Of a stretch of DNA of 64,000 nucleotides, positions 1 to 64,000 are shown piece by piece. Position numbers and translations under genes: made by a program. How positions within the stretch are numbered: the first letter of the stretch is position 1; every line of letters begins with the position of its first letter. The stretch is from assembly GCA_963777495.1 (NCBI GenBank), contig CAVZQM010000004.1, positions 426,715 through 490,714 on the forward strand. The letters are read 5' to 3'. The notes below the pieces were generated by a model. It searched no databases. It was given only the letters and a program-made list of their open reading frames with translations, and was not told the DNA's origin. Origin of the DNA: an uncultured Actinomycetes bacterium (GTDB taxonomy: Bacteria > Actinomycetota > UBA4738 > HRBIN12).

Positions 1-73
1 GCGTCTGGTAGTAGCGGACCGTGTCGACCGACACGTCGCAGGCGGCGGCAAGCTGCTCGACCCTGTACCTCAC
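1..73 (-). CDS. MerR-family transcriptional regulator, N-terminal HTH fragment (gene runs off the left edge)
   Basis: The reverse complement of 1-73 starts with GTG and reads VRYRVEQLAAACDVSVDTVRYYQT. This is the typical MerR helix-turn-helix opening. Only 24 codons are visible. Confidence 0.5.
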   Translation of the reverse strand, partial: MRYRVEQLAAACDVSVDTVRYYQT

Positions 74-130
74 GACCGTTCACTCTACGAGTGTTCGCTC
101 GCACGGTCCACGCGCCCGGCGACGGCTACG

Positions 131-1372
131 ATGCCTCGCGTGGAGCGTGTCGGCCGCCCCGTCAGCCTGTTGCTCGTGCTGGCGTGCACGTGCGGAACGT
201 TGATCCTCGGCAGCGCCTTGAAGGGACCGTGCGCCACCGGGAACTGGGACGACGGCCGCCAGTACCGCCTGCTCTGCTATTCGGACATCGTGCCGTTGCT
301 CAACACGGAGCAACTCACGGGCAACCGCTTGCCGTACCTCCAGCCGTGCCTGGAGGCAGGAGGGCAATGCGATGAGTACCCCGTCCTCTCGATGTATCTC
401 ATGCGCCTCGCCGCGTGGGTCGGCGGCAGTACGCCGGCCGGATTCTTCACGGCCAACGCGATCCTCCTGTGGGTGTGCGCCGCCGCGATCGCGACGTGCC
501 TGTACGTGCTGGGGGGCAAGGCCTTGTGGTTCGCACTCGCGCCGACCCTGCTGATCTACGGCTTCATGAACTGGGACCTGTTCGCGGTCGCGCTCGCGAC
601 CGGCGCGCTGGTCGCGTTCGCCCGCCGGCGTGACGGGCTCGCGGGTGTGCTACTCGGCCTCGGCGCCGCCGCCAAGTTCTATCCGGCGCTTCTGGTCGTC
701 CCGTTGATCGCCCATCGTTTGCGCGATCGCGAGCCCGACGCCGCGATCCGGATCGGGTGGGCGACCGCGGGAACGTGGCTCCTGACGAACCTGCCGTTCG
801 CCATCGGCTCGCCCTCGAGCTGGTGGACGTTCTTCAGCTTCAACTCGGCGCGACCCGCGGACTGGGACAGCCTCTGGTACATCGGGTGCACGCACGTCGA
901 CATCCAGGCGATCTGCGGACACACGTCGCGGATCAACGTCGCATCGCTGGCGCTGTTCGTCGCGTCGTTCGTGCTGGTCTGGATCGTCAAGCAGCGGCGG
1001 GAACCGGCGTTCGCGCGATGGAGCCTGGCCTTCCCGATGCTCGTGCTCTTCTTGTTGTCCAACAAGGTGTACTCGCCGCAGTACGGACTGTGGTTGTTGC
1101 CGTTCTTCGCGATGGGCGCCGTCAGCCTGCCGACGTTCATCGCGTTCGAGATGGCAGACGTCGCGGTCTTCGTCACCCGCTTCTCGTACTTCGGAGAGCT
1201 CACCGGGGTCGGCGGTCTGCCGTTCGAGACCTTCGAGATCGCCATCGGGGTCAGGACGCTCATCCTGGTGTGGGCGCTGGTCCAGTGGGTGCGCCGTCCC
1301 ACCTCCGAGCTGCCCGAGTTGGAAACGCCTCCTCCGCGTGAGCCGGTCGTTGTGGGCAAGGCGTCCGCGTGA
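131..1372 (+). CDS. Polytopic membrane glycosyltransferase, GT-C fold (DUF2029/GT87-like)
   Basis: Intact 413-aa ORF with many hydrophobic segments. The Cys-rich N-terminal loop (GPCATGNWDDGRQYRLLCYSDIVPL...EYPVLSMY) and the KFYPALLVVPL motif are typical of actinobacterial polyprenol-phosphate-sugar-dependent transferases. The family call is from memory. Confidence 0.6.
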   Translation: MPRVERVGRPVSLLLVLACTCGTLILGSALKGPCATGNWDDGRQYRLLCYSDIVPLLNTEQLTGNRLPYLQPCLEAGGQCDEYPVLSMYLMRLAAWVGGSTPAGFFTANAILLWVCAAAIATCLYVLGGKALWFALAPTLLIYGFMNWDLFAVALATGALVAFARRRDGLAGVLLGLGAAAKFYPALLVVPLIAHRLRDREPDAAIRIGWATAGTWLLTNLPFAIGSPSSWWTFFSFNSARPADWDSLWYIGCTHVDIQAICGHTSRINVASLALFVASFVLVWIVKQRREPAFARWSLAFPMLVLFLLSNKVYSPQYGLWLLPFFAMGAVSLPTFIAFEMADVAVFVTRFSYFGELTGVGGLPFETFEIAIGVRTLILVWALVQWVRRPTSELPELETPPPREPVVVGKASA

Positions 1373-2535
1373 GCAACCGGACGACGGCCGACCCGCGACT
1401 GCGCGATGGCGTGCGGCCGTGCCTCGTCACGTTCCTGGCCGTTCGGATCGGCCTGATCGTCCTGGCGGCGTTGGCGGCGGGATTGATCCCCGCGCGTGAT
1501 GCCGTCAGCGTGCCCGGGTGGACCGCGCCGCCGCTCGGCCACGGGTGGGGCGGCGTCTTCACCGCGTTCGAACGGCAGGACGCGCTGTGGTTCCTCCGGA
1601 TCGCCACGTCGGGCTATGCGGCGGGAGACGGCAGCGCCGCCTTCTTCCCCCTGTACCCCTTGGTCGTCCGTGCCGTGTCGTGGCTCGTCGGGGGCCGCCC
1701 GCTCCTGGCGGCGACCCTCGTCTCCAACCTAGCGTTCTTCGGATCGCTGCTGGTCCTGTTCGACCTCACGGTCCGCGAGTTCTCCGAGGCGGTCGCCCGC
1801 AAGGCCATCGTCTACCTGGCGATCTTCCCAACGGCGTTCTTCTTCTTCGCTCCGTACAGCGAGTCGCTGTTCCTCCTGCTCTCGCTGATCGCGTTCCGCG
1901 AAGCCCGGCGCGACCGGTGGGGCGTCGCCGCGATCGCCGGGGCGATGGCCGCGATGACCCGGAGCCTGGGCGTCGTGCTCGCGCCGGCGCTCTTCGTGAT
2001 GGCCCTCGAGCGACGAGGGGACCGGGCCATCCCGTGGTCGCGGATCGCTGCATCGGCCGCGGTGCTGCTGGGACCGCTCCTGTATCTGGCATGGTGGGGC
2101 GCGGCGCACCAGGACGCCCTGGCGCCGATCCACGCCCAGGAGCGCTGGCAGCGAACGGTCGTCTTCCCGCTCGTCACGCTCTGGGATGCCTTCCGGCTGG
2201 CGGCCGGGCAAGGGGTCGACGATCCCAACTACTGGCTGATCGACTTCCTGGTCGTCGGGGTGGTGGTCGCGGCCGTCGTGCTCGGCTGGAGACGACTCTC
2301 CCCGGCGTACCTCACGTACGCACTCGGGAGCCTCCTGGTCCCGCTCGCCTATCCGTTCCCGCCACGACCCCTGCTCTCGATGCCGCGCTTCGTGGCGGTG
2401 ATCTTCCCCGCGTTCTGGGTGCTCGCCGACGCGTCGGAGCGCGGGAAGGTGCCGCACACGGCCATCGTGGCCACGTTCGCAGGAGGCTTCTGCCTGCTGA
2501 CGGTGCTCTTCACGAACTGGTGGCACATCTTCTGA
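1369..2535 (+). CDS. Membrane mannosyltransferase-like protein (PIG-V/GT76-like, GT-C)
   Basis: Intact 388-aa polytopic ORF. Its start overlaps the upstream stop (GTGA), which indicates translational coupling. It carries the motif FERQDALWFLRIATSGY...FFPLYPL. Confidence 0.55.
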   Translation: MSNRTTADPRLRDGVRPCLVTFLAVRIGLIVLAALAAGLIPARDAVSVPGWTAPPLGHGWGGVFTAFERQDALWFLRIATSGYAAGDGSAAFFPLYPLVVRAVSWLVGGRPLLAATLVSNLAFFGSLLVLFDLTVREFSEAVARKAIVYLAIFPTAFFFFAPYSESLFLLLSLIAFREARRDRWGVAAIAGAMAAMTRSLGVVLAPALFVMALERRGDRAIPWSRIAASAAVLLGPLLYLAWWGAAHQDALAPIHAQERWQRTVVFPLVTLWDAFRLAAGQGVDDPNYWLIDFLVVGVVVAAVVLGWRRLSPAYLTYALGSLLVPLAYPFPPRPLLSMPRFVAVIFPAFWVLADASERGKVPHTAIVATFAGGFCLLTVLFTNWWHIF

Positions 2536-2599
2536 ACGGGCATCCCCGACCGTTTAGGATGGTGCGGACCGCGTCCAAGGCGCGGACGGAGGACGGGGC

Positions 2600-3235
2600 A
2601 TGATCAAGGTAGCCATCGCCGACGACCACTCGTTGGTGCGACAGGGACTCCGCCGGTATCTGGACATGGCGGACGGCATCGAGGTCGTGGGTGAAGCGTC
2701 GGACGGCCGGGAGCTCTTGACGTTGATCGAGGAGCACGATCCCGACATCGCGCTCGTGGACATCCGGATGCCCGAGATGGACGGCCTCGAGGCCGCCCGC
2801 GAGATCCGCGACCGGTTCCCCAAAGTGGGCGTCATCATGCTCACCGCGTACGACGACCGGCAGTTCGTGGTCGAGGCGGTCCGATCGGGAGCGCGCGGAT
2901 ACGTCCTGAAGGCTCGTGACGCCGAGCATCTGATCCAAACGGTGCGCCTGGTCGCGGGGGGCAACATGGTGATCGACCCGCAACTGGTGGTCGCGCTCGC
3001 CGAAGAGCTGTCCACCGCGAAGGAGCGCGATCGCCGGGCGGAGACGCTCACCGCGCGTGAGATCGAGGTGCTACAACTGCTGGCGTTCGGCCACACGAAC
3101 CGCGACATCGCCGAACGGCTCTACATCTCGCCCGACACGGTGAAGACCCATCTCGAGCACATCTTCGAGAAGCTGGGCGCGTCGGATCGCACGGCGGCCG
3201 TGGCCGAGGCGCTTCGACGCCGCCTCATCGAGTAG
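2600..3235 (+). CDS. NarL/LuxR-family response regulator
   Basis: Receiver domain (IADDHSLVRQGL...DIALVDIRMPEMDG) followed by a LuxR HTH (LTAREIEVLQLLAFGHTNRDIAERLYISPDTVKTHLEHIF). Confidence 0.9.
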   Translation: MIKVAIADDHSLVRQGLRRYLDMADGIEVVGEASDGRELLTLIEEHDPDIALVDIRMPEMDGLEAAREIRDRFPKVGVIMLTAYDDRQFVVEAVRSGARGYVLKARDAEHLIQTVRLVAGGNMVIDPQLVVALAEELSTAKERDRRAETLTAREIEVLQLLAFGHTNRDIAERLYISPDTVKTHLEHIFEKLGASDRTAAVAEALRRRLIE

Positions 3236-3305
3236 GCCCTTCCCCACCGCAGGGACCGGAAGCCGCAGCGTGTCGGCCGGTGGGGGTTAGTCCATCCGGC
3301 CACGC

Positions 3306-5483
3306 ATGTCCGACGACTGGGTGATGGAGCGGAAGGGGCCGAACGGGCAAGATGGGATGCGCATGAGCGACGCCCACGTCCCACGACGATCCCGTGTCTT
3401 CGCCGCCGTCCCGCTGCTGGCGGGCGCTGCCGCCGTGGTCGTGTGCGCGCTGATGCCGTCGGGGCGCAACCAGACGCTCATGGCCGAAGCGTCGGTCGTC
3501 GTGCTGAACCTCGTCGCCGCGGCCTCGGTCTTCGGCCCCGGCCGGCCGACGGAGTCGTGGCGTTCCGCCCGCTACTTCGCCGCATTCATGGTCATGCTCG
3601 CGCTCTTGGCGATCGGGTTGCTGGTGCTCGACATCCAGCGTCGGACCCCCGAACCGGGCTCGCTGGATCTGCTGCTCCTGCTGTTCCTGATCCCGGTGCT
3701 GGGCGCAGCGCGGGAGGAGTACCGGTCGCACTTCCCCGGCGACGATCGACGCGAGATCTCGATCGACGCCGCCCTGATCGCCGCGTCGCTCGCCGCGATC
3801 TGCTACGTGATCATCCGGCCGGTCGACGCGGATGCGGCGACGTCCCTGTCGGCCGGGACGTTCGCCGTCGTGTCTGCCACGTTGTTCGCGGCGTTCGGCG
3901 TCCTGGCGCTGTGGGTGCCGTCGGCTGCGCACATCGTGCAGTGGCTCGTCCTCACCGCCGTCTCGGCTGCGACCGTCGTCTTCGGCTGGGAATGGACGCG
4001 CGGCACGTTCGACATCGGATTCCCCGGGATCGTCGTCGTGTTCATGCTCGCCGGGCCGTTGCTGGCCGCGACGATCACCCTGCTCCCGATGCGCACCGAC
4101 CCTCGACGGGACGAGCGCCGCCGGCATCTGGCCCGCCCGATCCTCACGAGCGTGTCCGTGATCTCGGCATGCGCGGCTCTCGCCACCGTGGCCGCGCTCG
4201 ACGACGAGCGCGGGCTGCCGCGGTGGCAATCGGCATCGATCATCGCGTTGCTCGGGGTGGGCGTGGCGGCGCGGATCCTGGCGAACCAGATCCGAAGCAC
4301 CCATGCGCGTGCGCAGGCCGAGCACGCCCTGGGCGACAAGGAACGGGCGCTCAACGAGGCCGACATCGCGCTCGGTCGGGTCCGCGAGACGAACGAGACG
4401 CTTCGCCAGTCCGAGGAACATCTCCGGCTGGTCTTCGAGGCGGCCGTCGACGGGATCGTCGAGCTCGACCACAACGACGTGATCCTGCGGACGAACGACG
4501 CGTTCTGCAGCATGGTGCGCATCGACCGCGACTCGATCGAAGGGCTGCCGTGGACGGCCCTCGCGGCGTCGGTGGGCGGCGCCGACGCATCCTTCGCATC
4601 CCTCCCCACGACCGGGCAGGGCACCATCCAGCGCCCCGAGGGCCAGGCCCTCTACCTGGAGTCGCGCATCTCCGACGTGCCGATGACGCCGCCCAGGCGC
4701 CTCCTGCTGGTCCGTGACGTGACGGCGGGACGGATCGCGGACCAGACGATCCGTTCGCTGTTCAAGTTCCTTCAGGACCGGGACGAGGACCGGACGCGAC
4801 TCCTCCGCCGGACGAACAGCGCGATCGAGGCCGAGCGGAACCGCATCGCCCGCGACCTCCACGACGGCCCGGTGCAGGGCGTGTCGGCCGCGTCGCTCTC
4901 GTTGGAGGCGGCACTCCTGATGATCAAGGCCGGCGACGGCGACCGGGGGATCGAGATCCTCACGAAGATCCGCAAGGAGCTCGCCGAGGAGGCCGACGGC
5001 CTGCGCGCCCTCATGTCCGGATTGCGTCCGCCGCTGCTGGAGGAACGCGGGCTGATCCCGGCCATCCGCGAGACCCTGGCGCGCTTCGGGACCGAGCAAG
5101 GGGTTCGAACCGAGTTCTCGGGCATGGTCAGCAAGGAGATCCCCGACGACCTGGAGACGCTCGCCTACCGCGTGGTGCAGGAGGCCCTATCGAACGCGGC
5201 CAAGCACTCCCAGGCCGCCCACGTGACCGTCTCGGTCGAACTGGACCAGGTCCAGCTCCGGGTCGAGATCGTCGACGACGGGATCGGCTTCGACAACGAG
5301 CGAAGGCGGGAGTTCCTGCAGATGGGGCGCGTCGGACTGGCGTCCATGCGTGAACGCGTGGAGCTCGCGAGCGGAACGTTCGTCGTGCGTTCGACGCAGG
5401 GGCGCGGGACGACGATCGTCGCGACGCTGCCGATCGACATCGCGCCCGCCGGTCGCGAGCTCAGCGTCAACGAAACGACCTGA
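3306..5483 (+). CDS. Membrane sensor histidine kinase (PAS + HisKA_3 + HATPase_c), partner of the NarL-type regulator
   Basis: N-terminal multi-TM region, a PAS-like segment (LRLVFEAAVDGIVELD...), the H-box NRIARDLHDGPVQ, and an ATPase domain (VQEALSNAAKHS...DDGIGF...GLASMRERV). The exact start is uncertain. Confidence 0.85.
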   Translation: MSDDWVMERKGPNGQDGMRMSDAHVPRRSRVFAAVPLLAGAAAVVVCALMPSGRNQTLMAEASVVVLNLVAAASVFGPGRPTESWRSARYFAAFMVMLALLAIGLLVLDIQRRTPEPGSLDLLLLLFLIPVLGAAREEYRSHFPGDDRREISIDAALIAASLAAICYVIIRPVDADAATSLSAGTFAVVSATLFAAFGVLALWVPSAAHIVQWLVLTAVSAATVVFGWEWTRGTFDIGFPGIVVVFMLAGPLLAATITLLPMRTDPRRDERRRHLARPILTSVSVISACAALATVAALDDERGLPRWQSASIIALLGVGVAARILANQIRSTHARAQAEHALGDKERALNEADIALGRVRETNETLRQSEEHLRLVFEAAVDGIVELDHNDVILRTNDAFCSMVRIDRDSIEGLPWTALAASVGGADASFASLPTTGQGTIQRPEGQALYLESRISDVPMTPPRRLLLVRDVTAGRIADQTIRSLFKFLQDRDEDRTRLLRRTNSAIEAERNRIARDLHDGPVQGVSAASLSLEAALLMIKAGDGDRGIEILTKIRKELAEEADGLRALMSGLRPPLLEERGLIPAIRETLARFGTEQGVRTEFSGMVSKEIPDDLETLAYRVVQEALSNAAKHSQAAHVTVSVELDQVQLRVEIVDDGIGFDNERRREFLQMGRVGLASMRERVELASGTFVVRSTQGRGTTIVATLPIDIAPAGRELSVNETT

Positions 5484-7700
5484 ACCGCCCCGTCGGGCCC
5501 GATGCCTCCCTGACCCGTGGGACCGCTCGGACCCGTGCCTCCGGTCGGTCCCGTCGGGCCGGTCCCCGTCGGGCCGGTGGGACCCGTCGGGCCCGTGCCG
5601 GACGGTCCGGTCGGGCCGGTGGGCTCGGCCGACGGTGACTCACTGGGGCTCGGGCTCGGCAGGAACACTTGCGTCTCCGGCCCGATGGTGTAGCCGTCGA
5701 ACGAGGGCACCGGGAACGACTCGACGGGCAGCCCCTGCATCGCGACCGTCATGAAGTCGTGCCAGATGGCGGCGGGGATGGTCCCGCCGTACACGGGCGA
5801 CACGCCCTGCACGCTCTCCATGGGGATCTCGCCCTCCGGGTACCCGACCCACACGCACGTGGCCAGCTGCGGCGTGTACCCGCAGAACCACGCGTCGACG
5901 TACTCCTGCGCGGTCCCCGTCTTGCCGGCCACCGGCCGATCGGACAGGGCCGCGGCGCCGCCCGTTCCGGCGGTCACCACGTCCTGCAACGCGTACGTGA
6001 CCAGGTCGGCGTCGTTCGGATCCAGGACCTGCTGCCCCTTGCGGCTCACGTTGTCGACCACCTTGCCGTTGTGGTTCGTGAGCTGCACGAGCGGGTTCGC
6101 GTAACGGCGCACGCCGTGCGCGGCCAGCGTCGCATACGCGTTCGTCATCTCCAGCGGGTTCACGGCCTCGACGCCGAGCGTGATGGAGCACACCGGCTGC
6201 AGGTCGCTGCGGATGCCCAGCCGGTGCGCCATGTCGACGACCTTCTCCGGCCCGAGCTGCGCGGTCAGCTGCGCGAAGACCGTGTTGACCGAGTGCGCCG
6301 TCGCGGCCTGCAGCGAGAACGTGCCCGCCTCGGAGTCCGAGGCGTTCGACAGCTCCCACGGCGCGCCGTTCGTGTAGCAGGCCGTGTCCGGGATCGTGAT
6401 CGAGGCCGGCCCCGTCCAGTACGCGTTGAGGTCGTAGCCGGCGTCCATGGCCGCGGCGAGAGCGAACGGCTTGAACGACGAACCGGCCTGGCGCCCGCTG
6501 CCGCCGAACGTCTCCGTCTTGAGCCGCAGCCCCGAGACCGCCAGGTTCACCTGCGACTGGCTGAACCCGCGCCCCCCCACCATGGCCAGGATCTCCCCCG
6601 TGCTCGGGTCGATCGCGACCAATGCACCTTCGGGATCCGACGGACTGGGCAGGTGCGCGTTCACCGCCGCCTCCGCGGCGCGCTGCAACCCCAGGTCGAG
6701 CGACGTCGTCACCCGGAACCCGCCGCCGAAGACGGCCTCGCCGCCGTACTTGTTGATCAGGTAGCGCCTGGCGTAGTCCACGAAGTACTCGGAGTTGGCC
6801 GGCGCGTTCACGGCCTCCTTCGCCGGATCCGTCTGCACCTTCAGCTGCTGCAGCTGGCCTGCCTTCGCGCTGTCGAGTCCTTCGTACCGCACCATCTGAT
6901 CGAGCGCGTAGTCGCGACGGACCTTGGCGTCCTCGGGGTGGTCGATCGGGTCGAACCGTCCCGGCGACGTGATGAGGCCCGCGAGCGTGGCCGACTGCTT
7001 GATGCGTCAGGTCGGCGGCGTCGATGCCCCAGTACGTCTGCGCCGCCGCCTGGACCCCGTATGCGCCGTGCCCCAGGTAGATCGTGTTGAGGTAGCGGGC
7101 CAGGATCTGGTCCTTCGACAGCGTCTGCTCGAGCTTGATCGCCAGGAGCGCCTCGCGGATCTTCTCTTTGATCGTGCGAGGCGGGATCACGTATTCGGTC
7201 GTGCCGTCCGGCTGCTCGACGTAGCTGCCCGCGTACACCTGCTTGACGAGCTGCTGCGTGATGGTGGAACCACCCTGGACCGTGTCGCGCTCCACGACGT
7301 CGGTCCACGCGGCCCGCAAGATGCCGACCGGGTCGATCCCGGGGTGCTCGTAGAACCCGTGGTCCTCGACGGCGACGACCGCGTCGCGGAGATGCTCGGG
7401 CATCTGGTCGAACGGGATGATCGTGCGGTCGACCGCCCCGTGGATCGACGCCAGGAGGGAGCCGTTGCGGTCGTACATGAACGTCGACTGGATCGGCGGC
7501 AGCGCCCTCGGCAGCTCGATCTGCGAGTACGCGTACACCAAGCCGCCGCCGATCGCGAGCACGACGACGACGGGGACGGCGATGAACACCCACCAGAACC
7601 GTCGGAAGAAGCCCTTCTTCGGCTTCCCCTTCTTGTCGCGGGTGTGCCTGGGGGTATAGGAACGACCCCGGGCGGCTCGAGGGGTGGTGTCGGTCGACAC
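5467..7700 (-). pseudogene. ponA: Class A penicillin-binding protein (transglycosylase + transpeptidase), frameshifted as sequenced
   Basis: The GT51 domain (EDHGFYEHPGIDPVGILRA...GGSTITQQLVKQ...RYLNTIYLGHGAYGV) is in one frame. The TP domain (ALVAIDPSTGEILAMVGG...SSFKPF...KTGTAQEY) is in another frame. The junction lies at about 7003 inside the motif DLTL-KQSATLAGLI, and removing one base restores it. The GTG start at 7700 precedes a basic-rich N-terminus and a TM segment. The 3' end is ambiguous (see findings). Confidence 0.85.
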
Positions 7701-7770
7701 TGGGATCGATTCTACCGAGGGCAGGCGGATACCCTGCGCACGCTCGTGTGATGTTCCGGTGTCGGGGCGC

Positions 7771-8172
7771 TCAGATGGCGGCCGTACGCCGGGCGGTGAA
7801 CGCCTCTTTGAGGTGGTTCCACTGGCAGTTGCGACACACCTCGACGATGTAGCAGCACGAGCCGGGGTGGGCCGCCGCCATGCGGAGGCCCGTCTGGATC
7901 GACCACACCCGCCCGCTGTCGGCCTTGAGACCGTCGCCGTAGACGTAGGCCAGCAGGACGAGCTTCTCCTTGGCACAGACGGGACAGTCGTTGTTCGTCG
8001 GCTCCCCGACGTGGCGGGCCGCCCGCATGAGCTCGGGGTGGGCGTCGCAGACATCGGTGAGACCCAGCACGCCGATCCGCGCGTCCCGCAGGAGCGCGCG
8101 CTTGGCCAGCGTGTAGTCGATCACGCCCAACTCGGCGCGACGTCCCCCCAGCGGCGTCCGCTTGGCTGCCAT
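7771..8172 (-). CDS. DUF5318-family protein (conserved partner of ponA in actinobacteria)
   Basis: Sequence MAAKRTPLGGRRAELGVIDYTLAKRALL...CPVCAKEKLVLLAYVYGD...CRNCQWNH. It lies immediately upstream of the PBP gene on the same strand, which is the same synteny I recall from mycobacteria. Confidence 0.7.
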   Translation of the reverse strand: MAAKRTPLGGRRAELGVIDYTLAKRALLRDARIGVLGLTDVCDAHPELMRAARHVGEPTNNDCPVCAKEKLVLLAYVYGDGLKADSGRVWSIQTGLRMAAAHPGSCCYIVEVCRNCQWNHLKEAFTARRTAAI

Positions 8173-8266
8173 GGAGAGCAAGTCTACCCCCCTGCCCCGA
8201 CGTGATGGACCTGCCGTCGGACGTACGTCCATCGGATACTGGGGTCACCCAACCGGAGGAGTGAGG

Positions 8267-8965
8267 ATGCCCGAGATCACCGTGCTGCACAGCGCCGACC
8301 GTTCGAGCTGGAGGGCGCTCGAGGACCCGCCCGGTGGCATCCCGTCGTCGGGTCGCGAGCTCGACGCGTTCTCCTCGGGCGACGGCGCCTTCGAATGCGG
8401 ATTCTGGGAACGCCAGCCCGACACCTGGTCGTTCGAGCGGCCGTACGACGAGGTCGCGTACATCTTGGAAGGGGCGGCGGAGGTCGAGACGGAGGACGGT
8501 CGCGTGTTGCGGCTGGGACCCGGCGACACGTTCGTCACGCCGAGAGGGTCGAAGGGCACCTGGCGCATCCAGGAGACCATCGCGAAGTTCTTCACCATCT
8601 ATTCGGGAGGCGCGATCGGCGACACCGGGATACGTGTGATCGGCGCGAACGACCCCGTCGACTGGGTGACCTTGGACAACGCGCCCGGAGACGACGACCC
8701 ACCCGGGCAGGAGTGGTACGCCTGGCGGAACCCCGACGGGAGGTTCTCGACCGGCGTCTGGCGCCGCGACCCCGAGACCGGGACGTTCGACCGCGAGTAC
8801 CACGAGGTCGCGTGCCTCATCGAGGGCGACGTGGAGATCGAGGCCGAGGATGGGCAGGTGCTGCGGGTCGGAGCGGGCGACGTCCTAGTCACGCCGAAGG
8901 GATCGAAAGGCCTGTGGCGCGCGCTGACGCCGGTGAGCAAGTTCTGGGCGGTGTATCACGGGTAA
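8267..8965 (+). CDS. Tandem cupin protein (2x DUF861/cupin_3-like)
   Basis: Two copies of the pattern G.W...P.....F.R.Y.EV..ilEG...iE.eDG.vlR.G.GD..VTP.GSKG.W. A GGAGG ribosome-binding site precedes the ATG at 8267. Confidence 0.75.
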   Translation: MPEITVLHSADRSSWRALEDPPGGIPSSGRELDAFSSGDGAFECGFWERQPDTWSFERPYDEVAYILEGAAEVETEDGRVLRLGPGDTFVTPRGSKGTWRIQETIAKFFTIYSGGAIGDTGIRVIGANDPVDWVTLDNAPGDDDPPGQEWYAWRNPDGRFSTGVWRRDPETGTFDREYHEVACLIEGDVEIEAEDGQVLRVGAGDVLVTPKGSKGLWRALTPVSKFWAVYHG

Positions 8966-9011
8966 CCCGTACGGCTCACTGGAGCCCGAGCCTGCAGGTG
9001 GCCAGCCGCTC

Positions 9012-9425
9012 GTGGTCGAGGCGGGCGCGGCCACGGTGTTGCTCCGCGGCCTCCGCAAGCGGTGCCCCCGCTGCAGCGAGCGACGCATCTTCCGTTCGTG
9101 GCTCCATCTGCTCGAACGGTGCCCTCGATGCGCACTCCATTTCGAGCGCGAGCAGGGCGGGTTCCTGGGCGCGATGACGCTCAACTTCCTGGCGTCGACC
9201 CTGGTGTGGGTGGCGATGCTGGTGGTCGTCCTGGCGCTGACCGTGCCCGACGTGCCGGTGGTGCCGTTGCTGATCGCGAGCGTCGTCGTGCTGGTCGTGA
9301 TGCCACTGTGGTTCTACCCGCGCTCGAAATCGCTCTGGGCGGCGATCGAGTTCCTGGTGGCGCGGAGCGACCCGGACTATCGAACGCCGATACGACGCGA
9401 CCCTCGAGCGGAAGACCTGGAGTGA
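9012..9425 (+). CDS. DUF983-like small membrane protein with zinc-ribbon
   Basis: A CPRCSERRIF...CPRCALHFERE motif followed by two TM helices. Confidence 0.65.
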   Translation: MVEAGAATVLLRGLRKRCPRCSERRIFRSWLHLLERCPRCALHFEREQGGFLGAMTLNFLASTLVWVAMLVVVLALTVPDVPVVPLLIASVVVLVVMPLWFYPRSKSLWAAIEFLVARSDPDYRTPIRRDPRAEDLE

Positions 9426-9432
9426 CGGGACG

Positions 9433-12140
9433 CTACGAGATGTTCCAACCCCGGGACACCGTGGCGGATTGATTCCCGGCCGCGTCCACCGCGTACACCG
9501 CGAACGTATGCGCACCGCTTGAGAGGTCTGCGAAGCGGATCGGCGACTTGCAGGTCGTGAACTGCACGTCATCGAGCGAACACCACAGGCGACCCTTCTC
9601 GTTCTGCGCGACGCTGAACGTCACCTCACCCGCACCGGCGGTCGACCCCTCGGCCGGACCACCCAGCAGGCTCAGCACGGGCGCGGTGCGGTCGATCCTC
9701 CACACGTAGCGAACCGGGAGCGAGCGGTTGTACGCGAGGTCGACCGACCAGACCGTGAACGAGTGGCGGCCCTCCTTCAAACCGTAGAAGTTGGGCGCCC
9801 CGAAACACGTCATCGGGACGCCGCCGTCCAGGCTGCACCCGAAGAAGCCCGGACCCTCGTTCGACCAGAGATTGAAGGCGGCCACGGCGTCTGATGACAG
9901 CTTCCGGGGGAAGTCCAGGATCGCCGACCTGAGGGATGACGCGATCGACCATCCACTGGTAGTCGGTGATTCCGACGTTCCCCGCCGGGTCGGTGGCCTT
10001 GACGGTCAGCGTGTGATCGCCCGCGCGCACCCGCGGCAAGCGGAGACTGCCGCCGGAACATCCGACGACCTTTCCATCGACCGAGCAGGTCGTTGAACCG
10101 GCGATCGACTCTTGCGCCTCGAAGCGGAAGACCGCGGAATCCCGGCGCGTGTTGACGGCCGGCGCGGTGGAGAACATGACGGTCGGACCGGTGTTGTCCA
10201 CGCGGAAGAACCATCCGTCGGAAGGCTCGACTGACCTCGTCGCTCGAGCCTCGTGCCCGGACATCGAACCGATAGTTGCCATCGGCCAGCTCGGCATAGG
10301 ACGCACCCGATGCGGCGCACGGCGCCCACGGCACGACTTCGCCCTCCGGGACCAGGCGGCACTGGAAGGCGACGCTCGCGGATGCGCTGTGGTACGTGAA
10401 CGCGGCGTCCCTCGAGGCGCCCGAGGCGCCCGGATGGGTCGACGAGGGAGACATCGGGCCCCGTCGCGGTCAACGTGAAGCGGCGCACGGCCGGCGTGGG
10501 ATCGATGCGACCGCTCTCCGAGATGCCGGCGACCTCGAATCGATAATCCCCGTCGGCAAGCCCGCTGAACGCGGCGAACCCACCGGGGCACGAACGCCAC
10601 GGCGCAGGCTTGCCGTCGCGGACGAGGCGACACCGATACGTCGCGAAGCGGGACGGAGAGAAGAACGAGAACTCGGCGACCCTCGATGTGGCCGCCCCGC
10701 TGGGACCGGTCGCGATCGTGGTCTGCAACCGAAGACGCAGGAGCGAACGGAGCTTCGACTCCATCATCCGTCGCAGGTTGGCGCTTCCCGGGTTCCTGGA
10801 GAGATCGCGGAACTCGTACGGGTCCTTCTTCAGATCGATGAGCTGACGTGAGCCATCGTCGAACTCCACGTACTTGTAGCGTTCGGTGATGACCCCTTGG
10901 AACCCCGGAGTCATGACCCGTGCGCCGTTGGTCGAGTAGCCCGAGCAGTCCGGTATGCCGCGGGACGCGCCCCGGCAATGCTCGATGAGCGCGGCCGTTC
11001 GGACGGTGCGTTTCTTCCGCTCGAGGACCGGGAGGAACGACTGGCCATCTCCCCCCCACGGCACACCCATGACGTCGAAGATGGTCGCGGCCAGGTCCAC
11101 GTTCTGGACGAGCGCGTCGCTCGCGAACGAGCGGTCCGCCGGAAGCGCCGCGGGGTACCTGACGACCATGGGTACCTTGACGGACTCCTCCCACGGATCG
11201 TTCTTGCCCGTCCGGCGGTGCTCGCCGTAGAGGAATCCATTGTCGGAGATGTAGATCACGATCGTGTCCTGGGCCCGGTCGCCGAGCGACCCGACCAGCC
11301 TGCCGACCGCGTCGTCGAACGATCGCGTCGCGTGCGCCATCAACGTGTAGTGCTCGTCGGATTCGCGATCTCTTCCTTCGTGAGCGGGGGCCGGCGCGCG
11401 TACTGGGGCGTAGCCGGCGACATGGTGTTCGCGTCGTAGGCCGGCCCTCGCGGTGGGGAGACGGGCATGGACGCGTACCGGGGGTCGTCGGCAGGAAGGT
11501 GGGGCGTGGTTGGCGAGAACATCACGAAGAACGGCTGATCCGCGGGCGTGGCCTTGATGAAGTCCGAGGCCATCTCTTCCAGCACGTCCGGCTCGTATCC
11601 GGTCTTGGTCTGCCAGACGCCGTCGACGTTCACGACGGGATCGACGAGCGACAACGAGGAAATCTCGGGTGTAGCCACGCACGCCCATCCGTCGAACTCA
11701 GGGCGGGGGATGCACGGAGAACTGTTCATGTACTTGCCCGCGAGCATGGTGCGGTACCCGCGGTCGTGGAGCGCCATCGGCATGGTCGGGCGGGTCAGCA
11801 CGACCTCGTTCTGATCCACTCCGGTGTTGTGCTCGTACAAGCCTGAGAGGATCTGCGCCCGCGAGGGACAGCAGAGCGACGTGTTCACGTACGCCCGCTT
11901 GAACAGCACGCCTTGGTCCACCAACTGGTCGTACACGCTGGGCATCAGCTCTCGAGAGAACGTCGACCACGCCTGGTCATCGCTGACGATCAGCAGCACA
12001 TTCGGTTGCGCGGCCGTGGCCGCGGCCCCGCTCGGGGCGGCACCCCCAGCGAGCGCCGGAGCACCGGTCGTCGCGAGCGGAAGCAGCGCGCAGAGCATCG
12101 CGACGCTGACCAGCCCGATACGTGCCTTGTTTCCCCTCAT
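9433..12140 (-). pseudogene. Type I sulfatase fused to C-terminal Ig-like repeat array; at least 4 frameshifts as sequenced
   Basis: Signal peptide MRGNKARIGLVSVAMLCALLPLA, followed by PNVLLIVSDDQAWSTF...LCCPSRAQILSG (CxPxR formylglycine motif). The reading frame switches at about 11370, 10450, 10230 and 9890. All pieces are colinear with the near-intact paralog at 40375-43103. Confidence 0.85.
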
Positions 12141-12209
12141 CCCACTGGGTTGTCGGCCGGCAACGGCCCGGACTTCAGTCCGATGGACAGAACGGGTGGT
12201 CACAACGGG

Positions 12210-12590
12210 CTACTCGGGGGTGGTTCGACCGGTAGCGTCGACGACCGCTCGGGCCCGCGCGGTGACGGTCCTTGCGCCCGTGACCAGCAGGAACCCGTCG
12301 ACCACGATGGACACGGTCACGACGGCATCGGTCGTCCCGGCGGCGCAGATGCAATCGTCCAAGATCGCGTCGTTGTGCGCGGCATACGTGGCGGCGATCT
12401 CCGCGGGATCCGCACCGGAGGGCAGCGCCAACTCCTGGGCGGCCGCGAGCGCGGCGGCGTCGGCGGCGGTCCGGGCGTGGCTGCGTGCGACCACGACCCG
12501 CGCCACGTCGGTCAGCCCCACCGACACGACCAGCACGAGGAGCACGACCGCGGCGATCACCACCGAGACGGACCCGCGCTCGTTCCTCAC
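12210..12590 (-). CDS. TadE-like protein (Rv3654c-type, helicase/secretion-neighbourhood family)
   Basis: The GTG start overlaps the upstream stop (GTGA) and is preceded by AGGAG. The N-terminal hydrophobic segment is GSVSVVIAAVVLLVLVVSVG, and the gene occupies the last position of the Tad operon. Confidence 0.65.
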   Translation of the reverse strand: MRNERGSVSVVIAAVVLLVLVVSVGLTDVARVVVARSHARTAADAAALAAAQELALPSGADPAEIAATYAAHNDAILDDCICAAGTTDAVVTVSIVVDGFLLVTGARTVTARARAVVDATGRTTPE

Positions 12591-12994
12591 GCGAACTCCT
12601 GTCGGTCGGTGGCGGACGCGTCGAGGTGGATGGACGACCCGAAGAGCCACCCGATCAGCGGCACGTGCACGACCTCCTGGTAGCTGATGGACACCGTGAC
12701 CGGGTCGCCCTGGGTTCCCACGCGGGTGACCTGCACCGTCGTGAGCGTCGGCTCGAGGTCGGGGGCGGCGGCGAGTGCCGCCGCCCGCACCGCGCCCTCG
12801 TCGGCCTCGACCGCGGCGGTGCGCGCCCCGGCGCGCGCCGCCGCTTCGATCAACAACCGGTCGCGAACGAGCAGGCCGACCTGGACGAGCGACAGAACGA
12901 CCACCAGCACCAGGGGCAGCACGAGCGCGAACTCGACGACCGCACTGCCGACGTGACCGTGGTCGCTCCGAGCCCGGTCAGGCCGCGTCGGCAT
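12587..12994 (-). CDS. tadE: TadE-family pseudopilin/assembly protein
   Basis: The motif GSAVVEFALVLPLVLVVVLSLVQVG is typical of the TadE N-terminus. Confidence 0.7.
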   Translation of the reverse strand: MPTRPDRARSDHGHVGSAVVEFALVLPLVLVVVLSLVQVGLLVRDRLLIEAAARAGARTAAVEADEGAVRAAALAAAPDLEPTLTTVQVTRVGTQGDPVTVSISYQEVVHVPLIGWLFGSSIHLDASATDRQEFA

Positions 12995-13184
12995 TCCCGG
13001 TGACGTTGTCGATGATGTGGTCGAAGAACGCCGGCAGCGTCCCGGACGAGCGCGCCCAGGCGATCAGCACGACGGCAACGGCGGCCGCGGCGAGGATCAC
13101 CAACGCGTACTCGGCGGTCGTCTGGCCCTCTTCGCGGGTCAGCCGTCCCCGCGCGTGGAACAGCATGGAGAGCAGCAACAGCAT
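12978..13184 (-). CDS. Flp-like / DUF4244 small pilin-like protein
   Basis: 68 aa. The motif GQTTAEYALVILAAAAVAVVL resembles the Flp prepilin G/xxxxEY processing motif followed by a hydrophobic helix. It sits between tadC and tadE. Confidence 0.65.
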   Translation of the reverse strand: MLLLLSMLFHARGRLTREEGQTTAEYALVILAAAAVAVVLIAWARSSGTLPAFFDHIIDNVTGNADAA

Positions 13185-13197
13185 CGTTCACCTCCTC

Positions 13198-13949
13198 TCA
13201 GCTGATGGACTGCACGGTGGTGAGGAGCACGGGCACCACCGTGAGGAGGAGGAACGCGGGGAGGACGAGGAACACGAGCGGGAACAGCATCTTCACCGGC
13301 GCGGTCCGGGCGCGCTCCATGACGGCGCGACCGGCGTGCGGCGCGAACGGAAGCCGCGAGCTCGGCGGTGGAGTCGGCGAGGGACGCCCCGAGCGTCTCC
13401 GTCCGGGCAGAGGGCCGCCACGGTTCGCCGGAGGTCCGGGAGCTCGAGGCGGTCGGCGACGGCGGCGAGCTCGTCGCGCCACCGCGCGCCGAGGTCGACC
13501 GCATCGAGCGCCTCCGACAGCTCCGCCGCCAGCGGACCTCCGAGAGCGACCACCGCACGCCGAAGTGCGAGCTGGGCCGAGAGTCCGGCCGACGACGCGG
13601 CGGCGAGGAGGTCGAGCAGTTGCGGGAGCTGGGCGTCCATCGCCCTGCGCCGGCCGCGTGAAGCGCGCCGCTCAAGGAGGATCGGCATGCGGAAGCCGAC
13701 GAGGGCCAGCAGCGGCGTCAGGTAGATGCCCGGCCGAGGAAGCACGATCCCGAGCAGGAAGCCACCGACCGCACCGAGACGCTGCGCCGAGGCGGCAGAC
13801 AGTGGGACCCGACGGCTCCGTTCGGGTCGCGCCGCAGGCGCGACGAGTCCATCCACGACGCTGCGCTCCGCGGCGAACGACACCCCGAGCGTCGCGACGA
13901 GGACCGCGGCCGCCGACACCAGCGGACCGAGCCACGATGCGGCGTTCAC
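13198..13949 (-). pseudogene. tadC: TadC (type II secretion system F-family membrane protein), at least 2 frameshifts
   Basis: The GTG start overlaps the tadB stop. The pieces ...QLLDLLAAASSAGLSAQLALRRAV..., ...RTETLGASLADSTAELAAS... and ...AVMERARTAPVKMLFPLVFLVLPAFLLLTVVPVL lie in three different frames. Confidence 0.7.
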
Positions 13950-14765
13950 GTGACGGCCAGGAGCGGATCGGATCCACAGGAACGCCACGCCCTCGAGCGT
14001 GAGACCGACGACGACCGCCCCGATGCCGATCGGCGAATCGAACGCGCCTTCGATGTTGCCGCGCGACGTCATCCAGAGGAACGCGAAGAAGCCGATGGGC
14101 AGCAACCCGAGGATGGCGCCGGAGAGTCTCGCCTGCGCGGTGAGCGCTCGGACCTCGCGTGCCGCGGAACGCCGTTCCCGGAGCGTCATCGGCAACCTGG
14201 TCGAGGACGTGCGGCAGGTCGCCGCCGCTCCGCCGGTGCAGTCCGAGCACGCCGACGACGAGCCTGGCATCGTCGGACCCGACGTCCTCGGCCCACGCTT
14301 CCAGGGCATCCTCGAGACCGCCTCCGAGGCCGACGCTGTCCACGACCCGCTGCGAGCGCGGTCGCCAGAGGCGGCTCGCCCTCCTTCGAAGCGAACGCGA
14401 TCGCCTGCGGGACCGACAGCCCGGCGCGCATCCCGGCGGCGAGCGATCGGACGGCGTCGGCGAGGTGTTCGTCGAGCGCGGCCGTCAGCCGGGCATCGGC
14501 GCCGGCGCTGCCACGCGGTCGTGCCGAGCCGGACGGCCAGGAAGCCCACCACGGCTGCGACGGGTCCCGACACGAACCAGCCGACGAGCGCTCCGACGCC
14601 CGGCCACCACCGCCAGCCGATCTCCGGGATCGCCGGCCGAACGACGCTCCGCGACCGGCGCGACGATGGCGCGATCCGAAGGTTCGCATCGGCACGGGCG
14701 GTGTTCGCGACCGCGAGGGCCGCCAACAGGCCCGCGACGATGATCGACACCGACGCTGCGATCAT
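13946..14765 (-). pseudogene. tadB: TadB (T2SS F-family membrane protein), at least 3 frameshifts
   Basis: The ATG overlaps the tadA stop (ATGA). The pieces MIAASVSIIVAGLLAALAV.., ..LADAVRSLAAGMRAGLSVPQAIAFA.., ..LEDALEAWAEDVGSDDARLVVGVLGLHRRSGGDLPHVLD.. and ..REVRALTAQARLSGAILGLLPIGFFAFLW.. lie in different frames. Confidence 0.7.
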
Positions 14766-16020
14766 GCGATCGGCTCCCGCGGCGAACAGCTCGGCCTCCG
14801 ACCGGCTCGCCCCGGTTCGCGAACGTGCCGAGGATCTCCGGGACGGCACCCGTGGCGTCGAAGCCACCCGTGGTGCCCCTCTCGAGGCCGGAACCGGAAC
14901 AGCGGCGTGACGACGGGTTCACCTCGATGGGTGCCCTCGATCGCGGCGATCTCCCACACGACTCGACGCCCGTCCTCGGAGCCGTGCGAGCTGCACGATC
15001 ACGTCCACCGCGGCACACACCTGGGTGCGGATGTGCGCGGCGGGGAGGTCGACGTCCGACATCATCGCCATCGTCTCCAGACGCCAGAGCAGGTGCCGTG
15101 TGGAGTTCGCGTGTGCGGTCGAGAGCGATCCCTCGTGCCCCGTGTTCATCGCCTGGAGCATGTCGAGCGCCTCGCCGCCGCGGACCTCGCCGACGATGAT
15201 CCGGTCGGGTCGCATGCGAAGCGCGTTGCGCACCAGGTCGCGGACCGTCACCTCACCCCGGCCCTCGACGTTGGCCGGCCGCGCCTCGAGCGAGACGACG
15301 TGCGGCTTGGCCAGCCGCAGCTCCGCGGCGTCCTCGATCGTGATGAGCCGCTCGTCGTCGGGGATGAACGCCGACAGGATGCCGAGCATCGTGGTCTTGC
15401 CCGGTCCCCGCGCCGCCGGACACGATCACGTTGGCCCGACCGCGCACGCAATGCGTCGAGGAACGCGCAGCATCCTCGGGCCCACGCTGCCCCTCGCGAC
15501 CAGGTCCTCCGCGGTGATGGGCACCGGCGAGAACTTCCGGATCGTCAACGCAGGACCGCGGAGCGAGAGAGGCGGGATGATCGCGTGGACTCGGCTGCCC
15601 TCCGGTAGTCGCGCGTCCGCCCAAGGCGATGATTCGTCGACCCGAAGACCCAACGGTCCCACGATGCGTTCGATCAGATGCAGGACGGCCTCCTCCCCCT
15701 CGAATAAGCCGTCAGGCGCCCGTCTCGATCCGCCCCTCCCGCTCCACGTACACGTCGTCGGCACCGTTCACCATGACCTCGGTGACCTCCGGGTCCTTCA
15801 ACAGGAACTCGATCGGTCCGAACCCGACGACCTCATCCGAAACCTCGTTCACCATCCGCGTCAGCTCGCGCTGAGGAAGGATGGCGCCACTCGCGCGGAG
15901 CAATGCGAGCGCTTCTTCGCGCACCCGGAGTCGCCGCTCGGTGCGCGGCGCGGTCGCGAGCCCGCGCGCATCGACGCGGTCGCGGAGTTGTTCCCGCAAC
16001 TGGCGTCGCACGATGTCCAT
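14762..16020 (-). pseudogene. tadA: TadA/CpaF secretion ATPase, at least 4 frameshifts
   Basis: The sequence ...VTEVMVNGADDVYVEREGRIE.., ..DARLPEGSRVHAIIPPLSLRGPALTIRKF.., Walker A region [18 protein letters not shown] (one extra base at about 15409), ..[14 protein letters not shown]...[39 protein letters not shown].. is spread over three frames. Confidence 0.85.
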
Positions 16021-16309
16021 GCTCACCGCGGCACCCGAACGTCGTCGTCCGCGTCGCGGCGGCGTACCGTGATCGCCTCGCCCATCTGCCTTGCCTTCCT
16101 CACCGGTACCACGAGGGGAAGGCACGACCGGGGAAGCACGGAGGGAGAGGTCCGTCGGGCGGAGCGGGGACTCCGTTCGACGGAGCCGCACAGTACCGCG
16201 GGGGTTCGATCGGAACCATCCCCAGACCGGCGGATTCTCTCTGGCGCGGGAGTGATGCGCAGGGGTCAGAAGGGGTGAGACGACGTGACCGGGGCTACTC
16301 CTTGAAGGG

Positions 16310-19300
16310 CTACTCCTTGAAGAAGAAGAACGGCTCCGCCAGGAACCGCCGGACAGGCGGAGCCTCGCCGCCGGCATCGGGCGCCGAGGGCACGACGACG
16401 ACGCTTCGACGCCGCCCGGCGAGACCGAGCGCGGCGAGACCGAGCAACGCCAGCCCGAGCATCCAACCCATCAGGCCCCGTGCTCCGGGGAACCCGGTGA
16501 ACGCGGTGCCGCCTCCCGGCGCCGACCCGTCTCCGCCACCGCCGCCGGAACCCACGCCTTCCTCCACCGCGATCGGGGCCGTGGCGGCATCGTCGTCGTC
16601 GGAGGGATCCGTCGGCACCATGGCCTCGACGCCGGCCCGGTTGACGATCGTCGTCCCCGCGGTCCCCTTGATCCACGCGGGCACGGATCCGGAGCCCGGC
16701 ACTCACGCCCACCGACAGCGGTCCCACCGTCCACTCTCCGGTCGCCTCGTCGTAGGAGCCCTGGGTCGTGGTGGCCGTGATGAACGTCAGCCCCGCCGGG
16801 AGCACGTCGACCACCAGGACGTCGGTCGCGTCGTCCGGACCTTCGTTCGTGACCGTCACGTCATAGGAGATCGCGTCGCCCTCCTGCGGTGACGCGTCGT
16901 CGACCGTCTTCGTGACGGCGAGATCGGCTTCGCCGATGGGTTCACCGATCGTGGTGGTTTGCGTCGCCACGTCGTTGGTGGTGTCCGTGTTCCCGACGCC
17001 CGACACCGTGGCCGTGTTGGTGACCATCCCGGCCGGGGTTCCCATCGGCACCGAGACCTGGATGGTCACGGTCCATGTGGCCCCGGCCGCGAGCGGGTCG
17101 ATGGTGCACATGACGGCGTTCAACGCGGCGACGCACGTGCCGGTCCCCGACGACGACGCCGCGGTCACGGTGAGGAGACCCGGGACGGGATCGGTCAGGA
17201 CGACGTCCTCGGCGTCGTCGAGACCGGCGTTCGTCACCGCGATCGTGTAGCTGAACGCGCTTCCCGGCAGCACCGGATCCGCCGAGTCGGTCTTGACGAT
17301 GGAGAGGTCCGCCGCGATCGGGTTGACCGTGTCGGTGTCCGATGCCGCGTTGTTGGCGAGGGCCGGGTCGGCGACCGGCGACGATGCGATCGCGATCGTG
17401 TTCACCAGGGTCGTCGACGGATACGCGGAGTCGATCGCGAGCGTCAGGTGGTAGACGATGGATGCGCCGCTGGCCAGCACGGCCGTCGTGGTGCACGTGA
17501 ACGTCGCCGCCGACACGCTGCAGTCGGCTTCGGACTCCGACGCGACGGTGTTCGCCGGGATGGCGTCGGTGAGCACGATCCCCGCGGGGACATCCGACGG
17601 TCCGTTGTTCGTCAGCGTCAGCGTGTAGACGGTCGAGGTTCCGGCGTCGACCGCCGCCACGCCGTCGGTCTTGGCGACCGACAGGTCGGCCGACACCACC
17701 ACGGTCGTCGGCTCGGTGTCGGCGTTGTTACCCGGCACCGGATCGGGGGTCGAGGAGCTGACCGTGGCCGTGTTCGAGATGACGCCGGTCGCGGTCGGCG
17801 TCACCACGATGGTGATCGTCGCCGTGGCGCCGGCGACGATCGTCCCGAGCGAGCACGTGACCGCCCCGGCGCAGCTCCCCTGGCTGGGCGTCGCCGACCC
17901 GAACGTCACCCCGGCCGGAAGCGTGTCGACGACCGACACCGATGTCGCATCGGACGGCCCGGCGTTCGTCACCGCCAGCGAGTAGGTGAGCGGCGCTCCG
18001 ACCGGCACCGGATCGGGCGCATCCGTCTTCACCACCGAGAGGTCGGCCGACGTCGTCACCGTGTCGACGTCGCCGGCCGAGTCGTTGCCGGGGTTCGGGT
18101 CCGGGTACGGCGAGGAGACGATGGAGGCCGTGTTCGCGAGCGTCGGGAACGCGTACCCGGACGACAGCGTGAGCGTGAGTTGGTACGACACGGAGCCGCC
18201 CGACACGATCGGCGACGACGTGGTGCAGGTGAAGACCCCGGCGGGGATCGCGCAGCCGGGCTCCGACTCCGAGCCCGTGGTTCCGGCGGGGATCGGATCG
18301 GAAACGATGACACCGGCGGGCACCGTCGAGGGGCCGTTGTTGGTGACCGAGATCGTGTACGTGGTCGACGTCCCGGCCACCACCGATGCCACGCCGTCCG
18401 ACTTGGTCACCGCCAGGTCCGCCGACCCGGCGATCGCGTCCGTGTCGCTCGCGGAGTCGTTGACGGGGAACGGGTCCGGGATCGTCGACGATGTCACGCT
18501 CGCCGTGTTCACGAGCGTCGCGCCGGGGTAGCCGGCATCGATGGCCAACGTCAGCTGGTACGACACCGATGCGCCCGAGGCGAGCGGTGCCGACGTCGTG
18601 CACGAGAACACGCTGGCAGCGATCGCGCAGTCGCCCTCCGACTCGGAGCCCACCGTGTTGGCCGGGATGCTGTCGGACACCACCGCGCCGGCCGGGACGG
18701 TGGTGGGCCCGAGGTTGGCCAACGTGATCGTGTACGTGGTGGAGGTTCCGGGGACGACGGTGGCCACACCGTCGGTCTTGGTTACCGCCAAGTCCCCGAC
18801 CGGCGTCACCAGCGTGCCCTCGGAGTCGGAGTCGTTGCCCGGGACCGGATCCGGGCTGGTGGCGGAGACCGTCGCCGTATCGGTGTAGAGACCTCCGGGG
18901 ATGAGCAGGTCCACGTCGACGGAGATGGTGATGACCCACGTGCTTCCCGCCGGCAGCGACGCGCGCGTGCAGGTCGCCACCTGACCGGCGAAGCCGCAGA
19001 CCCCCGCACCCGACGTGACGCTCGTGATCGTGAACCCGGCGGGGACCGTGTCGGAGACGGTGAGACCGGACGCGTCCGACGGTCCGTTGTTCGTCACCGT
19101 GAGCGTGTAGGTGAACGAGTCGCCCGGATCGACGGGGTCGGCAGAATCCGTCTTCGCGATCGACAGGTCGGCGGAGATCGTCACGGTGTCGATGTCGGTG
19201 GCCGAGTCGTTGGACGCATCCGGGTCCGGCACGGGCCACGACGTGATCGCGGCGGTGTTGGAGAGCGTCGCGAGCGCGTAGCTCGCGGGAACGGCGAGCG

Positions 19301-21012
19301 TGAGCTGATACATCACGGAGTCGCCGGATGCCAGGACCGCAGCGGTGGTGCACGTGAACACGCCCGCAGCGAGCGCACAGTCCGGCTCCGATTCGCTCGG
19401 CGTGACGCCGGCCGGGATGGTGTCGGTGATGACCACGCCCGCAGGCTCGTCGGTCGGTCCGTTGTTCGTGAGCGTGATCGAGTACGTCGTGGACGTCCCC
19501 GCCGTGACAGAGGCGACGCCGTCGGTCTTCGTGATCGCGAGGTCGGCCGACGGCACGATGGTGTCGGTGTCGGACGCGACTGACCTGCGCGAACGGGTTG
19601 CCGATCTGATCCGTGTAGTCGGCGGTCGCCGTGTTCACGATGCTGCCCGACGTCCCCTGGTTCACCCGAGCCGTGACGGTGAGCTGCGCGGCGTCGCCCG
19701 CCTCGATCCACCCGTTCTGCGTGAACGTGACGTCTCCCGAGCTATGCGAGCACCCCCACGTTCCCTGCGCGGGAACGGGCGAACCGCAGCCCAGGAAGGT
19801 GACGCCGGCCGGAAGCAGATCGTGGACGACGACGTTGTTCGCCGCCCCCGCGGTCGCACCGGTCGCGACGTTGTTCACGTCGATCGTGTACGTGATGGTC
19901 TGCCCGGGCGCGACGTCGGCCAGACCGTCGCTCTTCGCGATCGTGAGGGCGGGCGTCGGCGGCTGGACGTAGTACGCGGCACGCCCCGCCTCGCCTTCCT
20001 GGATGAACTGGTTCTGGTTCGAGATGCACGTCACGAACCGCCACCATCCGGACTCCGGCGTGGGGATGGTGTCGCCCACCCGGGTGGCGAGCGTGCCGCC
20101 GTTCCACTGTCCGTTGGTCGACAACGAGCCCGGGACCCCGCCGCTGCTCGCGGTCGGGTCGTACGTGGCGTCCGAAGGCGCGTAGTAGCGGACGCGGGTA
20201 TTGCCGTCCATGTCGAAGTTGTGAAACACGATCGACGCCTGCCCCGGGCTCACGTACTCGAAGAATGTCTGGCACGCCAGTGCCCCGCTGTCCTGCTGGA
20301 AGCTGGCCTGATCGAGACCCAGCGTGACCTCGTCGTTCGTCCCGATCAGGCCATCGGGGTTGTCGTAGTTGGCCGGCGGGGCGTTGGTGGGGTCGGGGTC
20401 CGAGTCCGTCCCGACGCGGATGCGCCAGCCGTTCTGGTCGTCGCCCGTGCCGGCGGGGTTCAGCGGATCGGCCGTGAGCACTTCCGTTCGAACCACGTAG
20501 TTGCCGCACGTGACCGGTGCCGCGAGCGTCGCGTAGCGGATCCACGCTTCGGCGACCCCTACGCCGCCAGGCTGATACGTCGTTCGCGTCCCGGCGATCC
20601 CCGTCCCCGCCGCAGGGCTGGCATAGCCGGGCCCGACCGTCGCCCCGGGCCCGTAGAGTTCGAACTGCGTCGAGTCATACGTCCCGTTGGGCTCCTCCGA
20701 CTGGGCGAGCGCCCCGGAGACCCGGTTCATCTCGGGACTGAAGAGGTCGACGTAGACGGGCAGGCCCCCGGGCCATCCGCACGGAACCGTGAATCGGATG
20801 TAGTGATAGCCGCCGCCGGCACCCGCGACGTTGGACGTGTACCAGTCGCCGAGCGTGACCAATCCGTTGGGGCCGTTCGTTTGGATCGCGAAGACGCTGG
20901 CATCCGGCGCCTCGACGGCCGAGGCCGACGGCACAACCACCAGGAGCGCACCGACGATCGTGGCGAGCACGGCGGTGGCGAACGCGCGCACGACGACAGA
21001 CGCCCGAGGCAT
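16310..21012 (-). pseudogene. Giant secreted DUF11-repeat adhesin with novel N-terminal domain and LAxTG-like C-terminal anchor; 2 frameshifts
   Basis: Signal peptide MPRASVVVRAFATAVLATIVGALLVVVPSASA, then about 400 aa that I cannot assign to a family. About 10 DUF11-type repeats follow (ADL.I.KTDG...G...TY.ITV.N.GPSD...V.D.IPAG...). The C-terminus reads GTAFTGFPGARGLMGWMLGLALLGLAALGLAGRRRS. The frame breaks at about 19578 and about 16664; each is repaired by removing one base. Confidence 0.85.
16640..19965 (-). repeat. Array of DUF11-type Ig-like coding repeats inside the adhesin gene
   Basis: Two alternating repeat subtypes of about 120-130 aa, each with two conserved Cys. They are visible in the 1096-aa ORF translation. 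Confidence 0.75.
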
Positions 21013-21065
21013 GAGCACGATCGATTCTCCCCCGGGAGCTGGGTGTTCCTTGGAGCGTTGTCCCT

Positions 21066-22133
21066 TTACACAACCCCTTCCAGGCGGCCCGCCAGCCGAT
21101 CGAACGCTCTCCCGGGCCGGCTGCGTGCCCCAAGGAGCCGGCCATGATCCTGCGCTCGCGTCGCGCGCCGGTCGAACGGCACGACCGCGAGCGGCTCGCA
21201 ACCGAACACGCGCGCGACATCCCGCGGCGTGATCTCCGCGCGGGATGCGCGATTCACGACGAACCCGAGCTTCCCGTCGACGCCGAACGGTCGGAGCGCG
21301 TCCACCGCGCGTTTGGACGAGCGGAACGACAGGACGTCGAGCGCCAGCACCTCGACGATCCGGTCCGCCGTCTCACACCCAACGAGCGTGAACGCGTCGA
21401 CCGCGTGCGGCACGTGCAGGACGATCACGTCCGCCGCCGTCGCCGCGACATCCACCACCCGTCGAACGAACGCCGCCTCGATCGCCGGCATGTTCGGCGG
21501 CGGGGAGAGCAGGACCCGGAACGCCTCGGGGTGGGTCCAGTACGTGTCGTCCAGATGCGTCGTCGTGAGCTCGGGACCGAGGGGTGCCAGATCGGCGAGG
21601 GAATGGACGTCCTGCTCGGGTGCCCCGACGGCCGCACCCACCTCGCCGTAGAGAGGGTCGGCGTCGATCAGCACGCAGGCCCTCCCCCTCCGGGCGAACG
21701 CCCGCGCTAGGTGGGTCGCCACGAACGTGCTTCCCGCGCCACCTCGGGCGGCGTGGACGGCGATCACCGTGGCGCGCCGCTCGAGCAACGCGGGACCGGC
21801 GCGGCTGGCGGCGGCCGCCGCCGACAGCGCCTCGCGATCGGCCGGCCAGACGAAGAACCCATCCGCGCCGGCACGGATCGCGGCTCGTAACGCCCCAACG
21901 GATTCGCGGGTGTCCACGGCCAGGAACGGCGGCGTCCGGGTCACGTCCACCACCACCGAGGGTTGCCCGACGACCGCGTCGGGTTCGAGCTGGCGGAGCG
22001 CCTCGATCAGCTGGCGGTCGTCGGCCGCGGTGGCCACCACCCGGGCATGCCCGCTCCGGTCGAGGAAGTGCATGACCTCCTCGGCGACATCATGCTGCTC
22101 CATGGCCAGCACGATCCTGGCGACTTGGTCCAT
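21066..22133 (-). CDS. CpaE/TadZ-like protein (receiver-like N-domain + ParA/MinD-type ATPase)
   Basis: AAGGAGG ribosome-binding site before the ATG at 22133. The sequence contains IAVHAARGGAGSTFVATHLA (deviant Walker A) ...VLIDAD... and resembles Rv3660c-type proteins at the head of actinobacterial Tad loci. The gene is intact. Confidence 0.75.
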   Translation of the reverse strand: MDQVARIVLAMEQHDVAEEVMHFLDRSGHARVVATAADDRQLIEALRQLEPDAVVGQPSVVVDVTRTPPFLAVDTRESVGALRAAIRAGADGFFVWPADREALSAAAAASRAGPALLERRATVIAVHAARGGAGSTFVATHLARAFARRGRACVLIDADPLYGEVGAAVGAPEQDVHSLADLAPLGPELTTTHLDDTYWTHPEAFRVLLSPPPNMPAIEAAFVRRVVDVAATAADVIVLHVPHAVDAFTLVGCETADRIVEVLALDVLSFRSSKRAVDALRPFGVDGKLGFVVNRASRAEITPRDVARVFGCEPLAVVPFDRRATRAQDHGRLLGARSRPGRAFDRLAGRLEGVV

Positions 22134-22281
22134 GTTGCCCCTCCTTTGCGCCACGAGCGATCGCTGAACGAGCGGGAGAGGCTGCAGGCTGAAGACCACT
22201 TCGCGAGTACGTCGGCACCATATCGACGGGTACCGACACGAACACGCGGGCGCGGCTGGACCGCGCTCCGCGGAAGGGAGC

Positions 22282-22330
22282 GGGTCGCCGGCCGGGGTTG
22301 ACGCACGCTATGGACCCCGACCGGCGACCC
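22282..22330 (-). terminator. Strong hairpin between the repeat-protein gene and the cpaE-like gene
   Basis: GGGTCGCCGGCCGGGG (22282-22297) pairs with CCCCGACCGGCGACCC (22315-22330). This is a 16-bp inverted repeat with one mismatch and a 17-nt loop. A weakly T-rich tract follows on the minus strand. Confidence 0.4.
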
Positions 22331-22388
22331 TTCAGATCACGAGCTACCCCGTGACCGCTCCCGGCTCACATGTCCTCGGTCATCCCTC

Positions 22389-23888
22389 CTATCCGATCCC
22401 TTGGATCTGGCCGATCGCCTGATCGGTCAGGTTGACGTTGCCCGCGCCGGCGAAGGTCGTCGCGGTGTTCGACTGGTCGACGTCGCCGCCCGAACCGGGC
22501 GACAGCAGGCTGAACGGCTGATCCAGGTTGCTCTGGCTCGTCTCCGCGTTCGCCGAAGCGTCCTGACTCGTGTCGTTCGTGTTGCTGCCGGTCTGCGACT
22601 GGTCGACGTCGCCGCCATGGCTCGATCCGCCACAGCCGCAACTGCCGTCGCTCCCATGCCCGTTCGAACCCGAGGAGTGCGGCCCCTTCGTGTCCGCGCT
22701 CTGCTCCTGCTCGACCGACTGCTGGGTGTCGTTCTGGTTGTAGGCACCCGCCGTGGTGGTGGCGTCGTTGCTCTGGCTCACGTCACCGCCGTTGGCGTTC
22801 GGGCTCAGGATCGCGATCGGCTGGTTGACGTTCCACTGCTCCGTGGAGGCGTCCGCCGAGGCGTCCTGATCGGTGCTGTTGGAGTTGCTGCCCGACTGGT
22901 CCTGACTGACGTCACCGCCACAGCCGCAGCCGTGGCCGCCGGTCTGAGCATCCTGGCTCTGCTCGACGGACTGGTCGGTCTCGTTCCAGTTGCCCGCCGT
23001 CGCCGTGGTGGTCGCGTCGTTGGACTGGTCGACGTCTCCTCCGTTGGCGTTCGGGCTCAGGATCGCGATCGGCGCGTTGATGTTCCACTGTTCGGTGGAA
23101 GCGTTCGCCGTCGCGTCCTGCTCCGTGCTGTTGTCGTTCGAGCCGTCCTGGCTCTGGGTCACGTCCCCGGCACCGCCGCATCGGCATGAGCCGCCGGTCG
23201 TTGCCGACTGCTCTTGGCCGATCCACTGATCGGTCTCGTTGACGTTGACCGCCTCGGCCGAGGTGTCGGCGGAGTTCGACTGATCGACGTCGCCGCCACC
23301 GTGACCCTCGCATCCGCAGGGCGGGTGGCTGCCACCATCACCGTCGCAACCGCATGACGGGTGGTAGCCACCGTCACCCTCGCATCTGCACGGGGGGTGG
23401 TAGCCGTCGAAGCCGAACCCCAGAACGCTGATCGGCGCGTTGACGTTCCACTGTGTCGTGGAAGCGTTCGCATCCGACGACTGGGTCGTCTCGTTGTCGT
23501 TCGAGGCCTGTTGGCTCTGATCCACGTCGCCGCCGCCACACGTGTGGCAGCCGGATCCGCCCGACTTCGCCTTCTGCGACTGTGAGACGCCCTGGTCGGT
23601 CGCGTTCGCGTTGCCGGCCCAGGCCGTGGTGGTGGCGTCGTTCGACTGCGTGACGTCACCGCCGTTGGCGCCCGGACTCAGGATCGCGATCGGCACGTTG
23701 ACGTTCCACTGCTCCGTGGAAGCGTTCGCCGTCGCATCCTGGTCCGTGGTGTTGGTGTTGCTGCCTTGCTGCGTCTGTTGGAGGACGCCGCCCAGACCCG
23801 AGGCACCTGCTGCCCCCGCGGTCGTGACCAGCGTTACCCCCGCGAGCGCGGCCGACAGCAGCGCTCGTTGAAGCCATCTGGATCTCAT
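22389..23888 (-). CDS. Secreted Q/N/D/T-rich repeat protein with CxC/CxxC and His-Cys-rich inserts (uncharacterised)
   Basis: AAGGAG ribosome-binding site and a signal peptide MRSRWLQRALLSAALAGVTLVTTAGAAGA. Five imperfect units follow: STEQWNVN.PIAILSP.ANGGDV.QSNDATTTA.AGN.N.TDQ.V.Q.Q....GG..C.CGG.GDV.Q.Q.GSN.N.T.QDA.A.A. The 499-aa ORF is intact. Confidence 0.8.
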   Translation of the reverse strand: MRSRWLQRALLSAALAGVTLVTTAGAAGASGLGGVLQQTQQGSNTNTTDQDATANASTEQWNVNVPIAILSPGANGGDVTQSNDATTTAWAGNANATDQGVSQSQKAKSGGSGCHTCGGGDVDQSQQASNDNETTQSSDANASTTQWNVNAPISVLGFGFDGYHPPCRCEGDGGYHPSCGCDGDGGSHPPCGCEGHGGGDVDQSNSADTSAEAVNVNETDQWIGQEQSATTGGSCRCGGAGDVTQSQDGSNDNSTEQDATANASTEQWNINAPIAILSPNANGGDVDQSNDATTTATAGNWNETDQSVEQSQDAQTGGHGCGCGGDVSQDQSGSNSNSTDQDASADASTEQWNVNQPIAILSPNANGGDVSQSNDATTTAGAYNQNDTQQSVEQEQSADTKGPHSSGSNGHGSDGSCGCGGSSHGGDVDQSQTGSNTNDTSQDASANAETSQSNLDQPFSLLSPGSGGDVDQSNTATTFAGAGNVNLTDQAIGQIQGIG

Positions 23889-23953
23889 CGATATCTCCTT
23901 CTGTTCGAGCGTGCGACCCGTCGAGACGACGGATCGCGTTCAACACACCGGCG

Positions 23954-25018
23954 TCAGCCGGGACGCTCGACCAGAGAGAGGAAGGGGTTCGGAGCCCGCG
24001 CGTCGGCGAACGGCCGGAGCCATCGGCGCATGCCGACCACGAGCGCCATCGCGGCGGCCAGGAACGCCGCGAACAGTGAGAGACCGTGTCCACCGGTCTC
24101 CGGAGATCCGCTCGAAGGAGCGGACGAGAAGCCCGCCGGGAACCACTCGGGCAGGATGTTGGAGGTCGGAGCCGACCCTCCGAGGTCGATCACGCGACCG
24201 CCGATCGACGTGCCGTCCCCCGGCCAAGGCAAGGGGATCGTCGGAGCCGACGGCTGGTCGGGCGTCCGGGGCCCGGCGTGGATGGGCGGAACAGGCTCAC
24301 CAGGGGGGCCGCCGGGCAGGGCCGGCCCGTCAGGGTCAGTCGGCGCGGCGGGAGGATCGACCGCCGGAGGTTCCGCGGTGGCGCCGGGTCCCGCGGGCTC
24401 GAGCCACGGCGGCGACCCGGTGGGGAGTTCGCCGATCGTCTCGACCACATCGTCCAGCACGGCTCCGACCGATCCGTCGATGCCGTCCTGCCGGTGACGA
24501 TCCTCCACCGTGCCGGTGACGACCTCCACCGTGCCGGTGACGACCTCCACCGTGCCGGTGACGACCTCCACCGTGCCGGTGACGACCTCCTCCGTGCCGG
24601 TGACGACCTCCTCCACCGTGCCGGTGACGACGTCGGTGACGGCAGGGAGTTCGTCGGTGACCTGATCGACGACGCCCGTCACGGCCTGGGAGGCATCTCC
24701 CACCGCTTCCGTCGCGTCGTCCGTCACGTCGCCGACCGTGTCGAGGACACCCCCGACCGTCTCGTCCACCGTGGGCTCGGTCGCCTCCAAGGCGGTGCCG
24801 GCCGTGTCGACAGCCGTGTCCACGGCTCCCCCGACATCCTCCACCGCTCCGCCCACGCCCTCGACGGCTCCGGTGAGCACACCGCCCGTCATGTCGCCGA
24901 TATCCGCCCTGGCCTTGCCCGGCGCCAGCACCAGGATGGCGAGCACGGCGCCGGCGAGCACGATGACGCGCACCGCCAATCGCACGTACTGGGAGATCGC
25001 TATGGACGCTCCGCTCAT
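23954..25018 (-). CDS. Surface protein with V/T/G/E/D-rich repeats, Pro-rich spacer and PETG-type C-terminal anchor-like signal
   Basis: N-terminal TM/signal segment (VRVIVLAGAVLAILVLAPGKARA), a (VVTGTVE)n tract, a proline-rich segment, and a C-terminal SPETGGHGLSLFAAFLAAAMALVVGMRRW. Confidence 0.7.
   Translation of the reverse strand: MSGASIAISQYVRLAVRVIVLAGAVLAILVLAPGKARADIGDMTGGVLTGAVEGVGGAVEDVGGAVDTAVDTAGTALEATEPTVDETVGGVLDTVGDVTDDATEAVGDASQAVTGVVDQVTDELPAVTDVVTGTVEEVVTGTEEVVTGTVEVVTGTVEVVTGTVEVVTGTVEDRHRQDGIDGSVGAVLDDVVETIGELPTGSPPWLEPAGPGATAEPPAVDPPAAPTDPDGPALPGGPPGEPVPPIHAGPRTPDQPSAPTIPLPWPGDGTSIGGRVIDLGGSAPTSNILPEWFPAGFSSAPSSGSPETGGHGLSLFAAFLAAAMALVVGMRRWLRPFADARAPNPFLSLVERPG
24491..24640. 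repeat. 21-bp tandem repeat (about 6-7 copies, unit ccggtgacgacctccaccgtg)
   Basis: The repeat is read directly from the sequence. It encodes the VVTGTVE heptad tract of the surface protein on the minus strand. Confidence 0.9.
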
Positions 25019-25164
25019 CGGTGTCCTCTCGATGAAATCCGCGGCCGGGGGACCGCGGTCACGTGCGTCCGGGGAAGGCTACCGCGCATCCCCCGGAACG
25101 CGCAAGTACCCACGTCACCGGCCTAGTCCAAGTGATCGATGCGTGCCACGACCCTTCGCCCGAC

Positions 25165-28100
25165 ATGGCCGTCGCTAGACTCGTCGCCGTGATCGTCTGC
25201 CCCCGATGCGGCACGAAGAATCCGGAAGGCGCCCGGTTCTGCCTGAACTGCGGGTCGCCTCTCGAAAACGTGTCCACCGGCGAAGAGCGCAAGGTCATCA
25301 CGGTCGTCTTCTGCGATCTGGTCGGCTTCACGGAACGCTCCGATCAGGCCGACCCCGAGGACGTCAAGGCGATGCTTCGCGTGTACCACACGCTGCTGAA
25401 ACGCACGATCGACCACTTCGGCGGGATGGTCGACAAGTTCATCGGCGACGCGGTGCTGGGTGTGTTCGGCGCGCCGGTGGGACACGAGGACGACCCCGAG
25501 CGCGCCATCCGCGCCGCGCTGCAGATCCTGGACGACGTCGAGGAAGCGAATCGGGCGCAACCCGGCCTGGAGCTGGCCGTCCGCATCGGGATCAACACCG
25601 GCGAGGCGGTGATCGCGTTCGGCCAAGGACCGCAGATCGGCGAGAGCGTGACGGGTGACGTCGTGAACACCGCGTCGCGACTGCAGAACGTGGCGACGAC
25701 CGGGACCATCGTCGTCGGCGAGGCCACGTACCACGCCACGTCCGCCGTCTTCGAGTACGACGAGCTCCCGCCGGTCACGGTGAAGGGCAAGGCGGACGCG
25801 CTGGCCATCTGGCGGCCGCTCCACGCCCGCAGCTTGATCGGCATGGACGTCCGCGAGCAGCAGCGCACCACGTTCGTGGGGCGTGCCGAGGAATCGGCAA
25901 CGCTCCGCCAGGTCTTCCGGAAGATGGAGGAGTTCCGCGAGCAGCTCGCGCGCGTGGGCTCCCCGCAACTGGTGACGGTGATCGGCGAGCCGGGCGTGGG
26001 CAAGACCCGCCTGCTGCGCGAGTTCTCCACGTTCATCGACGAGCTGCCCGACCTGATCCGCTGGCGCCAGGGACGCTGCTTGCCGTACGGCGACGGCGTG
26101 GGCTTCTGGGCGTTCGGCGAGATCGTCAAGGCGCAGGCCGGCATCCTGGACTCCGACGATCCCGGGCAGGCCGCGGCGAAGCTCGCCGAGGCGGTCGACG
26201 CGGTGGTCGACGATCCCACGCAACGTGACTGGATCCGACGGCGCTTGGCTCCGCTGATCGGGGCCGGCGCCGACTCGACGGACGTCCCGCGCGAGGAGCT
26301 GTTCACCGCGTGGCGCCGGTTCGTCGAGGCGCTGGCGTTCGAGGGCCGGCTGGTGTTGGTCTTCGAGGACCTGCATTGGGCCGACGTCCCGATGCTCGAG
26401 TTCATCGAGCACCTGATCGACGCCGGCGAGCGCCCGTTCATGGTGGTGTGCGCGGCGCGGCCCGAGATCTACGACCGGTACCCGCAGTGGGGCGAGAGCC
26501 GGCGCAACGCCATCCGGATGGCGCTCCCGCCGCTCACGGACAGCGAGACCGCGGTGCTGATCTCGTCGTTGCTCGAGCGCGCCGTCCTGCCCGCCACGAC
26601 GCAGTCCATCCTGATCGAGCGGTCGGGGGGAAACCCGCTGTTCGCCGAGGAGTTCATCCAGCTGCTGGTCGACCGTGGACTTATCGACCTGGAAAGCCAC
26701 GATCGCCCGGTCGCCGAGCTGCACGACATCCCCGTGCCCGAGTCGCTGCACGCATTGATCAGCTCGCGACTGGATCAGCTCCCCCACGAGGACAAGACGC
26801 TCCTGCAGGACGCGGCGGTGATCGGCAAGGTCTTCTGGTCCGGCGCGCTCGCCGCGTTGTGCGGGTGCGACGAACCGTCGATCGCCGCACGCATCGAAGA
26901 CGTGGTGCGCCGCGAGCTGGTGCGTCCGAACCGCGCGTCCAACCTGCAGGGGCAGACGGAGTACACGTTCTGGCACGCGCTGATCCGCGACGTGGCGTAC
27001 GGCCAGATCCCCCGCGCGGGGCGCGAGCTGAAACACCTGACCGTGGCGCGCTGGCTGAAGGAGACCGTATCCGACCGCATCTCGGATTTCGCCGAGGAGC
27101 TCGCCTACCACTACGGCGAGGCGCTGGACCTGGCCGAGGCGTCGGGGATCGGGGTCGCGCCCGACGTGCGGGCCGAGGCCGCCGGCGGGTTCCTGCTCGC
27201 CGGTGAACGCGCGGCGGGGCTCGACGCGGATCGGGCGACGGGCCACTTCCAGCGCGCCCTCAGCCTGATGACGGCCGATCACCCGCTGCGGCCGCGCGCG
27301 GCGGCGCGGGCGGCCGAGATGGCCGAGGCGCGTGGAGACTACGAGGAGGGCGAGCAGCTCTACGTCGCGGCGATCACCGGGTACCGGGTTCTCGGCGACA
27401 CGCTCGGCCTGGGCGAGGCGCTCGGCCTGCTCGCCCGCACGCATGCGCGCCGGGGCGAGAACGCGCGCGCGGAGCAGCTCTTGACCGAAGCCATCGAGGT
27501 CCTGGAGCGGGAGCCGCCCAGTCGCGAGCTCGCCCGCATCTACTCGCGCAAGACCGGCGAGCTGCTCACCGGCGATCGCAACGCCGAGTGCCTGGAGTGG
27601 GCGGAGAAGACGCTCGAGCTGGCCACGCGTCTGAACCTGCGCGACGAATACGTCCGGGCGCTGCAGTTCCGGGGCTCGGCGCGGTGCGAACTGGGTGACG
27701 AGCGTGGCCTGGACGACCTGAAGGAGGCGATCCGACTGGGCGAGGAGGCCGGCCTCGGGCAGGCGCTGGCGCTCGCCCGGGCGAACTACGCGTTCCAGCT
27801 GTGGTTCCGCGAGGGTCCGGCCGCGGCTCTCCAGGTCTGGCGCGAGTCCCAGACCACGGCGGAGACCCACGGGTTCGTGGGTCTGGCACAGATGGCCCGG
27901 ATGGGACAGCTGGAAACGCTCTTCGACCTGGGCCGATGGGACGAGGTCCTCACGATCTGCCGCCAGATCCACGCGTGGATCCGACCGCGGGACGAGGGCA
28001 CCGAGCTGGGCGTGTACGCCACCATCTTCGAGAGCTGGGTGCACTTGCGACGCGGGGAGACCGACGAGCTGTCGGTCGCCGATCGATTCCTCGACCGGGC

Positions 28101-28650
28101 GCTGCCGTTCGGCGGGGAGTTCGGCGCACCCGCCGCCCTCTTGGTGGCGGAGACCCGGCGCGAAGCGGGAGACCGGGCAGGGGCACGGCTCGCGCTCGAC
28201 CGGTTCGTCGAGATCACCGAGTCGTCGCCGAACTTCCGGGCGCTGTTCGCCCCCATCGCGGTCCGGGCGCTGGTCGCGCTCGGCGACGCCGATGGCGCCG
28301 AGCGGTTGATCCCCGACCACGCCGACGCCCGGACGAAGCGCCACCGCGTGAGCCTGCTGACGGCCAGGGCGGTGGTCGCGGAGGCGCGGGGCCGATACCC
28401 CATGGCGTTCGACGGCTACCGGCAGGCGATCGCGCAGTGGCGCACGCACGGGTTCCAGCTGGAGCTGGGCCTGACGCGGATCGGTGCCGCTCGGTGCCTG
28501 CTGGCGCTGGACCGGCGCGACGAGGCGGCCGACGCACTGGCCGAGGCGCGCGACGTCCTGCGTCCACTCCGCGCGGCGCCGGCCCTGGCCGAGATCGCCG
28601 ACCTGCTGGGCAACGACTTCGAGCATCAGCTGGATCCGACCGGGGCGTGA
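25165..28650 (+). CDS. Zinc-ribbon + class III adenylate/guanylate cyclase + AAA/STAND NTPase + TPR-like signalling protein
   Basis: Sequence CPRCGTKNPEGARFCLNCG, then the cyclase core VITVVFCDLVGFTERSD...KFIGDAVLGVFGAP...RIGINTGEAV...GDVVNTASRLQ. A P-loop (VIGEPGVGKTRLL) and a long helical repeat C-terminus follow. The gene is intact. Confidence 0.9.
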   Translation: MAVARLVAVIVCPRCGTKNPEGARFCLNCGSPLENVSTGEERKVITVVFCDLVGFTERSDQADPEDVKAMLRVYHTLLKRTIDHFGGMVDKFIGDAVLGVFGAPVGHEDDPERAIRAALQILDDVEEANRAQPGLELAVRIGINTGEAVIAFGQGPQIGESVTGDVVNTASRLQNVATTGTIVVGEATYHATSAVFEYDELPPVTVKGKADALAIWRPLHARSLIGMDVREQQRTTFVGRAEESATLRQVFRKMEEFREQLARVGSPQLVTVIGEPGVGKTRLLREFSTFIDELPDLIRWRQGRCLPYGDGVGFWAFGEIVKAQAGILDSDDPGQAAAKLAEAVDAVVDDPTQRDWIRRRLAPLIGAGADSTDVPREELFTAWRRFVEALAFEGRLVLVFEDLHWADVPMLEFIEHLIDAGERPFMVVCAARPEIYDRYPQWGESRRNAIRMALPPLTDSETAVLISSLLERAVLPATTQSILIERSGGNPLFAEEFIQLLVDRGLIDLESHDRPVAELHDIPVPESLHALISSRLDQLPHEDKTLLQDAAVIGKVFWSGALAALCGCDEPSIAARIEDVVRRELVRPNRASNLQGQTEYTFWHALIRDVAYGQIPRAGRELKHLTVARWLKETVSDRISDFAEELAYHYGEALDLAEASGIGVAPDVRAEAAGGFLLAGERAAGLDADRATGHFQRALSLMTADHPLRPRAAARAAEMAEARGDYEEGEQLYVAAITGYRVLGDTLGLGEALGLLARTHARRGENARAEQLLTEAIEVLEREPPSRELARIYSRKTGELLTGDRNAECLEWAEKTLELATRLNLRDEYVRALQFRGSARCELGDERGLDDLKEAIRLGEEAGLGQALALARANYAFQLWFREGPAAALQVWRESQTTAETHGFVGLAQMARMGQLETLFDLGRWDEVLTICRQIHAWIRPRDEGTELGVYATIFESWVHLRRGETDELSVADRFLDRALPFGGEFGAPAALLVAETRREAGDRAGARLALDRFVEITESSPNFRALFAPIAVRALVALGDADGAERLIPDHADARTKRHRVSLLTARAVVAEARGRYPMAFDGYRQAIAQWRTHGFQLELGLTRIGAARCLLALDRRDEAADALAEARDVLRPLRAAPALAEIADLLGNDFEHQLDPTGA

Positions 28651-28708
28651 AGGCCGGGGCAAGGACCCGCAAGTCCCCCTGTCCTCGCGTCGGCTTAGAC
28701 TGCCCGCG

Positions 28709-28978
28709 ATGGCGGTGGTGACGTTGCGTGCGCCGCTCAAGGACCGTGCCGACGGGCAAGGCAAGCACGACCTGCCGGGCGACTCCCTGGGTCAGGTGCT
28801 CCGGGAGCTCGAGCGCCGCTTCCCGCGGCTGGAAGGCTGGGTGCTCGACGAGCACGGCAACATCCGCCGGCACGTCAACGTGTTCGTGGACGGCGAGCGT
28901 GGACAGGCCGATACGCAAGTCGCAGCGGATGCGCAGGTCCACGTGTTGCCGTCGATCTCAGGAGGGAGCGGATCATGA
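28709..28978 (+). CDS. MoaD/ThiS-family ubiquitin-like small protein
   Basis: 90 aa with a beta-grasp-like pattern ...VNVFVDGER...DAQVHVLPSISGG followed by SGS. The stop overlaps the next ATG (ATGA). Confidence 0.65.
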   Translation: MAVVTLRAPLKDRADGQGKHDLPGDSLGQVLRELERRFPRLEGWVLDEHGNIRRHVNVFVDGERGQADTQVAADAQVHVLPSISGGSGS

Positions 28979-30042
28979 CCGAGCTGTTGGTGGGGACGAA
29001 GAAGGGGCTGTTCGTGCTCCGGGGCGAACCGGACGCGCCGTTCGAGGTCGCGACCCGTGCGTTCCCCGGCGACGTCGTGGAGTTCGCGACACGCGACCGG
29101 CGCACCGGGCGGTACTTCGCGTCGGTGACCTCCGGCTTCTACGGCCCGCGCGTGATGTACACCGACGACCCGACCGGCGAGTGGGAGCAGTCGAAGGGTC
29201 CGGCGTTCCCGGAAGATATCCCCGACACCGCCCTCGACCGCGTGTGGATCATCCAGCCGGGCGAGACCGACGGCGTCCTGTACGCCGGCGTGGCCCCGGC
29301 CGCGTTGTTCGTCAGCACCGACTCGGGCGAGACGTGGGAGCTGAATCGCGCGCTCTGGAACGTCCCGACGCGGCCCGAGTGGAACCCGGGAGCCGGCGGC
29401 CTGGCGCTGCACTCCATCTGCCCGTGGCCGGGCGATCCCGATCGCCTCGCGGTCGCCATCTCGGCGGCAGGCGTCTGGCTCAGCGATGACGGCGGCGAGA
29501 GTTGGCGCACCGGGTACACCGGCATGGTGCCCCTCTATGTGCCGGAGGACCAGCAAGGGGAGACGCACGCCCTCTGCGTCCACAACATGCATCGGGCGGC
29601 GCAGCGACCCGAGCGGCTGTTCCAGCAGTTCCACGGCAGCGTCTACCGGTCCGATGACAGCGGCGCGACGTGGAACGACATCGCGGCGGGTCTCCCCTCT
29701 GGGTTCGGCTTCCCGATGGTGATCGACCCGTCCGACCCGGACAGCGCCTACGTCATCCCGCTGACGGCGGACCTCGACCGGGTCACGCCCGACGGGAAGG
29801 TCCGCGTCTGCGAGACGCGGGACGCGGGCGACACGTGGACGGCGCACGGCGACGGCCTCCCCTCGAAGGACGCGTACCTGACGATCCTGCGGCAGGCGTT
29901 CGGCCACGACGGCGGGTCGCCGCTCGGCCTGTACTTCGGCGCCACGTCGGGCGACGTGTTCGGATCGGCGGACGCCGGCGCGACGTGGTTCACCGTGCGC
30001 GAACGGCTGGCGCCGGTGACATCCGTGCGCGTCTCCGGCTAG
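28975..30042 (+). CDS. BNR/Asp-box repeat beta-propeller protein (sialidase/xyloglucanase-like fold)
   Basis: Repeated S.D.G.TW motifs (STDSGETW, SDDGGESW, SDDSGATW, TRDAGDTW, SADAGATW). Confidence 0.7.
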   Translation: MTELLVGTKKGLFVLRGEPDAPFEVATRAFPGDVVEFATRDRRTGRYFASVTSGFYGPRVMYTDDPTGEWEQSKGPAFPEDIPDTALDRVWIIQPGETDGVLYAGVAPAALFVSTDSGETWELNRALWNVPTRPEWNPGAGGLALHSICPWPGDPDRLAVAISAAGVWLSDDGGESWRTGYTGMVPLYVPEDQQGETHALCVHNMHRAAQRPERLFQQFHGSVYRSDDSGATWNDIAAGLPSGFGFPMVIDPSDPDSAYVIPLTADLDRVTPDGKVRVCETRDAGDTWTAHGDGLPSKDAYLTILRQAFGHDGGSPLGLYFGATSGDVFGSADAGATWFTVRERLAPVTSVRVSG

Positions 30043-30161
30043 GCCCACAACCGGTTCGGAACCTTCCCGCCCTTGGGGCGGTCTGCTCCTTTCGGCCCGG
30101 GGAACCGGCTGCCGGCTGGGGGCATAGGCTGGGAGCGCCGAAGGATCGAAGGGGAGAGCGA

Positions 30162-30689
30162 GTGCAGGAGCCCGATCCTCGCACGCTGGCGAGAGCGCGC
30201 CAGGGCGACCTGCCCGCCTTCGAAGAGCTGGTCCGCACGTATCAGGCCGAGGTCTACCGGTTCGCCCGCCACCTGACCCGCGACCGCACGGCGGCGGAAG
30301 ACGTCACGCAGGAGACGTTCCTTCGCGCGTTCCGGTTCATCGGCGGCTACCGGGGCGAGACGCGGTTCTCGTCGTGGCTCTTCCGCATCGCCCGGAACTG
30401 CGCGATCGATGCGGCACGCAAGCAGCACTATCCGGTCGTCGACCAGGACGCCCGGCCCGAGCGCGCCCGCGGCGTGGCAGACGCCGTGGTCCGCGCCGAG
30501 CTCGACGCGGCGCTCGGCACGCTCGGGTCCGAGCACCGCGAGACGTTCCTGATGGTGGAGGTCCTGGGGCTCTCCCATCAGGAGGTCGCCGACATCCAGA
30601 ACGTGCGGGTCGGGACCGTGAAGAGCCGTATGTTCCGCGCGCGTCAGGCCCTCTGCCGGGCGCTCGACGACGAGGAGGCGGCCCGGTGA
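30162..30689 (+). CDS. ECF (group IV) RNA polymerase sigma factor
   Basis: Region 2 (FEELVRTYQAEVYRFARHLTRDRTAAEDVTQETFLRAF) and region 4 (LSHQEVADIQNVRVGTVKSRMFRAR). A GTG start follows a purine-rich ribosome-binding site. Confidence 0.9.
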   Translation: MQEPDPRTLARARQGDLPAFEELVRTYQAEVYRFARHLTRDRTAAEDVTQETFLRAFRFIGGYRGETRFSSWLFRIARNCAIDAARKQHYPVVDQDARPERARGVADAVVRAELDAALGTLGSEHRETFLMVEVLGLSHQEVADIQNVRVGTVKSRMFRARQALCRALDDEEAAR

Positions 30690-32653
30690 ACTGCGATCGC
30701 GCCCAGGCCGTGCTGTCCGATCGGCTCGACGGCGAGCGCGCGCCCGAGCGCGTGGGGTTGGCGGTGGACGAGCACGCGGCGTCGTGCGCCCGGTGCCGGT
30801 CGTTCGAGGCCGGCGCGGTCCGGCTCCGTGCTTCCGTCCGGGTGCGGGCGGCGGAGCCGGTACCGGACCTGGTCGGTTCGATCATGGCCCGCGTCGCGTC
30901 CGAAGCGAGCGTCCGTCCTCGCGAACGCGTGCTGGTGCCCGCGGCCGGTCGGCGGCGCCCGGGGAGGAGCCGGCGGCTCACACCGGTCATCGCGGCGGCG
31001 GTCGCCGGGCTCATGGCCGGCAGCGTCGTCGTCGGAGGCCCGTGGCAACGGCCCACGACCCGTCCGATCGCGGCGGCGGCGGTCGTCCTCGGCGTGCAGG
31101 CCACGGCGCCATCCCTCGACGCGTTCGCGGCGACGTTCGCCGTCACCGAGCACGGCCTGTCCCCCGACGTCCCCGAGCGGCGGCTCCGTATGGACGTCGC
31201 GTTCTTGGCGCCGCAGCGGTTCCGGCTGGACGTCACCGATCAGACGACGTACCCCTCGACGCGGTGGACGCCGACGGACCTGACGTTCGTCGCGGACGGC
31301 ACCTCGACGTACCGATCCGGCGCGACCGGATGCCCGGCCAACCTGCCCGACGGCGGATGCCCGCCCACGCGAACGACGGTCACCACGCGATCCGCGTACT
31401 CGTTGCGCGCGCCTGCCCCGGCCGACCTGGTGCTCCCGCTGACGACGTTCTCGTCGGCCGACGGCATCGAGGTCGTGGGGACGGATCGCGTCGCGGAACG
31501 CGACGCGATCCGGGTGCGGCTGACGTTCGCACGTGCGCGTGCCCTGTTCCCGTTCCTGCAACTGGGCGGGACGTGGCGCCCGTTCTTCGACGACGACCGC
31601 GTGGACCTGTGGCTGGACGCCGCGGGGTGGTTCCCGCTGCGCTACACGGTCGTTCCGTCAACCGATCCATCGCGGGCGCCGTGGGAGCTGCGGTTCGGGC
31701 TGCCGCACGAACCGACCGATCGGCCGATCTTCGACGTGCGACTCACGTCGATCGAACGGGAGGCGCCGGACGCATCGACGTTCGACGTGCCCGGCTGGTC
31801 CCGCGCGCCGAGCGTGCCGCTCGCCTCCTTCCCGCGGCGCGTCGGGTACCTGCCGGTCACGCCCGCCGAGCCCGGAGCCTTGCGGTTGTCGGGAGCCGTC
31901 GTCCCGCCGGGCGACGAAGACGACGTCCCGCGGTCGGTCCTGCTGTACACGGACGGCATGTCGTACGTCCGGATCGGCGAACGCCCCGACTGGACGGGTC
32001 GCTCCCTGTTCGGTCCGATCGACGAGGCCGCACAACAGGTGGACCTGGTCGGTGGGGGCGTCGCGTACTACGAGCCCGCCGGCGACGGGCTCGGACGCCG
32101 CGTGGCGATCCACGCCGCGGAGACCAACGTCTTCCTCGAGTCCAACCTCCCCCGTGCCCAACTCCTCGCCGTGGCCGCGTCGATCCCCGTCCGCGGCAGG
32201 GCGCTCCCCGACGCGTGGCGGACGCTCACGGGCTCGGGCGTCTCGATCGAACGGGTCGCGCCCGACGAGGCCCTGGCGCGCTCGCCGGTCGCCATCGACC
32301 TGCCGGCGACCCTGCCGGCGGGCTACGTGCTGGCGAGCGCGCTGGTCGCGTCGGACACGACGACCGCCGAGCGCGCGGTGGTCGCCGTCACGTTCGTCTT
32401 CCGCCAGCGGGAGAGCGACGACGCCGGCGGTCCGATCGTGTTGCACATCCAAGTGGGAGAGGCCCTGCCGCCCGCCTCATCGGCCCGGCAGTCACTGCTG
32501 GACCTCGACGGCGCCGAGGCCAGGTGGACGCCGGAGCGCAGCCTGCTGGAGTGGATCGATGGCGGCGCATACCTGTCCCTCGAAGGCGACCTGACGTTGA
32601 CGGCGATGCTCGACCTGGCGTCGCAGGTTCGGCCGTCGGAGGCGGGCCCATGA
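30686..32653 (+). CDS. Anti-sigma factor (zf-HC2) with TM helix and large extracytoplasmic domain
   Basis: The GTG start overlaps the sigma stop (GTGA). It has the HxxxCxxC motif (HAASCARC), a single TM segment (LTPVIAAAVAGLMAGSVVVGG), and about 530 aa outside the membrane that I cannot assign. Confidence 0.7.
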   Translation: MNCDRAQAVLSDRLDGERAPERVGLAVDEHAASCARCRSFEAGAVRLRASVRVRAAEPVPDLVGSIMARVASEASVRPRERVLVPAAGRRRPGRSRRLTPVIAAAVAGLMAGSVVVGGPWQRPTTRPIAAAAVVLGVQATAPSLDAFAATFAVTEHGLSPDVPERRLRMDVAFLAPQRFRLDVTDQTTYPSTRWTPTDLTFVADGTSTYRSGATGCPANLPDGGCPPTRTTVTTRSAYSLRAPAPADLVLPLTTFSSADGIEVVGTDRVAERDAIRVRLTFARARALFPFLQLGGTWRPFFDDDRVDLWLDAAGWFPLRYTVVPSTDPSRAPWELRFGLPHEPTDRPIFDVRLTSIEREAPDASTFDVPGWSRAPSVPLASFPRRVGYLPVTPAEPGALRLSGAVVPPGDEDDVPRSVLLYTDGMSYVRIGERPDWTGRSLFGPIDEAAQQVDLVGGGVAYYEPAGDGLGRRVAIHAAETNVFLESNLPRAQLLAVAASIPVRGRALPDAWRTLTGSGVSIERVAPDEALARSPVAIDLPATLPAGYVLASALVASDTTTAERAVVAVTFVFRQRESDDAGGPIVLHIQVGEALPPASSARQSLLDLDGAEARWTPERSLLEWIDGGAYLSLEGDLTLTAMLDLASQVRPSEAGP

Positions 32654-33867
32654 GGTCGCTGCCGAAGGTTCTCGCCGGTCTGCTGGTGGGGCTCATCCTG
32701 GGTGCGACGCTCACGCTGGCGGTGCAGAGCCGCGGTGAACAACTGCTGGACGCGCCGGGCGGCCTCCCCATCGAACCCGCGACGCCCGAGGGCGACGCCG
32801 AGCCGCCGGCCACGTTCCTGGCGTGGGTGCCCGGCGGACTGCCGCCCGGGTTCTCGCGGTCGGTGGCCGACCTCCCCTCGATCCTGCGGGTGACGGCGGT
32901 GGCCGAAGACAACGTCTGGATGACCCGCTCCTGGTCCTCCGATGGGGCGCTCGTGGACCGTCCCACCCGTCCATACGCCATCCCGATCGACGCGGCGGCC
33001 GTCTCACCACGCTCGTTCGGCTCGTTCCTGCCGCCGCCCGACCGGGCCGTGATCGCGGCGCTGGCGGACGGTCAGGGCGTGTTGAGCGCGACGTCCGCGG
33101 AGCTGCGCGGGCTCGGGCCGGGCGCGGAGCTCGCGTTCCAGGGAGGCACACGCGTTCGGATCGTCGACGTCTTGCCGGACGAGCTCGTGGGCGCGGCCGA
33201 GCTCGTGGTTTCGAAAGCGACCGGCGCGACCATCGGCGTTCGCCGGCAGCGCTACCTGCTGGTGCAGCCGCGCGCCGGCGGCGCCGTGACGTCGACGGAG
33301 CTCCGCGCGCGGCTGCGGCCGCTGCTCCCCGCCGACCTGGGCATCTACCGCCGGGTCCAGGTCCGCGCGCCGGGCGAGACCCCGTACTTCCGCTCCGGCG
33401 ACGCGGTGCTGCCGCCCGTGATGATCAAGGCGCTGTTCGGGGAGTTCGCGGCACGACCGGCGCCGGGACGACCCGGCTACCTGGACATCGATCCCGCCTG
33501 GGTGCGCACGCACGTCGTCACCGTTCGCGTCCCGCTGATCGGGGACGTCACGTGCAACCGCGCGCTCGTCCCGCAGCTCCGCGACGCGATGTCCTCGCTC
33601 GAACGGCGAGGGCTCGGGGACCTGATCGAGTCCTACGCGGGCTGCTTCGCGCCGAAGTTCGTCAACCGCGATCCGACGGCGATGCTCTCGCACCACGCGT
33701 GGGGCATCGCGTTCGACTGCAACTTCGACGGCAACGCGTACGGGCAGCCGCCGGACCAGGACCCGCGCCTGGTCCGCACGATGGAACGCTTCGGCTTCAT
33801 CTGGGGCGGTACGTTCATCGTCCCCGACGGGAACCATTTCGAGTACCGCCGCCCCGCCGCCGGATAG
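32650..33867 (+). CDS. Membrane-anchored M15-family (VanY-like) D-Ala-D-Ala carboxypeptidase with uncharacterised N-terminal domain
   Basis: The ATG overlaps the anti-sigma stop (ATGA). It has a signal anchor and a C-terminal SHHAWGIAFD motif (SxHxxGxAxD) plus VPDGNHFEY. Confidence 0.8.
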   Translation: MRSLPKVLAGLLVGLILGATLTLAVQSRGEQLLDAPGGLPIEPATPEGDAEPPATFLAWVPGGLPPGFSRSVADLPSILRVTAVAEDNVWMTRSWSSDGALVDRPTRPYAIPIDAAAVSPRSFGSFLPPPDRAVIAALADGQGVLSATSAELRGLGPGAELAFQGGTRVRIVDVLPDELVGAAELVVSKATGATIGVRRQRYLLVQPRAGGAVTSTELRARLRPLLPADLGIYRRVQVRAPGETPYFRSGDAVLPPVMIKALFGEFAARPAPGRPGYLDIDPAWVRTHVVTVRVPLIGDVTCNRALVPQLRDAMSSLERRGLGDLIESYAGCFAPKFVNRDPTAMLSHHAWGIAFDCNFDGNAYGQPPDQDPRLVRTMERFGFIWGGTFIVPDGNHFEYRRPAAG

Positions 33868-33957
33868 CACGGAACCCTTCGCGTCCTCGGCCGGTCTGTA
33901 GTCCGCGTCGGCACACACCGATGCGTCGGCACCACACCGAGCGGATGTGGAGGGGAC

Positions 33958-34860
33958 ATGGCACTCAGAGAGGCTCAGCGGGTCGGGCTGACGGACGAGC
34001 AGCGCCAACGGTTCGAACGCGACGGCTACCTGATCGTCGAAGACGCGCTCGACACGGCACTCATCGCGCGGTTGGTCGACGCCGTCGACCGGGTCTGGTC
34101 GGCCCATCGCGATGGTCCCCCGGTCGCGGGCGCCGATCCGCTGCACCTGCTCGCGTTCGTCGGACGCGATCCGCTCTTCCTGGAACTGCTCGACCACGAA
34201 CCGATCCTCCACCTGGTCGTCGACCTCTTGGGATGGAACGTGTTCGTGCACCACTGCCACCTCGACGTCCATCCTCCGATGGACGGGCCCTCGCCACGGC
34301 GGTGGATGTGGCATCAGGACGGCGGGCTGCAGAACCGCGACCTGGAGACGCATCCGCGGCCGAGGATGTCCGTGAAGGTCGCGTACTTCCTGTCGGACGT
34401 GAGCGAGCCGGGACGAGGGAACTTCTCCGTCCTGCCGGGCTCGCACCTGCGCGACACGTTGGAACGGCCGCCGGACGACGACAACGATCTCGCCGGAGCC
34501 GTTCCCGTCCTCGCCCGGCCCGGGACGGCGGTGCTGTTCGACCGGCGCCTGTGGCACATGCGCGGAGAGAACCGTTCGTCGCTGACCCGCCGGGCGCTGT
34601 TCTACGCGTACACCTACCGGTGGGTGCGGGCACGCGACGACATCCACATCCCGCCCGAACTGTTCGACACGATCACCCCGGTCCGCGCGCAGCTACTGGG
34701 TGCCGGCGCGAGCGCGGTCGGGCATTGGATGCCCGCGGACGTCGACGCCCCGCTGCGCACATGGGGGGACATCAACGGCGGCGGACCCGCTGGTCGACGC
34801 ACGGCGGCAAGCTCCCGCCGTTCGGATCCTTCAGTGCAGAGCCCCGTTACGAGCCGATAA
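33958..34860 (+). CDS. Phytanoyl-CoA dioxygenase (PhyH) family Fe(II)/2-oxoglutarate oxygenase
   Basis: Sequence QRQRFERDGYLIVEDAL..., WHQDGG, ...AVLFDRRLWHMRGEN. Confidence 0.85.
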   Translation: MALREAQRVGLTDEQRQRFERDGYLIVEDALDTALIARLVDAVDRVWSAHRDGPPVAGADPLHLLAFVGRDPLFLELLDHEPILHLVVDLLGWNVFVHHCHLDVHPPMDGPSPRRWMWHQDGGLQNRDLETHPRPRMSVKVAYFLSDVSEPGRGNFSVLPGSHLRDTLERPPDDDNDLAGAVPVLARPGTAVLFDRRLWHMRGENRSSLTRRALFYAYTYRWVRARDDIHIPPELFDTITPVRAQLLGAGASAVGHWMPADVDAPLRTWGDINGGGPAGRRTAASSRRSDPSVQSPVTSR

Positions 34861-35407
34861 GCTGATCGAGCGTCGCCTCCAGGTCGGGCTCCGAGAGCAC
34901 GCCGTGCACGACCTGGGCGGTGCCGTCGTCGTTCACGAAGACCCAGGCGGGCTGGTACGGAACGCCGAAGCGCGACCCAGAGCGAGCCGTCTTCAGACAC
35001 CGCTTGTGGGAACCTGAGGAGAACGCATCGACGAACCCTTGCATGGCGTCGGCGGAGTCGTGACCGCCGATGCCCAGGAACTCGACCCGACCTGCGTAGG
35101 CGCGCGAGACCCGCGCGACTTCAGGGGCTTCCCCCTGGCAGATCGTTCACCACGGCGCCCAGAACCAGATGGCAACATCCTTCCCGACGTAGTCGCTTCC
35201 GTTCACCGAGCCTCCCCCGAGGGAGGGAGCCGAGAAGTCCAGCACTTCGGGCACGCCGGCGGGAGGTTCGACGCTTCGAGACGAAGGGACGGCGGTACGG
35301 GTCGGGCCGTTCGCGGCGATGGGGTCGGTCGACGAGCACGCGACCGCGACCGCCGCTAGGGCGCCGATCAGAAGCGGTGCGAAGGTGAGCCTCGACGGAT
35401 GCTTCAC
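34847..35407 (-). CDS. TlpA/ResA-like thioredoxin-fold lipoprotein; in-frame TGA at the first Cys of the CxxC motif (candidate selenoprotein); also a short compensated double frameshift
   Basis: GTG start after AGAGG and a lipobox LIGALAAVAVAC. The active site reads DVAIWFWAPW-TGA-TICQGEAP, with the TGA at 35147-35149 in the same frame as the downstream ORF 34847..35044. The segment between about 35020 and 34978 reads better in another frame (LRFPQAVSEDGSLW). Confidence 0.7.
35116..35146 (-). promoter_or_regulatory. SECIS-like stem-loop immediately 3' of the in-frame UGA
   Basis: The mRNA reads UGA A CGAU CUGC CAGGGG GAAG CCCCUG AA GUCG. It can form a 4-bp lower stem, an internal loop, a perfect 6-bp upper stem and a GAAG apical loop. 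Confidence 0.45.
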
Positions 35408-35444
35408 GGAACCTCTCGGGAGCCGCTCGTCGTAGTGTGGGCCG

Positions 35445-36033
35445 GTGCCGAACATGCAACCGCTGCGGCGGGAAGACCACCCCGAACTCGAGGCGCTCTT
35501 CCGTCATTATGACGAAACCCTGAGCTTCGTCCCGAACAGCCTCTACACGATGGCCCGACGGCCCGAGATCCTGCGCGCGTTCAGCGAGTTGATCACCCAG
35601 ATCTGGAACTCGGGAACCCTCCCCACAGCCGCTGAAACCGCTGATCGGGATCGTCTCGAGCATCGCGGCGGGCTGCCGGTACTGTCAGGCGCATGAGGCC
35701 GTCGACGCTCGGGAGCGCGGCGTGCCCGACGAGAAGATCGCGCAGATCTGGAACTTCGAACGGTCGACCTTGTACGACGAGAGCGAGCGCGTGGCGCTGC
35801 GGTTCGCCCGAGACGCCTCCCTCGTGCCGAACGAGGTGACGCCGGAGCACTTCGAGGCGCTCCGTCTCCACTGGGACGACGGTCAGATCGTGGAGATGCT
35901 CGCCGTCGTCGGATTGTTCGGCTTCCTCAATCGGTGGAACGACACGATGGCGACGCAGATCGAAGATCGACCGACGGAGATCGCGCACGATCACTTCCGC
36001 GAGCATTGGGAGCCGGGCAAGCACGCGGGTTAG
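35445..36033 (+). pseudogene. AhpD/carboxymuconolactone-decarboxylase-family (peroxidase-related) protein, one frameshift
   Basis: The N-terminal part MPNMQPLRREDHPELEALFRHYDETLSFVPNSLYTMARRPEILRAF..IWNSGTLP is in one frame. The rest (LKPLIGIVSSIAAGCRYCQAHEAVDARERGVPDEKIAQIWNFERS...) is in another frame and carries the AhpD-type CxxC motif. The break is at about 35625. Confidence 0.75.
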
Positions 36034-36057
36034 GCACCTCCGGGATCGCGACGGGCC

Positions 36058-36094
36058 GAGCCCGCCGACCTGGGGTTGACGGGTCGGCGGGCTC
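36058..36094. terminator. Bidirectional terminator hairpin between convergent genes
   Basis: Perfect 13-bp inverted repeat GAGCCCGCCGACC (36058-36070) / GGTCGGCGGGCTC (36082-36094) with an 11-nt loop. Confidence 0.5.
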
Positions 36095-36114
36095 GCTCGT
36101 CGACTAGGAGTCCT

Positions 36115-36470
36115 CTACATCACGTCCAGCGTCGTCGATGCGAGCCGGTCGCACGTCGCGTGCATCGCCTCGTACCTCGGCGCGATCGCGAGGTAGTTGC
36201 CGTGCGCATCCATCAGGTGGATGTTCCAGCGGCCCGCGTCGTTGGCGCGGGTCTTGCCCTGCAGCTCGCGTCCGTCGGCCGTGATCTCGAAGACCTTCAC
36301 GACCCGGTTGACCCGGCACTCCGCGTTCGGCGACCGAACCTTGCCGTGGAACACCTCCGTGTCGTGGTTGAACCTGATCGAAACGGTGCCGCCCACCGCC
36401 CATGCCGCCTGCGTCGACGCCCAGCGACATGACGACGGTCGCGAGCACGATCGCTGCCCTTCCTCCGCAT
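36115..36470 (-). pseudogene. Small secreted beta-rich protein (hypothetical), 2 frameshifts within the signal-peptide region
   Basis: GGAGGA ribosome-binding site before the ATG at 36470. The reconstruction is MRRKGS/AIVLATVVMSLG/ASTQAAWAVGGTVSIRFNHDTEVFHGKV...; its three pieces lie in three frames. The mature part is intact to the stop at 36115. Confidence 0.5.
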
Positions 36471-36575
36471 GCGCTCCTCCTCGTGTGTGCGTTCGGACGA
36501 GGGTCACGCTATGTCCGGCACCTCACGACCTGGTTGCGCGGTCCTTACGCCGCCCGAAACTCTCGGTCCGGGTCG

Positions 36576-37787
36576 TCACGATGCGGGCAGTTCCACGGCG
36601 AATCGGGTGCCCACGGCCGGTCGGCTCTCCAGGACGATCGATCCGCCCATGGCCTGCACGATCCGCTCGGCGAGCGCGAGGCCCAAGCCCGCCCCGGCCC
36701 CGCTTCGAGCCGGATCGCCCCGGAAGAACGGCTCGAACACGCGTGGCAGATCGGCCTCCGCGATCCCCTCTCCGGTGTCCTCCACGGCCACGGTGAGGCC
36801 GCGTTCGTCCCTCACCGCCTCGATCCGCACCGTGCCGTCGGGGGGCGTGTGCCGGACGGCGTTCACCAAGCAGGTTCTGCAGCACCCGGACCAACCTCGG
36901 CGAGCAGGTCGCACCGGCCGCACGATCCAGATCCGAGACGATCGAGAGCCCCTTCATCTCGGCGGTGGGCCGGACCGTCGCGAGCGCCGAACGAACGACG
37001 TCATCCAGGTTCGCGCGCGTGGTCTCGGCCCGGATCACGCCGGCATCGAGCTGCGTGAGCTCGAACAGATCGTCCACCATCGCCACCAGCTGCTCGACGG
37101 AACGACGCATCTCTCCCGAGTAGCGACGGATCGTGGGCGCGTCGACCACGACCCCCTCGTCGACCGCCTCGACCATCGCCCGCAGGCTCGCGAGCGGCGT
37201 CCGCAGATCGTGCGAGACCGCGACGATCAGATCCCGGCGCATGGTCTCGGCCAGGAGCTCGCCTTCACGGGCTGCCCGCAAACGTCGGGCTGCGTCGTCC
37301 AACGACCGAGCGAGCGCATCGAGCTCGGGACCGGCGTCCAGGTCGCCGATCGGCGTGTCGAGCTCGCCGTCGCCGATCCGCTGCGCTCCCTCGACCAGCC
37401 GATGTACGGCCTTCGTGGAACCCGAGGCCAGCACCAGGGCGAGCGCGACCGCGGTGCCCGCAGCGAAGACGACCAGCAGCATCACGACCGCCAGGTCGTG
37501 CTCGCTCACCATCATGAGCTTGGCCATGACCGCCAGGTTGGCGAGCGCGACGCCGGCGCCCAGGATCGCCACGACCAGGAACCGGTTCCGCAACGACGTG
37601 GTCCGGAGCACGGCGTTCGCTGCGACCGCCGTGGCCACGGTCACCACGGTCGATCCGACCAGCGGCACCAGCAGATGCGCCAGGTCGCCGAACGACATCC
37701 CCATCAACGCACCGACGCCCAGCCCGGCCAGCGCGCCGAGCAGGCGACGGCCACGACCAGCGCGATCACGCGCAGCGTCTCCCTCAT
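36576..37787 (-). pseudogene. Sensor histidine kinase (HAMP + HisKA + HATPase_c), 2 frameshifts
   Basis: The ATG overlaps the regulator stop (ATGA). The H-box is RRDLIVAVSHDLRTPLASL. The ATPase part LLVNAVRHTPPDGTV...DTGEGI...FEPFFRGD...GAGLGLALAERIV is in another frame. The breaks are at about 37740 and about 36868 (extra T). Confidence 0.85.
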
Positions 37788-38468
37788 GGCTCGAACCGGT
37801 ACCCGACGCCCCACACCGTCAGCAGATGCACCGGTGCCGATGGATCCACCTCGATCTTCTCGCGCAGCCGGCGGATGTGGACCGTGACCGTGGCGGTGTC
37901 GCCATCCCACGCGAAGTCCCAGACCGCCTCGAGCAGAGCCGTTCGGGTGAACGTGATGCCCCGGCGCCGACGCCAGGTGCTCCAACAGGTCGAACTCCTT
38001 GCGGGTGAGGTGGACGTCGCGATCCCCCACACGCGCCTCCCGTCGCCCGCGATCGATCAGCACGTCGCCGAATCGAAGCACGTCATCGTGTTCCGTTCCC
38101 TGCTCCGTCCGGCGCAGCACGGCGCGGACGCGGGCGATCACCTCACGCGGCGAGAACGGCTTCGTCACGTAGTCGTCGGCACCCAGCTCCAGGCCCACGA
38201 TCCGATCGGTCTCGTCGCCACGGGCCGTCAGCATGATGACGGGGGTCGGGGCGTCGGCGCGCATCCGGCGGAACACCTCCAGTCCGTCGATGCGCGGAAG
38301 CATCAGGTCCAGCAGGACCAGCTGCGGGCGCTCTTCGGCGAAGCTCGTCAGCGCCGCCTCACCGTCCTCGGCGATCGCCACCTCGTAGCCCTCCAGCTCG
38401 AGGTATCGCTGCAGGACCTCGCGAACCATCGGCTCGTCGTCGACGACCAGCACGCGCCGCTTGGTCAT
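37784..38468 (-). pseudogene. OmpR-family response regulator, 1 frameshift
   Basis: The receiver domain is MTKRRVLVVDDEPMVREVL...LLDLMLPRIDGLEV..ADDYVTKPFSPREV. The winged-helix part (TRTALLEAVWDFAWDGDTATVTVHIRRLREKIE...LLTVWGVGYRFEP) is in another frame. The break is at about 37965. Confidence 0.85.
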
Positions 38469-38525
38469 CGGGACATCATCCCGCATCGCCGACGAGTGTC
38501 CGGGTCCGGTCATGACACGCATCCG

Positions 38526-40103
38526 TCACGTCACCTGCACGACCACCGTGTGGTAACCGGTGGCGCCGTCGGGGAAGGGGGGCGCGTTCGCCTCGGTCTG
38601 CAGCATCATCGTCTGGTCGGTCGCGCGGACCTGGAGCTCGTGTTGACCCGGCGTCGCATCCCACATGACGAGCCATTGCCGCCAGGTGTCGACCGTGTCC
38701 TGGGTCGACAGCTCCGCGGGCATCCACGGCCCGCCGTCGACGCGGAGTTCCACCGACTCGATCCCTCGATGCTGCGCCCACGCCACACCGGCGACCGGGA
38801 TCCTCCCCGCGGGGACGCGGCTTCCCCGCGGCGTGTCGATCCGCGACTGGGTCTTGATCGGCGCCTGCTCCGCCCACCCCCGTCGGATCCAATAGGCATC
38901 GAACGCGTCGAACGTCGTCAGTTCGAGCTCCACGATCCACTTCGTCGCCGAGACGTAGCCGTACAGCCCGGGAACGACCATCCGCACAGGGAACCCGTGA
39001 TCGAGCGGGCAGCGGTTCGCCGTTCATCGCGATCGCGAGCATCGCGTCGCGCCCGTCCATCACGACCCCCGTCGGGCTCCCGGCCGTGAAGCCGTCGACG
39101 GAGCGGGACACCAGCTGGTCGGCCGCGGGGTCGACGCCCGCCTCGTCCAGCAGGTCCTTCAGCGGAGCCCCCAGCCAGCGGGCGTTGCCCACGTACGCGC
39201 CCGCCGACCTCGTTGGACACACACGTGAGCGTGATGTCGCGTTCGATCAACGGACGTGCCATCAGCTGATCGAACGTCACGGTCAGTTCGCGTTCGACCA
39301 TGCCATGGATACGGAGCTGCCACTCTTCAGCCTTCACCGCCGGGACGAGCAGCGCCGTGTCCACGCGGTAGAAGGTCTCGTTCGGCGTGATGAACGGCGA
39401 GAGTCCCGGCACGCCGAGGTCGACGCCGGCCGTCGGCCCGGGAGGCCCGGCGGGCGAAGGAAGGTGGACCGCCGCACGCGATGCATCGGCCTCGAAGCGA
39501 CGACCGAACAGCTTGCCCGCGCCCCCCGCCGCGATGGCCGCCACCACGCCCGCCGCCCCGGTCATGAAGAACCGCCGCCGGTCGATCCCCGCGGGGTCGA
39601 CGGCTCCGGTGGGTCCTCGGGGAACGAGGAAGCCAGGACGCGCAGGAACACCGAGAGCATCAGCGCCCCGGCCAGCCCGCCGACCACGGACGGGATCGCG
39701 TCGATCGGATCGGCGGTGGGGCGCGTGAGGGCGGCCGTCACGCCGATCAGGGCGAAGACGGCGAGGCCAACGTAGCCGACCCACGGCCGCCGCAACGCGA
39801 CGACGCCGATCGATGCGGCGACCACCGCGAGCACGACGCCGATCCCGGCCAAGAGCACCGTCTTGTCGTTCGCGCCGAACGTCCTGATGGCGAAGCTCTT
39901 GAGCCACTCGGGCGTCGCGTCGATCGCGGCCCCGCCGACGGCGATGATCGGGGACGCGTCGGGATCGACGATCCCGGCCACCAGCTGCGCCACGCCGACC
40001 GCGACCGCCCCGCAGACCAACCCCACCACGATCCCCGGTCCGATCTGGTGAGCGGGCGTGGGGGCGACGGTGCGTCCGTGGGCGGAGCGAGCGTCTCGGC
40101 CAT
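38526..40103 (-). pseudogene. Membrane-anchored molybdopterin-dependent (sulfite-oxidase-family) oxidoreductase, at least 4 frameshifts
   Basis: N-terminal TM domain, then the Tat-like motif DRRRFFMTGAAG. The Moco domain follows (FITPNETFYRVDT...WQLRIHGMV...LTCVSNEVGG/AYVGNARWLGAPLKDLL...AIAMNGEPLP/LDHGFPVRMVVPGLYGYVSATKWIVELEL) and then the dimerisation domain. The pieces lie in 5 frame segments; one break at about 39008 is an extra C. Confidence 0.8.
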
Positions 40104-40374
40104 GGTCCCAGGATGCCGCACGGATGTTGCCGGACCCTTACGGTCCGCTTTCGCCGCGATACCGACGCTTCAGCCGGCCCCACTCGGGCAGGAGCGTCGA
40201 GGTCGCTCGGCTGGACACCGGCATCTCGGTGCCGGTCACGGCGCCAAGAGCCTAGCCGCTCGCCTCTGCCCGGGAGCTCCTGACGGCAGGGTGCGTTGAC
40301 GGTCGCGCGACCACGCCCGAGACTCGGGGCCAGACGGGACCGGATGCTCCGGTCCGCGTCGAGCTGGGGGATCG

Positions 40375-43103
40375 TTGGGTCGACGGTCGATCGTGCTGGT
40401 GTGCTGCGCCCTGGCGATGGCTTCGATGGCGGCAGCACCCGTGGAACACGCGGCGACACCCCCCGGACAGCGACGGCGTCCGTCGCCCGGGCAACCGCTC
40501 CGCGCCCGAACATCCTGCTGCTGGTGAGCGACGACCAGGCGTGGTCCACGTTCTCCCGCGACCTGATGCCGAGCACGTACCGCGAGCTCGTGGACCAGGG
40601 TCTGTTGTTCAGACGCGCGTACGTCAACACGCCGCTCTGCTGTCCCTCCCGCGCGCAGATCCTGACGGGTCTCTTCGAGCACCACACCGGCGTCGACGCG
40701 AACCCGGTGCCACTGGAACGACCCACGATCGTCGAGGCGCTCCACGACGTCGGATACCGGACGATGCTCGCGGGCAAGTACCTCAATAGCTGGGACACGT
40801 GCGGCCCGCGGCCCGAGTTCGATCGCTGGGCATGCGTCGGAGCTCCCCTCCCCTCGACGTACTCCTTGCTCAACCCGTGGATCAACGAGGACGGTGAGTG
40901 GCAGCGGCGCAACGGCTATCAGACCGACATCCTGGCGGAGGACGTCGTCGAGTTCATCGATGCCACCCCCGCCGACCGGCCGTTCTTCGCGATGTACGCG
41001 CCGACGTCTCCGCACCTGCCGGCGGACGACCCTCGGTACGAGGCCATCGACGTGTCGCCTCCGCACGGCGCATCGTTCGACCAGAACACCCTGACCTCGC
41101 TGAGTCCGCTGTACGCGCGCCGCGCGCCGTTGTCGGACAAGGAGATCCACGACGCCGACGAGCGGTTCCGCAGGATGTCGCGCGCGGTTCGATCGCTCGA
41201 CGACGGGATCGGCCGGATCCTCGATGCGCTGGGCGACCGCTCCCAGGACACCATCGTGATCTACCTGTCGGACAACGGGTTCCTCTTCGGTGAGCATCGA
41301 CGGTTCGGCAAGACCGATGCCTACGAGGAGTCCGTCCGCGTGCCGATGGTCGTGCGCTATCCGGCGCTCCTCGGGCCCGATGAGGCCTCGGCGACGCGGG
41401 CACTGGTCTCGAACATCGACATCGCCCCGTCCCTCGCCGCGCTGGCCGGGTTCCCATGGAACGCCGACGGCCGGTCGCTCGTCCCGCTCATGGATGGATC
41501 GGCTGGCAGCGTCCGCTCCGCGATGTTGATCGAGCACTGCCAAGGCGTGACGCAGGGAACCCCCGCCTGCTCCGGCCTGTCGTTCTACGCGCACCAGACC
41601 CGGGCGGGCGCGTACCGAGGCGTCGTGACGACGCGGTACAAATATGTGCGGTACGACGACGGCAGCCGTGAGCTGTTCGACCTGCAGGAAGACCCCGGCG
41701 AGGTGCAGAACCTCATCGGCGCGCCCGGCACGGCAGGGATCACGGCGTCGCTCCGCTCCAAGCTCGCGGCACTGGGTGGGCCGGTCATCGACACCACGAT
41801 CGCGACCGGCCCGTGGCCGGTCCTCGAAGGCCCTTCCCGGTCGGTCGCGTTCACGTTCTTCTCGCCATCGCGCTTCTCGACGTACCGATGCCGGCTGACC
41901 CACAACGGGGCCGCGGCGAACTGGCACGCATGCGACGGGCAGTTCGACGCGATGGGCAACCTGCCGGACGGCCAGTACACGTTCGAGGTGACCGGCACGG
42001 ATGAGCGGGGCAACGAGGATCCCACGCCGGCGGCACGCAGTTTCACGATCGCCTCGACCGGACCATCGGTCTCGATCGGTGAGCATCCGCCCGCCGCGCA
42101 GACCGGCGGCGATCTCGCCTTCACCTTCTCGAGCCCGATCTCGAGCTCCGCCTTCGAATGTCGGCTGTCGCCCGCGGTCGGACGCCGGGCCGGATGGGAG
42201 GAGTGCTCGGGGTCGGCCGGTTACGCCGGCGTCGCAGAGGGCACGTGGAACTTCGAGGTGCGGGCCAAGGCACCCGGAACGAACACCTGGACCGCTCCGC
42301 CTGCCGGCTGGCTCGTTCGGATCGATCGATCGGGGCCGCGCTTCCTGCTCGCGGAGGGACCGGGCGACGTCACCTCGTCGCGCGAGGCCGCGTTCCGCTT
42401 CGTCGCCACGGAGAACCTCCGGGGGGCGATCGGTTGCCGACTGGACCATCGCGGATCGACGGACTGCAGCGACGGAACGTTCTCGACTTCGGGCCTGCGG
42501 AAGGGCGAGCACACGCTGCGCGTGGTCGCGCCCGATGCGCTGGGGAACGTGGGCATCACGATCTTCGCCTGGACGATCGACTTCGGTCCGCCGAGGGTGC
42601 GCATCGCCCGTGGCCCGGACCGGTACACCCAGATCGCCGAGGCGTCCTTCCGGATGTGGTCGAAGGTCGATCCCTCGCTGTTCATCTGCAAGATCGATGG
42701 GCTGCCGGAGATGCCGTGCGACGACACCCTGTCGCTCGGACCGGTCGACGAAGGTTCGCACACGCTGACCGTGTGGGGCTTGGACGCGGCCTACAACCGG
42801 GCCCAGCCGGTGGTGTACCCGTGGACGGTGGACACGATCCCACCCGGTCTCCTGCTCACGGGTTCACCCGAGCAGGGAGCGGTGACCACCGCCACGACCG
42901 CGGCGTTCGATATCTGGAAGAGCGAGCCCGGGTCGGTGTGGTGCTCGCTCGACGGGGCGGAGTTCATCCCGTGTACGACACCCGCCGTGTACCAAGGACT
43001 CGCGCCCGGACCACACACGTTCCAGGTGTACCTGGAGGATCGGGCCGGGAACCTGTCGATCACGGCGGGCCGAACGTGGACGGTCGCCCCGCTTATCCCC
43101 TGA
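40375..43103 (+). pseudogene. Type I sulfatase fused to seven Ig-like repeats; body intact, signal peptide out of frame at a C6 tract
   Basis: A 935-aa ORF contains PNILLLVSDDQAWSTF...LCCPSRAQILTG and repeats of A.F.F....F.C.LD....W..C.....GL.dG.HTF.V.A.D..GN.D.TPA. The signal peptide (TTG 40375: MGRRSIVLVCCALAMASMAAAPVEHAATPP) is in another frame. Adding one C to the run at 40459-40464 joins the two frames. Confidence 0.85.
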
Positions 43104-43143
43104 ATCTCCGAGCCGTGTCAGACCCCGGGTCTAGGGTGACGGC

Positions 43144-43392
43144 ATGGGTCAGTTGATCTCCCTCGATGCCTACCGCGCCCGGCGCCAACCGCCGAGCGCC
43201 GTGGACCGGCTGGACGTGGCGGTCAGCCGGCTGGATCCCCTGGTCAGGAACTCGCCCGATCGGGTCCAGGCCGGGGTCGAGCGCGAGCTCCGTCGCATCG
43301 CCCACGAGGTCGCCGCCGGAGATCCGGACCGTGCCGCCGAGCGCGCCGAGCGCCTCGCCGACCGGTTGGAGCACCCCGCCGCCCACGGGTAG
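43144..43392 (+). CDS. Hypothetical small protein (82 aa)
   Basis: Intact ORF in an otherwise empty gap, acidic/basic and helical in character. I recognise no motif. Confidence 0.35.
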   Translation: MGQLISLDAYRARRQPPSAVDRLDVAVSRLDPLVRNSPDRVQAGVERELRRIAHEVAAGDPDRAAERAERLADRLEHPAAHG

Positions 43393-43471
43393 GCCGCTGC
43401 GCGTGTGCCTCGCGAGCGGCGCCCTCGCCGCCTAGACTCGGCCGAGCCGAGAGGAACCGAGGGAGTGGTCG

Positions 43472-44701
43472 TTGCAGCGTCGGGCGTTGATCGCGGGGTT
43501 CACCGCGTTCGTCGCCGTGCTCGTCTCCGGTTCGGTGCTCGTCATGCTGCTCGATCGCATCGATGCGGAGGAGGCTGCCGCCTCGCCGTCCCCGTCGGCC
43601 TCGGGCAGCCCCACCTCGCCGTCCCCCGAGCCCGGTCCCGCGGTCGACGCGTACCTCGCGTGGGTCCCTGACGGGCTGCCTCCCGGCTACGGCGCCGCGG
43701 TCGCCGGGCTCGCCACGGTCGGCAAGATCGCCGTCGTCGCCTCCGACACCGTCTGGATGACGAGCTCGTCGGACGCGGACGGGAACCTGGTCGACGAGCC
43801 TCCATCTCCCTTCATGATCCCGATCGACGCCGCGGCGATCGACCCTCTGCCCTACGCTCGGTTCCTGCCGCCCGAGACCCGCTCGATCGTGGCGAACCTC
43901 CTGGATGGACAAGCGATCTTGGGGCAGACGTCCGCGCGGCTCCGCGGGCTGGACCCCGGCGGGGTGATGCGGTTCCAGAACGGGACGAGCGTGACCGTGG
44001 TGGGCGTCTTGCCCGACGTGTTCGTGGGGGCCGCCGAGCTCGTGGTCAACCGGGCCACGGGAAGCACGATCGGCGTCACGCAGAACCGGTACCTGTTGTT
44101 CCAGCCGACCGCGGGACTCCAGCCGACCGAGCAGCAGTACGAGAAGCGGTTGCGTGCCGTGTTGCCGCCCGGACTGGCCTACCCCGTGGTGCAGGTGCGC
44201 GCGCCGGGAGAGGCGGCGTTCCTGCGCGCGGACGACGAGTCGCTGCCTCCCGCGTTGATCAAACGGCGGTTCGGCGAGTGGTCCGGGCTGCCGCAAGCCG
44301 GCGATACCGGCGTCATCGAGATCGACCCCACCTGGATCCAGGAGCACATCGTCACGGTGACCATCCCCGTGCTGGGTCGCGTGTCGTGCAACAAGAAGTT
44401 CCTGCCGCCGCTCCGCGGCGCCATGAAGGACGTGGTAGCCGAAGGGCTCGAGGCCACGATCCACTCGTTCGACGGCTGCTTCCTCGCCCAGTTCGACGTG
44501 TCGTCGCCGTGGGCTCCGATCGCGCACGAGGCGTGGGGGGCGGCGGTGGACGTGAACGCCGACACGAACCGGTTCGGCTCACCACCCGTGCAGGACCCGG
44601 GGCTGGTGTCGATCATGGAACGCTGGGGCCTGGCGTGGGGTGGCGACCTGATCGTGCCCGACGGCCAGCACTTCGAGTACGTGAGCCGACCGAGCCCATA
44701 G
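43472..44701 (+). CDS. Paralog of the membrane-anchored M15-family peptidase (variant metal-site motif)
   Basis: Colinear with 32650-33867 over the whole length (FLAWVPGGLPPG..., VGAAELVV, VQVRAPGE, VPDGQHFEY). The SxHxxGxAxD motif reads AHEAWGAAVD here. Confidence 0.8.
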   Translation: MQRRALIAGFTAFVAVLVSGSVLVMLLDRIDAEEAAASPSPSASGSPTSPSPEPGPAVDAYLAWVPDGLPPGYGAAVAGLATVGKIAVVASDTVWMTSSSDADGNLVDEPPSPFMIPIDAAAIDPLPYARFLPPETRSIVANLLDGQAILGQTSARLRGLDPGGVMRFQNGTSVTVVGVLPDVFVGAAELVVNRATGSTIGVTQNRYLLFQPTAGLQPTEQQYEKRLRAVLPPGLAYPVVQVRAPGEAAFLRADDESLPPALIKRRFGEWSGLPQAGDTGVIEIDPTWIQEHIVTVTIPVLGRVSCNKKFLPPLRGAMKDVVAEGLEATIHSFDGCFLAQFDVSSPWAPIAHEAWGAAVDVNADTNRFGSPPVQDPGLVSIMERWGLAWGGDLIVPDGQHFEYVSRPSP

Positions 44702-44897
44702 TCGGGGGGAGCAGGTATCAGGCGCATGTCTACGTGCTCGGGAGCCGGGCGGCTACGCGCCCCCGGGTCCTGAGCATGCCTCCCGCGGCGTGACTCGCGC
44801 GTGGGTTCTGCTCCCCCCGGGGCCTCCGAGGAGACCCGTCCTCGACGCTACACCTCGTTGCCGAGACCCGCAACGCGCGAGGCCGCGAGCGGGACGC

Positions 44898-45710
44898 TCA
44901 GGCGGCGCGGCGGCGACCGGCTCCCCGCGACCGGAGCACGACCCACACCAGGACGGCCGCGACCGCCACGCCGCCCACCGCCGCCAGGATCGAGGGCTTG
45001 GGGGTGGGCACCACGGACGCGAGCCGCGATCGGAGACGCACCGGCTGGCGGAAGTCCCGGATCTGCCAGTCGCGTTCCTCGGCGATCTTTCGGAGGTCCT
45101 TGTCGGGATTGACCGCGATGGGCTGACCCACGGACTCGAGCATCGGCAGGTCGGTGATGGAGTCGCTGTACGCGAACGACTTCGAGAGGTCGATGCCCAC
45201 GCGCGACGCGATCTTCCTGATGGCCTCGGCCTTCTGTTCGCCGTACGCGTAGAACTCCAGACCACCCGTGTACCGGCCGTCGTCGCCGACCTCGGCACGG
45301 GTCGCGATCACGCCGCTGACGCCGAAGTGCCGGGCGAGCGGGCGAACGATCTCCTCGGGCGACGACGAGACGATGTAGATGCGCCGCCCCTCGCTCCGAT
45401 GGAGGTCCATGAGGTCCAGTGCCTCTTGGTAGACGTACGGGTCGATCACGTCGAGCAGGACGTCCTGCACCAGGTGCTCGATCTGCGAGCGGTCCCACCC
45501 TTTGGTGAGGGCCAGCATGCCTTCCTTCAGCCGCTCCATCTTGTTCTCGTCCGCCCCCACCAACAGGTAGACGAGCTGCGCGTACGCGCCGCGCAGGAGT
45601 TGGCCGCGCGACACCATGCCGGCGCGGTACAGCGGCCGGGAGAGCGCGAGCGACGACGACCGCGAGATGATCGTCTTGTCCAGGTCGAAGAACGCCGCTT
45701 CCATGGTCAA
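44898..45710 (-). CDS. HAD-IB family hydrolase (SerB-like) with C-terminal TM segment
   Basis: Sequence FFDLDKTII (motif I), ...IVSSSPEEIV..., ...AYSDSITDLPMLE.. (motif IV), with the tail AAVGGVAVAAVLVWVVL. Confidence 0.85.
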   Translation of the reverse strand: MTMEAAFFDLDKTIISRSSSLALSRPLYRAGMVSRGQLLRGAYAQLVYLLVGADENKMERLKEGMLALTKGWDRSQIEHLVQDVLLDVIDPYVYQEALDLMDLHRSEGRRIYIVSSSPEEIVRPLARHFGVSGVIATRAEVGDDGRYTGGLEFYAYGEQKAEAIRKIASRVGIDLSKSFAYSDSITDLPMLESVGQPIAVNPDKDLRKIAEERDWQIRDFRQPVRLRSRLASVVPTPKPSILAAVGGVAVAAVLVWVVLRSRGAGRRRAA

Positions 45711-45778
45711 CGCATCCTATCCGCGGTCTCCGACACCGCACGTCTGGTGATCCGTGTGTTCATCGACCATTGCGCTCC

Positions 45779-46327
45779 CTATCGGCGGATCCGACCGATG
45801 TCGCCGCGGAAGCCTTTGATCCACGTGAGCTCGGCCTTCGCCAGCGACTCCTGTCGTTGGAGCATCGACGTGGAGACCGTCCGCCCCGGTCCCTTGTCGG
45901 CGGTGATGCGCGCACGCTCCGTCCTGATCGCGTCGAGCAGGTCGCGGATCGCGACCTCGCGCGCGTCCACCGCCTTGCGCGCGTCGGTCGCGGAGAGCAG
46001 ATGGACGAACCCCAGAGCCAGGCCGCCGTCCGTCTCGTACGGTTCCAGCGCCCCGGCGTGTTCCACGAGGCCGCGCGTCAACCGCTCGCGGCCCGCCTTC
46101 GTGATCCGGTACACGCGGCGATCGGGCCCCTCCGGTCCGTCTTGCGAGCGCCCCGTGATCAGTCCGTCGCGCTCCAACCGGCGAAGCACCTGATAGACGG
46201 ACGCCTTGCCGATCTCGACCCAGAACCCCATCGATCGCGCGCGGAACCGCTCGAGCAGGTCGTATCCGTACAGCGGCTCCTCCGACAGGAGCCCCAGCAC
46301 CACGACCTCCACCTTCGACGTCCCCAC
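45779..46327 (-). CDS. PadR-family transcriptional regulator
   Basis: Sequence VVVLGLLSEEPLYGYDLLERF......ASVYQVLRRLERDGLI......RRVYRITKAGRERL. A GTG start follows GGAAGGGAG. Confidence 0.8.
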   Translation of the reverse strand: MGTSKVEVVVLGLLSEEPLYGYDLLERFRARSMGFWVEIGKASVYQVLRRLERDGLITGRSQDGPEGPDRRVYRITKAGRERLTRGLVEHAGALEPYETDGGLALGFVHLLSATDARKAVDAREVAIRDLLDAIRTERARITADKGPGRTVSTSMLQRQESLAKAELTWIKGFRGDIGRIRR

Positions 46328-46459
46328 GCAACGGCTCCCTTCCTGACGAGGCGGCCACCGATCCACGGCACCCACTGGTCCGTCACGGACCAGTGGCACT
46401 CTAGTCCATAACGGACTAGAGCGCCACGAAGCTCGCGATGGAGTGCGTGCGGTGCACCC

Positions 46460-46861
46460 CTAGATCGATACGCGGCCGACGCAGGTCTCGCCGGTCGACG
46501 GGTTCGTCGCGCGTGCCACGAACCGGTCGGTTCCCGCCAGGTCGTTCGGGTGACGCTCGACCTCGAACGAGCCGCTCTGCCCGTGCGTGGTCCGCGTGCC
46601 CTGGAAGATACGCGCGCCGTTCTGCTTGATGCGGACGTTCCAGTTCTGCCCGTTCACGTTGGAGTCGACCTCGAACTCCACCTCCAGGCCGCCGTCGTCC
46701 GGCTTGGCCTTCAGCTTCCAGTCGGTCCGGCCGCTGCAAGGGCCTCGGGTGATCACTTCACCGTCGTTCCCGCCTCCACCGCCGGCCATCGCCGCGGGCG
46801 CCGTGGTCAGCAGCGAGATGCCCACCAGCGCGGCCACCAGGATCGTGCGTCGTTCCTTCAT
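46460..46861 (-). CDS. Small secreted protein (hypothetical)
   Basis: Signal peptide MKERRTILVAALVGISLLTTAPAAMA followed by a Gly-rich linker and a beta-rich body. I cannot assign a family. Confidence 0.5.
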   Translation of the reverse strand: MKERRTILVAALVGISLLTTAPAAMAGGGGGNDGEVITRGPCSGRTDWKLKAKPDDGGLEVEFEVDSNVNGQNWNVRIKQNGARIFQGTRTTHGQSGSFEVERHPNDLAGTDRFVARATNPSTGETCVGRVSI

Positions 46862-47030
46862 CGTGACTCCCCCTCATCTTCGGCGCGTCGGCTCTCGTCG
46901 CGCTCAGGTACTACGCACAGCATGCGGACGTTGCCCTCAGGGCCAGGGCAAGCTCGAGTAAAGAGACCGGTAAGGGGTTGAGACCGCGGAGAAAGCGTCA
47001 TCCGTGGGGCACCCGGGTACGCTGCTCGGC

Positions 47031-47125
47031 GGAGGCGTCAGGGTTCCTGGTGGGCCCCGCGGTCTTCAACACCGTTGTGGGGGCGCAAGCTCCCAGGCGG
47101 GTTCGATTCCCGTCCGCCTCCGCCA
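47031..47125 (+). tRNA. selC: tRNA-Sec (anticodon TCA), 95 nt with encoded CCA
   Basis: Hand-folded structure. Acceptor GGAGGCG pairs with CGCCTCC, followed by discriminator G and CCA. The anticodon loop is CTTCAAC with TCA at 47066-47068, on a 5-bp stem. The long variable arm has a 7-bp stem closed by a GCAA tetraloop (47078-47095). The T-arm is GCGGG TTCGATT CCCGT. Confidence 0.85.
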
Positions 47126-47223
47126 ACGTGTCTGCATATCGCCGCGACGAGCACCTCGAGGCTGTTTGCGGTGACGATGGAGCCAGCGGTACGCTCCATG
47201 CCCCCCGAAGATGGAGGAACCGG

Positions 47224-47940
47224 ATGCCCGACCTTGGGCTTGGCAACATCCACGGCAGCGCTCTGGGCGAACGAGGCGTCTCCAAACGCTTGGATGCCCT
47301 TGCGGATCTGGCACCACTCAAAGGCGACAGGCTGTTGGATGTGGGATGTGCGGCTGGTGAGTACACGAGAGTGTTGGCGGAAGGGTTCGATGCGACGGAC
47401 GCCATCGACATCGAGCCCGAGCGGTTGGCGGTGTTCTCTCAGGCCCTCACCCACTCGGCGATCGCCGACCGGATCCATGTCCTGAACATGTCCGCCGAGC
47501 AGCTGACGTTTCGGGACGGGGCGTTCGATGTCGTCACGGCCATCGAGACGCTAGAGCATGTCGTCGATCTCGACGCGGCGCTCGATGAGATGCGGAGGGT
47601 GCTGAAGCCGGGAGGGTACCTCCTGGTAACGGGACCCAACCGCTACTTCCCCCTGGAGACTCACGGATGGCTGTGGAAGGGTAAGCGCCACTCGCCAGCC
47701 TCGTTCCCGTTCCTGCCTTGGCTCCGTCCTGTGCATCGCAAGCTCGCAGACGCTCGCAGCTTCACGGTCCATTCGCTCCGTGAGCGGGTGGAGCCTCATG
47801 GCTTTCAGTTGATCGGCTCGTCGTACTTGATGCCGCCGTTCGACCGAAAGCTCAAAGCTCTACGGGCGCTCGACAAGTTGGAGCGCTCACCACTGCGATT
47901 CTTCGGGCTCACGCTGGTGATGGGCTTCCGAGCCGTCTGA
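47224..47940 (+). CDS. Class I SAM-dependent methyltransferase
   Basis: Motif I LLDVGCAAGEY, ...VVTAIETLEHVVD..., and post-II LKPGGYLLVTGPN. GC content is visibly lower than in flanking genes. The annotated ORF start at 46978 would run through the tRNA, so I chose the internal ATG. Confidence 0.8.
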   Translation: MPDLGLGNIHGSALGERGVSKRLDALADLAPLKGDRLLDVGCAAGEYTRVLAEGFDATDAIDIEPERLAVFSQALTHSAIADRIHVLNMSAEQLTFRDGAFDVVTAIETLEHVVDLDAALDEMRRVLKPGGYLLVTGPNRYFPLETHGWLWKGKRHSPASFPFLPWLRPVHRKLADARSFTVHSLRERVEPHGFQLIGSSYLMPPFDRKLKALRALDKLERSPLRFFGLTLVMGFRAV

Positions 47941-48031
47941 CGCACTCCCGAGCAACGGCTGGACGCCACCACCGAGGTCCCAGATCGAGTCTCGCCGTGC
48001 GCTGAGGATGCGCCTTCGGTCGACCTAATCG

Positions 48032-48060
48032 TTGACTTATTCCTATCTAATACATAGGGT
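48032..48060 (+). promoter_or_regulatory. Putative sigma-70-type promoter (TTGACT-17 nt-TAGGGT) with an overlapping 17-bp AT-rich palindrome
   Basis: TTGACT at 48032-48037 and TAGGGT at 48055-48060. The palindrome CCTATcTAaTAcATAGG lies at 48042-48058. AAGGAGG precedes the ATG at 48102. Confidence 0.4.
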
Positions 48061-48101
48061 TTGGCCACACGTGCGTTGCCGACCCCATAAGGAGGAGTCA
48101 C

Positions 48102-49134
48102 ATGTCTCGCCGCGCCCGCCTGATCCCCGTCGCCCTCGCCTCGCTCCTGCTCCTCTCGGCCTGCGGCAGCTCGTCGCCCTCCGAGAGCAGCGGTGACGGC
48201 GGTGGCGCCACCGGCGGCGAGGTCGCCCCCGAGTCCTGGTCGTTCACCGACGGATCCGGCAAGACCGTCGAGCTGGACGAGGTCCCGACCCGGATCATCG
48301 CCCACGCCTACGCGGCGGCCGCCCTGATGGAGTTCGGCATCAAGCCCATCGGCGTCTACGCCGACATGCCGATCGCCGACGACGTCGGCCTGCAGAGCGT
48401 CGACTTCACCGGCATCGAGGTGCTCGGCGAGGAGTGGGGCAAGATCGACGTCGGAGGCGGCCGCCGAACTGGCGCCCGACCTGATCGTCGCCGACTACTG
48501 GCCGGTCGAGGACGGCTACAGCGGCATGGAGGACGGCGTCGAGGAGAAGAGCAAGAAGCTCGCCGAGCTCGCGCCGGTGGTCGGTGCCGCGCAGGGCGAC
48601 TCGATCGTCGACCTGATCGACGGCTACGAGGCGCTCGCCGCCTCGCTCGGCGCCGACGTCGAGAGCGGCGACGCCGCGGCGGCCACGCGCCGACTTCGAG
48701 GCGGCGCGCGACGCGTTCACCGCGGCGGCGGAGGCCAAGCCGGAGCTGACCGCGCTCGCGATCAGCCCGTACGACCACGAGCTACGCGGTCGCCGTGCCG
48801 AAGTACGCGCCGGAGCTGCTCGACTTCCAGCGGTGGGGCCTCAACGTGATCGACCCGGCGAAGCCCGACCCCGAGTTCCCGTACTGGCAGTCGCTGAGCT
48901 TCGAGAAGGCCGACACGTACCAGCCCGACCTGCTGCTGTTCGACGACCGGAACTACCCCGGCAACTACGAGACCCTGGACAACGCAGCCGATCGCCGACA
49001 GCATCCGGGCGTTCGCGGCCGGCGCGTACACGACGTGGCCGGCGTACTGGCTGCACACGTACTCCGACTACGCCGAGCAGCTCCGCGCGCTGACCCAGGC
49101 GATCGACGCCGCCGACCCGCAGATCGGCGACTGA
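48102..49134 (+). pseudogene. Siderophore/iron-type ABC transporter substrate-binding lipoprotein, at least 4 frameshifts
   Basis: Lipobox LLLLSACG and pieces ...PTRIIAHAYAAAALMEFGIKPIGVY..., ...ELAPDLIVADYW..., ...YAPELLDFQRWGLNVID... and ...TWPAYWLHTYSDYAEQLRALTQAI.... The frame order is 0,1,2,0,1. Confidence 0.8.
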
Positions 49135-49149
49135 ACGCAAGCGACGGCC

Positions 49150-50189
49150 GACCTGGCGGTCCGCGACCTCGTCGCGGACCCGACACGCACGGCTCGCGGC
49201 CGTGCTCGTCGCGCTCGTCGGTGTGCTGTTCGTCGTGTGCTTCTTCAGCATCACGATGGGGTCGCGGACGATCACGCTCGCGACGATCTGGAAGTCGTTC
49301 ACCGACTTCGACCCGAGCGTCGGCGTCCGAGACCGTGATCCGCGAGATGCGCGTGCCGCGAACGCTGCTCGGCATCACCGCGGGCGCCGCGTTCGGGCTG
49401 AGCGGCGCGATCCTGCAGGGCATCACCCGCAACCCGCTGGCGGACCCCGGGCATCATGGGCATCAACGCGGGCGCGGCCGCCTTCGCGATCGTCCTGGGC
49501 GCGGTCCTGCTTGCGGCGTCGACCAGCTCGGCCTCTAGATCTGGATCGCGTTCGTCGGCGCCGGCCTCGCGACGGTCGCGGTCTACGGGGTCGCCTCGCT
49601 CGGCCGCGAGGGCGCGACGCCGGTGAAGCTGGCGCTCGCCGGCGCGGCGCTCACGGCGGCATTGACCACGGTGACGACGGCGCTCGTCTCTGACCGATAT
49701 CGACGCGTTCAACGAGCTGCGCTTCTGGCAGGTCGGCTCGCTCGCGGGCCGCTACATGGAGGTCTTCTGGCAGACGGCGCCCTTCATCGTGCTCGGCATC
49801 GTGGCGGCGCTCTGCACCGGGCGGGCACTCAACGGACTGGCGCTCGGCGAGGACGTCGCGCTCGCGTTGGGACAGCGCGTCCGCCCGGCGCGCGTGGTGA
49901 TGTTCGTGACGGTCGCCGTTCTCTGCGGCGCGGCGACGGCGGCGTGCGGCCCGATCGCGTTCGTCGGGCTGGTCGTCCCGCACCTCGCGCGGCTGATGCT
50001 GCGGCCCCGACTACCGCTGGATCCTGCCGTACTCGATGGTGCTCACGCCGATCGTGCTGTTGCTCGCGGACATCGTCGGGCGCGTCGTGCGTCGCACCCG
50101 GCGAGCTCCAGGTCGGCGTCGTGCTCGGCGTGCTCGGCGCGCCGGTCTTCATCGTCCTCGTCCGCTACCGCACGATGACGGAGCTCTGA
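49150..50189 (+). pseudogene. FecCD-family ABC permease 1, multiply frameshifted (start approximate)
   Basis: Pieces ...VIREMRVPRTLLGITAGAAFGLSGAILQGITRNPLADPG.., ..ELRFWQVGSLAG.., ..GEDVALALGQRV.. and ..GVVLGVLGAPVFIVLV.. lie in several frames. Confidence 0.7.
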
Positions 50190-50191
50190 CC

Positions 50192-51246
50192 GTGCGGTCC
50201 TCGGATCGGGTCACGCCGATGGAAGCCGTGACGCGAGCATCGGTCGGCCCGGCGCCGGCGCTCGGTGGTCGTCACGGCGACGCTCGGCGCCGTCGTCGCC
50301 GCGCTCTTCGTGCTCACGCTGATGATCGGGAGCTACGTGATCGGCCCGTGGGACGTGCTGCGTCTCGTCGCTCCATCTCCGGGACGAACCGTCGATCGAC
50401 TTCGTCGTGCGCGAGCTCCGGCTGCCGACCGCGTTGACGGCGCTCGGGGTCGGGCTGGCGCTCGGGGTCTCCGGGCTGTTGTTCCAGAAGCTGTTCGCCA
50501 ACCCGCTCGCCTCGCCCGACTTCGTCGGCGTCTCGTCGGGCGCGAGCCTGTTCGCGGTCGCGGCGATCCTGTTGCTCGACGTCGAGAGCATCGGCGTCTC
50601 GATGGCCGCGCTCGTCGGGGCGATCGTCAGCTCGGTGCTCGTCTACGTGCTCGCCTGGCGCGACGGCATCTCCGGCTACCGCTTCATCCTGATCGGTATC
50701 GGCGTGTCGGAGCTGATGCTCTCGATCGTCGGCTACCTGCTCGCCAAGGCCGACATCTACGACGCACGCGAGGCGATGACGTGGCTCGTCGGCTCGGTGG
50801 GTCAGGCCGGCGCGGGCGAGCTGACCGCGTTGATCGTCGCCGTCGCCGTCCTGCTGCCCGGTGGCGCTCTTGTTGGACCGCCCGCTGCGGACCCTCGAGC
50901 TGGGCGACGACGCGGCCGAGGCGTTGGGCGCGCGCGTCGAGGCATCGCGGCTGGCGCTGATCGCCGTGTCCGTCGTCCTCATCGCGTTCGCGACCGCCGC
51001 GGCCGGACCGCTGATGTTCGTCGCGCTGATCGCCGGGCCCGTCGCTCGCCGCCTGCTCGGTCCCGCGTCGGGCGGCATCCTCGCGGCCGCGCTCGTCGGG
51101 CGCGATCGATCGTGCTCACGTCCGAGCTGGTCGCCGTGCACGTGCTGCCGATCGCGCTGCCGACCGGCGTCGTCACCGGCGCGATCGGCGCGCCGTACCT
51201 GATCTGGCTGCTGGCGACGACGAACCGCGAAGGGCGGGGCGGATGA
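50192..51246 (+). pseudogene. FecCD-family ABC permease 2, multiply frameshifted
   Basis: Pieces ...VRELRLPTALTALGVGLALGVSGLLFQKLFANPLASPDFVGVSSGASL..., ...LELGDDAAEALGARVEASRLALIAV... and ...LPTGVVTGAIGAPYLIWLL... lie in different frames. The stop overlaps the ATPase ATG. Confidence 0.7.
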
Positions 51247-52070
51247 CGCTCCGCGACGCCCACGAGCTGCGCGCCGAGAACCTCACCCTCGGGTACGACG
51301 TCGAGCGACGTCATCGCTCGACCTCGACGTCGACATCCCGACGCGGAAGATCACGATCGATCGTCGGCGCGAACGCCAGTGGGAAGTCCACGCTGCTGCG
51401 CGGTCTCGCGCGCCTGTTCGCCCCGCGTGGTGGCCAGGTCATCCTGGACGGCCGGGCCGTGCACGACATGAAGACCGTCGACGTCGCCAAGGTGCTCGGC
51501 CTGTTGCCGCAGGAGCCGGTGGCCCCGGACGGCATCACGGTCGGCGACCTGGTCGGCCGCGGTCGCTATCCCCACCAAGGGTGGTTCCGCCGCTGGAGCA
51601 GCAAGGACGACCAGGTTGTGGCGACCGCGCTCGCGGCGACAGGAACCGCCGACCTGGTCGATCGTCGGGTGGCCGAGCTGTCGGGTGGACAGCGCCAGCG
51701 GGTGTGGGTCGCCATGGCGCTCGCCCAGGACACCGACCTCCTGCTGCTCGACGAGCCCACGACGCACCTGGACATCAGCCACCAGGTGGACCTGCTCGAC
51801 CTCCTGACCGATCTCAATCGCACGTCCGGCACCACGATCGTCGTCGTGCTGCACGACCTGAACCTCGCCTGTCGTTACGCGGATCACCTGATCGCGATGA
51901 AGGACGGCGCGATCGTCGCGGAGGGTTCGCCGTGCGACGTGATCGACGCCGGGCTAGTCAAACAGGTCTACGGGATGGCGTGCGAGGTCGTGCCCGACCC
52001 GGTCAGCGGCACCCCGATGATCATCCCTCGCGGGCGTCATCACGCCGCCGACCAGCGCAACTCGTTATAG
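51243..52070 (+). pseudogene. ABC transporter ATP-binding protein (FepC-like); ORF uninterrupted but about 17 codons are out of frame between two compensating indels
   Basis: Walker A GANASGKST, the signature LSGGQRQRV, and Walker B LLLLDEPT. The residues between LGYDVE and SIVGAN read RRHRSTSTSTSRRGRSR in frame, but TSSLDLDVDIPTRKIT (the expected family sequence) in the +2 frame. Confidence 0.85.
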
Positions 52071-52342
52071 GCCGAACGGCAAACGGATTAAGACCTTCGT
52101 CGGGTTGTTCCGTGCGGCCGGGGGATGGAACACTGCGCATCCCAACTACGACGAATTGTGCATGTGCGGGCTCCCCCGCTCCTGCCCCAGGAGGTCAACC
52201 GGACATGAGTCTTGCTCGTTCCCCCCGGCCTGTTTACCGTGCAACGAACCGACCGAGGGGATCCCGTTCCCTCCTCATCGCCATCGCGACCCTCGCGGTC
52301 GTCGCGTCGATGCTTCCGTTGGCCCCCGCCGCCTTCGCGGCC

Positions 52343-55290
52343 GGCAACCAGGCCGTCCAGATCGACGGCGTGGACGACCCACGGCATCACGCTCGGGACG
52401 AACTGGTTCGCTCGGCGCGTCCACGTTCACGCTGGAGCTGTGGTTCAAGCGGACGGGCAACGGCACGCGCCACGGTGACGGGGTCGTCGGCGCACACCGA
52501 CTCGCTCCCGCTGATCACGAAGGGGCGTTCCGAGAGCGATGGCGGCGTGCAGGACGTGAACTACTTCCTGGGGATCGACCAATCGAGCGGCGAGCTCGAG
52601 GCCGACTTCGAGGACACGGCGTCGAGGCGCGAACCACCCGGTGAACGGCGTCACCGCGGTCAGCCTGAACGTCTGGCACCACGCGGCCGCGACGTTCAAC
52701 GGGTCGCAGTTCTGCCTCTACCTCGACGGCGTGCTCGACGGGACCTGTGTCGCGACGACCACGATCCCGCAGTCCGACTCCACCCACCGCCCCGCGATCG
52801 GCACCGCCTTCAACTCCGGCAAGCCAGCGCGAACGGGTCGTTCGCACGGTCAGGTCGACGAGGCCCGCATCTGGAACGCCGCCCGCACCCAGGCGCAGAT
52901 CCAGGCGAGCATGAACACCGAGGTGACGTCCGGCGCCGAACCTCATCGGCCGTTGGGGCATGAACGAAGGCTCGGGCACCACCACCGCCGGCTCGGTCGG
53001 CGGCATCAACGGCGCGCTGTCGACGGGCACGAGCTGGGTCGCCGGCGTGCCGGTGCTCGACCCGCCGCCGACCCCGGGCGGCAACCAGGGCGTCCAGATC
53101 GACGGCGTGGACACCCACGGGATCAGGCTCGGATCGTCCGGCTCGCTCGGGGCCAGTCAGTTCACGCTCGAGCTGTGGTTCAAGCGCACCGGCCAGGGTG
53201 TCTCGCTCTCGACTGGGTCGGGCGGCAACACGGACTCGATTCCGCTGATCACGAAGGGTCGATCGGAGAGCGACGGCGGCGTGCTCGACACGAACTACTT
53301 CCTCGGACTCGACTCCGATACCGGCGAACTCGAGGCGGACTTCGAGGACACGCTGAACGGCGGGAACCATCCGGTCAACGGTGCGACCAGGTGAGCCAGA
53401 ACGTTTGGCACCACGGAGCCGCCACGTTCAACGGATCGCAGTTCTGTCTCTATCTCGACGGCGTGCTCGACGGGACCTGCGCCGCGACGACCGCTACTCC
53501 GCAGTCCAACTCGACGCACATCCCCGCGATCGGCACCGCCACCAACTCTCTCGCGTCGGGCAACGTCTCGCTCGGCTCCTTCGCGGGCCAGGTCGACGAG
53601 GTCCGCATCTGGAACGTCGCTCGCACGCCAGGCGGAGATCCAGGCGAGCATGAACCAAGAGCTCGACGTCCGGCGCCAACCTGATCGGTCGCTGGGGCCT
53701 GAACGAGGGCACCGGGTCGACGGCGACCGGGTCCGTCGGACCGACCGGGACGCTCTCGACCGGCACGAGCTGGGTCGCCGGTGCCCGGGCGATCGGCACG
53801 CCTCCCCCCACGCCGGGGAACCAGGCACTGCAGTTCAGACGGCACCAACCAACACGTCACGTTCGGCGCCGCCCCAGGGCTCGGAGCGTCGACGTTCACG
53901 ATCGAGACCTGGTTCAACCGCAGCGGCATCGGCGACAGCACCAGTACGGGCAGTGGCGGGATCCTCAACGCCATCCCCCTCGTCACGAAGGGACGCTCGG
54001 AGAGCGCCGACGGCGACACCCGCGACATGAACTACTTCCTGGGCATCGACGCCTACACCGGCGTGCTGGTGGCGGACTATCGAAGAAGGTCACGGCCAGA
54101 CGGCCCAGGGCAGAACCACCCGGTCTCCGGCGCGACACCGGTCAGCCAGAACGCCTGGCACCACGCAGCCGCACGTTCGACGGCACGATCCTGCGCATGT
54201 ACCTGGACGGCGTGCTCGACGGGACCGTGAACGTCGGCGCCAACCGCGGACCGCGCTCCGACTCGGCACAGCACGCCGGTCTGGGCACCGCCATGAACTC
54301 GACGACCGGCGCGACCGCTGGGTTCTTCGCCGGGACGTTCGACGAGGCGCGCATCTGGAACGTCGCGCGTTCGGCCGGCGACATCCAAGGCTCGATGAAC
54401 AGCCGAGCTGACGTCCGGCGCCGGGCTGATCGGTCGCTGGGGCATGAACGAAGGCACCGGCACGACGGTCGGCGGCTCCGTCGGCGGCATCAACGGCTCG
54501 GCGGTCAACTCGGCCGAGCGTGGGTCACGGCGCCCCGGCGCTCGGCGCCCCGCCGCCGACCGGCGACGGGTCCGGCATCACCCTGCCCGGGAACCGTGGG
54601 CAGCCACGTCGACCTCGGCCCGGGCAGCGTTGCGCTCGGCGCGACGAACTACACGCTCGAGCTCTGGTTCAAGCGGACCGAACACCGGAGTCGCCACGCT
54701 GACGGGCTCAGTGTCACCGGGCCTGACCTCGGTCATCCCGCTGATCACGAAGGGCCGCTCGCAAAGCGACGGCGGCACGATGGACGTCAACTACTTCCTG
54801 GGCATCGACACGGCCACGAACCGCTTGGCCACGGACTTCGAGGAAGACGAGAACGGGAACCCGCGCGGGCACGAACCACGGGTTCGTGGGGAATACCGCC
54901 GTGCCCATGAACGTGTGGACGCACGCAGCCGTGACGTTCAACGGTTCGGTCTTCCGCCTCTACCTCAACGGCGTGCTCGACGGCACCAGCCCGGTGATCA
55001 CCGAGCTGCCCCAGGACAACTCCGCCCACCGGGTGGGACTGGGCACGGCGTTCAACGACGCGGGCAGCGCCCGGCCGGAGCGTTCGCCGGACTGATCGAC
55101 GAGGCGCGCATCTGGAACGTCGCCCGCACGGGCACCGAGATCGCCGACGCCATGAACACCGAGATCAACGCGGGCACCGGCCTGATCGGCCGCTGGGGCC
55201 TGAACGAGGGCATCGGGCACCACCACCGCCGGTTCCGTCGGCGACGTCAACGGCACGCTGGTCGGAAGCGCGACCTGGGGCGAGGGCGCC
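52343..55290 (+). repeat. Four tandem LamG_3-encoding modules (period about 735 nt)
   Basis: The block ttcacgctcgagctgtggttcaagcg and its flanks recur near 52425, 53161, 53895 (diverged) and 54653. Confidence 0.75.
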
Positions 55291-58200
55291 CCGCTCGACG
55301 TGGGCGAGGCGCCGGACGCGCCCGTCAACGTGGCTCCGACCGACAACGCGACCAACGTCACGCTCCCGCCGACGCTCGACGTCACCGTGTCCGACCCCGA
55401 CAGTGCGACCGTCGACGTCACCTTCTTCGGCCGTCCCGTGTGGCGGTGCCGGCACCGGCGAGGACTTCACGATCATGACGATCCCCGACACGCAGTTCTA
55501 TTCGGAGAACGTCCGTCAACTCGCGAACGCGATCTACACGGCCCAGATGAACTGGATCGTGAGCTCGAAGGCCTCGCTGAACACGGTGTTCGCCACGCAC
55601 CTCGGCGACATACGAGAACTACGACACGGTCGAGGCCGAGTGGCAGCGGGCCACCGTGCAACCAGGCCATCCTCGACACGAACGGGGTGCGGAACGGCGT
55701 GCAACACCGGGCAACCACGACATCGCCAACGCGGCGAACGTCAGCGTCGCGCACTTCTACGACCAGTACTTCCCGCCGTCCCGCTACGAGGGGTTCCCCT
55801 GGTACGGCGGCTACCTCGGCGACCCGACCGACGGCGTCGCCGACGGCGCCGTGAACCGCCTGAACAAGGACAACTACGCGCTGTTCTCCGCCGGCGGGAT
55901 GGACTTCCTGGTCATCCAGCCTCGAGCACGACATGCCCGTCGTACGCGACGACGTGGGCGCAGAACCTGATCGACGCGTTCCCGAACCGGCACGTCATCA
56001 TCAGCACGCACGCGTTCGTCAACGCAGACCGGCGCACCGGCCGACCTCGCCCGTCAACCGTGCCGACGGCAGTCCGCCGAGGCCGTGTGGCAGCAACCTG
56101 ATCAGGCCGAACTGCGAGGTCTTCATGATCGTGAACGGCCACTACCACGGGCGAGGGCCGGCGCGACCGACACTGAACAGCTGCGGCGAGCCGGTCTTCC
56201 AGCTCAACTCCGACTACCAGGACCTCGCCGAACGGCGGGAACGGCTACCTCCGCTACTACACGTTCAAGCCGTCCCTCGACCGGATCGACGCGTTCACGT
56301 ACTCGCCGACCGCTCAACTCGTTCGACACGTCCCAGACTGACGCCGACAGACCAGTTCACGCTTGACCTGGGAGATGGACGGCGCCGAGCCAGTTCACGC
56401 AGATCGGGACCGTGCAGGACGTCGCCTCGGGCGCGCACGCCACGATCCAGTGGAACGGCCTGAACGCGAACACCGAGTACGAGTGGTACGCGGTCGCGAG
56501 CGACGGCTCGCAGTCGACGGACGGACCCACCTCCAGCTTCACGACCGAGACCCCGCCGCCCACGCCGCCGGTCGTCGACTCCGTGACGATCAACCAGGCG
56601 ACCCCGCGCACGAACGACACCCTGTCGGTCACCGTGCAGAGCCACGACGTCAACAACGACCCGATCACGCACCAGTACCAGTGGATCCGCAACGGCAGCG
56701 ACATCGCCGGGCAGACCGGGCCGACGCTGAACCTGGCCACGGCCGGCAACGGCAACAAGGGCGACACGATCGCGGTGCGGGTGACCGCGAACGACGGCAC
56801 GGCCAACAGCGCGCCGGTGACGTCATCGGCGGTGACGATCCTGAACACCGTGCCGACGGCGACCGTCGGACTCAGCCCGACGCACGCCGCAGGCCGACCC
56901 AGACGGTCACGGCCACGGCAACGCGGGCGGACGTCGACGGCGACACCGTGACGCTCACCTACGTGTGGAAGCTCAACGGCGCCACCGTCAAGACGACGGC
57001 GGCATCCTCGAGCCTGACCGACACCCTCGATCTCTCGACCACGAGCGCCGCCAACGGCGACGTCCTGAGCGTCGAGGTCACGCCGAACGACGGCACGGCC
57101 AACGGCACGATGGTGTCCGCCACGGCCACCGTCGACATCCCGATGGTCTCGCCCATCCCCGACAACACGTTCGAGGTGGGCGGCGAACCAGGGTGAACGC
57201 GTTGCTCCGCGTCGGCAACACCATCTACATCGGCGGCGACTTCACGCAGTTGCTCGGCCCCAACGGAGAGATCGTGAAGCGGCAGTACCTCGCCGCGGTC
57301 GACGCGACCACCGGCCAGCCGTTGCCGTGGAATCCGGGCGCCGACGGGATCGTGCATTCCCTGGCCGCTTCTCCGGACGGCACCACGATCTACGCCGCCG
57401 GACAGTTCCGGCACGTCGGCGGTCTCGTCCGCACCAGGATCGCGGCGATCGACGCCACCACGGGCGCGGTGCGCGCGTGGACCCCAACGGTCGGCGCCAT
57501 CGGCCGTGCGATCGTGACGATCGGGAATCGCGTCTACGTCGGGGGCATCTTCACGACGCGTGGCGCGGCCAAGGTGGACCGACGACCACCCGCAACCGCC
57601 TGGCAGCGTTCGACGCCACGACCGGCGCCCTCACGACATGGAACCCGAACGTCAACCAGCAGCCGCGAGACATGCTGGTCACGCCGGACGGCCGCATCAT
57701 CGTCGTCGGGAGGCTTCACGACGGTCGGCGGCTCTCCGAGCAACTACATCGCGTCGCTCGACGCCACCACGGGTGCGCTGCTGCCGTGGAACGATCACCC
57801 GGTCGACCAGGTCCAGGGGATCGCCCAGGGTCCCGGGCAGATCTTCATCGGGAACGGCACCGGAGCTCCGCCGGGCAACCAGGTCGTGGCGTACGACATC
57901 AACACCGGCACCCAGCAGTGGCTCGCGCAGGGCGACGGTGACGTCCAGGACGTGACGTACCTGGACGGCGTCGTCTACGCCGGCGGCCACTTCGACACGA
58001 TGTCGGGCCAACCTGTCGGTCAGGCTCGCCGCCTTCAACGCGGCCACCGGAGCGCTCCGCGATTGGGGCGCCACCGTCGATGGGTCCATCGCCGTCGTCA
58101 CGATGATCGCGGGCGGAGGCAAGCTCTACGTCGGCGGCGGCTTCACGGAGGTGACCGGCGTCGACCGACAGCGACTACGCCGTCTTCAGCGGCGCGCCCG

Positions 58201-59356
58201 CGCCGAACACGCCTCCGGTCGTCGACTCGGTCGTGATCGACCAGACGTCGCCGGGAACGAACGAGACGCTGACGGCGACCGTGACCGCGCACGACGCGGA
58301 CGCGAACCCGCTCACGTACGCGTACCAGTGGACCCGGAACGGCACCGACATCGCCGGGGCCACCGGCCCGTCGCTGAACCTGGCGACGGCGGGTAACGGC
58401 GACAAGGGCGACCTGATCCGGCTGCGCGTGACCGCCAACGACGGCACCGCGACCTCGCCGGCCGGTGACGTCTGCCCCGGTGACGGTGGCGAACACCGTC
58501 CCGACGGCCACCGTCTCGCTGAGCACGCAGTCGCCCGGCACGAACACGACGCTGACGGCCACCGCGACCAGGGCGGACGCGGATGCCGGCGACACGGTCA
58601 CGCTCACGTACCTCTGGACCGTGAACGGCACGCCCCGTCGGACGACGACCACGACGAGCCTGACCGACACGTTCGACCTGTCGGTCGCCGGCAACGGTGA
58701 CCCCGGTGACACGATCGTCGTCACCGTGACGCCGAACGACGGCACCGCGAACGGGACGGGCGTCTCGGACACGGCGCACGGTGGCGACGGGGGCGACCCC
58801 GCCGATCTTCGCCGACGAGTTCACGAACCTGAACAACTGGATCAACGTCACCCGCGTCACGATCGACAACGCGATCGGCTCGCCGGCCGCGCCGTCGGCT
58901 CGGGCCGCGGCGTCGAACCAGACGGCGTTCGCCTACCGGGACCTCGGGACCTCGACGATGACGCCGTGCGTGAGCGCGAACGTCAACGTGGCCTCGGGCA
59001 CCGGCGATCGACCTGTTCCGGCTGCGTTCGGCCGGCAACGGGCCGGTCATCAAGGTCTTCGTCCACGCGAACGGGACGCTGCAGCTCCGCTCGGACTTCG
59101 GCGGCACCACGCGCAACTCCGGCGTCGCAGGTGGGCACCGGCTGGCACTCGCTCGAGCTCTGCGGCACGGTCGGGATCCAACACGACGTGGGACCTGATC
59201 CGCGACGGCGTGGTGATCGTGAACGACTGGGCCGCGAACACCGGCACCGCCGCGGTGACCCGGGTCCAGATCGGTGACACCGCCGCCAAGACGTTCACGG
59301 TGAACTTCGACCACGTCCGCGTGGACCTGGTCCCCGGTGAGGGCGGCGGCCGTGGC

Positions 59357-60520
59357 GACACCCAGGGTCCGACGACCCCGGGCACGCCCACCGGCACCAG
59401 CCCGTCCAACGGCACGATCCAGATCAGCTGGAGCGGCATCCACCGATGCCTCGCCGCCGATCACCTACCGGGTCTACCGCGACGGCAACCCGACCTCGAT
59501 CGGTCGACCACGTCCACGAGCTTCACCGACCCCGGCCTCACGCCGGGCACGAGCCACACCTACACGGTGGATGCCGTCGACTCGCTCAACAACCCGAGCC
59601 TGATGAGCGGGACGTCGGCGTCGATCACGGTGATCGGCCCTCGCCGACACCCAGGGTCCGACGACCCCGGGCACACCGACCGGCTCGAGCCCGTCCACCG
59701 GCATGATCCAGATCCAGTGGACGCGCATCGACCGATGCGTCGCCGCCGATCACCTACCGGATCTACCGCGACGGCAACCCGACCTCGATCGGACAGACGA
59801 CCTCGCTCACGTTCATGGATCCGGGGCTGACCCCCGGCACCAGCCACACCTACACGGTGGATGCGGTCGACTCGCTGAACAACCCGAGCCTGATGAGCGG
59901 CGTCTCGGCCTCGATCACGGTGAGCGCTCCCGCCGACACCCAGGGTCCGACGACCCCGGGGACGCCCGACCGGGAGCAGCCCGTCCAACGGCACGATCCA
60001 GATCAGCTGGACGCGCATCGACCGATGCGTCGCCGCCGATCACGTACCGGGTCTACCGCGACGGCAACCCGACCTCGATCGGTTCAGACCACGTCCACGA
60101 GCGTTCACGGACCCAGGCCTCACGCCGGGGACCAGCCACACGTACACCGTGGATGCGGTCGACTCGTTCAACAACCCGAGCTCGATGAGCGGCGTCTCGG
60201 CGTCGATCACGGTGAGCGGACCGCCGGCCGACACCCAGGGTCCGACGACCCCGGGGACACCGACCGGCGCCAGCCCGTCCGCCGGCATGATCCAGATCCA
60301 GTGGTCGGCGTCGACCGACGCGTCGCCGCCGATCACGTACCGGATCTACCGTGACGGCAACCCGACCTCGATCGGGCAGACGACCTCGCTCACGTTCATG
60401 GATCCGGGCCTCACGCCGGGGACCAGCCACACGTACCGCGTGGACGCGATCGACTCGCTGAACAACCCCAGCCTGATGAGCGGGACGTCGGCGTCGATCC
60501 TGGTGAGCGGTGGGCCGCCC
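59357..60520 (+). repeat. Four tandem FN3-encoding repeats (units start 59357, 59646, 59935, 60230; period 289-295 nt)
   Basis: Each unit starts gacacccagggtccgacgaccccgg and encodes DTQGPTTPGTPTG.SPS.G.IQI.W..STDASPPITYR.YRDGNPTSIG.TTS..F.DPGLTPGTSHTY.VDA.DS.NNPS.MSG.SASI.V. Only the fourth unit is fully in frame. Confidence 0.85.
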
Positions 60521-61123
60521 CGGCGATCTTCTCCGACGACTTCTCGTCGGGGAACTTCTCCGAGTGGGACTCGGTGACCCGTCTCACGATCGATGCGGCC
60601 AACGGTTCGCCGGCGGCGCCGCGCGCACGCGCGAGCGTGACGAACCAGTCGGCGTTCGCCTACCGCGACCTCGGCCTCGTCCACGATGACGGTGTGCTTC
60701 AGCATGAACGTGAACGTGGCGTCGGGCACGGGCCAGTCGACCTGTTCCGCCTGCGGTCCGCCGGCAACGGAGCCCTGATCAAGGTCTTCGTGCACGCCGG
60801 CGGCACGCTGCAGATCCGCTCGGACTTCGCGGGCACCACCCGCAACTCGAACATCCAGGTGGGCGCGGGCTGGCACTCGATCGAGCTCTGCGGCACGGTC
60901 GGGACCACCAGCACGTGGGACCTGATCCGCGACGGCGTGGTGATCGTGAACGACTGGCAGGCCGACACCGGCACCGCCGGCGTGGCCAGGGTCCAGATCG
61001 GCGACAGCGCCGCCAAGACGTTCATCGCCAACTTCGACAACGTGCGACTCGACCAGGTGGCCGGTTGACCGGCCACCTGGTTCCGCGCGGTTCTTCCGCG
61101 ACTTCCCTTTAGGAGGCTTGGAG

Positions 61124-64000
61124 ATGAGCAGCACCACTTCCCCCGCGCGGCGCTCCATGCTCCGCATCCTGCTCGCGGTCGCCGTCATCGCGACGGTCCT
61201 GCCGTTCGGCGCGACGCCCGGCGCTGGCGGCCGGTAACCAAGCCGTGCAGCTCGACGGCGTCAACGACCACGTCGACCTGGGGGCCAGCAGCACCTCGCT
61301 CGGGGCGAACCAGTTCACGCTGGAACTGTGGTTCAAGCGCACGGGCACGGGAGTCATCGCCCAGACCGGCGAGCGCACCGGGCCTCACGCTCGGTCATCC
61401 CGCTGATCACGAAAGGGAAATCGGAAGGCGACGACAATGACGCCCGACATCGCGTACTTCCTGGGGATCAACACGACCCCAACCGGCGGCGGCCTGACGC
61501 GAACGCGCTCGCCGCCGACTTCGAGGACGCCGGCCGGCGGCGCGAACCACGGATTGGCAGCGGCACGACGCCGATCCCGTGAACGTCTGGCACCACGCCG
61601 CCGTGACGTATGACGGATCCAGTGATGCGCTGTACCTGAACGGCCAGCTCGACGGGCACGAGCCCGGCGATCAACGAACCCCCGCAGTCGGACTCGACCC
61701 AGAGGTCGGCATCGGCACGACGTTCCACTCGACAGTTCACCCACGACCAGGCCGTCGGCTTCTTCGCCGGCCAGGTCGACGAGGCGCGGATCTGGAACGT
61801 CGCACGGACGCAGGCGCAGATCCGTCGACGATGAACGCCGAGATCACGTCCGGGGCCGAACCTCACCGGCCGCTGGGGCATGAACGAGGGCACCGGGACC
61901 GACGGTCGCGCGGTTCGGTCGGAGGGATCAACGGAACCCTCGTGAACGGCCCCACGTGGGTTGCGGGCGCCCCGCATCGGTGACCCGGTTCGCCGGTCGG
62001 AGCTCTCGCGGCGACGAACTTCGGCGTCCAGCTCGACGGCGTCGACGATGCCATCCATCTCGGGATCCGGCGGCGGCTCGCCGCTCGGCGCATCCCAGTT
62101 CACCCTCGAGCTCTGGTTCAAGCGGACCGGGACGGGGACGATCGCATCGACGGGAAGCGGGGGGCTACCGCGGCGATCCCGCTGATCACGAAGGGCCGAT
62201 CAGAAGGCGACGGAACGAACGTCGATACGAACTACTTCCTGGGGATCAGCACGATCACCGGTGCGACGGCGGGACGGTCGCCAACCGCTCGCGGCCGACT
62301 TCGAGGACTTCGACATCACCGACAACAACAACCCGGTCTTCGGCACGTCGGTGATCACGTCGAACGTCTGGCACCACGCGCGCGGCGACGTTCAACGGCT
62401 CCCAGCTCTGCCTGTACCTCGACGGCGTGCTCGATGGGTCCTGTCTCGCGACGACGCACCCCACGGTTCGGACTCGATCCAGCAGCCGGCGATCGGGACG
62501 GCGTGGGACGCGCAGACCCCAACGCGGGTCGCCGCCGGTCGCTTCGCCGGCCAGGTCGACGAGGCCCGGATCTGGAGCGTCGCACGCACCCTGGCCCAGA
62601 TCCAGTCGACGATGAACACCCAGATCACCTCGCCCACGGCGGACCTCCTCGGCCGCTGGGCGATGAACGAGGGCACCGGCACGACGGCCGCGAACACGGC
62701 GGGCTCGGCCGGTGTCAACGGAACGCTGCAGAACGGCGCCGCGTGGACGGCCGGCGGATCGGATCGACTCGCCGCCGCCGCCGGGCAGCAGCGCGTGCAG
62801 CTCGACGGCACGGATGACCACGTCGACTTCGGAGCCGGCAGTGCCGCGCTCGGATCGAACCAGTTCACCCTCGAGCTGTGGTTCAAGCGGACCGGGGACG
62901 GGCGTCACCGACGTCGACGGGAGGCTCCGCCCGGGCCTCACCAGCCGTCGATTCCGCTGATCAGCGAAGGGTCGCTCGGAGAGCGCGAGGGCGACCACTC
63001 GATGGCCGACGTTGACTTCTCCTGGGGATCAACACGCGCCGACCGGCGGGCGGCTGACCGGGCGCGAACGCGCTCGCCGCCGACTTCGAGGACGGAGGCG
63101 GGGGCGCCTGGCCGGCGCCGAACCACGGGTCTCGGGCACGCAGCCGTGATCCGCTGAACGACTTGGACCGCACGCCGCCGCGACGTACGACGGCTCCGTG
63201 ATGCGGCTCTACCTCAACGGCGCCGCTCGATGCGAGCAGCGCCGCGATCAGCACGCCCCGCGCTCAGACTCGGTGCACCGCGTCGGCCTCGGCACCGGCC
63301 GTTCAACGCCAGACGGGCCGATCTCGGCGGCCGGCTTCTTCGCCGGCCAGATCGACGAGGCGCGGATCTGGAACGTCGCGCGGACGCAGGCGCAGATCCA
63401 GAGCGCGATGAACACCGAGATCCCGTCGCAGATGTCCGGCCTCCGCGCCCGCTGGGCCTTGAACGAAGCACGGGGACGACCACGGCCAACACGATCGGCT
63501 CCGCCACCGGCGTCAACGGAACGCTCCAGGGCGGGGCGACCTGGGCGGGGCAAGCCCCCGCGGTCGCGCTCGCACCCCGCCGGGGACCTTCGGCGTCCAG
63601 CTTGACGGCACGGACGATGGCATCACCCTCGGGAACGGGGCTCCGCGTCCCCTCTCGGTGCGACCGAGTTCACGCTCGAGCTGTGGTTCAAGCCACCGGC
63701 GGGAACCGGGAGCCACGCTTCGACCGGGACCGGCGGCATCCCAGGCCGTCCCACTCATCACGAAGGGCCGTTCCGAGTCTGACGGCACCACCGCGATACG
63801 AACTACTTCATCGGCATCAACCACGACGACCGGCACACTCGCCGCCGACTTCGAGGACCAGCGGGTCGCCACCAACAACAATCCGGTCTACGGCGTCACG
63901 CCGATCACGCTGAACGTGTGGCACCATGCCGCGGCCACCTTCGACGGCGCCGAGTTCTGTCTCTACCTCGACGGCGAGCTCGACGGGGCGTGCACCCATG
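61124..64000 (+). pseudogene. Second secreted LamG_3-repeat protein (at least 4 modules), heavily frameshifted, continues beyond the right edge
   Basis: AGGAGG ribosome-binding site at 61111 and ATG at 61124. The signal peptide is MSSTTSPARRSMLRILLAVAVIATVLPFGA. LamG modules start near 61240, 62020, 62775 and 63585, with the same FTLELWFKRTG / IPLITKG / NVWHHA / DEARIWNVART motifs. Confidence 0.7.

Follow-up and report, generated by a model that had tools for sequence, protein, structure and literature searches.

Does the soil bacterium behind this stretch of DNA carry many genes broken by single-base frameshifts, or were these genes broken only in the assembled sequence? We examined this for the whole stretch of 64 kb (hereafter, the window), in which segments of cleanly readable genes alternate with segments of interrupted ones.

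Frame breaks and their clustering in blocks

Frame switches were called with our own Viterbi frame decoder, whose codon log-odds were trained on the long intact ORFs of the window, with in-frame stops disallowed and a frameshift penalty of -8. Over the 64-kb window, 84 raw calls of same-strand frame switches were obtained, and 77 were left once gene-boundary and edge artefacts had been removed. The switches called at 28964 and 34783 were rejected as lesions, since they correspond to an ATGA gene overlap and an end-of-gene effect. When the decoder was calibrated with indels spiked into clean blocks, its sensitivity was about 55%, with almost no false calls and a median position error of 2-5 nt; given this sensitivity, lesions in reality number about 1.7 times the count. 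The features of the window are as follows.

1-5600: clean block A, with GT87, a PIG-V-like mannosyltransferase and a histidine kinase; 0 switches (decoder, Pfam)
5640-7637, reverse strand: ponA, class A penicillin-binding protein; 1 extra base at about 7004, in the transglycosylase domain
7641-9430: clean block B; 0 switches (decoder)
9433-12119, reverse strand: sulfatase-1; 4 switches, at about 9925, 10232, 10410 and 11359 (decoder)
12210-16032, reverse strand: Tad pilus cluster (TadE-like, tadC, tadB, tadA); at least 9 switches, at 13351-14987 plus 15722
16310-20997, reverse strand: large adhesin-like gene; only 2 switches, at about 16685 and 19581 (decoder)
21001-34800: clean block C, 13.8 kb, including a 3.5-kb cyclase/AAA/TPR gene; 0 switches (decoder)
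34847-40508: mixed dirty block; 6 switches by the decoder, counted over 34801-40508; lesions (decoder, Pfam, contigs) in the next five features
AhpD-like gene: extra base at 35626 (contigs)
Histidine kinase: switch at about 36870 (decoder)
Response regulator: switch at about 37961 (decoder)
Molybdopterin oxidoreductase: switches at about 39006, 39205 and 39611 (decoder)
Sulfatase-2, 5' end: extra A at 40339 (contigs) and a missing C in the tract 40459-40464 (frame reading of the N-terminus)
40509-48100: clean block D, with the sulfatase-2 body, an M15 peptidase, a HAD hydrolase and tRNA-Sec (47031-47125); 0 switches
48120-51246, forward strand: iron-siderophore ABC substrate-binding protein (SBP) and two FecCD permeases; 13-15 switches, none a stop
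51243-52070, forward strand: ABC ATPase, intact within the dense block; a single ORF with a full ABC_tran match
52271-64000, forward strand: giant repeat-rich surface-protein genes (Ig-like, beta-propeller, FN3-like, Laminin_G_3); at least 40 switches (decoder, Pfam)
59340-60500, forward strand: four FN3-like repeat units of about 290 nt, 89% alike; an extra base in 3 of the 4, in the same alignment column

The frame breaks are truly present in the window sequence and are clustered in blocks. The four clean blocks, with 26 kb of coding sequence, gave 0 switches, and the counts per block were unequal (heterogeneity chi-square 114.7, p = 4e-21), which bears out the block-wise mosaic that had been described from the letters alone. 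Three tiers of lesion density were seen with the decoder: 0, about 0.5 and about 4 per kb. The region 9431-16100 holds 12 switches, and the dense block (48101-64000) holds 56, or 4.0 per kb of coding sequence, at a median spacing of 208 nt that fits an exponential distribution. GC content did not separate clean from dirty blocks. The lesion positions of the sequence-only reading (about 7003, 16664 and 19578, 36868, 39008, 52378-52468 and the C6 tract at 40459-40464) match ours; its last clean segment, placed from 43100, starts at about 40509 instead. It had also counted two lesions in a thioredoxin-like gene, and one of these falls away: the in-frame TGA at the CxxC cysteine is probably a selenocysteine codon, and the tRNA-Sec at 47031-47125 was confirmed.

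Pfam domains and the intact orthologues of relatives run colinearly across the frame switches. In ponA, positions 2-140 of the Transgly profile lie in 7005-7637 and positions 142-177 in 5660-7003, in different frames. In sulfatase-1, pieces of Sulfatase, SGSH_C and Big_13 follow one another in successive frames, the Sulfatase domain being cut at about 11359 (profile positions 1-186 and 206-301), and the Tad cluster has T2SSE and TadE matches. The Oxidored_molyb domain is likewise split into three frame pieces (4-48, 64-132 and 134-169), as is the FecCD domain, found in pieces across frames. For the SBP and permeases, a frameshift-aware protein-to-DNA alignment against the intact orthologues of five relatives gave 4 shifts in the SBP and 6 and 3 in the two permeases, at the sites called by the decoder; orthologues of 339-370 aa from Aeromicrobium and related MAGs are colinear across the frames of the window. 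A TAG at 49536 was rejected as an in-frame stop, as it closely precedes a shift and lies outside the true frame. Relatives found with the ABC ATPase as query, among genome and metagenome contigs, reach at best 75-80% amino-acid identity (75-77% for the ATPase itself) and have only the four-gene ABC cluster in common with the window; they are close enough to place frameshifts and too far for a comparison at the level of bases.

Comparison with contigs of close relatives

For a comparison at single-base resolution, we used Logan short-read contigs of 40-525 nt from more than 10 independent soil and peat metagenome runs, 92-99% identical to the window; these are relatives rather than the source sample, and they cover about a fifth of the lesions. 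When public runs were searched with words sampled from the window, the maximum was 9%, and the runs at 5-9% were relatives; exact look-ups of three intact proteins of the window in the assembly index gave no match. At 17 of the 18 covered coding lesions the contigs do not have the extra base of the window (15722, 35626, 40339, 48452, 49317, 50857, 54864, 55920, 55936, 56226, 58776, 59126, 59176, 59433, 59724, 59964 and 60012), and at the remaining one (53389, in the surface genes) they have one base more. The frame is restored by the contigs in 18 of 18 cases, and the sites so defined coincide with the shift positions given by the decoder or by homology, often to the base. The base at 15722 is missing in contigs from 7 runs, a short-read contig from soil lacks those at 48452, 49317 and 50857, and the eleven from 54864 to 60012 in the surface genes have no counterpart in the relatives. 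There is contig evidence at 38523 in the mixed dirty block as well, and in ponA the alignment of several relatives' contigs ends at 7012-7014.

The clean coding blocks served as a control, where the same contigs give only indels of 3n and all differences of +/-1 are intergenic. In clean block C, the coding indels are at 22626 (+3), 22641-4 (+3), 22914 (+6), 27411 (-3) and 30526 (-3), and the +/-1 differences are confined to intergenic positions (23939, 25057); in clean block D, the sole indel is intergenic (44730/1); in clean block B, the differences at 7996-8062 are spaced in multiples of three. The comparison with relatives, which had been proposed as a check, thus found the lesions to be private to this assembly at all covered coding sites. 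Judged from these relatives, we put the probability that the frame breaks arose as errors in the assembly consensus, and not as mutations of the organism, at about 93%; almost all of them would be spurious extra bases left by metagenome assembly. Indels that shift the frame are a known flaw of assemblies from long reads and of MAGs at low coverage (Sereika et al. 2022, PMC9262707; proovframe preprint, 10.1101/2021.08.23.457338). The window resembles the residual indels described there and in IDEEL-type tests (PMC9262707; proovframe; Kastor, PMC12007338) in that single-base indels fragment otherwise normal genes of a metagenome-derived contig, are missing from accurate short-read data (here, the contigs of relatives) and may hit genes regardless of function.

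Indel spectrum and signs of selection

The alternative left open by the sequence-only reading is real gene decay, of very recent date, in the accessory repertoire of this lineage (pilus, sulfatases, sensor and oxidoreductase, iron uptake, surface proteins). The affected functions are mostly dispensable, many genes carry several frameshifts each, as in the natural decay of reductive bacterial genomes (leaf-nodule Burkholderia, PMC6054270; deletional bias, PMC2817411), and the case for an artefact rests on relatives rather than on source reads. However, none of the 18 checkable lesions is found in natural populations 92-99% identical to the window, and the direction of the indels runs counter to decay. 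As had been noted, insertions outnumber deletions: extra-base events stand to the other type as 61:16 (3.8:1, decoder; p = 2e-7 against 1:1) and, at base-resolved sites, extra to missing bases as 17:1. Bacterial pseudogenes show the opposite bias (PMC6054270, PMC2817411), with 300 insertions and 396 deletions (ratio 0.76) of larger sizes in PMC6054270, a ratio from which 61:16 differs at p = 1.6e-10. The deletion bias, variable indel sizes, nonsense mutations and relaxed selection of natural decay were not seen in the window.

In particular, there were no in-frame stops across the 13-15 shifts of the ABC genes or elsewhere (2.2% of random substitutions would give a stop), and neither large deletions nor IS elements were found, in keeping with the earlier description. 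Codon bias is unaltered, GC3 being 0.92 in the dirty blocks and 0.90 in the clean ones. Substitutions relative to the contigs were 47 synonymous and 16 non-synonymous in dirty blocks (75% synonymous, against a neutral expectation of 26%) and 23 and 15 in clean blocks; the synonymous excess in dirty blocks is significant even if selection acted in the relative's lineage alone (p = 6e-5). These substitution patterns indicate that purifying selection on the dirty-block genes is intact, and more than 77 indels with no matching excess of substitutions would make an unnatural mutation spectrum. Lesions also ignore gene and operon borders, and the limits of the blocks do not follow genes: sulfatase-2 is hit at its 5' end only, and the ATPase within the dense block is intact. 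The confinement to accessory functions, for which pseudogenisation had been left open, is not a sign of selection: ponA, flanked by two clean blocks, has a lesion too; the accessory concentration is better explained if the consensus fails in strain-variable regions. The evidence strongly favours a technical origin, and we consider pseudogenisation very unlikely.

Two further biological readings concern extra bases that are real in the DNA. The first, programmed recoding by frequent +1 frameshifting on the ribosome or by slippage during transcription, or else phase variation through strand slippage in the surface and uptake genes, would suit the many affected surface structures and an organism that does recode UGA as selenocysteine. 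Against this, relatives without the extra base read straight through the same positions, and the sites share no slippery motif and lie in no homopolymer or repeat tract. One shift would moreover be needed per 150-250 nt, and we know of no recoding system near this density; the probability of such recoding is negligible. It is extremely unlikely as well that one soil actinobacterial lineage underwent a recent, regional, insertion-biased burst of non-homopolymer +1 changes; if it did, error-prone repair synthesis over tens of kilobases could be the cause, and pilus, sulfatase, iron-uptake and surface-protein genes would have been inactivated before any decay at the level of substitutions.

The proposal of a long-read consensus error was upheld as to its technical origin (private lesions, insertion bias, lack of nonsense codons, 75% synonymous substitutions), but not as to a homopolymer type. 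Runs of at least 3 lie near 36% of events, against a background of 33%, so that the reported prevalence in short homopolymers is at chance level, and only 3 of the 17 base-resolved insertions extend an adjacent base. At the other 14, the inserted base is unlike both neighbours (expected 49-56%, p = 0.005-0.02). No 4-mer or 5-mer near the events was enriched after multiple-test correction (best 5-mer, p = 0.25), and a cause in methylation or sequence context is thus unsupported. Classic long-read indels affect homopolymer length, are often deletions and are fairly even, unlike the mostly non-homopolymer, block-confined insertions found here.

Possible origin of the extra bases and consequences

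The most likely source of the contig is a metagenome assembly built from noisy long reads, or a hybrid one, in which poorly supported stretches of consensus would have received one base too many per 150-250 nt or so, other stretches being resolved correctly. Such an error could arise with no merging of strains, if stretches covered by few reads, or long-read fills of gaps between short-read contigs in a hybrid assembly, were left unpolished with insertion-dominated raw errors. The lesion spacing in the dense block fits a random Poisson process, the blocks, at 2-16 kb, are about as long as reads or contigs, and the three density tiers could mirror local depth. PacBio continuous reads have about 8% insertions and 3% deletions (proovframe preprint), near the 3.8:1 found here, and bins below 40-fold coverage require short-read polishing (PMC9262707). 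We regard this explanation as quite plausible, at somewhat under even odds. Random insertions, however, are expected to extend the adjacent base about half the time, far from 3 of 17, and it leaves unexplained why the errors fall in the more variable, accessory parts, why one alignment column is hit in three of four repeat units and why certain sites combine natural alleles.

At 15722 and in the shared column of the three FN3-like units, different contigs omit different bases, which defines two natural alleles, and at these four sites the string of the window is the exact shortest common supersequence of the two. For the FN3 column, the contigs have GGACGGCATC or GGAGCGCATC and the window has GGAGCGGCATC or GGACGCGCATC, both of which are shortest common supersequences of GGACGGCATC and GGAGCGCATC. 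Dirty blocks could hence represent collapsed reads of at least two co-occurring strain variants or near-identical repeat units, to which, within the artefact reading, we give about even odds. At variant sites, the consensus would emit a supersequence of both alleles (CG and GC giving CGC or GCG; TC and GT giving GTC), and from the 17 sites we infer such a tandem writing of both alleles. Merged variants would explain why insertions prevail, why extensions of homopolymers are avoided and why the lesions gather in accessory genes that vary among strains. Strain-oblivious long-read assemblers reportedly collapse co-occurring strains, as the Strainy preprint is said to describe. Passages of the Strainberry paper (PMC8302730) report that Flye collapsed strains 98.65% alike to one consensus, and the window resembles such collapse in that lesions concentrate in variable regions and four sites combine two natural alleles; the passages returned by a keyword search of that paper describe, by contrast, collapsed SNVs and lower identity, not tandem alleles causing +1 frameshifts.

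Some observations fit variant merging less well, namely the 3 run extensions among the 17 sites, position 55920, where the natural alleles are C and A and the window has CC, and the test for synonymous alleles, in which the alternative allele implied by the doublet was synonymous at 7 of 11 sites, no different from chance and thus non-discriminating. On balance, the errors look more like merged variants than like a plain lack of polishing, and low local read depth, failed polishing or gap-filling may act together with the merging of variants.

In summary, the frame breaks are very probably no feature of the organism, and their value lies mainly in quality control. If the merged-variant signature holds more widely, patches of extra bases in public MAGs from long reads would flag regions that vary among strains and would indicate a correctable failure mode of consensus tools. 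In gene calls, pseudogene counts, completeness estimates and findings of broken genes for this genome, +/-1 breaks should be treated as assembly errors, and this applies equally to earlier findings in the window and its neighbours. For proteins encoded in the dirty blocks, translation should be continued across the breaks, and in the living soil bacterium the seemingly broken genes are very probably whole.

Frame breaks along the window

The window has a G+C content of 70%, at which the reading frame can be inferred from the GC of third codon positions, and a simple frame plot showed long stretches of stable frame interleaved with stretches of fast frame change. The genes are of actinobacterial type (by Pfam: GT87, a HisKA_3 kinase, a Tad pilus, sulfatases, an iron-siderophore ABC transporter and giant repeat proteins). 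Frame switches were mapped with a Viterbi decoder using codon log-odds trained on long intact ORFs, in which in-frame stops were barred and each skip of 1-2 bases carried a penalty. Once one ATGA gene overlap, one end-of-gene effect and the edge calls were set aside, 77 same-strand switches remained, with extreme heterogeneity among blocks (chi-square 114.7, p = 4e-21) and block borders that disregard the borders of genes.

Frame switches called by the decoder
1-5600, 7641-9430, 21001-34800 and 40509-48100 (26 kb of coding sequence): 0 switches
ponA: 1 switch
9431-16100: 12 switches
adhesin gene: 2 switches
34801-40508: 6 switches
48101-64000: 56 switches (4 per kb), a median of 208 nt apart; five of the lesions lie within 48.3-49.4 kb

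When indels were spiked into the clean blocks, the sensitivity of the decoder was about 55% at this indel density, with almost no false calls and a placement error of 2-5 nt; the real number of lesions is probably 120-140. Pfam domains carry over from one frame to the next across the switches, as in the Sulfatase profile (positions 1-186 then 206-301, in successive frames), the Oxidored_molyb profile (4-48, 64-132 and 134-169, over three frames) and the ponA transglycosylase profile (2-140 then 142-177, with the break at 7004). For the substrate-binding protein and the two FecCD permeases, intact orthologues of 339-370 residues from Aeromicrobium and related MAGs gave colinear alignments that cross four, six and three frame changes; these changes coincide with the decoder positions, and no in-frame stop was found on the alignment path. 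Therefore, the block-wise pattern of frame breaks described by the sequence-only reading is confirmed, with small corrections.

Further features of the affected and clean blocks
9433-12119 (-) and 40296-43103 (+): sulfatase paralogues of common architecture (Sulfatase + SGSH_C + Big_13/Y_Y_Y), one with many errors, the other with errors at the 5' end only
48120-52070: four-gene iron-siderophore ABC cluster, found in synteny in Aeromicrobium and in several MAGs of uncultured Actinomycetota (amino-acid identity 55-77%); its flanking genes are not common to the syntenic relatives (loci L001-L022)
34847-35455 (-): thioredoxin-fold lipoprotein gene, open in a single frame provided that the TGA at 35147-35149 encodes selenocysteine (…FWAPW-U-TIC…); further downstream, the garbled SSGSHKRCLKTARSGSRF may conceal two indels that compensate each other
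47031-47125 (+): tRNA-Sec gene, anticodon TCA, in a clean block; the sole tRNA in the window (ARAGORN)
30701-33864 and 43484-44698 (+): a pair of paralogues, each about 400 aa long and with Peptidase_M15_4 at the C-terminus; each lies in a clean block

Comparison with natural populations

Reads of the source sample were not found among public runs, the best of which contained at most 9% of the sampled words, and three intact window proteins had no entry in the assembly index. The comparison was made with short-read contigs of relatives, present in many metagenomes of soil and peat, that match parts of the window at 92-99% identity. These contigs span 18 coding lesions, and at 17 of them a contig lacks exactly one window base.

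Single-base differences between the window and the contigs
Extra bases absent from contigs: 15722, 35626, 40339, 48452, 49317, 50857, 54864, 55920, 55936, 56226, 58776, 59126, 59176, 59433, 59724, 59964, 60012
Contig one base longer than the window: 53389

The lesions located in this way match those placed by the decoder or by homology, to within one base at 35626, 48452, 49317, 50857, 54864, 55920, 58776 and 59126. As a control, every coding indel that the same runs gave in clean blocks was 3 or 6 bases long; the +/-1 differences in these blocks were all intergenic. The Q/N/D/T-rich secreted repeat protein at 22389-23888 (-), in a clean block, differs from relatives' contigs in this way, by 3 or 6 nt with the frame kept (22626, 22641-4, 22914), which is natural repeat-length variation. 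In the dirty blocks, single-base differences also fall in probable non-coding parts (16150, 38523 and 40339, the last also among the 17), as expected for errors blind to coding. Programmed recoding, as an account of these breaks, has negligible probability.

Events with an extra base outnumber those of the other type by 61:16, whereas natural bacterial pseudogenes, in a curated collection, have 300 insertions and 396 deletions, the deletions being much larger (PMC6054270; p = 1.6e-10 for the difference in ratio). No nonsense codons were found, although a stop would result from 2.2% of random substitutions in these codons, and dirty coding segments have a GC3 of 0.92, clean ones 0.90. Among substitutions between window and contigs, the synonymous share is 75% in dirty blocks (47:16) and 61% in clean ones, against a neutral expectation of 26%. 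The genes have therefore been kept by purifying selection until essentially the present day, and more than 77 frame-breaking insertions with no other decay are not a natural history. Genuine pseudogenisation is very improbable. In summary, the frame breaks are real in the deposited sequence, yet they are no biological feature; we put the probability of a technical origin, which the sequence-only reading had preferred, at about 0.93.

Merged variants or low depth as possible causes

The placing of many indels in homopolymers, also proposed from the sequence, did not hold: runs of at least 3 bases are no commoner near events (36%) than elsewhere (33%), and at 14 of the 17 base-resolved insertions the inserted base is unlike either neighbour (49-56% would be expected of random insertion; p = 0.005-0.02). 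No k-mer was enriched near events.

Four FN3-like units, 89% alike and each about 290 nt long, lie in tandem at 59340-60500 (+), and in three of the four an extra base occupies one and the same column of the alignment. Natural populations are polymorphic there (GAC GGC vs GAG CGC), contigs reading GGACGGCATC or GGAGCGCATC; in the window, unit 1 reads GGAGCGGCATC and units 2 and 3 read GGACGCGCATC, and these two strings are the shortest common supersequences that the alleles allow. At 15722 the natural alleles are TC and GT, and the window reads GTC. A graph-based consensus would write such supersequence strings if its path ran through nodes from two haplotypes, or two repeat copies, that had been collapsed. 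We propose that this merging could account for the insertion bias and for the concentration of lesions in strain-variable accessory genes. However, the idea is not proven: plain run extensions at three sites are at odds with it, the polymorphic site 55920 does not fit, and a test for synonymous alternative alleles did not discriminate either way.

A live alternative, alone or as a co-factor, is that depth was very low in places, or that gap fill was left uncorrected, and that the raw errors were dominated by insertions, as reported for PacBio continuous reads (proovframe preprint). Given a technical origin, we consider merged variants somewhat likelier than low depth alone. Published reports support the general picture: frameshifting indels occur in long-read assemblies and low-coverage MAGs (PMC9262707), and Flye collapses strains that are 98.65% identical into a single consensus (PMC8302730). 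In practice, the frame breaks are a warning that bears on every other analysis of this genome.

Follow-up and report, generated by a model that had tools for sequence, protein, structure and literature searches.

The stretch of DNA analysed here (64,000 nucleotides, hereafter the window) carries on its reverse strand a gene for a secreted repeat protein and, directly ahead of it, a second gene that we term the partner. The features of the two genes and their surroundings are, in the direction of transcription, as follows:

23954..25018 (-): partner gene, 354 aa (open reading frame), ending 65 nt ahead of the repeat gene
24489..24631 (-): tandem array with 6.6 copies of a 21-nt repeat, coding for the VTGTVEV heptads in the putative extracellular stalk of the partner (Tandem Repeats Finder)
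23957..24121 (-): C-terminal domain of the partner, comprising a G/S-rich segment, a TM helix, then RRWLRPFADARAPNPFLSLVERPG-COOH (alignment of 48 tails)
23895..23901 (-): Shine-Dalgarno sequence GAAGGAG, 6 nt 5' of the ATG (read from the sequence)
22389..23888 (-), stop codon included: gene of the Q/N/T/A-ladder secreted repeat protein, 499 aa (ORF list and sequence)
23799..23888 (-): signal peptide, residues 1 to ~30 (from the sequence; cleavage after AGA placed by eye)
23574..23786 (-): unit 1, residues 35-105, with strand A, hydrophobic arc NVNVPIAILSPGANGG and strand B (motif anchors, AF2)
23532..23573 (-): linker 1, residues 106-119, with CHTC (motif anchors)
23406..23531 (-): unit 2, strand A and start of the arc, residues 120-161 (motif anchors, AF2)
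23295..23405 (-): His/Cys-rich insert in arc 1 of unit 2, residues 162-198 (Tandem Repeats Finder, Cys positions)
23205..23294 (-): unit 2, strand B, residues 199-228 (motif anchors, AF2)
23169..23204 (-): linker 2, residues 229-240, with CRC (motif anchors)
22950..23168 (-): unit 3, residues 241-313 (motif anchors, AF2)
22917..22949 (-): linker 3, residues 314-324, with HGCGC (motif anchors)
22698..22916 (-): unit 4, residues 325-397 (motif anchors, AF2)
22614..22697 (-): linker 4, residues 398-425, Gly/Ser/His-rich, with CGC (motif anchors)
22392..22613 (-): unit 5 (terminal), residues 426-499, with the divergent arc QPFSLLSP (motif anchors)
22282..22330 (-): hairpin with a 17-bp perfect G+C-rich stem, 59 nt past the stop of the repeat gene (RNA fold)

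An earlier note on this DNA had described an intact 499-aa reading frame with a good ribosome-binding site, a signal peptide, hardly any Lys or Arg and an acidic, amide-rich composition, and our analysis bears this out. The frame opens with an ATG and its N-terminus, MRSRWLQRALLSAALAGVTLVTTAGAAGA followed by SG after the cleavage site, resembles a Sec signal peptide as judged by eye; the N-terminal consensus is kept across homologues. The protein is made up largely of G (14%), S (12%), A (11%), Q (10%), T (10%), N (9%) and D (9%), and its 3 Lys and 5 Arg (3 of the Arg in the signal peptide) stand against 59 Asp and Glu, with a net charge of about -50. Such a charge would oppose self-association unless counter-ions are bound, and to that extent speaks against a polymer. 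The strong hairpin described behind the gene was confirmed by RNA folding (-41.1 kcal/mol, z = -3.4), and none of 200 shuffled sequences folded equally well. A terminator scan did not call it because it has no U-tract; it is probably a terminator or a stabiliser of the mRNA 3' end that parts the repeat gene from the cpaE-like gene.

The mature protein consists of five units of ~75-110 aa, each with an A-half, a B-half and a Gly/Cys linker, where the earlier note had counted five imperfect units of about 85-120 aa. The A-half follows the consensus GDVxQSQxxSNxNxTxQDAxAxAsTEQWNVNxPIAILSPxANG and the B-half GDVxQSNDATTTAxAGNxNxTDQxVxQxQ. No residue follows the last strand of unit 5. As had also been claimed, all 14 Cys are paired, and we locate the seven pairs at 114/117 (CHTC) and, as CxC, at 167/169, 179/181, 191/193, 235/237, 321/323 and 417/419. 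The insert of unit 2 is a threefold GYHPxCxCxGDG, and its triplication, previously placed at 23296-23412, is borne out by the DNA itself (3.1 copies of a 36-nt period with 80% matches according to Tandem Repeats Finder) at the slightly different coordinates given above. In relatives, CxC inserts occupy the same arc.

The repeat protein has at least 657 homologues, and its family comprises 647 clusters at E<=1e-10 in a 50%-identity library. All clusters are metagenomic and belong to Thermoleophilia, Acidimicrobiia and related Actinomycetota, and a look-up of the cluster members gave no sign of a cultured source. The repeat protein and the partner have no real match in Pfam, NCBIfam or PADLOC, and the family profile gave 0 matches at E<=10 against PDB sequences, a library that includes CsgA (8c50); a literature search found no description of the family. 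The earlier statement that no described family shows this combination of features is consistent with these scans. We regard as spurious a Pfam 'Chisel' match to the repeat protein (22.6 bits, below the cut-off of 27), the 'Inhibitor_I78' marks on some of its relatives and the name 'ribosomal protein L24' on three JGI entries.

In 168 homologues, 1,112 units show the periodic pattern. Among 971 unique units, conservation has a period of 2, with about 4 bits at core positions and about 1 bit at the alternate ones. Positions 2, 12, 22, 24, 42, 44, 54, 56, 60, 64 and 66 of the unit are Q or N in >=96% of cases, positions 14, 16, 18, 46, 50 and 52 are Ala, and 20 and 58 are Thr, while the strand residues in between vary and are acidic. 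We set aside N-glycosylation of the NxT motifs because N and T share the conserved, presumably buried, face. The arc keeps its own hydrophobic residues (V/I at positions 29 and 31, L at 32, V at 40). The unit core spans 67 model positions plus the linker, and in 1,047 units its two fixed-length strand segments of about 22 and 25 residues are essentially indel-free; length variation is confined to the arc (after positions 22, 34 and 37) and to the stretches between units. Family members differ freely in their number of units, from 3 to >10, the first of which starts at a median of residue 35, and a Phe-containing arc is found in 46% of last units vs 3% of internal ones.

Cysteine occurs in 153 of the 168 family proteins, and several relatives have individual linkers that lack it. 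Among 1,617 Cys residues of the family, 92% are paired at a spacing of <=4 residues and 81% lie between units; 523 consecutive spacings equal 2. Histidine is found within 6 residues of Cys in 36% of cases vs a background of 10.6%, a 3.4-fold enrichment, so that the pairing of Cys with His that the earlier note saw in the window protein is common to the whole family. In one relative (P0003) the motif PNPCHDKC forms an array of six.

Structure prediction with AF2 was run for the full-length protein with 45 sequences and for units 3-5 with 69 sequences. In the full-length model every half-unit forms one strand of ~30 residues, ten in all, and every arc a further strand of 3 residues (in the region of unit 1 at 36-64, 67-69 and 79-109), and both the linkers and the His/Cys insert of unit 2 are disordered in it. 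Confidence is low, with a mean pLDDT of 59 in the full-length run and of 52 in that of units 3-5; the highest values, about 74-77, fall in unit 3. In Foldseek searches of the PDB with both models, the nearest structures were CsgA (8c50), FapC (9u4u and 9nqd) and parallel beta-helices; none was significant and TM was <=0.18 throughout. These weak matches, from queries with a pLDDT of 52-59, are all parallel beta-helices or solenoid amyloids.

When strand A is read against the reversed strand B, like segments come to lie opposite like segments. MI-APC over all units mainly reflected how the subfamilies differ, and analysis per class left only weak signals. In both subfamilies these signals peak for core-face positions on the antidiagonal i+j=66, with pairs such as 20-46, 16-50, 10-56 and 4-62. 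Exposed-face covariation shows no peak at i+j=66 in the window's subfamily; in the distant subfamily, exposed-face positions covary too, near i+j=66-68, which would fit H-bonded hairpins but may instead reflect alternating unit subtypes. The covariation supports an antiparallel facing of A and B, and in the window's class it is restricted to the core face.

The gene directly upstream (23954-25018, reverse strand) is a conserved partner that the earlier note overlooked. An equivalent gene occupies this place in 54 of 58 loci with assessable upstream sequence, and in an all-against-all clustering of neighbouring ORFs from 64 loci it was the only conserved neighbour. The partner is composed of an N-terminal signal/TM segment, the VTGTVEV heptads, a Pro-rich segment, a C-terminal TM anchor and a conserved tail; in other loci, different short tandem repeats take the position of the VTGTVEV array. 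The 48 aligned tails yield the consensus RRLRLASEPxRPAPFVLIPERPG. With its Pro-rich region, G/S-rich segment, TM helix and C-terminal Arg cluster, the partner is laid out like the CTERM and LPXTG domains (PEP-CTERM, MYXO-CTERM, GVDTG-CTERM), from which it differs by an extra conserved tail of ~20 residues past the Arg cluster, ending in (E/D)RPG-COOH. Full-length partners matched none of the CTERM or LPXTG models of NCBIfam and Pfam, and one tail reached sub-threshold scores for GVDTG_CTERM (13 bits vs a cut-off of 29) and MYXO-CTERM (11.5 vs 15.85). CTERM and LPXTG domains are carried by many proteins, whereas the partner tail occurs once in the 64-kb window, beside the repeat gene. Its profile retrieved 30 database matches, every one either called hypothetical or without a name, and most of them short gene calls; with 30 proteins database-wide, a widespread sorting signal was rejected.

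In one subfamily, which we call Gaiellaceae-type, the partners themselves carry copies of the arc motif (unit-HMM E of 5e-17 for locus L004 and 3e-12 for L006). No subunit-like motif was found in the partner of the window's own subfamily, and a nucleator role is therefore not indicated there. In the window, the neighbours of the repeat gene further include a cyclase and a BNR protein. The other neighbours shared among loci are lineage-specific housekeeping genes (5'-3' exonuclease, FtsH, YchF, ABC ATPases and, in about 10 loci, an ECF sigma factor). An adenylate cyclase was considered as a linked gene and rejected; it is present in the window and at one further locus (L007) and is otherwise not conserved. 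Neither csgE/F/G-type secretion genes nor genes of a fap operon were found near the repeat gene.

We posit, with about even confidence, that a monoderm actinobacterium secretes the product of the repeat gene as the subunit from which an amyloid-like (cross-beta) polymer is built on the outer cell surface. A curli-like cross-beta architecture is the best reading of the Q/N/T/A ladders, the indel-free strands and the restriction of Cys to loops. The amyloid-like idea of the earlier note is supported in silico; homology to curli or chaplins is not. The anatomy of the sequence, the family, its periodic conservation, the restriction of indels to loops and the pairing of the two genes are established, and from there we infer an arch or solenoid topology, polymerisation, a chemistry for the Cys/His loops and a role for the partner. 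After Sec export, each unit would fold into a single, very wide beta-arch, with strand A (about 22-27 residues) antiparallel to strand B (about 25 residues). The conserved faces of A and B would pack together as a polar/alanine steric zipper, in which an Ala-on-Ala patch is flanked by Q/N ladders, and the variable, strongly acidic faces would be directed outward. Five such arches, stacked in register, might form a flat beta-solenoid, each rung closed at one end by the hydrophobic arc NVNxP-IAIL-SPG and at the opposite end by the variable Gly-rich CxC loop, usually with His nearby. These loops may link rungs, or subunits next to each other, by disulfides or by metal that they bind. Head-to-tail addition of subunits into fibres or sheets would be possible because there is no capping domain at either end. 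The upstream partner, presumably co-transcribed, would be a stalk, tethered to the membrane by its C-terminal TM helix and conserved cytoplasmic tail, that may attach the polymer to the cell surface or nucleate it there.

In a more specific form, which we put forward tentatively and hold to be rather doubtful in its entirety, the two genes would constitute a hitherto unrecognised, dedicated functional-amyloid or sheath system of monoderm soil Actinomycetota (Thermoleophilia and Acidimicrobiia), without sequence relationship to curli, Fap, chaplins or TasA. Giant beta-arches of about 75-85 residues would here be stacked into a ribbon some 8-10 nm across, with Q, N and Ala forming the zipper at its core, and the CxC/His loops along its edge might let redox state or metals influence its assembly or stiffness. 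The partner would then define a new membrane-anchoring or sorting domain, made of the TM helix and the RRLRLASEPxRPAPFVLIPERPG-COOH tail.

The likeness to curli and chaplins is one of architecture only and not of homology. Curli repeats measure 23 +/- 5 residues, consist of the motifs N-$-Psi-$-Psi-$-Q linked by X-G-X-X arcs, and turn their conserved residues inward and the variable ones outward (PMC10192328). The repeat protein resembles curli (CsgA/CsgB) in being a secreted, uncapped series of tandem strand-arc-strand repeats, with conserved N/Q and small residues pointing inward at every second position and variable, polar residues pointing outward. This period-2 conservation shows a likeness in working and is no proof of membership. 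Also shared are the variable unit number (five here, as in E. coli CsgA), the restriction of insertions to arcs and, in one subfamily, a co-encoded protein with subunit-like motifs; CsgA (8c50) is moreover the top Foldseek match, although a non-significant one. The repeat protein differs from curli in several respects. It has no match to Curlin_rpt (PF07012) at E<=10 and no PDB sequence match, its rung measures about 75-85 aa with strands of 22-27 residues whereas the curli motifs have 7 residues, its arc contains a hydrophobic mini-strand, and its loops carry CxC and His. Furthermore, the host is a monoderm, the csgE/F/G-type genes for outer-membrane secretion are absent from the locus, and the partner is membrane-anchored by a C-terminal TM helix.

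FapC of Pseudomonas (9u4u, 9nqd) is likewise a secreted, Q/N-rich amyloid subunit with imperfect repeats and variable linkers, and has a conserved C-terminal CxxC. It was the best Foldseek match of the units 3-5 model (E = 0.023; 2.6 for the other value), with TM of 0.08-0.15 and in no case above 0.18, but there is no sequence match, repeat length and motif differ, and FapC uses an outer-membrane fap operon that has no counterpart at the repeat locus. The chaplins of Streptomyces are an actinobacterial, Sec-secreted, amyloid-forming surface system in which a cell-anchored relative holds secreted fibre subunits, a part that the arc-motif partners of L004 and L006 might play here. Because these partners carry the arc motif, both CsgB/CsgA and the long and short chaplins are parallels to the pair of partner and subunit. 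Chaplin domains, by contrast, are small, hydrophobic and about 40 aa long, with one Cys pair and without acidic Q/N ladders; the Pfam scan (E<=10) found no PF03777 match in the repeat protein, and long chaplins rely on LAXTG and sortase where the partner has a TM helix and an ERPG tail. A further parallel is the sheath protein SH of Methanospirillum hungatei, in which a two-sheet beta-arch domain of amyloid-like build forms a polymeric assembly at the cell surface, and disulfides between loop cysteines have been proposed as cross-links from one assembly to the next (PMC10593813). SH is, however, archaeal and unrelated in sequence, possesses an alpha/beta cap domain and six non-identical arches, forms rings or hoops round the cell, and has an aromatic, salt-bridged core without Q/N/A ladders (PMC10593813).

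Several other explanations have to be weighed against an amyloid-like polymer. A monomeric all-beta surface or secreted protein, folded as a flat beta-solenoid or long-hairpin sheet without amyloid-type propagation, seems rather unlikely to us. Held by the partner, it might mediate adhesion, form a coat that binds water or cations, or contribute an S-layer-like component. Any stable repeat fold would account for the periodic conservation and the AF2 strands, the surplus of 59 D/E over 8 K/R would suit the binding of Ca2+, minerals or water, the distinct arc of the terminal unit might act as a cap, and the odd-odd couplings of the distant class are compatible with hairpins. On the other hand, neither end has a non-repeat capping domain, the free variation in unit number is curli-like, and the conserved face consists of small, polar residues (Q/N/T/A) in place of a hydrophobic core, as is typical of stacked amide ladders. 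Improbable, in our view, is an extracytoplasmic metal-binding or redox-buffering protein, whose scaffold would display metallothionein-like CxC/His loops binding Cu, Zn or Ni. The dominance of the CxC spacing, the enrichment of His near Cys and the triplicated and sixfold arrays of the window protein and P0003 would all agree with it. Yet 15 of the 168 members are Cys-free and single linkers of several relatives lack Cys. The loops, moreover, are the least conserved part and the Q/N strands near-invariant; selection preserves the scaffold, not the loops. Metal binding would fit the polymer as an add-on, not as its replacement.

We consider it very unlikely that the protein is an intrinsically disordered, low-complexity hydrophilic matrix filler without a defined fold. 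Its composition, rich in G, S, Q, N, T and D, and the low pLDDT could be read in this way, but near-invariance at every second residue and strands without indels in >1,000 units from hundreds of proteins would be unexpected, as would the conserved hydrophobic residues of the arc. The proposal of the earlier note that the protein is an accessory matrix or fibre component working with the adjacent Tad pilus is the least probable, to the point of being scarcely credible, and is largely refuted by synteny. As reported there, a CpaE-like gene (21066-22199), a DUF11 adhesin and TadA/B/C/E do lie downstream of the repeat gene on the same strand, TadA, TadB, TadC and the adhesin each being split over several frames in the window, and a Tad locus is also present 5.8 kb downstream of the closest homologue (L001). 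Judged by the refuting condition that the earlier note itself had set, the idea fails, because Tad genes are found within 10 kb in only three of 66 loci (the window, L001 and L057; tblastn with CpaE and TadA/B/C/E). At L001, five opposite-strand genes intervene, and at L057 the Tad genes are oriented opposite to the repeat gene. In the window the -41 kcal/mol hairpin parts the genes, and the conserved linkage is with the upstream partner instead.

Few soil Actinomycetota are as abundant, or as rarely cultured, as the Thermoleophilia (Solirubrobacterales, Gaiellales) and the Acidimicrobiia, and our literature search found nothing on their surface structures or matrix. The repeat family, with several hundred 50%-identity clusters and a dedicated partner gene, is unannotated, and even if it does not polymerise it would still be a well-defined unnamed repeat fold worth a Pfam entry. 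The invariant (E/D)RPG tail of the partner is a candidate for a new anchoring or sorting signal. With strands three to four times the length of the curlin motif and an almost purely polar/alanine zipper, the repeat protein would provide a test of the maximal width of a stable beta-arch, and its regular CxC/His loops would offer ready-made sites for cross-links by disulfides or metals, of interest for the engineering of protein materials. If our proposal of an amyloid-like polymer is true, it would be an independent, non-homologous addition to the few functional-amyloid systems of bacteria (curli, Fap, chaplins, TasA), and the first one for Thermoleophilia and Acidimicrobiia.

The reading frame of the repeat gene proved to be intact, as the earlier note had claimed, and that note's other factual claims about the gene likewise hold. 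The frame (window 22389-23888, minus strand) comprises 499 codons from an ATG with the ribosome-binding site GAAGGAG 6 nt 5' of it, and the product starts with a Sec-like signal peptide, called by eye (MRSRWLQRALLSAALAGVTLVTTAGAAGA/SG). A motif scan recovered the five units, each consisting of an A-half (GDVxQSQxxSNxNxTxQDAxAxAsTEQWNVNxPIAILSPxANG), a B-half (GDVxQSNDATTTAxAGNxNxTDQxVxQxQ) and a Gly-rich linker. The protein is acidic and scarce in Lys and Arg (3 Lys and 5 Arg against 59 Asp+Glu), the His/Cys insert of unit 2 is a true tandem array (36 nt x 3.1, window 23295-23405), and the hairpin at window 22282-22330 has a perfect 17-bp stem (-41 kcal/mol, z = -3.4). The protein encoded on ENA ERZ25039494 contig_12182 (98.9% identity to the window) is likewise 499 aa long and differs by 8 substitutions. 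All 14 Cys of the window's protein fall into seven pairs:

Residues 114/117: CHTC pair
Residues 167/169, 179/181, 191/193, 235/237, 321/323 and 417/419: CxC pairs

The claim that the protein belongs to no known family was borne out by the databases searched. Pfam, NCBIfam and PADLOC models did not match it, the family profile had zero matches among PDB sequences at E<=10, and a literature search found no description of the family. A homologue search returned at least 657 proteins, all "hypothetical" or without a name, and a profile search of 1.84 billion representatives clustered at 50% identity gave 1,007 matches at E<=1e-3, 647 at E<=1e-10 and 305 at E<=1e-30; cluster look-ups gave neither names nor accessions. 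The JGI label "ribosomal protein L24" on three members (P0095, P0104, P0107) is a mis-annotation, and precomputed Pfam marks for Chisel (PF15355) and Inhibitor_I78 (PF11720) on homologues are sub-threshold motif coincidences; such labels could propagate. Scanning one genome per GTDB species yielded 58 loci, all in metagenome-assembled genomes, mostly of Solirubrobacterales, Solirubrobacteraceae, Conexibacter and Baekduia, with some Acidimicrobiia and unclassified Actinomycetota, one Miltoncostaeaceae genome and one weak "Bacillota" match. A second subfamily, ~800 aa long and with IRVLSPGDDGDVSQSN as its arc, is represented in a Gaiellaceae genome (P0085) and on other unnamed metagenomic contigs.

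A unit HMM was built and 1,112 units were gathered from 168 proteins; they display strict period-two conservation. Even positions of the first segment are near-invariant at ~4 bits (Q2, Q/N6, A/N8, T/N10, Q12, A14, A16, A18, T20, Q22, N24, N26, P28), and the pattern returns past the arc (Q42, N44, A46, S/T48, A50, A52, N54, N56, T58, Q60, A/V62, Q64, Q66), while odd positions carry ~1 bit, mainly D/E/S/T. The arc has conserved hydrophobics (V/I29, V/I31, L32, V40) and a conserved G38. Strand segments are nearly free of indels (1,047 units), length varying only in the arc and the inter-unit linkers. With strand A set against reversed strand B, equivalent stretches meet, amide ladder opposite amide ladder and Ala patch opposite Ala patch. 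In each subfamily the covariation of core-face positions has its peak along the antidiagonal i+j=66; the exposed face has no such peak in the window's subfamily and has one in the distant subfamily, where the test is confounded because unit subtypes alternate. Across the family the first unit starts right after the signal peptide, and a Phe-containing arc marks the last unit in 46% of proteins versus 3% of internal units.

AlphaFold2 (AF2) modelled the full-length protein (45-sequence alignment; mean pLDDT 59, pTM 0.53) as ten continuous strands of ~30 residues, one per half-unit, with a 3-residue strand per arc and disordered linkers and insert. When units 3-5 were modelled alone (69 sequences), the secondary structure was unchanged and the pLDDT fell to 52. 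Foldseek returned no significant PDB match for either model. The weak matches of the full-length model were without exception parallel beta-helices or solenoid amyloids, led by P. korlensis CsgA (8c50, E = 0.14, non-significant) and including FapC (9u4u), Ag43, pertactin and SufD; units 3-5 matched FapC only (E = 0.023 and 2.1). In-register parallel stacking of the units is inferred.

The Cys pattern is a trait of the whole family. Cys occurs in 153 of the 168 proteins, 92% of the 1,617 family Cys are paired at a spacing of <=4 residues (CxC being commonest), and 81% lie between units. Of the family's His, 36% are within 6 residues of a Cys, where the background is 10.6%. In relatives, too, arc 1 holds CxC inserts, and this is the site of the window's triplicated insert. 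The last linkers of P0003 and P0007 hold long His/Cys/Pro arrays, with (C)EPNPCHDKC six times in P0003, far bigger than the window's insert; they are the family's strongest hint of metal binding.

The sole constant neighbour of the repeat gene is a same-strand gene directly upstream, typically ending 60-230 nt from it, which the earlier note had overlooked together with its C-terminal domain. This partner was found at 56 of 66 loci (54 of the 58 non-duplicate loci with upstream sequence) and likewise at L067, L068 and L069. A variable body (signal/TM segment, short tandem repeats of 7-11 aa, Pro-rich stretch) precedes a conserved C-terminus of PxPvPGG, a G/S/A-rich stretch, a TM helix and RRLRLASEPxRPAPFVLIPERPG-COOH, whose terminal PG is invariant. 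In the window the gene and its repeats are:

23954-25018, minus strand: partner gene, 354 aa, ending ...GMRRWLRPFADARAPNPFLSLVERPG, the window's one copy of this type of tail
24489-24631, minus strand: 21-nt x 6.6 tandem array encoding the partner's VTGTVEV heptads

In partners from other genomes this position is taken by unrelated tandem repeats of 7-11 aa, so the spacer evolves fast. The partner has no match among family models, and its scores against CTERM sorting models stay below threshold; the tail resembles sorting signals, yet it has a long conserved cytoplasmic portion and no model match. A tail-profile search retrieved just 30 proteins, all hypothetical or unnamed. The C-terminal module is an undescribed domain.

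Partners of the Gaiellaceae type contain further copies of the arc motif found in the subunit (NVNVSVRVxSPGDNGxVxQxN), recognized by the unit HMM in L004 (E = 5e-17) and L006 (E = 3e-12) and by eye in L067 and L068:

L004 7493-9928: Gaiellaceae-type partner
L006 8341-9930: Gaiellaceae-type partner
L067 3292-4920: Gaiellaceae-type partner
L068 3320-4924: Gaiellaceae-type partner

Partners of this type also contain Trp ladders (DWSWNWTWDWxC, PWxWTWTFNFCG). Each of the four cassettes has a divergent ECF sigma factor gene at its flank, paired with one for a HicB-like protein that carries a TM helix at its C-terminus and is possibly an anti-sigma factor. Two conserved genes lie downstream; the product of one is a TM protein rich in Pro, that of the other is ~460 aa long and has Ig-like repeats of the NGWYN type. 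The divergent pair and the downstream genes together suggest a larger regulated operon.

Genes for a CpaE-like ATPase, a DUF11 adhesin, TadA/B/C and TadE do lie downstream of the repeat gene on the same strand in the window, and the earlier note had suggested that the protein might work with the Tad pilus. This idea is not supported, and the Tad association is not conserved. A tblastn search with CpaE and TadA/B/C/E found Tad genes within 10 kb at just 3 of 66 loci:

Window: Tad genes downstream, same strand
L001: 5.8 kb off, behind five opposite-strand genes
L057: Tad genes oppositely oriented

Clustering of neighbouring ORFs at 64 loci revealed nothing beyond lineage-specific housekeeping synteny. 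Divergent from the window's partner gene is a 1,195-aa protein with zinc-ribbon, adenylate/guanylate cyclase, AAA_16 and TPR domains (25063-28650, plus strand), and at L007 a cyclase lies upstream of the cassette and a cNMP-binding gene follows it; a cyclase link is not conserved across loci. Within window 9400-21200 (minus strand), TadA, TadB and TadC each extend over several frames, as do the DUF11/CLIPPER adhesin, which is split near 19.5 kb, and a sulfatase at 10.0-12.2 kb. In L066, a 98.9% identical contig, the adhesin is whole and the partner gene and cyclase are broken instead, with 18 gap openings in 12.2 kb. This suggests that the breaks are indel errors of the assembly, with long reads as their probable source, and not pseudogenes.

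We posit, at roughly even chances, that the repeat protein is the subunit of uncapped, stacked wide beta-arches polymerising at the cell surface with the partner as tether. The secreted subunit would fold as stacked, very wide beta-arches with a polar/alanine zipper as core and acidic outer faces. The stack would be closed along one edge by hydrophobic arcs, and at the opposite edge variable CxC/His loops could staple rungs or subunits via disulfides or metal ions. Because a capping domain is absent, nothing would stop the stack from growing head-to-tail into fibres or sheets. The likely tether would be the co-transcribed stalk protein, which is anchored in the membrane by its C-terminus and which may, in one subfamily, be a template too.

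A surface protein with a repeat fold that does not polymerise is an unlikely but serious alternative. That the protein serves mainly to bind metal or in redox is improbable, and such a role would be partly compatible with the stapled stack. Pure disorder, slightly more improbable still, is contradicted by the period-two conservation and the indel-free strand segments, and the linkage data contradict an accessory role for the Tad pilus, which we regard as highly improbable.

The polymerising stack has parallels in known systems. In curli CsgA/CsgB, inward-facing residues are conserved and outward-facing ones variable (PMC10192328), and the pairing of subunit and partner would follow the logic of CsgA/CsgB and of long and short chaplins. 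In the M. hungatei sheath protein, beta-arches occur together with loop cysteines (PMC10593813), paralleling the proposed arch and loop-Cys logic. The family is not homologous to curli, chaplins or this sheath protein, and it failed tests for membership in curli, chaplins and Fap. The amyloid-like structural idea of the earlier note is supported in silico as analogy, not as homology. Though confidence in the predicted structure is low, the family may represent a new, non-homologous variant of the functional-amyloid/beta-solenoid surface-protein theme in poorly studied soil Actinomycetota.

Follow-up and report, generated by a model that had tools for sequence, protein, structure and literature searches.

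The interval 35407–34847 on the minus strand of the window (the whole 64,000-nucleotide stretch of DNA that was analysed, from an uncultured Actinomycetes bacterium) very probably encodes an exported, lipid-anchored thioredoxin (Trx)-fold oxidoreductase of the actinobacterial DsbE/DsbF type, in which selenocysteine (Sec) takes the place of the nucleophilic cysteine (U-T-I-C) by the following mechanism. The UGA codon at 35149–35147 would be decoded by Sec-tRNASec, the gene for which lies within the window, and this tRNA would be delivered by SelB, which would bind a SECIS hairpin just 3′ in the coding sequence. The family-wide element would be a short hairpin whose loop is GGUC; in the window's clade this is the hairpin termed hp2, with its loop 35 nt after the UGA, and a further hairpin upstream of it, hp1, may aid recoding or make the spacer more compact. 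After export and lipidation, homology suggests that the Sec–Cys pair would cycle between selenol/thiol and selenenylsulfide states, and that this cycling would serve to oxidise, reduce or isomerise disulfide bonds in envelope proteins.

34847–35407, minus strand: complete gene for a predicted Sec-containing DsbE/DsbF-like (TlpA-superfamily) lipoprotein (ORFs, translation, Pfam and PDB match)
35336–35407, minus strand: predicted signal peptide with lipobox VKHPSRLTFAPLLIGALAAVAVA followed by C (read from the sequence)
35147–35149, minus strand: UGA codon, read as Sec, first residue of U-T-I-C (conserved codon; homologs with Cys)
35138–35140, minus strand: UGC codon, resolving Cys of U-x-x-C (column invariant in the homolog alignment)
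35122–35137, minus strand: hp1, CAGGGG-GAAG-CCCCUG, clade-specific accessory hairpin (fold, RNAalifold and pair counts)
35101–35117, minus strand: hp2, CGCGCG-GGUCU-CGCGCG, likeliest SelB-binding SECIS, predicted (fold, bSECIS model, covariation and loop motif)
34975–35021, minus strand: out-of-frame stretch of about 14 codons, probable assembly artefact (DNA alignment with relatives)
47031–47125, plus strand: tRNA-Sec gene (selC, anticodon TCA) (ARAGORN; Rfam RF01852)

Gene and predicted protein

The probable start of the gene is the GTG at 35407–35405, which aligns with the ATG of the related locus L038 and is preceded by GAGAGG at 35417–35412; an alternative upstream ATG lies at 35455, and the stop is the TAA at 34849–34847. 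Translation of the minus strand from 35455 to 34847 gives DVAIWFWAPW, a single stop (the TGA) and then TICQGEAPEVARVSRAYAGRVEFLGIGG, confirming the preliminary description of two ORFs in one minus-strand frame that are parted by one TGA at 35149–35147.

The N-terminus comprises a KHPSR n-region, a hydrophobic core and AVAVA followed by C, features that by eye match the lipoprotein signal pattern, and the codon of the putative lipid-modified Cys is 35338–35336. Canonical lipoboxes (LLPACG, VLAACG and LSACS) occupy the aligned position in Cys-form homologs. From these features, it appears that the window protein is an extracytoplasmic lipoprotein.

With U changed to C and the frame repaired, the protein matched the Pfam families AhpC-TSA (48.3 bits; cut-off 26), Redoxin (40.5 bits; cut-off 26.6) and Thioredoxin (32.9 bits; cut-off 23.5). 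Its best solved relatives in the PDB are Mycobacterium tuberculosis DsbF (3IOS; E = 2e-32) and DsbE (E = 2e-27), and ResA structures matched at E = 1e-11 to 1e-12. The active site WFWAPW-U-TIC and the segment YQPAW align with WFWAPWCPTC and TQQPAY (cis-Pro region) of DsbF. The initial assignment to TlpA/ResA-like lipoproteins is right as to superfamily, and, among characterised proteins, those nearest to the window protein are DsbF and DsbE of mycobacteria, not TlpA or ResA.

Conservation of the UGA codon

The exact 30-nt DNA pattern TGGTTYTGGGCNCCNTGGTGANNNNNNTGY, which corresponds to WFWAPW-TGA-xx-Cys, was found at a minimum of 119 loci in species-representative genomes, against a chance expectation, by our own estimate, of less than one match. 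Almost all of these loci belong to Acidimicrobiia or other Actinomycetota, and many come from Illumina or short-read assemblies, including the syntenic locus L106 (84% identical). Among the 119 loci listed, the frame 3′ of the TGA is almost always open for 89–106 codons where the sequence reaches the gene end, and conserved Trx-fold sequence follows the TGA in all complete loci except L096. Where related loci have sufficient sequence, the gene is closed by an ordinary stop, often TGA; since TGA is the ordinary terminator in most of these genes, the genetic code has not been reassigned.

In 17 homologs from databases, the residue aligned with the UGA is the first Cys of CxxC, which is invariant, and Cys also occupies this column in 118 Cys forms from metagenomes and in DsbF and DsbE. 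The mixture of Cys and Sec that the preliminary description proposed to look for at this column is present, with TGA in at least 119 loci and Cys in separate homologs. Every Sec form has another Sec form as its nearest neighbour (115/115). Judged by sequence, the Cys-form homologs are a group separate from the Sec forms, and no Cys paralogs were found in Sec loci. Public protein sets contain only C-terminal fragments of 75–76 aa from these genes. Gene callers routinely cut these genes short at the TGA.

The tRNA-Sec gene, said earlier to lie some 12 kb away, was located at 47031–47125, 11.9 kb from the TGA; it scored 74.8 bits with RF01852 (gathering score 47) and was the sole match in a whole-window Rfam scan at the gathering threshold. 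Pfam scans of about 40 window ORFs revealed no SelA, SelB or SelD domains. Linkage of selC to the lipoprotein gene was considered and rejected, as no related locus contains a tRNA-Sec. Presence of the codon in at least 119 species, conservation of the downstream frame, the Cys homologs and the tRNA-Sec strongly support the original proposal of a Sec-encoding UGA at the nucleophilic Cys of a TlpA-superfamily lipoprotein, followed by an RNA hairpin.

Hairpins downstream of the UGA

The hairpin reported directly after the UGA, hp1, exists as described, at 35137–35122 (nt 13–28, counted from the U of UGA), and has a 6-bp stem, a GAAG loop that begins 15 nt after the A of UGA (16 inclusive) and a folding energy of −10.7 kcal/mol. 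Together with its lower stem, the 30-nt element at 35145–35116 folds at −14.1 kcal/mol (z = −2.4). Further 3′, hp2 occupies nt 33–49, with its loop at 35111–35107 and a folding energy of −9.8 kcal/mol. It conforms to the published bSECIS model (criteria taken from PMC13188914 and applied by hand), with a 5-nt loop beginning GG, a 6-bp stem and a distance of 35 nt from the UGA. RNAalifold recovered hp1 in the window's clade and hp2 in class B, the structural class that includes this clade; a shifted version of hp1 occurs in other class B members.

Hairpin stability by itself is no evidence for a SECIS: Sec and Cys forms fold equally well. For the 57 nt that follow the codon, minimum free energies (MFE) did not distinguish the forms, and mean z values against synonymous-codon randomisation were −0.13 for Sec and 0.05 for Cys forms. 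As global stability does not separate the two forms, positional pair probabilities were used instead. Across 116 Sec sequences, mean base-pair probability was concentrated on nt 22–29 and 34–41 (p = 0.25–0.47; register sum 4.53), whereas no pair exceeded a mean probability of 0.10 in the Cys set. Furthermore, Ala at +9 is encoded by GCG in 73/73 Sec sequences, compared with a background of 34%, and Val at +10 by GUC in 108/116 Sec sequences, compared with 53% in Cys forms. The structure is conserved among Sec forms and missing in Cys forms, and synonymous sites are fixed.

In pair counts, which are inflated because the structural classes were picked by viewing the structures, the class A hairpin was 88% paired with 54 double-change cells against 13.7 in shuffles (0/500 shuffles as high), the hairpin homologous to hp2 in 25 class B sequences showed 92% pairing and 10 double-change cells, compared with 1.4, and hp1 was 79.5% paired with 7 against 2.3. 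A GGUC loop motif is common to hp2, the class A hairpin and the Escherichia coli fdhF SECIS. In class A, the hairpin has a tetraloop beginning 26 nt after the UGA; in the window's clade the loop begins about 35 nt after it, and the GGUC hairpin lies exactly three codons (9 nt) further 3′. The likely family-wide SECIS is this position-fixed, covarying hairpin with a GGUC loop, and it separates Sec from Cys forms.

An outer stem taken from the MFE structure of the window (nt 5–12 with 55–62) was rejected, being just 58% paired. Rfam searches of 34800–35500 at a relaxed E-value gave no match, and a search for other selenoprotein genes with GGUC hairpins in the window and 1.56 Mb of related loci returned spurious frames only.

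It is unlikely that hp1, with its lower stem CGAU/GUCG, is the SelB-recruiting SECIS and hp2 incidental. Although hp1 is stable and covaries in the window's clade, with a shifted register elsewhere in class B, none of the 82 class A sequences contains it, the GGUC hairpin being the only one there. Its loop starts with a G about 15–16 nt after the UGA, a distance close to that in E. coli and at the minimum of the bSECIS model, yet hp1 loops (GAAG, GCGG, GCCG, ACCG and GGC) have no common G-G/U-U motif, unlike hp2 loops. From general ribosome geometry, hp1, which begins 9 nt past the UGA, would also have reached or entered the mRNA entry channel when the UGA occupies the A site. The lower stem, which the preliminary description had included in the hairpin, shows no double changes, the same as shuffles, and overlaps the 5′ strand of hp2, so that the two compete; this part of the description is not upheld. 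The hairpin itself is confirmed; it covaries only within the window's clade and, shifted in register, in the rest of class B. Loop similarity makes hp2 a likelier SelB site than hp1.

We tentatively suggest, with low confidence, that the putative SelB-binding hairpin has moved within one orthologous family, coming to lie three codons further 3′ in Nitriliruptoria-like members and the clade of the window, and that a second, independently covarying hairpin (hp1) has arisen in the enlarged spacer.

Gene neighbourhood and assembly quality

The divergent neighbour at 35445–36033 encodes a CMD/AhpD-like protein with a CRYC motif and one frameshift. The preliminary description had rightly noted this CxxC protein and had seen in it a small redox module; among the 119 loci listed, the neighbour is shared only with L106, the closest relative, so a conserved redox module is unsupported. 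CcdA, ResB and ResC genes do not adjoin the gene in the window or in related loci. The only recurrent neighbours are lpdA and E2, in class A loci. A PhyH protein is also encoded in the neighbourhood of the lipoprotein gene, and an exact look-up of its sequence, aimed at another assembly of the locus, gave no match.

The compensated pair of frameshifts noted earlier within the lipoprotein gene is present in the sequence, near 35019 and 34975. In alignment with the loci L106, L110, L038 and L080, one base is missing from the window near 35019 and one is added near 34975; the pair replaces the conserved FPQAVSEDGSLW segment, which the alternative frame restores. Shifts of the same kind occur in neighbouring genes relative to L106, and indel density is very high, with four shifts in one gene of 552 aa and others in the AhpD and response regulator genes. 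Because neighbouring genes carry similar shifts, the two frameshifts look like assembly indels, and they are most likely such indels rather than decay.

If the frameshifts were real, the window copy would be a pseudogene, with a genuine and ancestral TGA in a gene whose functional protein has been lost. This is quite improbable: the loss of the FPQAVSEDGSLW segment to two 1-nt indels and the frameshifts in several neighbouring genes would fit decay, but the frame is regained after only about 14 codons, and GC3 and sequence conservation are intact in the rest of the gene. Moreover, dense indels at an amino-acid identity that is still 80–95% in the shifted neighbours (relative to L106) are typical of uncorrected long-read assemblies, not of gene decay.

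The chance that the TGA arose by sequencing error or by recent nonsense mutation of TGC, or is a plain stop between two small ORFs, is negligible. Although the window assembly is error-prone and gene callers do split such genes, the identical TGA recurs in at least 119 independent genomes at species level, among them Illumina assemblies and L106 and L110, which are the closest relatives. The errors observed in the window sequence are indels and not substitutions (as had been argued against a chance change of TGC to TGA), the first start codon of the fragment after the TGA is the Met at 35044 and its product would have no redox motif, and TGA is the normal terminator of most of these genes.

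Implications

Selenium use is poorly described in Actinomycetota, and a 2026 preprint on Actinomarina describes Sec use in that group as previously unreported. The present family adds a large, lineage-wide selenoprotein clade of at least 119 species from Acidimicrobiia, Nitriliruptoria and other Actinomycetota. As its public proteins are truncated and it has no curated NCBIfam model, annotation pipelines miss an envelope redox enzyme. The clade also provides a clean natural data set for the rules of bacterial SECIS elements, since it offers over 100 sequences each of the Sec and the Cys form and a GGUC hairpin in two positions. If the spacer hairpin is functional, for example through a shorter effective UGA–SECIS distance or through ribosome pausing, the pair would constitute a naturally occurring bacterial SECIS of two hairpins, and the two-hairpin reading, if true, would offer a worked example of SECIS migration along a coding sequence. 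The principles of selenoprotein knowledge are unchanged by the clade.

Comparison with known systems

DsbF is a lipoprotein, and both DsbF and DsbE are oxidants in vitro. The window protein resembles DsbF (Rv1677, PDB 3IOS) and DsbE/MPT53 (Rv2878c, PDB 1LU4) in its WFWAPWC-x-x-C-x-x-EAP context, its domain length and its cis-Pro region, and, like the window protein as predicted, both are extracytoplasmic and actinobacterial. In contrast to the window protein, their nucleophilic residue is Cys, and their genes require no recoding signal.

ResA, TlpA and CcmG/DsbE belong to the same superfamily and share the membrane-anchored topology predicted here. The NCBIfam ResA model is the top model for the window protein; however, the scores are far below the equivalog cut-offs for both ResA (NF002854, 57.3 bits; cut-off 170) and TlpA (NF047696, 22.8 bits; cut-off 230), which indicates a superfamily relative and not an ortholog of either. 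Unlike the ResA, TlpA and CcmG systems, the window gene has no CcdA, ResB or ResC beside it. NF041054 (ResA-like WAxxUGC, 'UGC-containing TlpA') likewise describes a TlpA-superfamily selenoprotein with Sec after W-A-x-x; it differs in its length of 354 aa and its UGC motif, and it gave 23.4 bits with the window protein and 29 bits with a class A member, against a cut-off of 300. None of the curated NCBIfam models covers the clade.

The E. coli fdhF SECIS is also a coding-sequence hairpin 3′ of the UGA with GGUC(U) in its apical loop, which contains GGUCU; G23 and U24 are essential loop positions for SelB (PMC8659212). Unlike the hairpins described here, the fdhF element has its loop from 17 nt after the UGA and a bulged U in its 5′ strand, and it lacks the extra hairpin that the window's clade has in the spacer before the GGUC hairpin.

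Predicted selenoprotein families with UxxC include 'Prx-like thiol:disulfide oxidoreductase' or 'Prx-like 1' (PF00578) and 'Redoxin family protein' (PF08534) (Kryukov & Gladyshev 2004; Zhang & Gladyshev 2008, PMC2398784; the 2026 catalogue, PMC13188914). As in these families, the best Pfam matches here are PF00578 and PF08534, the Sec is the N-terminal residue of UxxC, Cys homologs are abundant and the predicted SECIS hairpin lies in the coding region directly 3′ of the UGA. One read of the GOS study carried adjacent Prx-like 1 and AhpD-like 2 genes, whereas the AhpD-like neighbour in the window is a Cys form (CRYC). Compared by description, the Prx-like families come mainly from Deltaproteobacteria and marine reads, unlike the actinobacterial clade of DsbE/DsbF-like lipoproteins. 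The window protein nevertheless has the PF00578-type Trx fold and UxxC that define 'Prx-like thiol:disulfide oxidoreductase', and its gene belongs to a known kind, the Trx-fold UxxC selenoproteins.

The TGA codon and the encoded protein

The minus-strand frame from 35455 to 34847 contains a single stop, a TGA at 35149–35147, flanked in translation by GKDVAIWFWAPW before and TICQGEAPEVARVSRAY after. From the probable GTG start, the signal peptide ends in a lipobox-like AVAVA/C, and a tRNA-Sec gene lies 11.9 kb from the TGA. The in-frame TGA, a hairpin and this tRNA gene had all been noted in the preliminary description, and each was verified, along with its other descriptive points.

Features of the Sec gene and its surroundings
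35407, minus strand: probable start codon GTG; GAGAGG 4 nt upstream; aligned with the ATG of the related locus L038
35137–35122, minus strand: hp1, the hairpin first described, CAGGGG-GAAG-CCCCUG
35117–35101, minus strand: hp2, the next hairpin 3′, CGCGCG-GGUCU-CGCGCG, within 65 nt 3′ of the UGA
35445–36033, plus strand: CMD/AhpD-like gene with CRYC motif, the divergent neighbour; intact in the close relative L106 (95% amino acid identity)
47031–47125: tRNA-Sec gene (selC; ARAGORN; Rfam RF01852, 74.8 bits)

Protein searches were performed with U replaced by C and the frame repaired. Pfam AhpC-TSA, Redoxin and Thioredoxin all scored above their gathering scores. The best solved relatives were M. 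tuberculosis DsbF (3IOS, E = 2e-32) and DsbE/MPT53 (1LU4, E = 2e-27), with ResA structures ranking next, and the structure-database alignment placed the UGA column at the active-site Cys, within WFWAPWCPTC in DsbF. No NCBIfam model reached its cut-off (ResA, 57 bits versus 170; WAxxUGC selenoprotein, 23 versus 300), and full-length database homologues were Cys forms throughout, with identities of at most 49%.

Conservation of the TGA

An exact DNA pattern for W-F-W-A-P-W-TGA-x-x-Cys, applied to one genome per species (GTDB representatives), matched at least 119 loci, where less than one match would be expected by chance on our own estimate. The matches listed come almost entirely from Acidimicrobiia (Ilumatobacter, Microthrix, Ca. 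Poriferisodalis, Aldehydirespiratoraceae and marine MED-G01), Nitriliruptorales, Euzebya, Egibacteraceae or unclassified Actinomycetota, and many of these loci derive from Illumina assemblies. In loci with enough downstream sequence, the frame stays open for 89–106 codons past the TGA before an ordinary stop, often TGA, and encodes the conserved C-terminal half of the thioredoxin fold in all except L096. On an Illumina contig, L106 is 84% identical to, and syntenic with, window positions 35002–42790, and its TGA context is identical. From the number of loci, the open downstream frames and this identical context, the TGA is ancestral and maintained; the earlier view that a chance TGA at this codon is unlikely is borne out.

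Relative to L106, L110, L038 and L080, the window copy lacks one base near 35019 and has one extra near 34975, an indel pair that scrambles approximately 14 codons, the conserved FPQAVSEDGSLW among them. Between 35436 and 40184, ORFs intact in L106 fall in two to five window frames: the AhpD-like gene has one frameshift (near 35623), as does a response regulator (near 37960), whereas four shifts break up a 552-aa molybdopterin-oxidoreductase-like gene. As amino acid identity to L106 nevertheless remains high (80–95% for the first two, 62–83% for the oxidoreductase), the window is an indel-rich assembly; in the organism itself, the Sec gene is most probably intact.

Sequencing error as the source of the TGA is ruled out by its recurrence across the related loci, including L106 and many others from Illumina data. 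Codon reassignment was rejected, since related genes often use TGA as their ordinary terminator.

A metagenome scan using the same pattern with TGY instead of TGA yielded 118 distinct Cys forms. Among the matches listed, the nearest neighbour of every Sec form (115/115) was another Sec form; the window protein shares 78% identity with L110 and 56% with the best Cys form. Two Cys forms on metagenome contigs (L211 and L231) lie nearer to Sec forms than to other Cys forms, lack the conserved hairpins by inspection, and may be Sec-to-Cys reversions. In a public protein collection, Sec genes were represented only by C-terminal fragments of 75–76 aa (P0018–P0020), with an internal start codon after the UGA; no full-length U-containing entries were found there.

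RNA hairpins downstream of the UGA

The 65 nt 3′ of the UGA in the window fold at −35.5 kcal/mol (z = −3.0). In a comparison of 116 Sec with 118 Cys sequences, MFE and z against synonymous randomisation did not differ (mean z −0.13 versus 0.05), and hairpin stability therefore carries no evidential weight. It is hairpin position that separates the two forms: mean pair probability in Sec forms peaks at nt 22–29/34–41 from the U of UGA (p = 0.25–0.47), whereas in Cys forms it is at most 0.10 for every pair. Within this hairpin of the Sec forms, a GGUC tetraloop is invariant at nt 30–33. For the Ala that feeds the loop, 73/73 Sec sequences use GCG (background 34%); for the Val, 108/116 use GUC, versus 53% in Cys forms.

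Structural classes were set by inspecting structures and pair counts therefore lean towards them, a bias from which the pair-probability and codon tests are free; read in this light, pairing in the stem reaches 88% in 62 sequences of class A, which has the GGUC hairpin only, and double-change cells number 54 versus 13.7 in shuffles (0/500 reached 54); in slid controls pairing drops to 29–54%. A further 20 sequences form the GGUC hairpin with a bulged C.

Class B, approximately 32 sequences comprising the window's clade and Nitriliruptoria-like members, carries a hairpin of loop type A/G-G-G/U-U-N exactly 9 nt further 3′. Subject to the same bias, its pairing stands at 92% and its double-change cells number 10 versus 1.4 in shuffles, and RNAalifold recovers it unaided. 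It corresponds to hp2 in the window, L106 and L110; the enlarged spacer contains hp1. The SECIS-like hairpin of the preliminary description, hp1, does exist; it covaries in two registers and is recovered by RNAalifold in the window's clade, but its proposed lower stem shows no covariation. hp2 agrees with the published bSECIS model throughout (usual loop G[G/U] and distance limits from the UGA; PMC13188914), while hp1 lies at the lower distance limit and lacks the usual loop. The hp2 loop, GGUCU, also resembles part of the E. coli fdhF SECIS loop, AGGUCU in 5419/5426 genomes, whose essential bases are G23 and U24 (PMC8659212). For these reasons hp2 is probably the SelB site, and hp1 is treated as a putative accessory element.

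Gene neighbourhood and other window features

The small redox module suggested for the Sec gene and its AhpD-like neighbour did not hold up: among the matches listed, this neighbour is common to the window and L106 only. Its best NCBIfam match, 'YciW-related (seleno)protein', is below cut-off. At class A loci, lpdA and E2 genes often adjoin the Sec gene; among the matches listed, dihydrolipoamide dehydrogenase occurs in 27 loci and E2 acyltransferase in 14, in marine and sponge Acidimicrobiia, divergent and approximately 1–3 kb upstream. No CcdA, ResBC or selC genes were found near any related locus among the matches listed.

Pfam scans of approximately 40 window ORFs found no SelA, SelB or SelD, nor did the genes flanking selC match them (HAD, PadR and methyltransferase instead). 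The window's G+C minimum (0.661) surrounds selC (46000–48100), which is followed by a methyltransferase gene (47224–47940) and an AT-rich spacer.

Elsewhere, a repetitive Thr/Ser/Ala/Val-rich plus-strand frame (17200–19600; GC3 0.92–0.94), interrupted by in-frame TAG at 17983 and 18529, overlaps minus-strand ORFs 16266–19556 and 17728–21201. Tad-pilus-like genes (TadE, a T2SSE ATPase fragment and a ParA/CpaE-like ATPase) lie at 12590–15425 and 21069–22307, a 1204-aa adenylate cyclase/AAA/TPR regulator at 25036–28650, and sulfatase paralogues at 11343–12209 and 40284–43103; frameshifting also affects a second copy of the sulfatase (9439–12008).

Relationship to known selenoproteins

From comparative sequence evidence, the window gene is judged a genuine selenoprotein gene, as first proposed, and one of a known kind. 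Modestly new are how widely the family occurs in Actinomycetota, the fact that it is missing from curated models and from protein sets, and a probable SECIS hairpin at two positions within one family. Thioredoxin-fold UxxC selenoproteins have been catalogued since 2004–2008 (PMC2398784, PMC13188914), including 'Prx-like thiol:disulfide oxidoreductase' (PF00578), 'Redoxin family' (PF08534) and 'thiol:disulfide interchange protein'. Because the gene fits these, we place it among them and not as a new type.

Follow-up and report, generated by a model that had tools for sequence, protein, structure and literature searches.

A 7/6 selenocysteine tRNA gene and a candidate TlpA-like selenoprotein gene on one contig of an uncultured actinobacterium

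The bacterial selenocysteine (Sec) pathway proceeds through SerRS, SelA and SelD and ends with delivery by SelB at a UGA codon accompanied by a SECIS element. In the tRNA-Sec of Escherichia coli, encoded by selC, the acceptor is built of eight Watson-Crick pairs and the T-stem of 5 bp. There are also tRNA-Sec look-alikes in nature whose cloverleaves are unusual. Bacterial tRNA-Sec is generally described as an 8/5 form (PMC5330540, PMC13449736), and a 7+6 fold has been reported for mycobacteria (RNA Biol 2026, PMC13449736). Binding of SelB requires a 13-bp acceptor/T helix (PMC13449736), and the discriminator G73 is an identity element of the SerRS/SelA type (PMC5330540). Among selenoproteins, a thiol:disulfide interchange or "thiol-disulfide isomerase-like" family (TlpA-like, cd02966, UxxC) has been catalogued (PMC1794560, PMC13188914).

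A tRNA-Sec gene was identified at 47031-47125 on the plus strand of the window, that is, the whole 64,000-nucleotide stretch analysed (64 kb, about 70 % G+C). Judged from sequence, this is very likely (probability about 0.92) a functional selC encoding the selenocysteine tRNA of an actinobacterial organism, with a target UGA at 35147-35149 on the same contig. The organism very probably makes selenoproteins, which would place it among the minority of Actinomycetota using selenocysteine. The gene and its parts are as follows.

47031-47125, plus strand: selC, tRNA-Sec(UCA), 95 nt, from ARAGORN, Rfam RF01852, the minimum-free-energy fold and covariation
47031-47037 and 47115-47121, plus strand: 5' and 3' strands of the acceptor, GGAGGCG/CGCCTCC, 7 bp
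47038-47040, plus strand: linker UCA
47041-47058, plus strand: D-arm, with a D-stem over 7 positions and a 4-nt loop UGGU
47059-47075, plus strand: anticodon arm, 5-bp stem and 7-nt loop CTTCAAC
47066-47068, plus strand: anticodon TCA, reading UGA
47078-47095, plus strand: variable arm, 7-bp stem and GCAA loop
47096-47114, plus strand: T-arm GCGGG/TTCGATT/CCCGT, extended to 6 bp
47122 and 47123-47125, plus strand: discriminator G73, then the encoded CCA

An earlier note on this DNA had placed a tRNA-Sec at 47031-47125 and had named tRNA predictors as its test; ARAGORN and Rfam both call tRNA-Sec. ARAGORN predicted tRNA-SeC(tca) at exactly these positions (+) as the sole tRNA in the 64-kb window. 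The model RF01852 (tRNA-Sec) matched 47031-47121 over its full length (model positions 1-91) with 74.8 bits, compared with a gathering score of 47 (E = 1.7e-13), and was the sole Rfam family above its threshold within the window. The minimum-free-energy fold of selC is the cloverleaf with a 7/6 split (-49.8 kcal/mol, z = -2.5 versus shuffles). The other structural claims of that note were borne out as well: the TCA anticodon (47066-47068), whose loop CTTCAAC is carried by a 5-bp stem, the 7-bp variable arm with its GCAA tetraloop at 47078-47095, the GGAGGCG/CGCCTCC acceptor, the discriminator G and the encoded CCA are all present, and the T-arm is present with a sixth pair added. The likeness to E. 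coli selC in length and arm order also holds, but with a 7+6 split here.

The D-stem contains one internal mismatch (14:25), the anticodon stem is closed by a G.U pair, and C stands at position 38, which is A in most relatives. G73 is invariant across the actinobacterial tRNA-Sec alignment. A scan of the surroundings of selC, not tuned to high-GC actinobacteria, gave neither a sigma-70-like promoter nor an intrinsic terminator.

Base errors had been said to affect this contig, and many window genes are indeed broken by frameshifts (48795-51243, 35454-36033, 38529-40137, 52300-55500 and 61200-64000). The frameshifted genes include FecCD permeases, an AhpD-like gene, a molybdopterin oxidoreductase and LamG-repeat ORFs. 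Indel-type errors of this kind are typical of unpolished long-read assembly, and with so many of them any single base is less certain than usual. The T-C eighth acceptor pair of selC had accordingly been read in the earlier note as either a real mismatch or such an error. The first half of that reading stands and the second does not, since the pair is non-canonical in every actinobacterial copy compared.

A degenerate tRNA-Sec pattern scan of a genome collection yielded at least 120 loci from many phyla, from which 116 tRNA-Sec genes were extracted by ARAGORN. Among the matches listed, all 29 tRNA-Sec genes of Actinomycetota have a non-canonical eighth acceptor pair, which is U.C in 25 of them. 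A base error as the cause of the T-C pair is ruled out by this lineage-wide conservation; the pair is a clade feature that belongs to a 7/6 fold. A strict 8/5 split does not describe selC, whose eighth pair is U.C. Instead, the T-stem gains a sixth pair, between C 47114 and G 47096, and U8 is unpaired, so that a 7-bp acceptor and a 6-bp T-stem give 13 bp in total. A sixth G-C or G-U T-stem pair is possible in 28 of the 29 actinobacterial copies among the matches listed. Outside the phylum, the eighth pair is non-Watson-Crick in 48 of 87 tRNA-Sec among the matches listed, mostly G.A, G.G or A.C; in these matches, what textbooks give as an "8 bp" acceptor often consists of 7 bp and one non-canonical pair.

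The 7/6 cloverleaf was evaluated by covariation in an alignment of 23 actinobacterial tRNA-Sec genes. In these sequences pairing holds in 93.5 % of cells, compensatory changes are seen at 13 pairs and none of 500 shuffles is as good, while slid controls reach 58 % paired at most. Pairing is complete (100 %) in the acceptor, T and variable helices, and all six column-wise testable pairs of the variable stem covary. The sixth T-stem G-C pair is invariant in the 23 homologues and covariation speaks neither for nor against it. Position 14:25 of the D-stem is unpaired in 22 of 23 relatives, so the mismatch is itself conserved.

The nearest selC relatives among the matches listed are from uncultured Actinomycetota/Acidimicrobiia MAGs (L001, L036, L083, L090 and L100), and the L001 gene is identical to that of the window at 89 of 95 positions. 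The sequence GGAGGCGT...GGCGGGTTCGATTCCCGTCCGCCTCC is the same or nearly the same in every actinobacterial copy listed, including those of Mycobacterium, Streptomyces, Micromonospora and Pseudonocardia, and with these four genera the window gene agrees fully in its acceptor and T-arm sequences. The 7/6 tRNA-Sec reported in 2026 as mycobacterial may be the phylum-wide form of Actinomycetota, including Acidimicrobiia-like lineages. An actinobacterial tRNA-Sec with a non-canonical eighth acceptor pair is to be read as a 7/6 fold and not as an error.

The genes next to selC are the following.

44898-45704, minus strand: HAD hydrolase in the upstream flank, from Pfam
45779-46399, minus strand: PadR regulator in the upstream flank, from Pfam
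46460-46861, minus strand: small secreted protein in the upstream flank
47224-47940, plus strand: class I SAM-dependent methyltransferase, with Pfam Methyltransf_11/23/25 matches from residue 24-38 of the protein starting at 47224

The long ORF 46978..47940 begins with TTG and overlaps the tRNA, and the earlier note had called its start spurious. This is upheld: the methyltransferase domain starts only after ATG 47224, which is preceded by a GGAGGA Shine-Dalgarno sequence. The true start is most likely ATG 47224 and not TTG 46978, and the annotated ORF should be shortened to that start. Beyond the HAD hydrolase, an M15 peptidase and a sulfatase lie on the plus strand; downstream of selC, the methyltransferase is followed by an unknown ORF and a frameshifted FecCD/ABC transporter. 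The upstream order of HAD hydrolase, PadR regulator and small secreted protein is kept beside selC in L001 (79 % amino-acid identity for the HAD hydrolase) and partly kept in L083. The 3' flank of selC (47126-52070) is not common to the otherwise syntenic L001 (1-1238) and is a variable flank. The reading of selC as an integration site or island is unsupported: the search for an att-like repeat of the tRNA 3' end within the window gave nothing beyond 18-mers with 3 mismatches, as expected by chance, and no integrase turned up there.

Several repeat-rich and multidomain genes were also found in the window. At least 8 tandem-like units of 735-800 nt with a Laminin_G_3/concanavalin-A-like lectin domain occupy 52300-55300 and 61200-64000, and a separate set of about 290-nt repeats occupies 59350-60520. 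The two sets probably represent one or two giant surface proteins fragmented by frameshifts. A 1122-aa protein with eight DUF11 repeats (16269-19634, minus strand; Pfam E = 1.5e-169) adjoins a Tad/Flp-pilus-like cluster at about 12.5-22.3 kb, which was recognised by eye except for its CpaE/ParA-like ATPase (21069-22307). A 516-aa secreted protein (22392-23939, minus strand) contains low-complexity repeats (…GGDV[DTS]QSN…T…Q…) with Cys-rich spacers and gave no significant Pfam match. A 1204-aa signalling protein (25036-28647, plus strand) combines a zinc ribbon, an adenylate/guanylate cyclase, an AAA_16 ATPase and TPR repeats.

The search for selA, selB and selD used the proteins of the selD<->selC-selA-selB cluster of Mycobacterium asiaticum (L117), verified by the NCBIfam equivalogs TIGR00474, TIGR00475 and TIGR00476. 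None was found in the 64-kb window by tblastn (best E = 0.12, noise), and most of the large window ORFs, scanned with Pfam and NCBIfam, showed no SelA, SelB or SelD. A sel gene lies inside the 8-kb locus around selC in only 32 of the at least 120 loci listed, and in none of the five closest relatives listed. The same tRNA-Sec sequence type adjoins the verified selA, selB and selD in M. asiaticum and tblastn-identified sel homologues in Streptomyces and Micromonospora. Missing sel genes beside selC are normal for the lineage; selC may sit far from selA, selB and selD, and absence at the contig level says nothing on the trait.

A candidate target of the tRNA was identified 12 kb from selC on the same contig. 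The features of this region are listed below.

34847-35407, minus strand: candidate selenoprotein, a TlpA/ResA-like thioredoxin-fold thiol-disulfide oxidoreductase, from Pfam, NCBIfam and homologues
35147-35149, minus strand: in-frame TGA and putative Sec codon, in place of the first Cys of the CxxC redox motif
35122-35137, minus strand: hairpin 1, CAGGGG-GAAG-CCCCUG, starting 12 nt downstream of the U of UGA, a spacing that makes it a SECIS candidate
35101-35117, minus strand: hairpin 2, CGCGCG-GGUCU-CGCGCG, with the loop G 38 nt after the U of UGA
35454-36033, plus strand: AhpD/CMD-like peroxidase-related protein with CxxC, frameshift-split, from Pfam CMD and NCBIfam TIGR01926 and NF053654

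The minus-strand ORF ends in ...VAIWFWAPW and continues after the TGA in the same frame with TICQGEAPEV..., giving the motif FWAPW-U-TIC. The gene has a GTG start at 35407, where the orthologue L124 has ATG, and a TAA stop at 34847-34849; the N-terminus of the protein carries a signal peptide and a lipobox-like sequence. Pfam AhpC-TSA, Thioredoxin and Redoxin matches of the read-through protein span the TGA, and two Cys-containing database homologues, aligned across it, read FWAPWCTIC. No NCBIfam equivalog model reaches its cut-off for this protein: the ResA/TlpA models stay below theirs (best, the ResA subfamily, with 54.6 bits where 170 are needed), and only 23 bits are reached with the WAxxUGC selenoprotein model.

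A metagenome scan recovered 80 loci related to the candidate gene, in 79 of which (all but L148) the motif was found. The aligned codon is TGA in 49, TGC in 25 and TGT in 5 of these 79 homologues. The closest loci with the motif all have TGA and a conserved downstream frame, and the TGA with its 60-nt context is identical in the independent short-read contigs L121, L122 and L124. Two 1-nt indels that compensate each other, one near 35019 and one near 34975, distinguish the window copy from the short-read orthologues. Around the 80 metagenomic loci, flanks of +/-3 kb yielded neither a sel gene nor a tRNA-Sec. Under a lenient GC3 filter, the TGA at 35147-35149 is the sole in-frame TGA of the window with both coding and redox-motif context. 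Of 24 confident window genes, 11 end with TGA as a normal stop, so recoding would be site-specific and there is no global reassignment of UGA. The earlier note had concluded that the organism decodes UGA as Sec, and this is supported by the TGA at the catalytic Cys of a thioredoxin-fold gene, its presence in 49 of 79 homologues and the SECIS-like hairpins.

The AhpD-like gene is divergent from the candidate selenoprotein gene, and the pairing is kept in L124, the closest orthologous contig (93 % amino-acid identity). It begins 46 nt from the candidate selenoprotein start and encodes an all-Cys GCRYC motif; its best NCBIfam match is "YciW-related (seleno)protein" (NF053654), with 63 bits and a cut-off of 310.

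The region downstream of the codon folds better in Sec forms than in Cys forms (mean z -1.36 versus -0.09, Mann-Whitney p = 6e-6), despite the lower GC of the Sec forms. With a cut-off of -6 kcal/mol, hairpin 1 occurs in 87 % of Sec forms versus 30 % of Cys forms, and a stable hairpin 2 in 85 % versus 56 %. Hairpin 2 keeps a single register in 35 of 47 Sec-type sequences and covaries: 87.9 % of its cells pair, 4 of its pairs show compensatory changes and none of 500 shuffles does as well, while slid controls are 64 % paired or less. In its pair 36:44 (GC 28, UA 8, AU 2), one base is the synonymous third position of an Ala codon and the other a non-synonymous position four codons further along. 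Hairpin 1 occurs in three registers among the Sec-type sequences, which blurs column-based covariation and explains why RNAalifold gave no consensus for all 47 Sec-type downstream regions. In the candidate selenoprotein region no Rfam family matched, even with a permissive threshold. Hairpin 1 has a spacing like that of the E. coli fdhF SECIS and hairpin 2 a GGU loop like its own, which at 38 nt from the UGA lies farther away than in fdhF. The recoding signal may be bipartite, with two conserved hairpins of which the GGU-loop one lies about 38 nt from the UGA; if so, the SelB-SECIS geometry would be unlike the E. coli fdhF model.

The candidate may be a TlpA-like UxxC lipoprotein that is exported and occurs commonly in metagenomes from soil and sediment, which would imply selenium redox chemistry outside the cytoplasm. 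Gene callers will cut the TlpA-like gene (34847-35407) short at the UGA. The wider proposal that joins a phylum-wide 7/6 tRNA-Sec in Actinomycetota with a TlpA-like UxxC lipoprotein and its bipartite recoding signal is tentative, and we put the odds against its holding in full.

The selC transcript folds into an actinobacterial tRNA-Sec with a 7-bp acceptor stacked on a 6-bp T-stem and a UCA anticodon. By analogy with the established bacterial pathway, it would be charged with serine by SerRS via G73 and the long variable arm, and the serine would be converted to Sec by SelA with selenophosphate from SelD. The Sec-tRNA-Sec would be brought to the ribosome by SelB and not by EF-Tu, with SelB recognising the 13-bp acceptor/T helix and a SECIS hairpin just downstream of the UGA. 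The UGA at 35147-35149 would be its target, with Sec in place of the attacking Cys of CxxC. The genes encoding SelA, SelB and SelD would have to lie elsewhere in the genome.

Three other readings were weighed against a functional selC. If selA, selB and selD had been lost, the gene would be a relic and Sec would no longer be inserted, a course made plausible by how often bacteria, Actinobacteria among them, lose the Sec trait (PMC1794560) and by the failure to find sel genes in the 64-kb window. The tRNA, however, is intact, scores far above the Rfam threshold and keeps every helix that covaries in its relatives. The selenoprotein gene on the same contig keeps the TGA, a conserved open downstream frame and hairpins specific to Sec forms, whereas its decay or a switch to TGC would be expected after trait loss. 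Unlinked sel genes are moreover normal, as none of the five closest relatives listed has any within the 8-kb selC locus, and a relic is improbable.

Still less probable is a tRNA of another identity that resembles tRNA-Sec, such as a Cys- or Ser-inserting UGA suppressor (selC-like or allo-tRNA). Look-alikes of this kind are known, and the 7-bp acceptor departs from the textbook 8/5 form; but the same sequence type adjoins selA, selB and selD in M. asiaticum and their homologues in Streptomyces and Micromonospora, and the window UGA, at a Sec/Cys redox position with hairpins after it, bears the signature of insertion that depends on SelB. The discriminator is G73 and not U73 (PMC5330540), and the acceptor/T helix has the 13 bp that SelB binding requires (PMC13449736). 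Least credible of all is a sequencing error or nonsense mutation at 35147-35149 in a Cys-type gene, which would leave the tRNA alone in the window. The contig does contain errors, with two 1-nt indels in this very gene and several other genes frameshifted, yet the identical TGA and 60-nt context in L121, L122 and L124, the TGA in 49 of 79 homologues and its standing as the sole in-frame window TGA with coding and redox-motif context argue against it; conservation of the TGA effectively refutes this reading. A functional selC with a target on the same contig is the reading we prefer.

Compared with described systems, both selC and the TlpA-like gene belong to already known families; the value of the finding lies in annotation, and the current view of Sec biology is unchanged. 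The TlpA-like protein shares with the catalogued UxxC family the TlpA/ResA thioredoxin fold, Sec at the N-terminal CxxC position, pairs of Sec and Cys homologues and a SECIS-like hairpin after the UGA. Its membership of the subfamily of the exemplar MGB1650493.1 (PMC13188914) is putative, and the window subfamily differs in its FWAPW-U-x-x-C motif and two conserved downstream hairpins. With E. coli selC the window gene shares the length, arm order, anticodon, G73, 13-bp acceptor/T domain and presumed SerRS/SelA/SelB pathway, but it is split 7+6 with U8 unpaired and its D-stem has the conserved internal mismatch 14:25. In contrast to the selD<->selC-selA-selB cluster of M. asiaticum, it has no adjacent selA, selB or selD. 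The closest likeness is to the mycobacterial and actinobacterial 7/6 tRNA-Sec, with which it shares the UCA anticodon, a length of about 95 nt, the 13-bp acceptor plus T helix as 7+6, the GGAGGCG acceptor, the long variable arm, the long D-stem with its UGGU loop, G73 and the encoded CCA, although the host here is an uncultured Acidimicrobiia-like lineage of Actinomycetota and not Mycobacterium. The gene at 47031-47125 is an ordinary member of the bacterial tRNA-Sec family, in its published 7/6 form.
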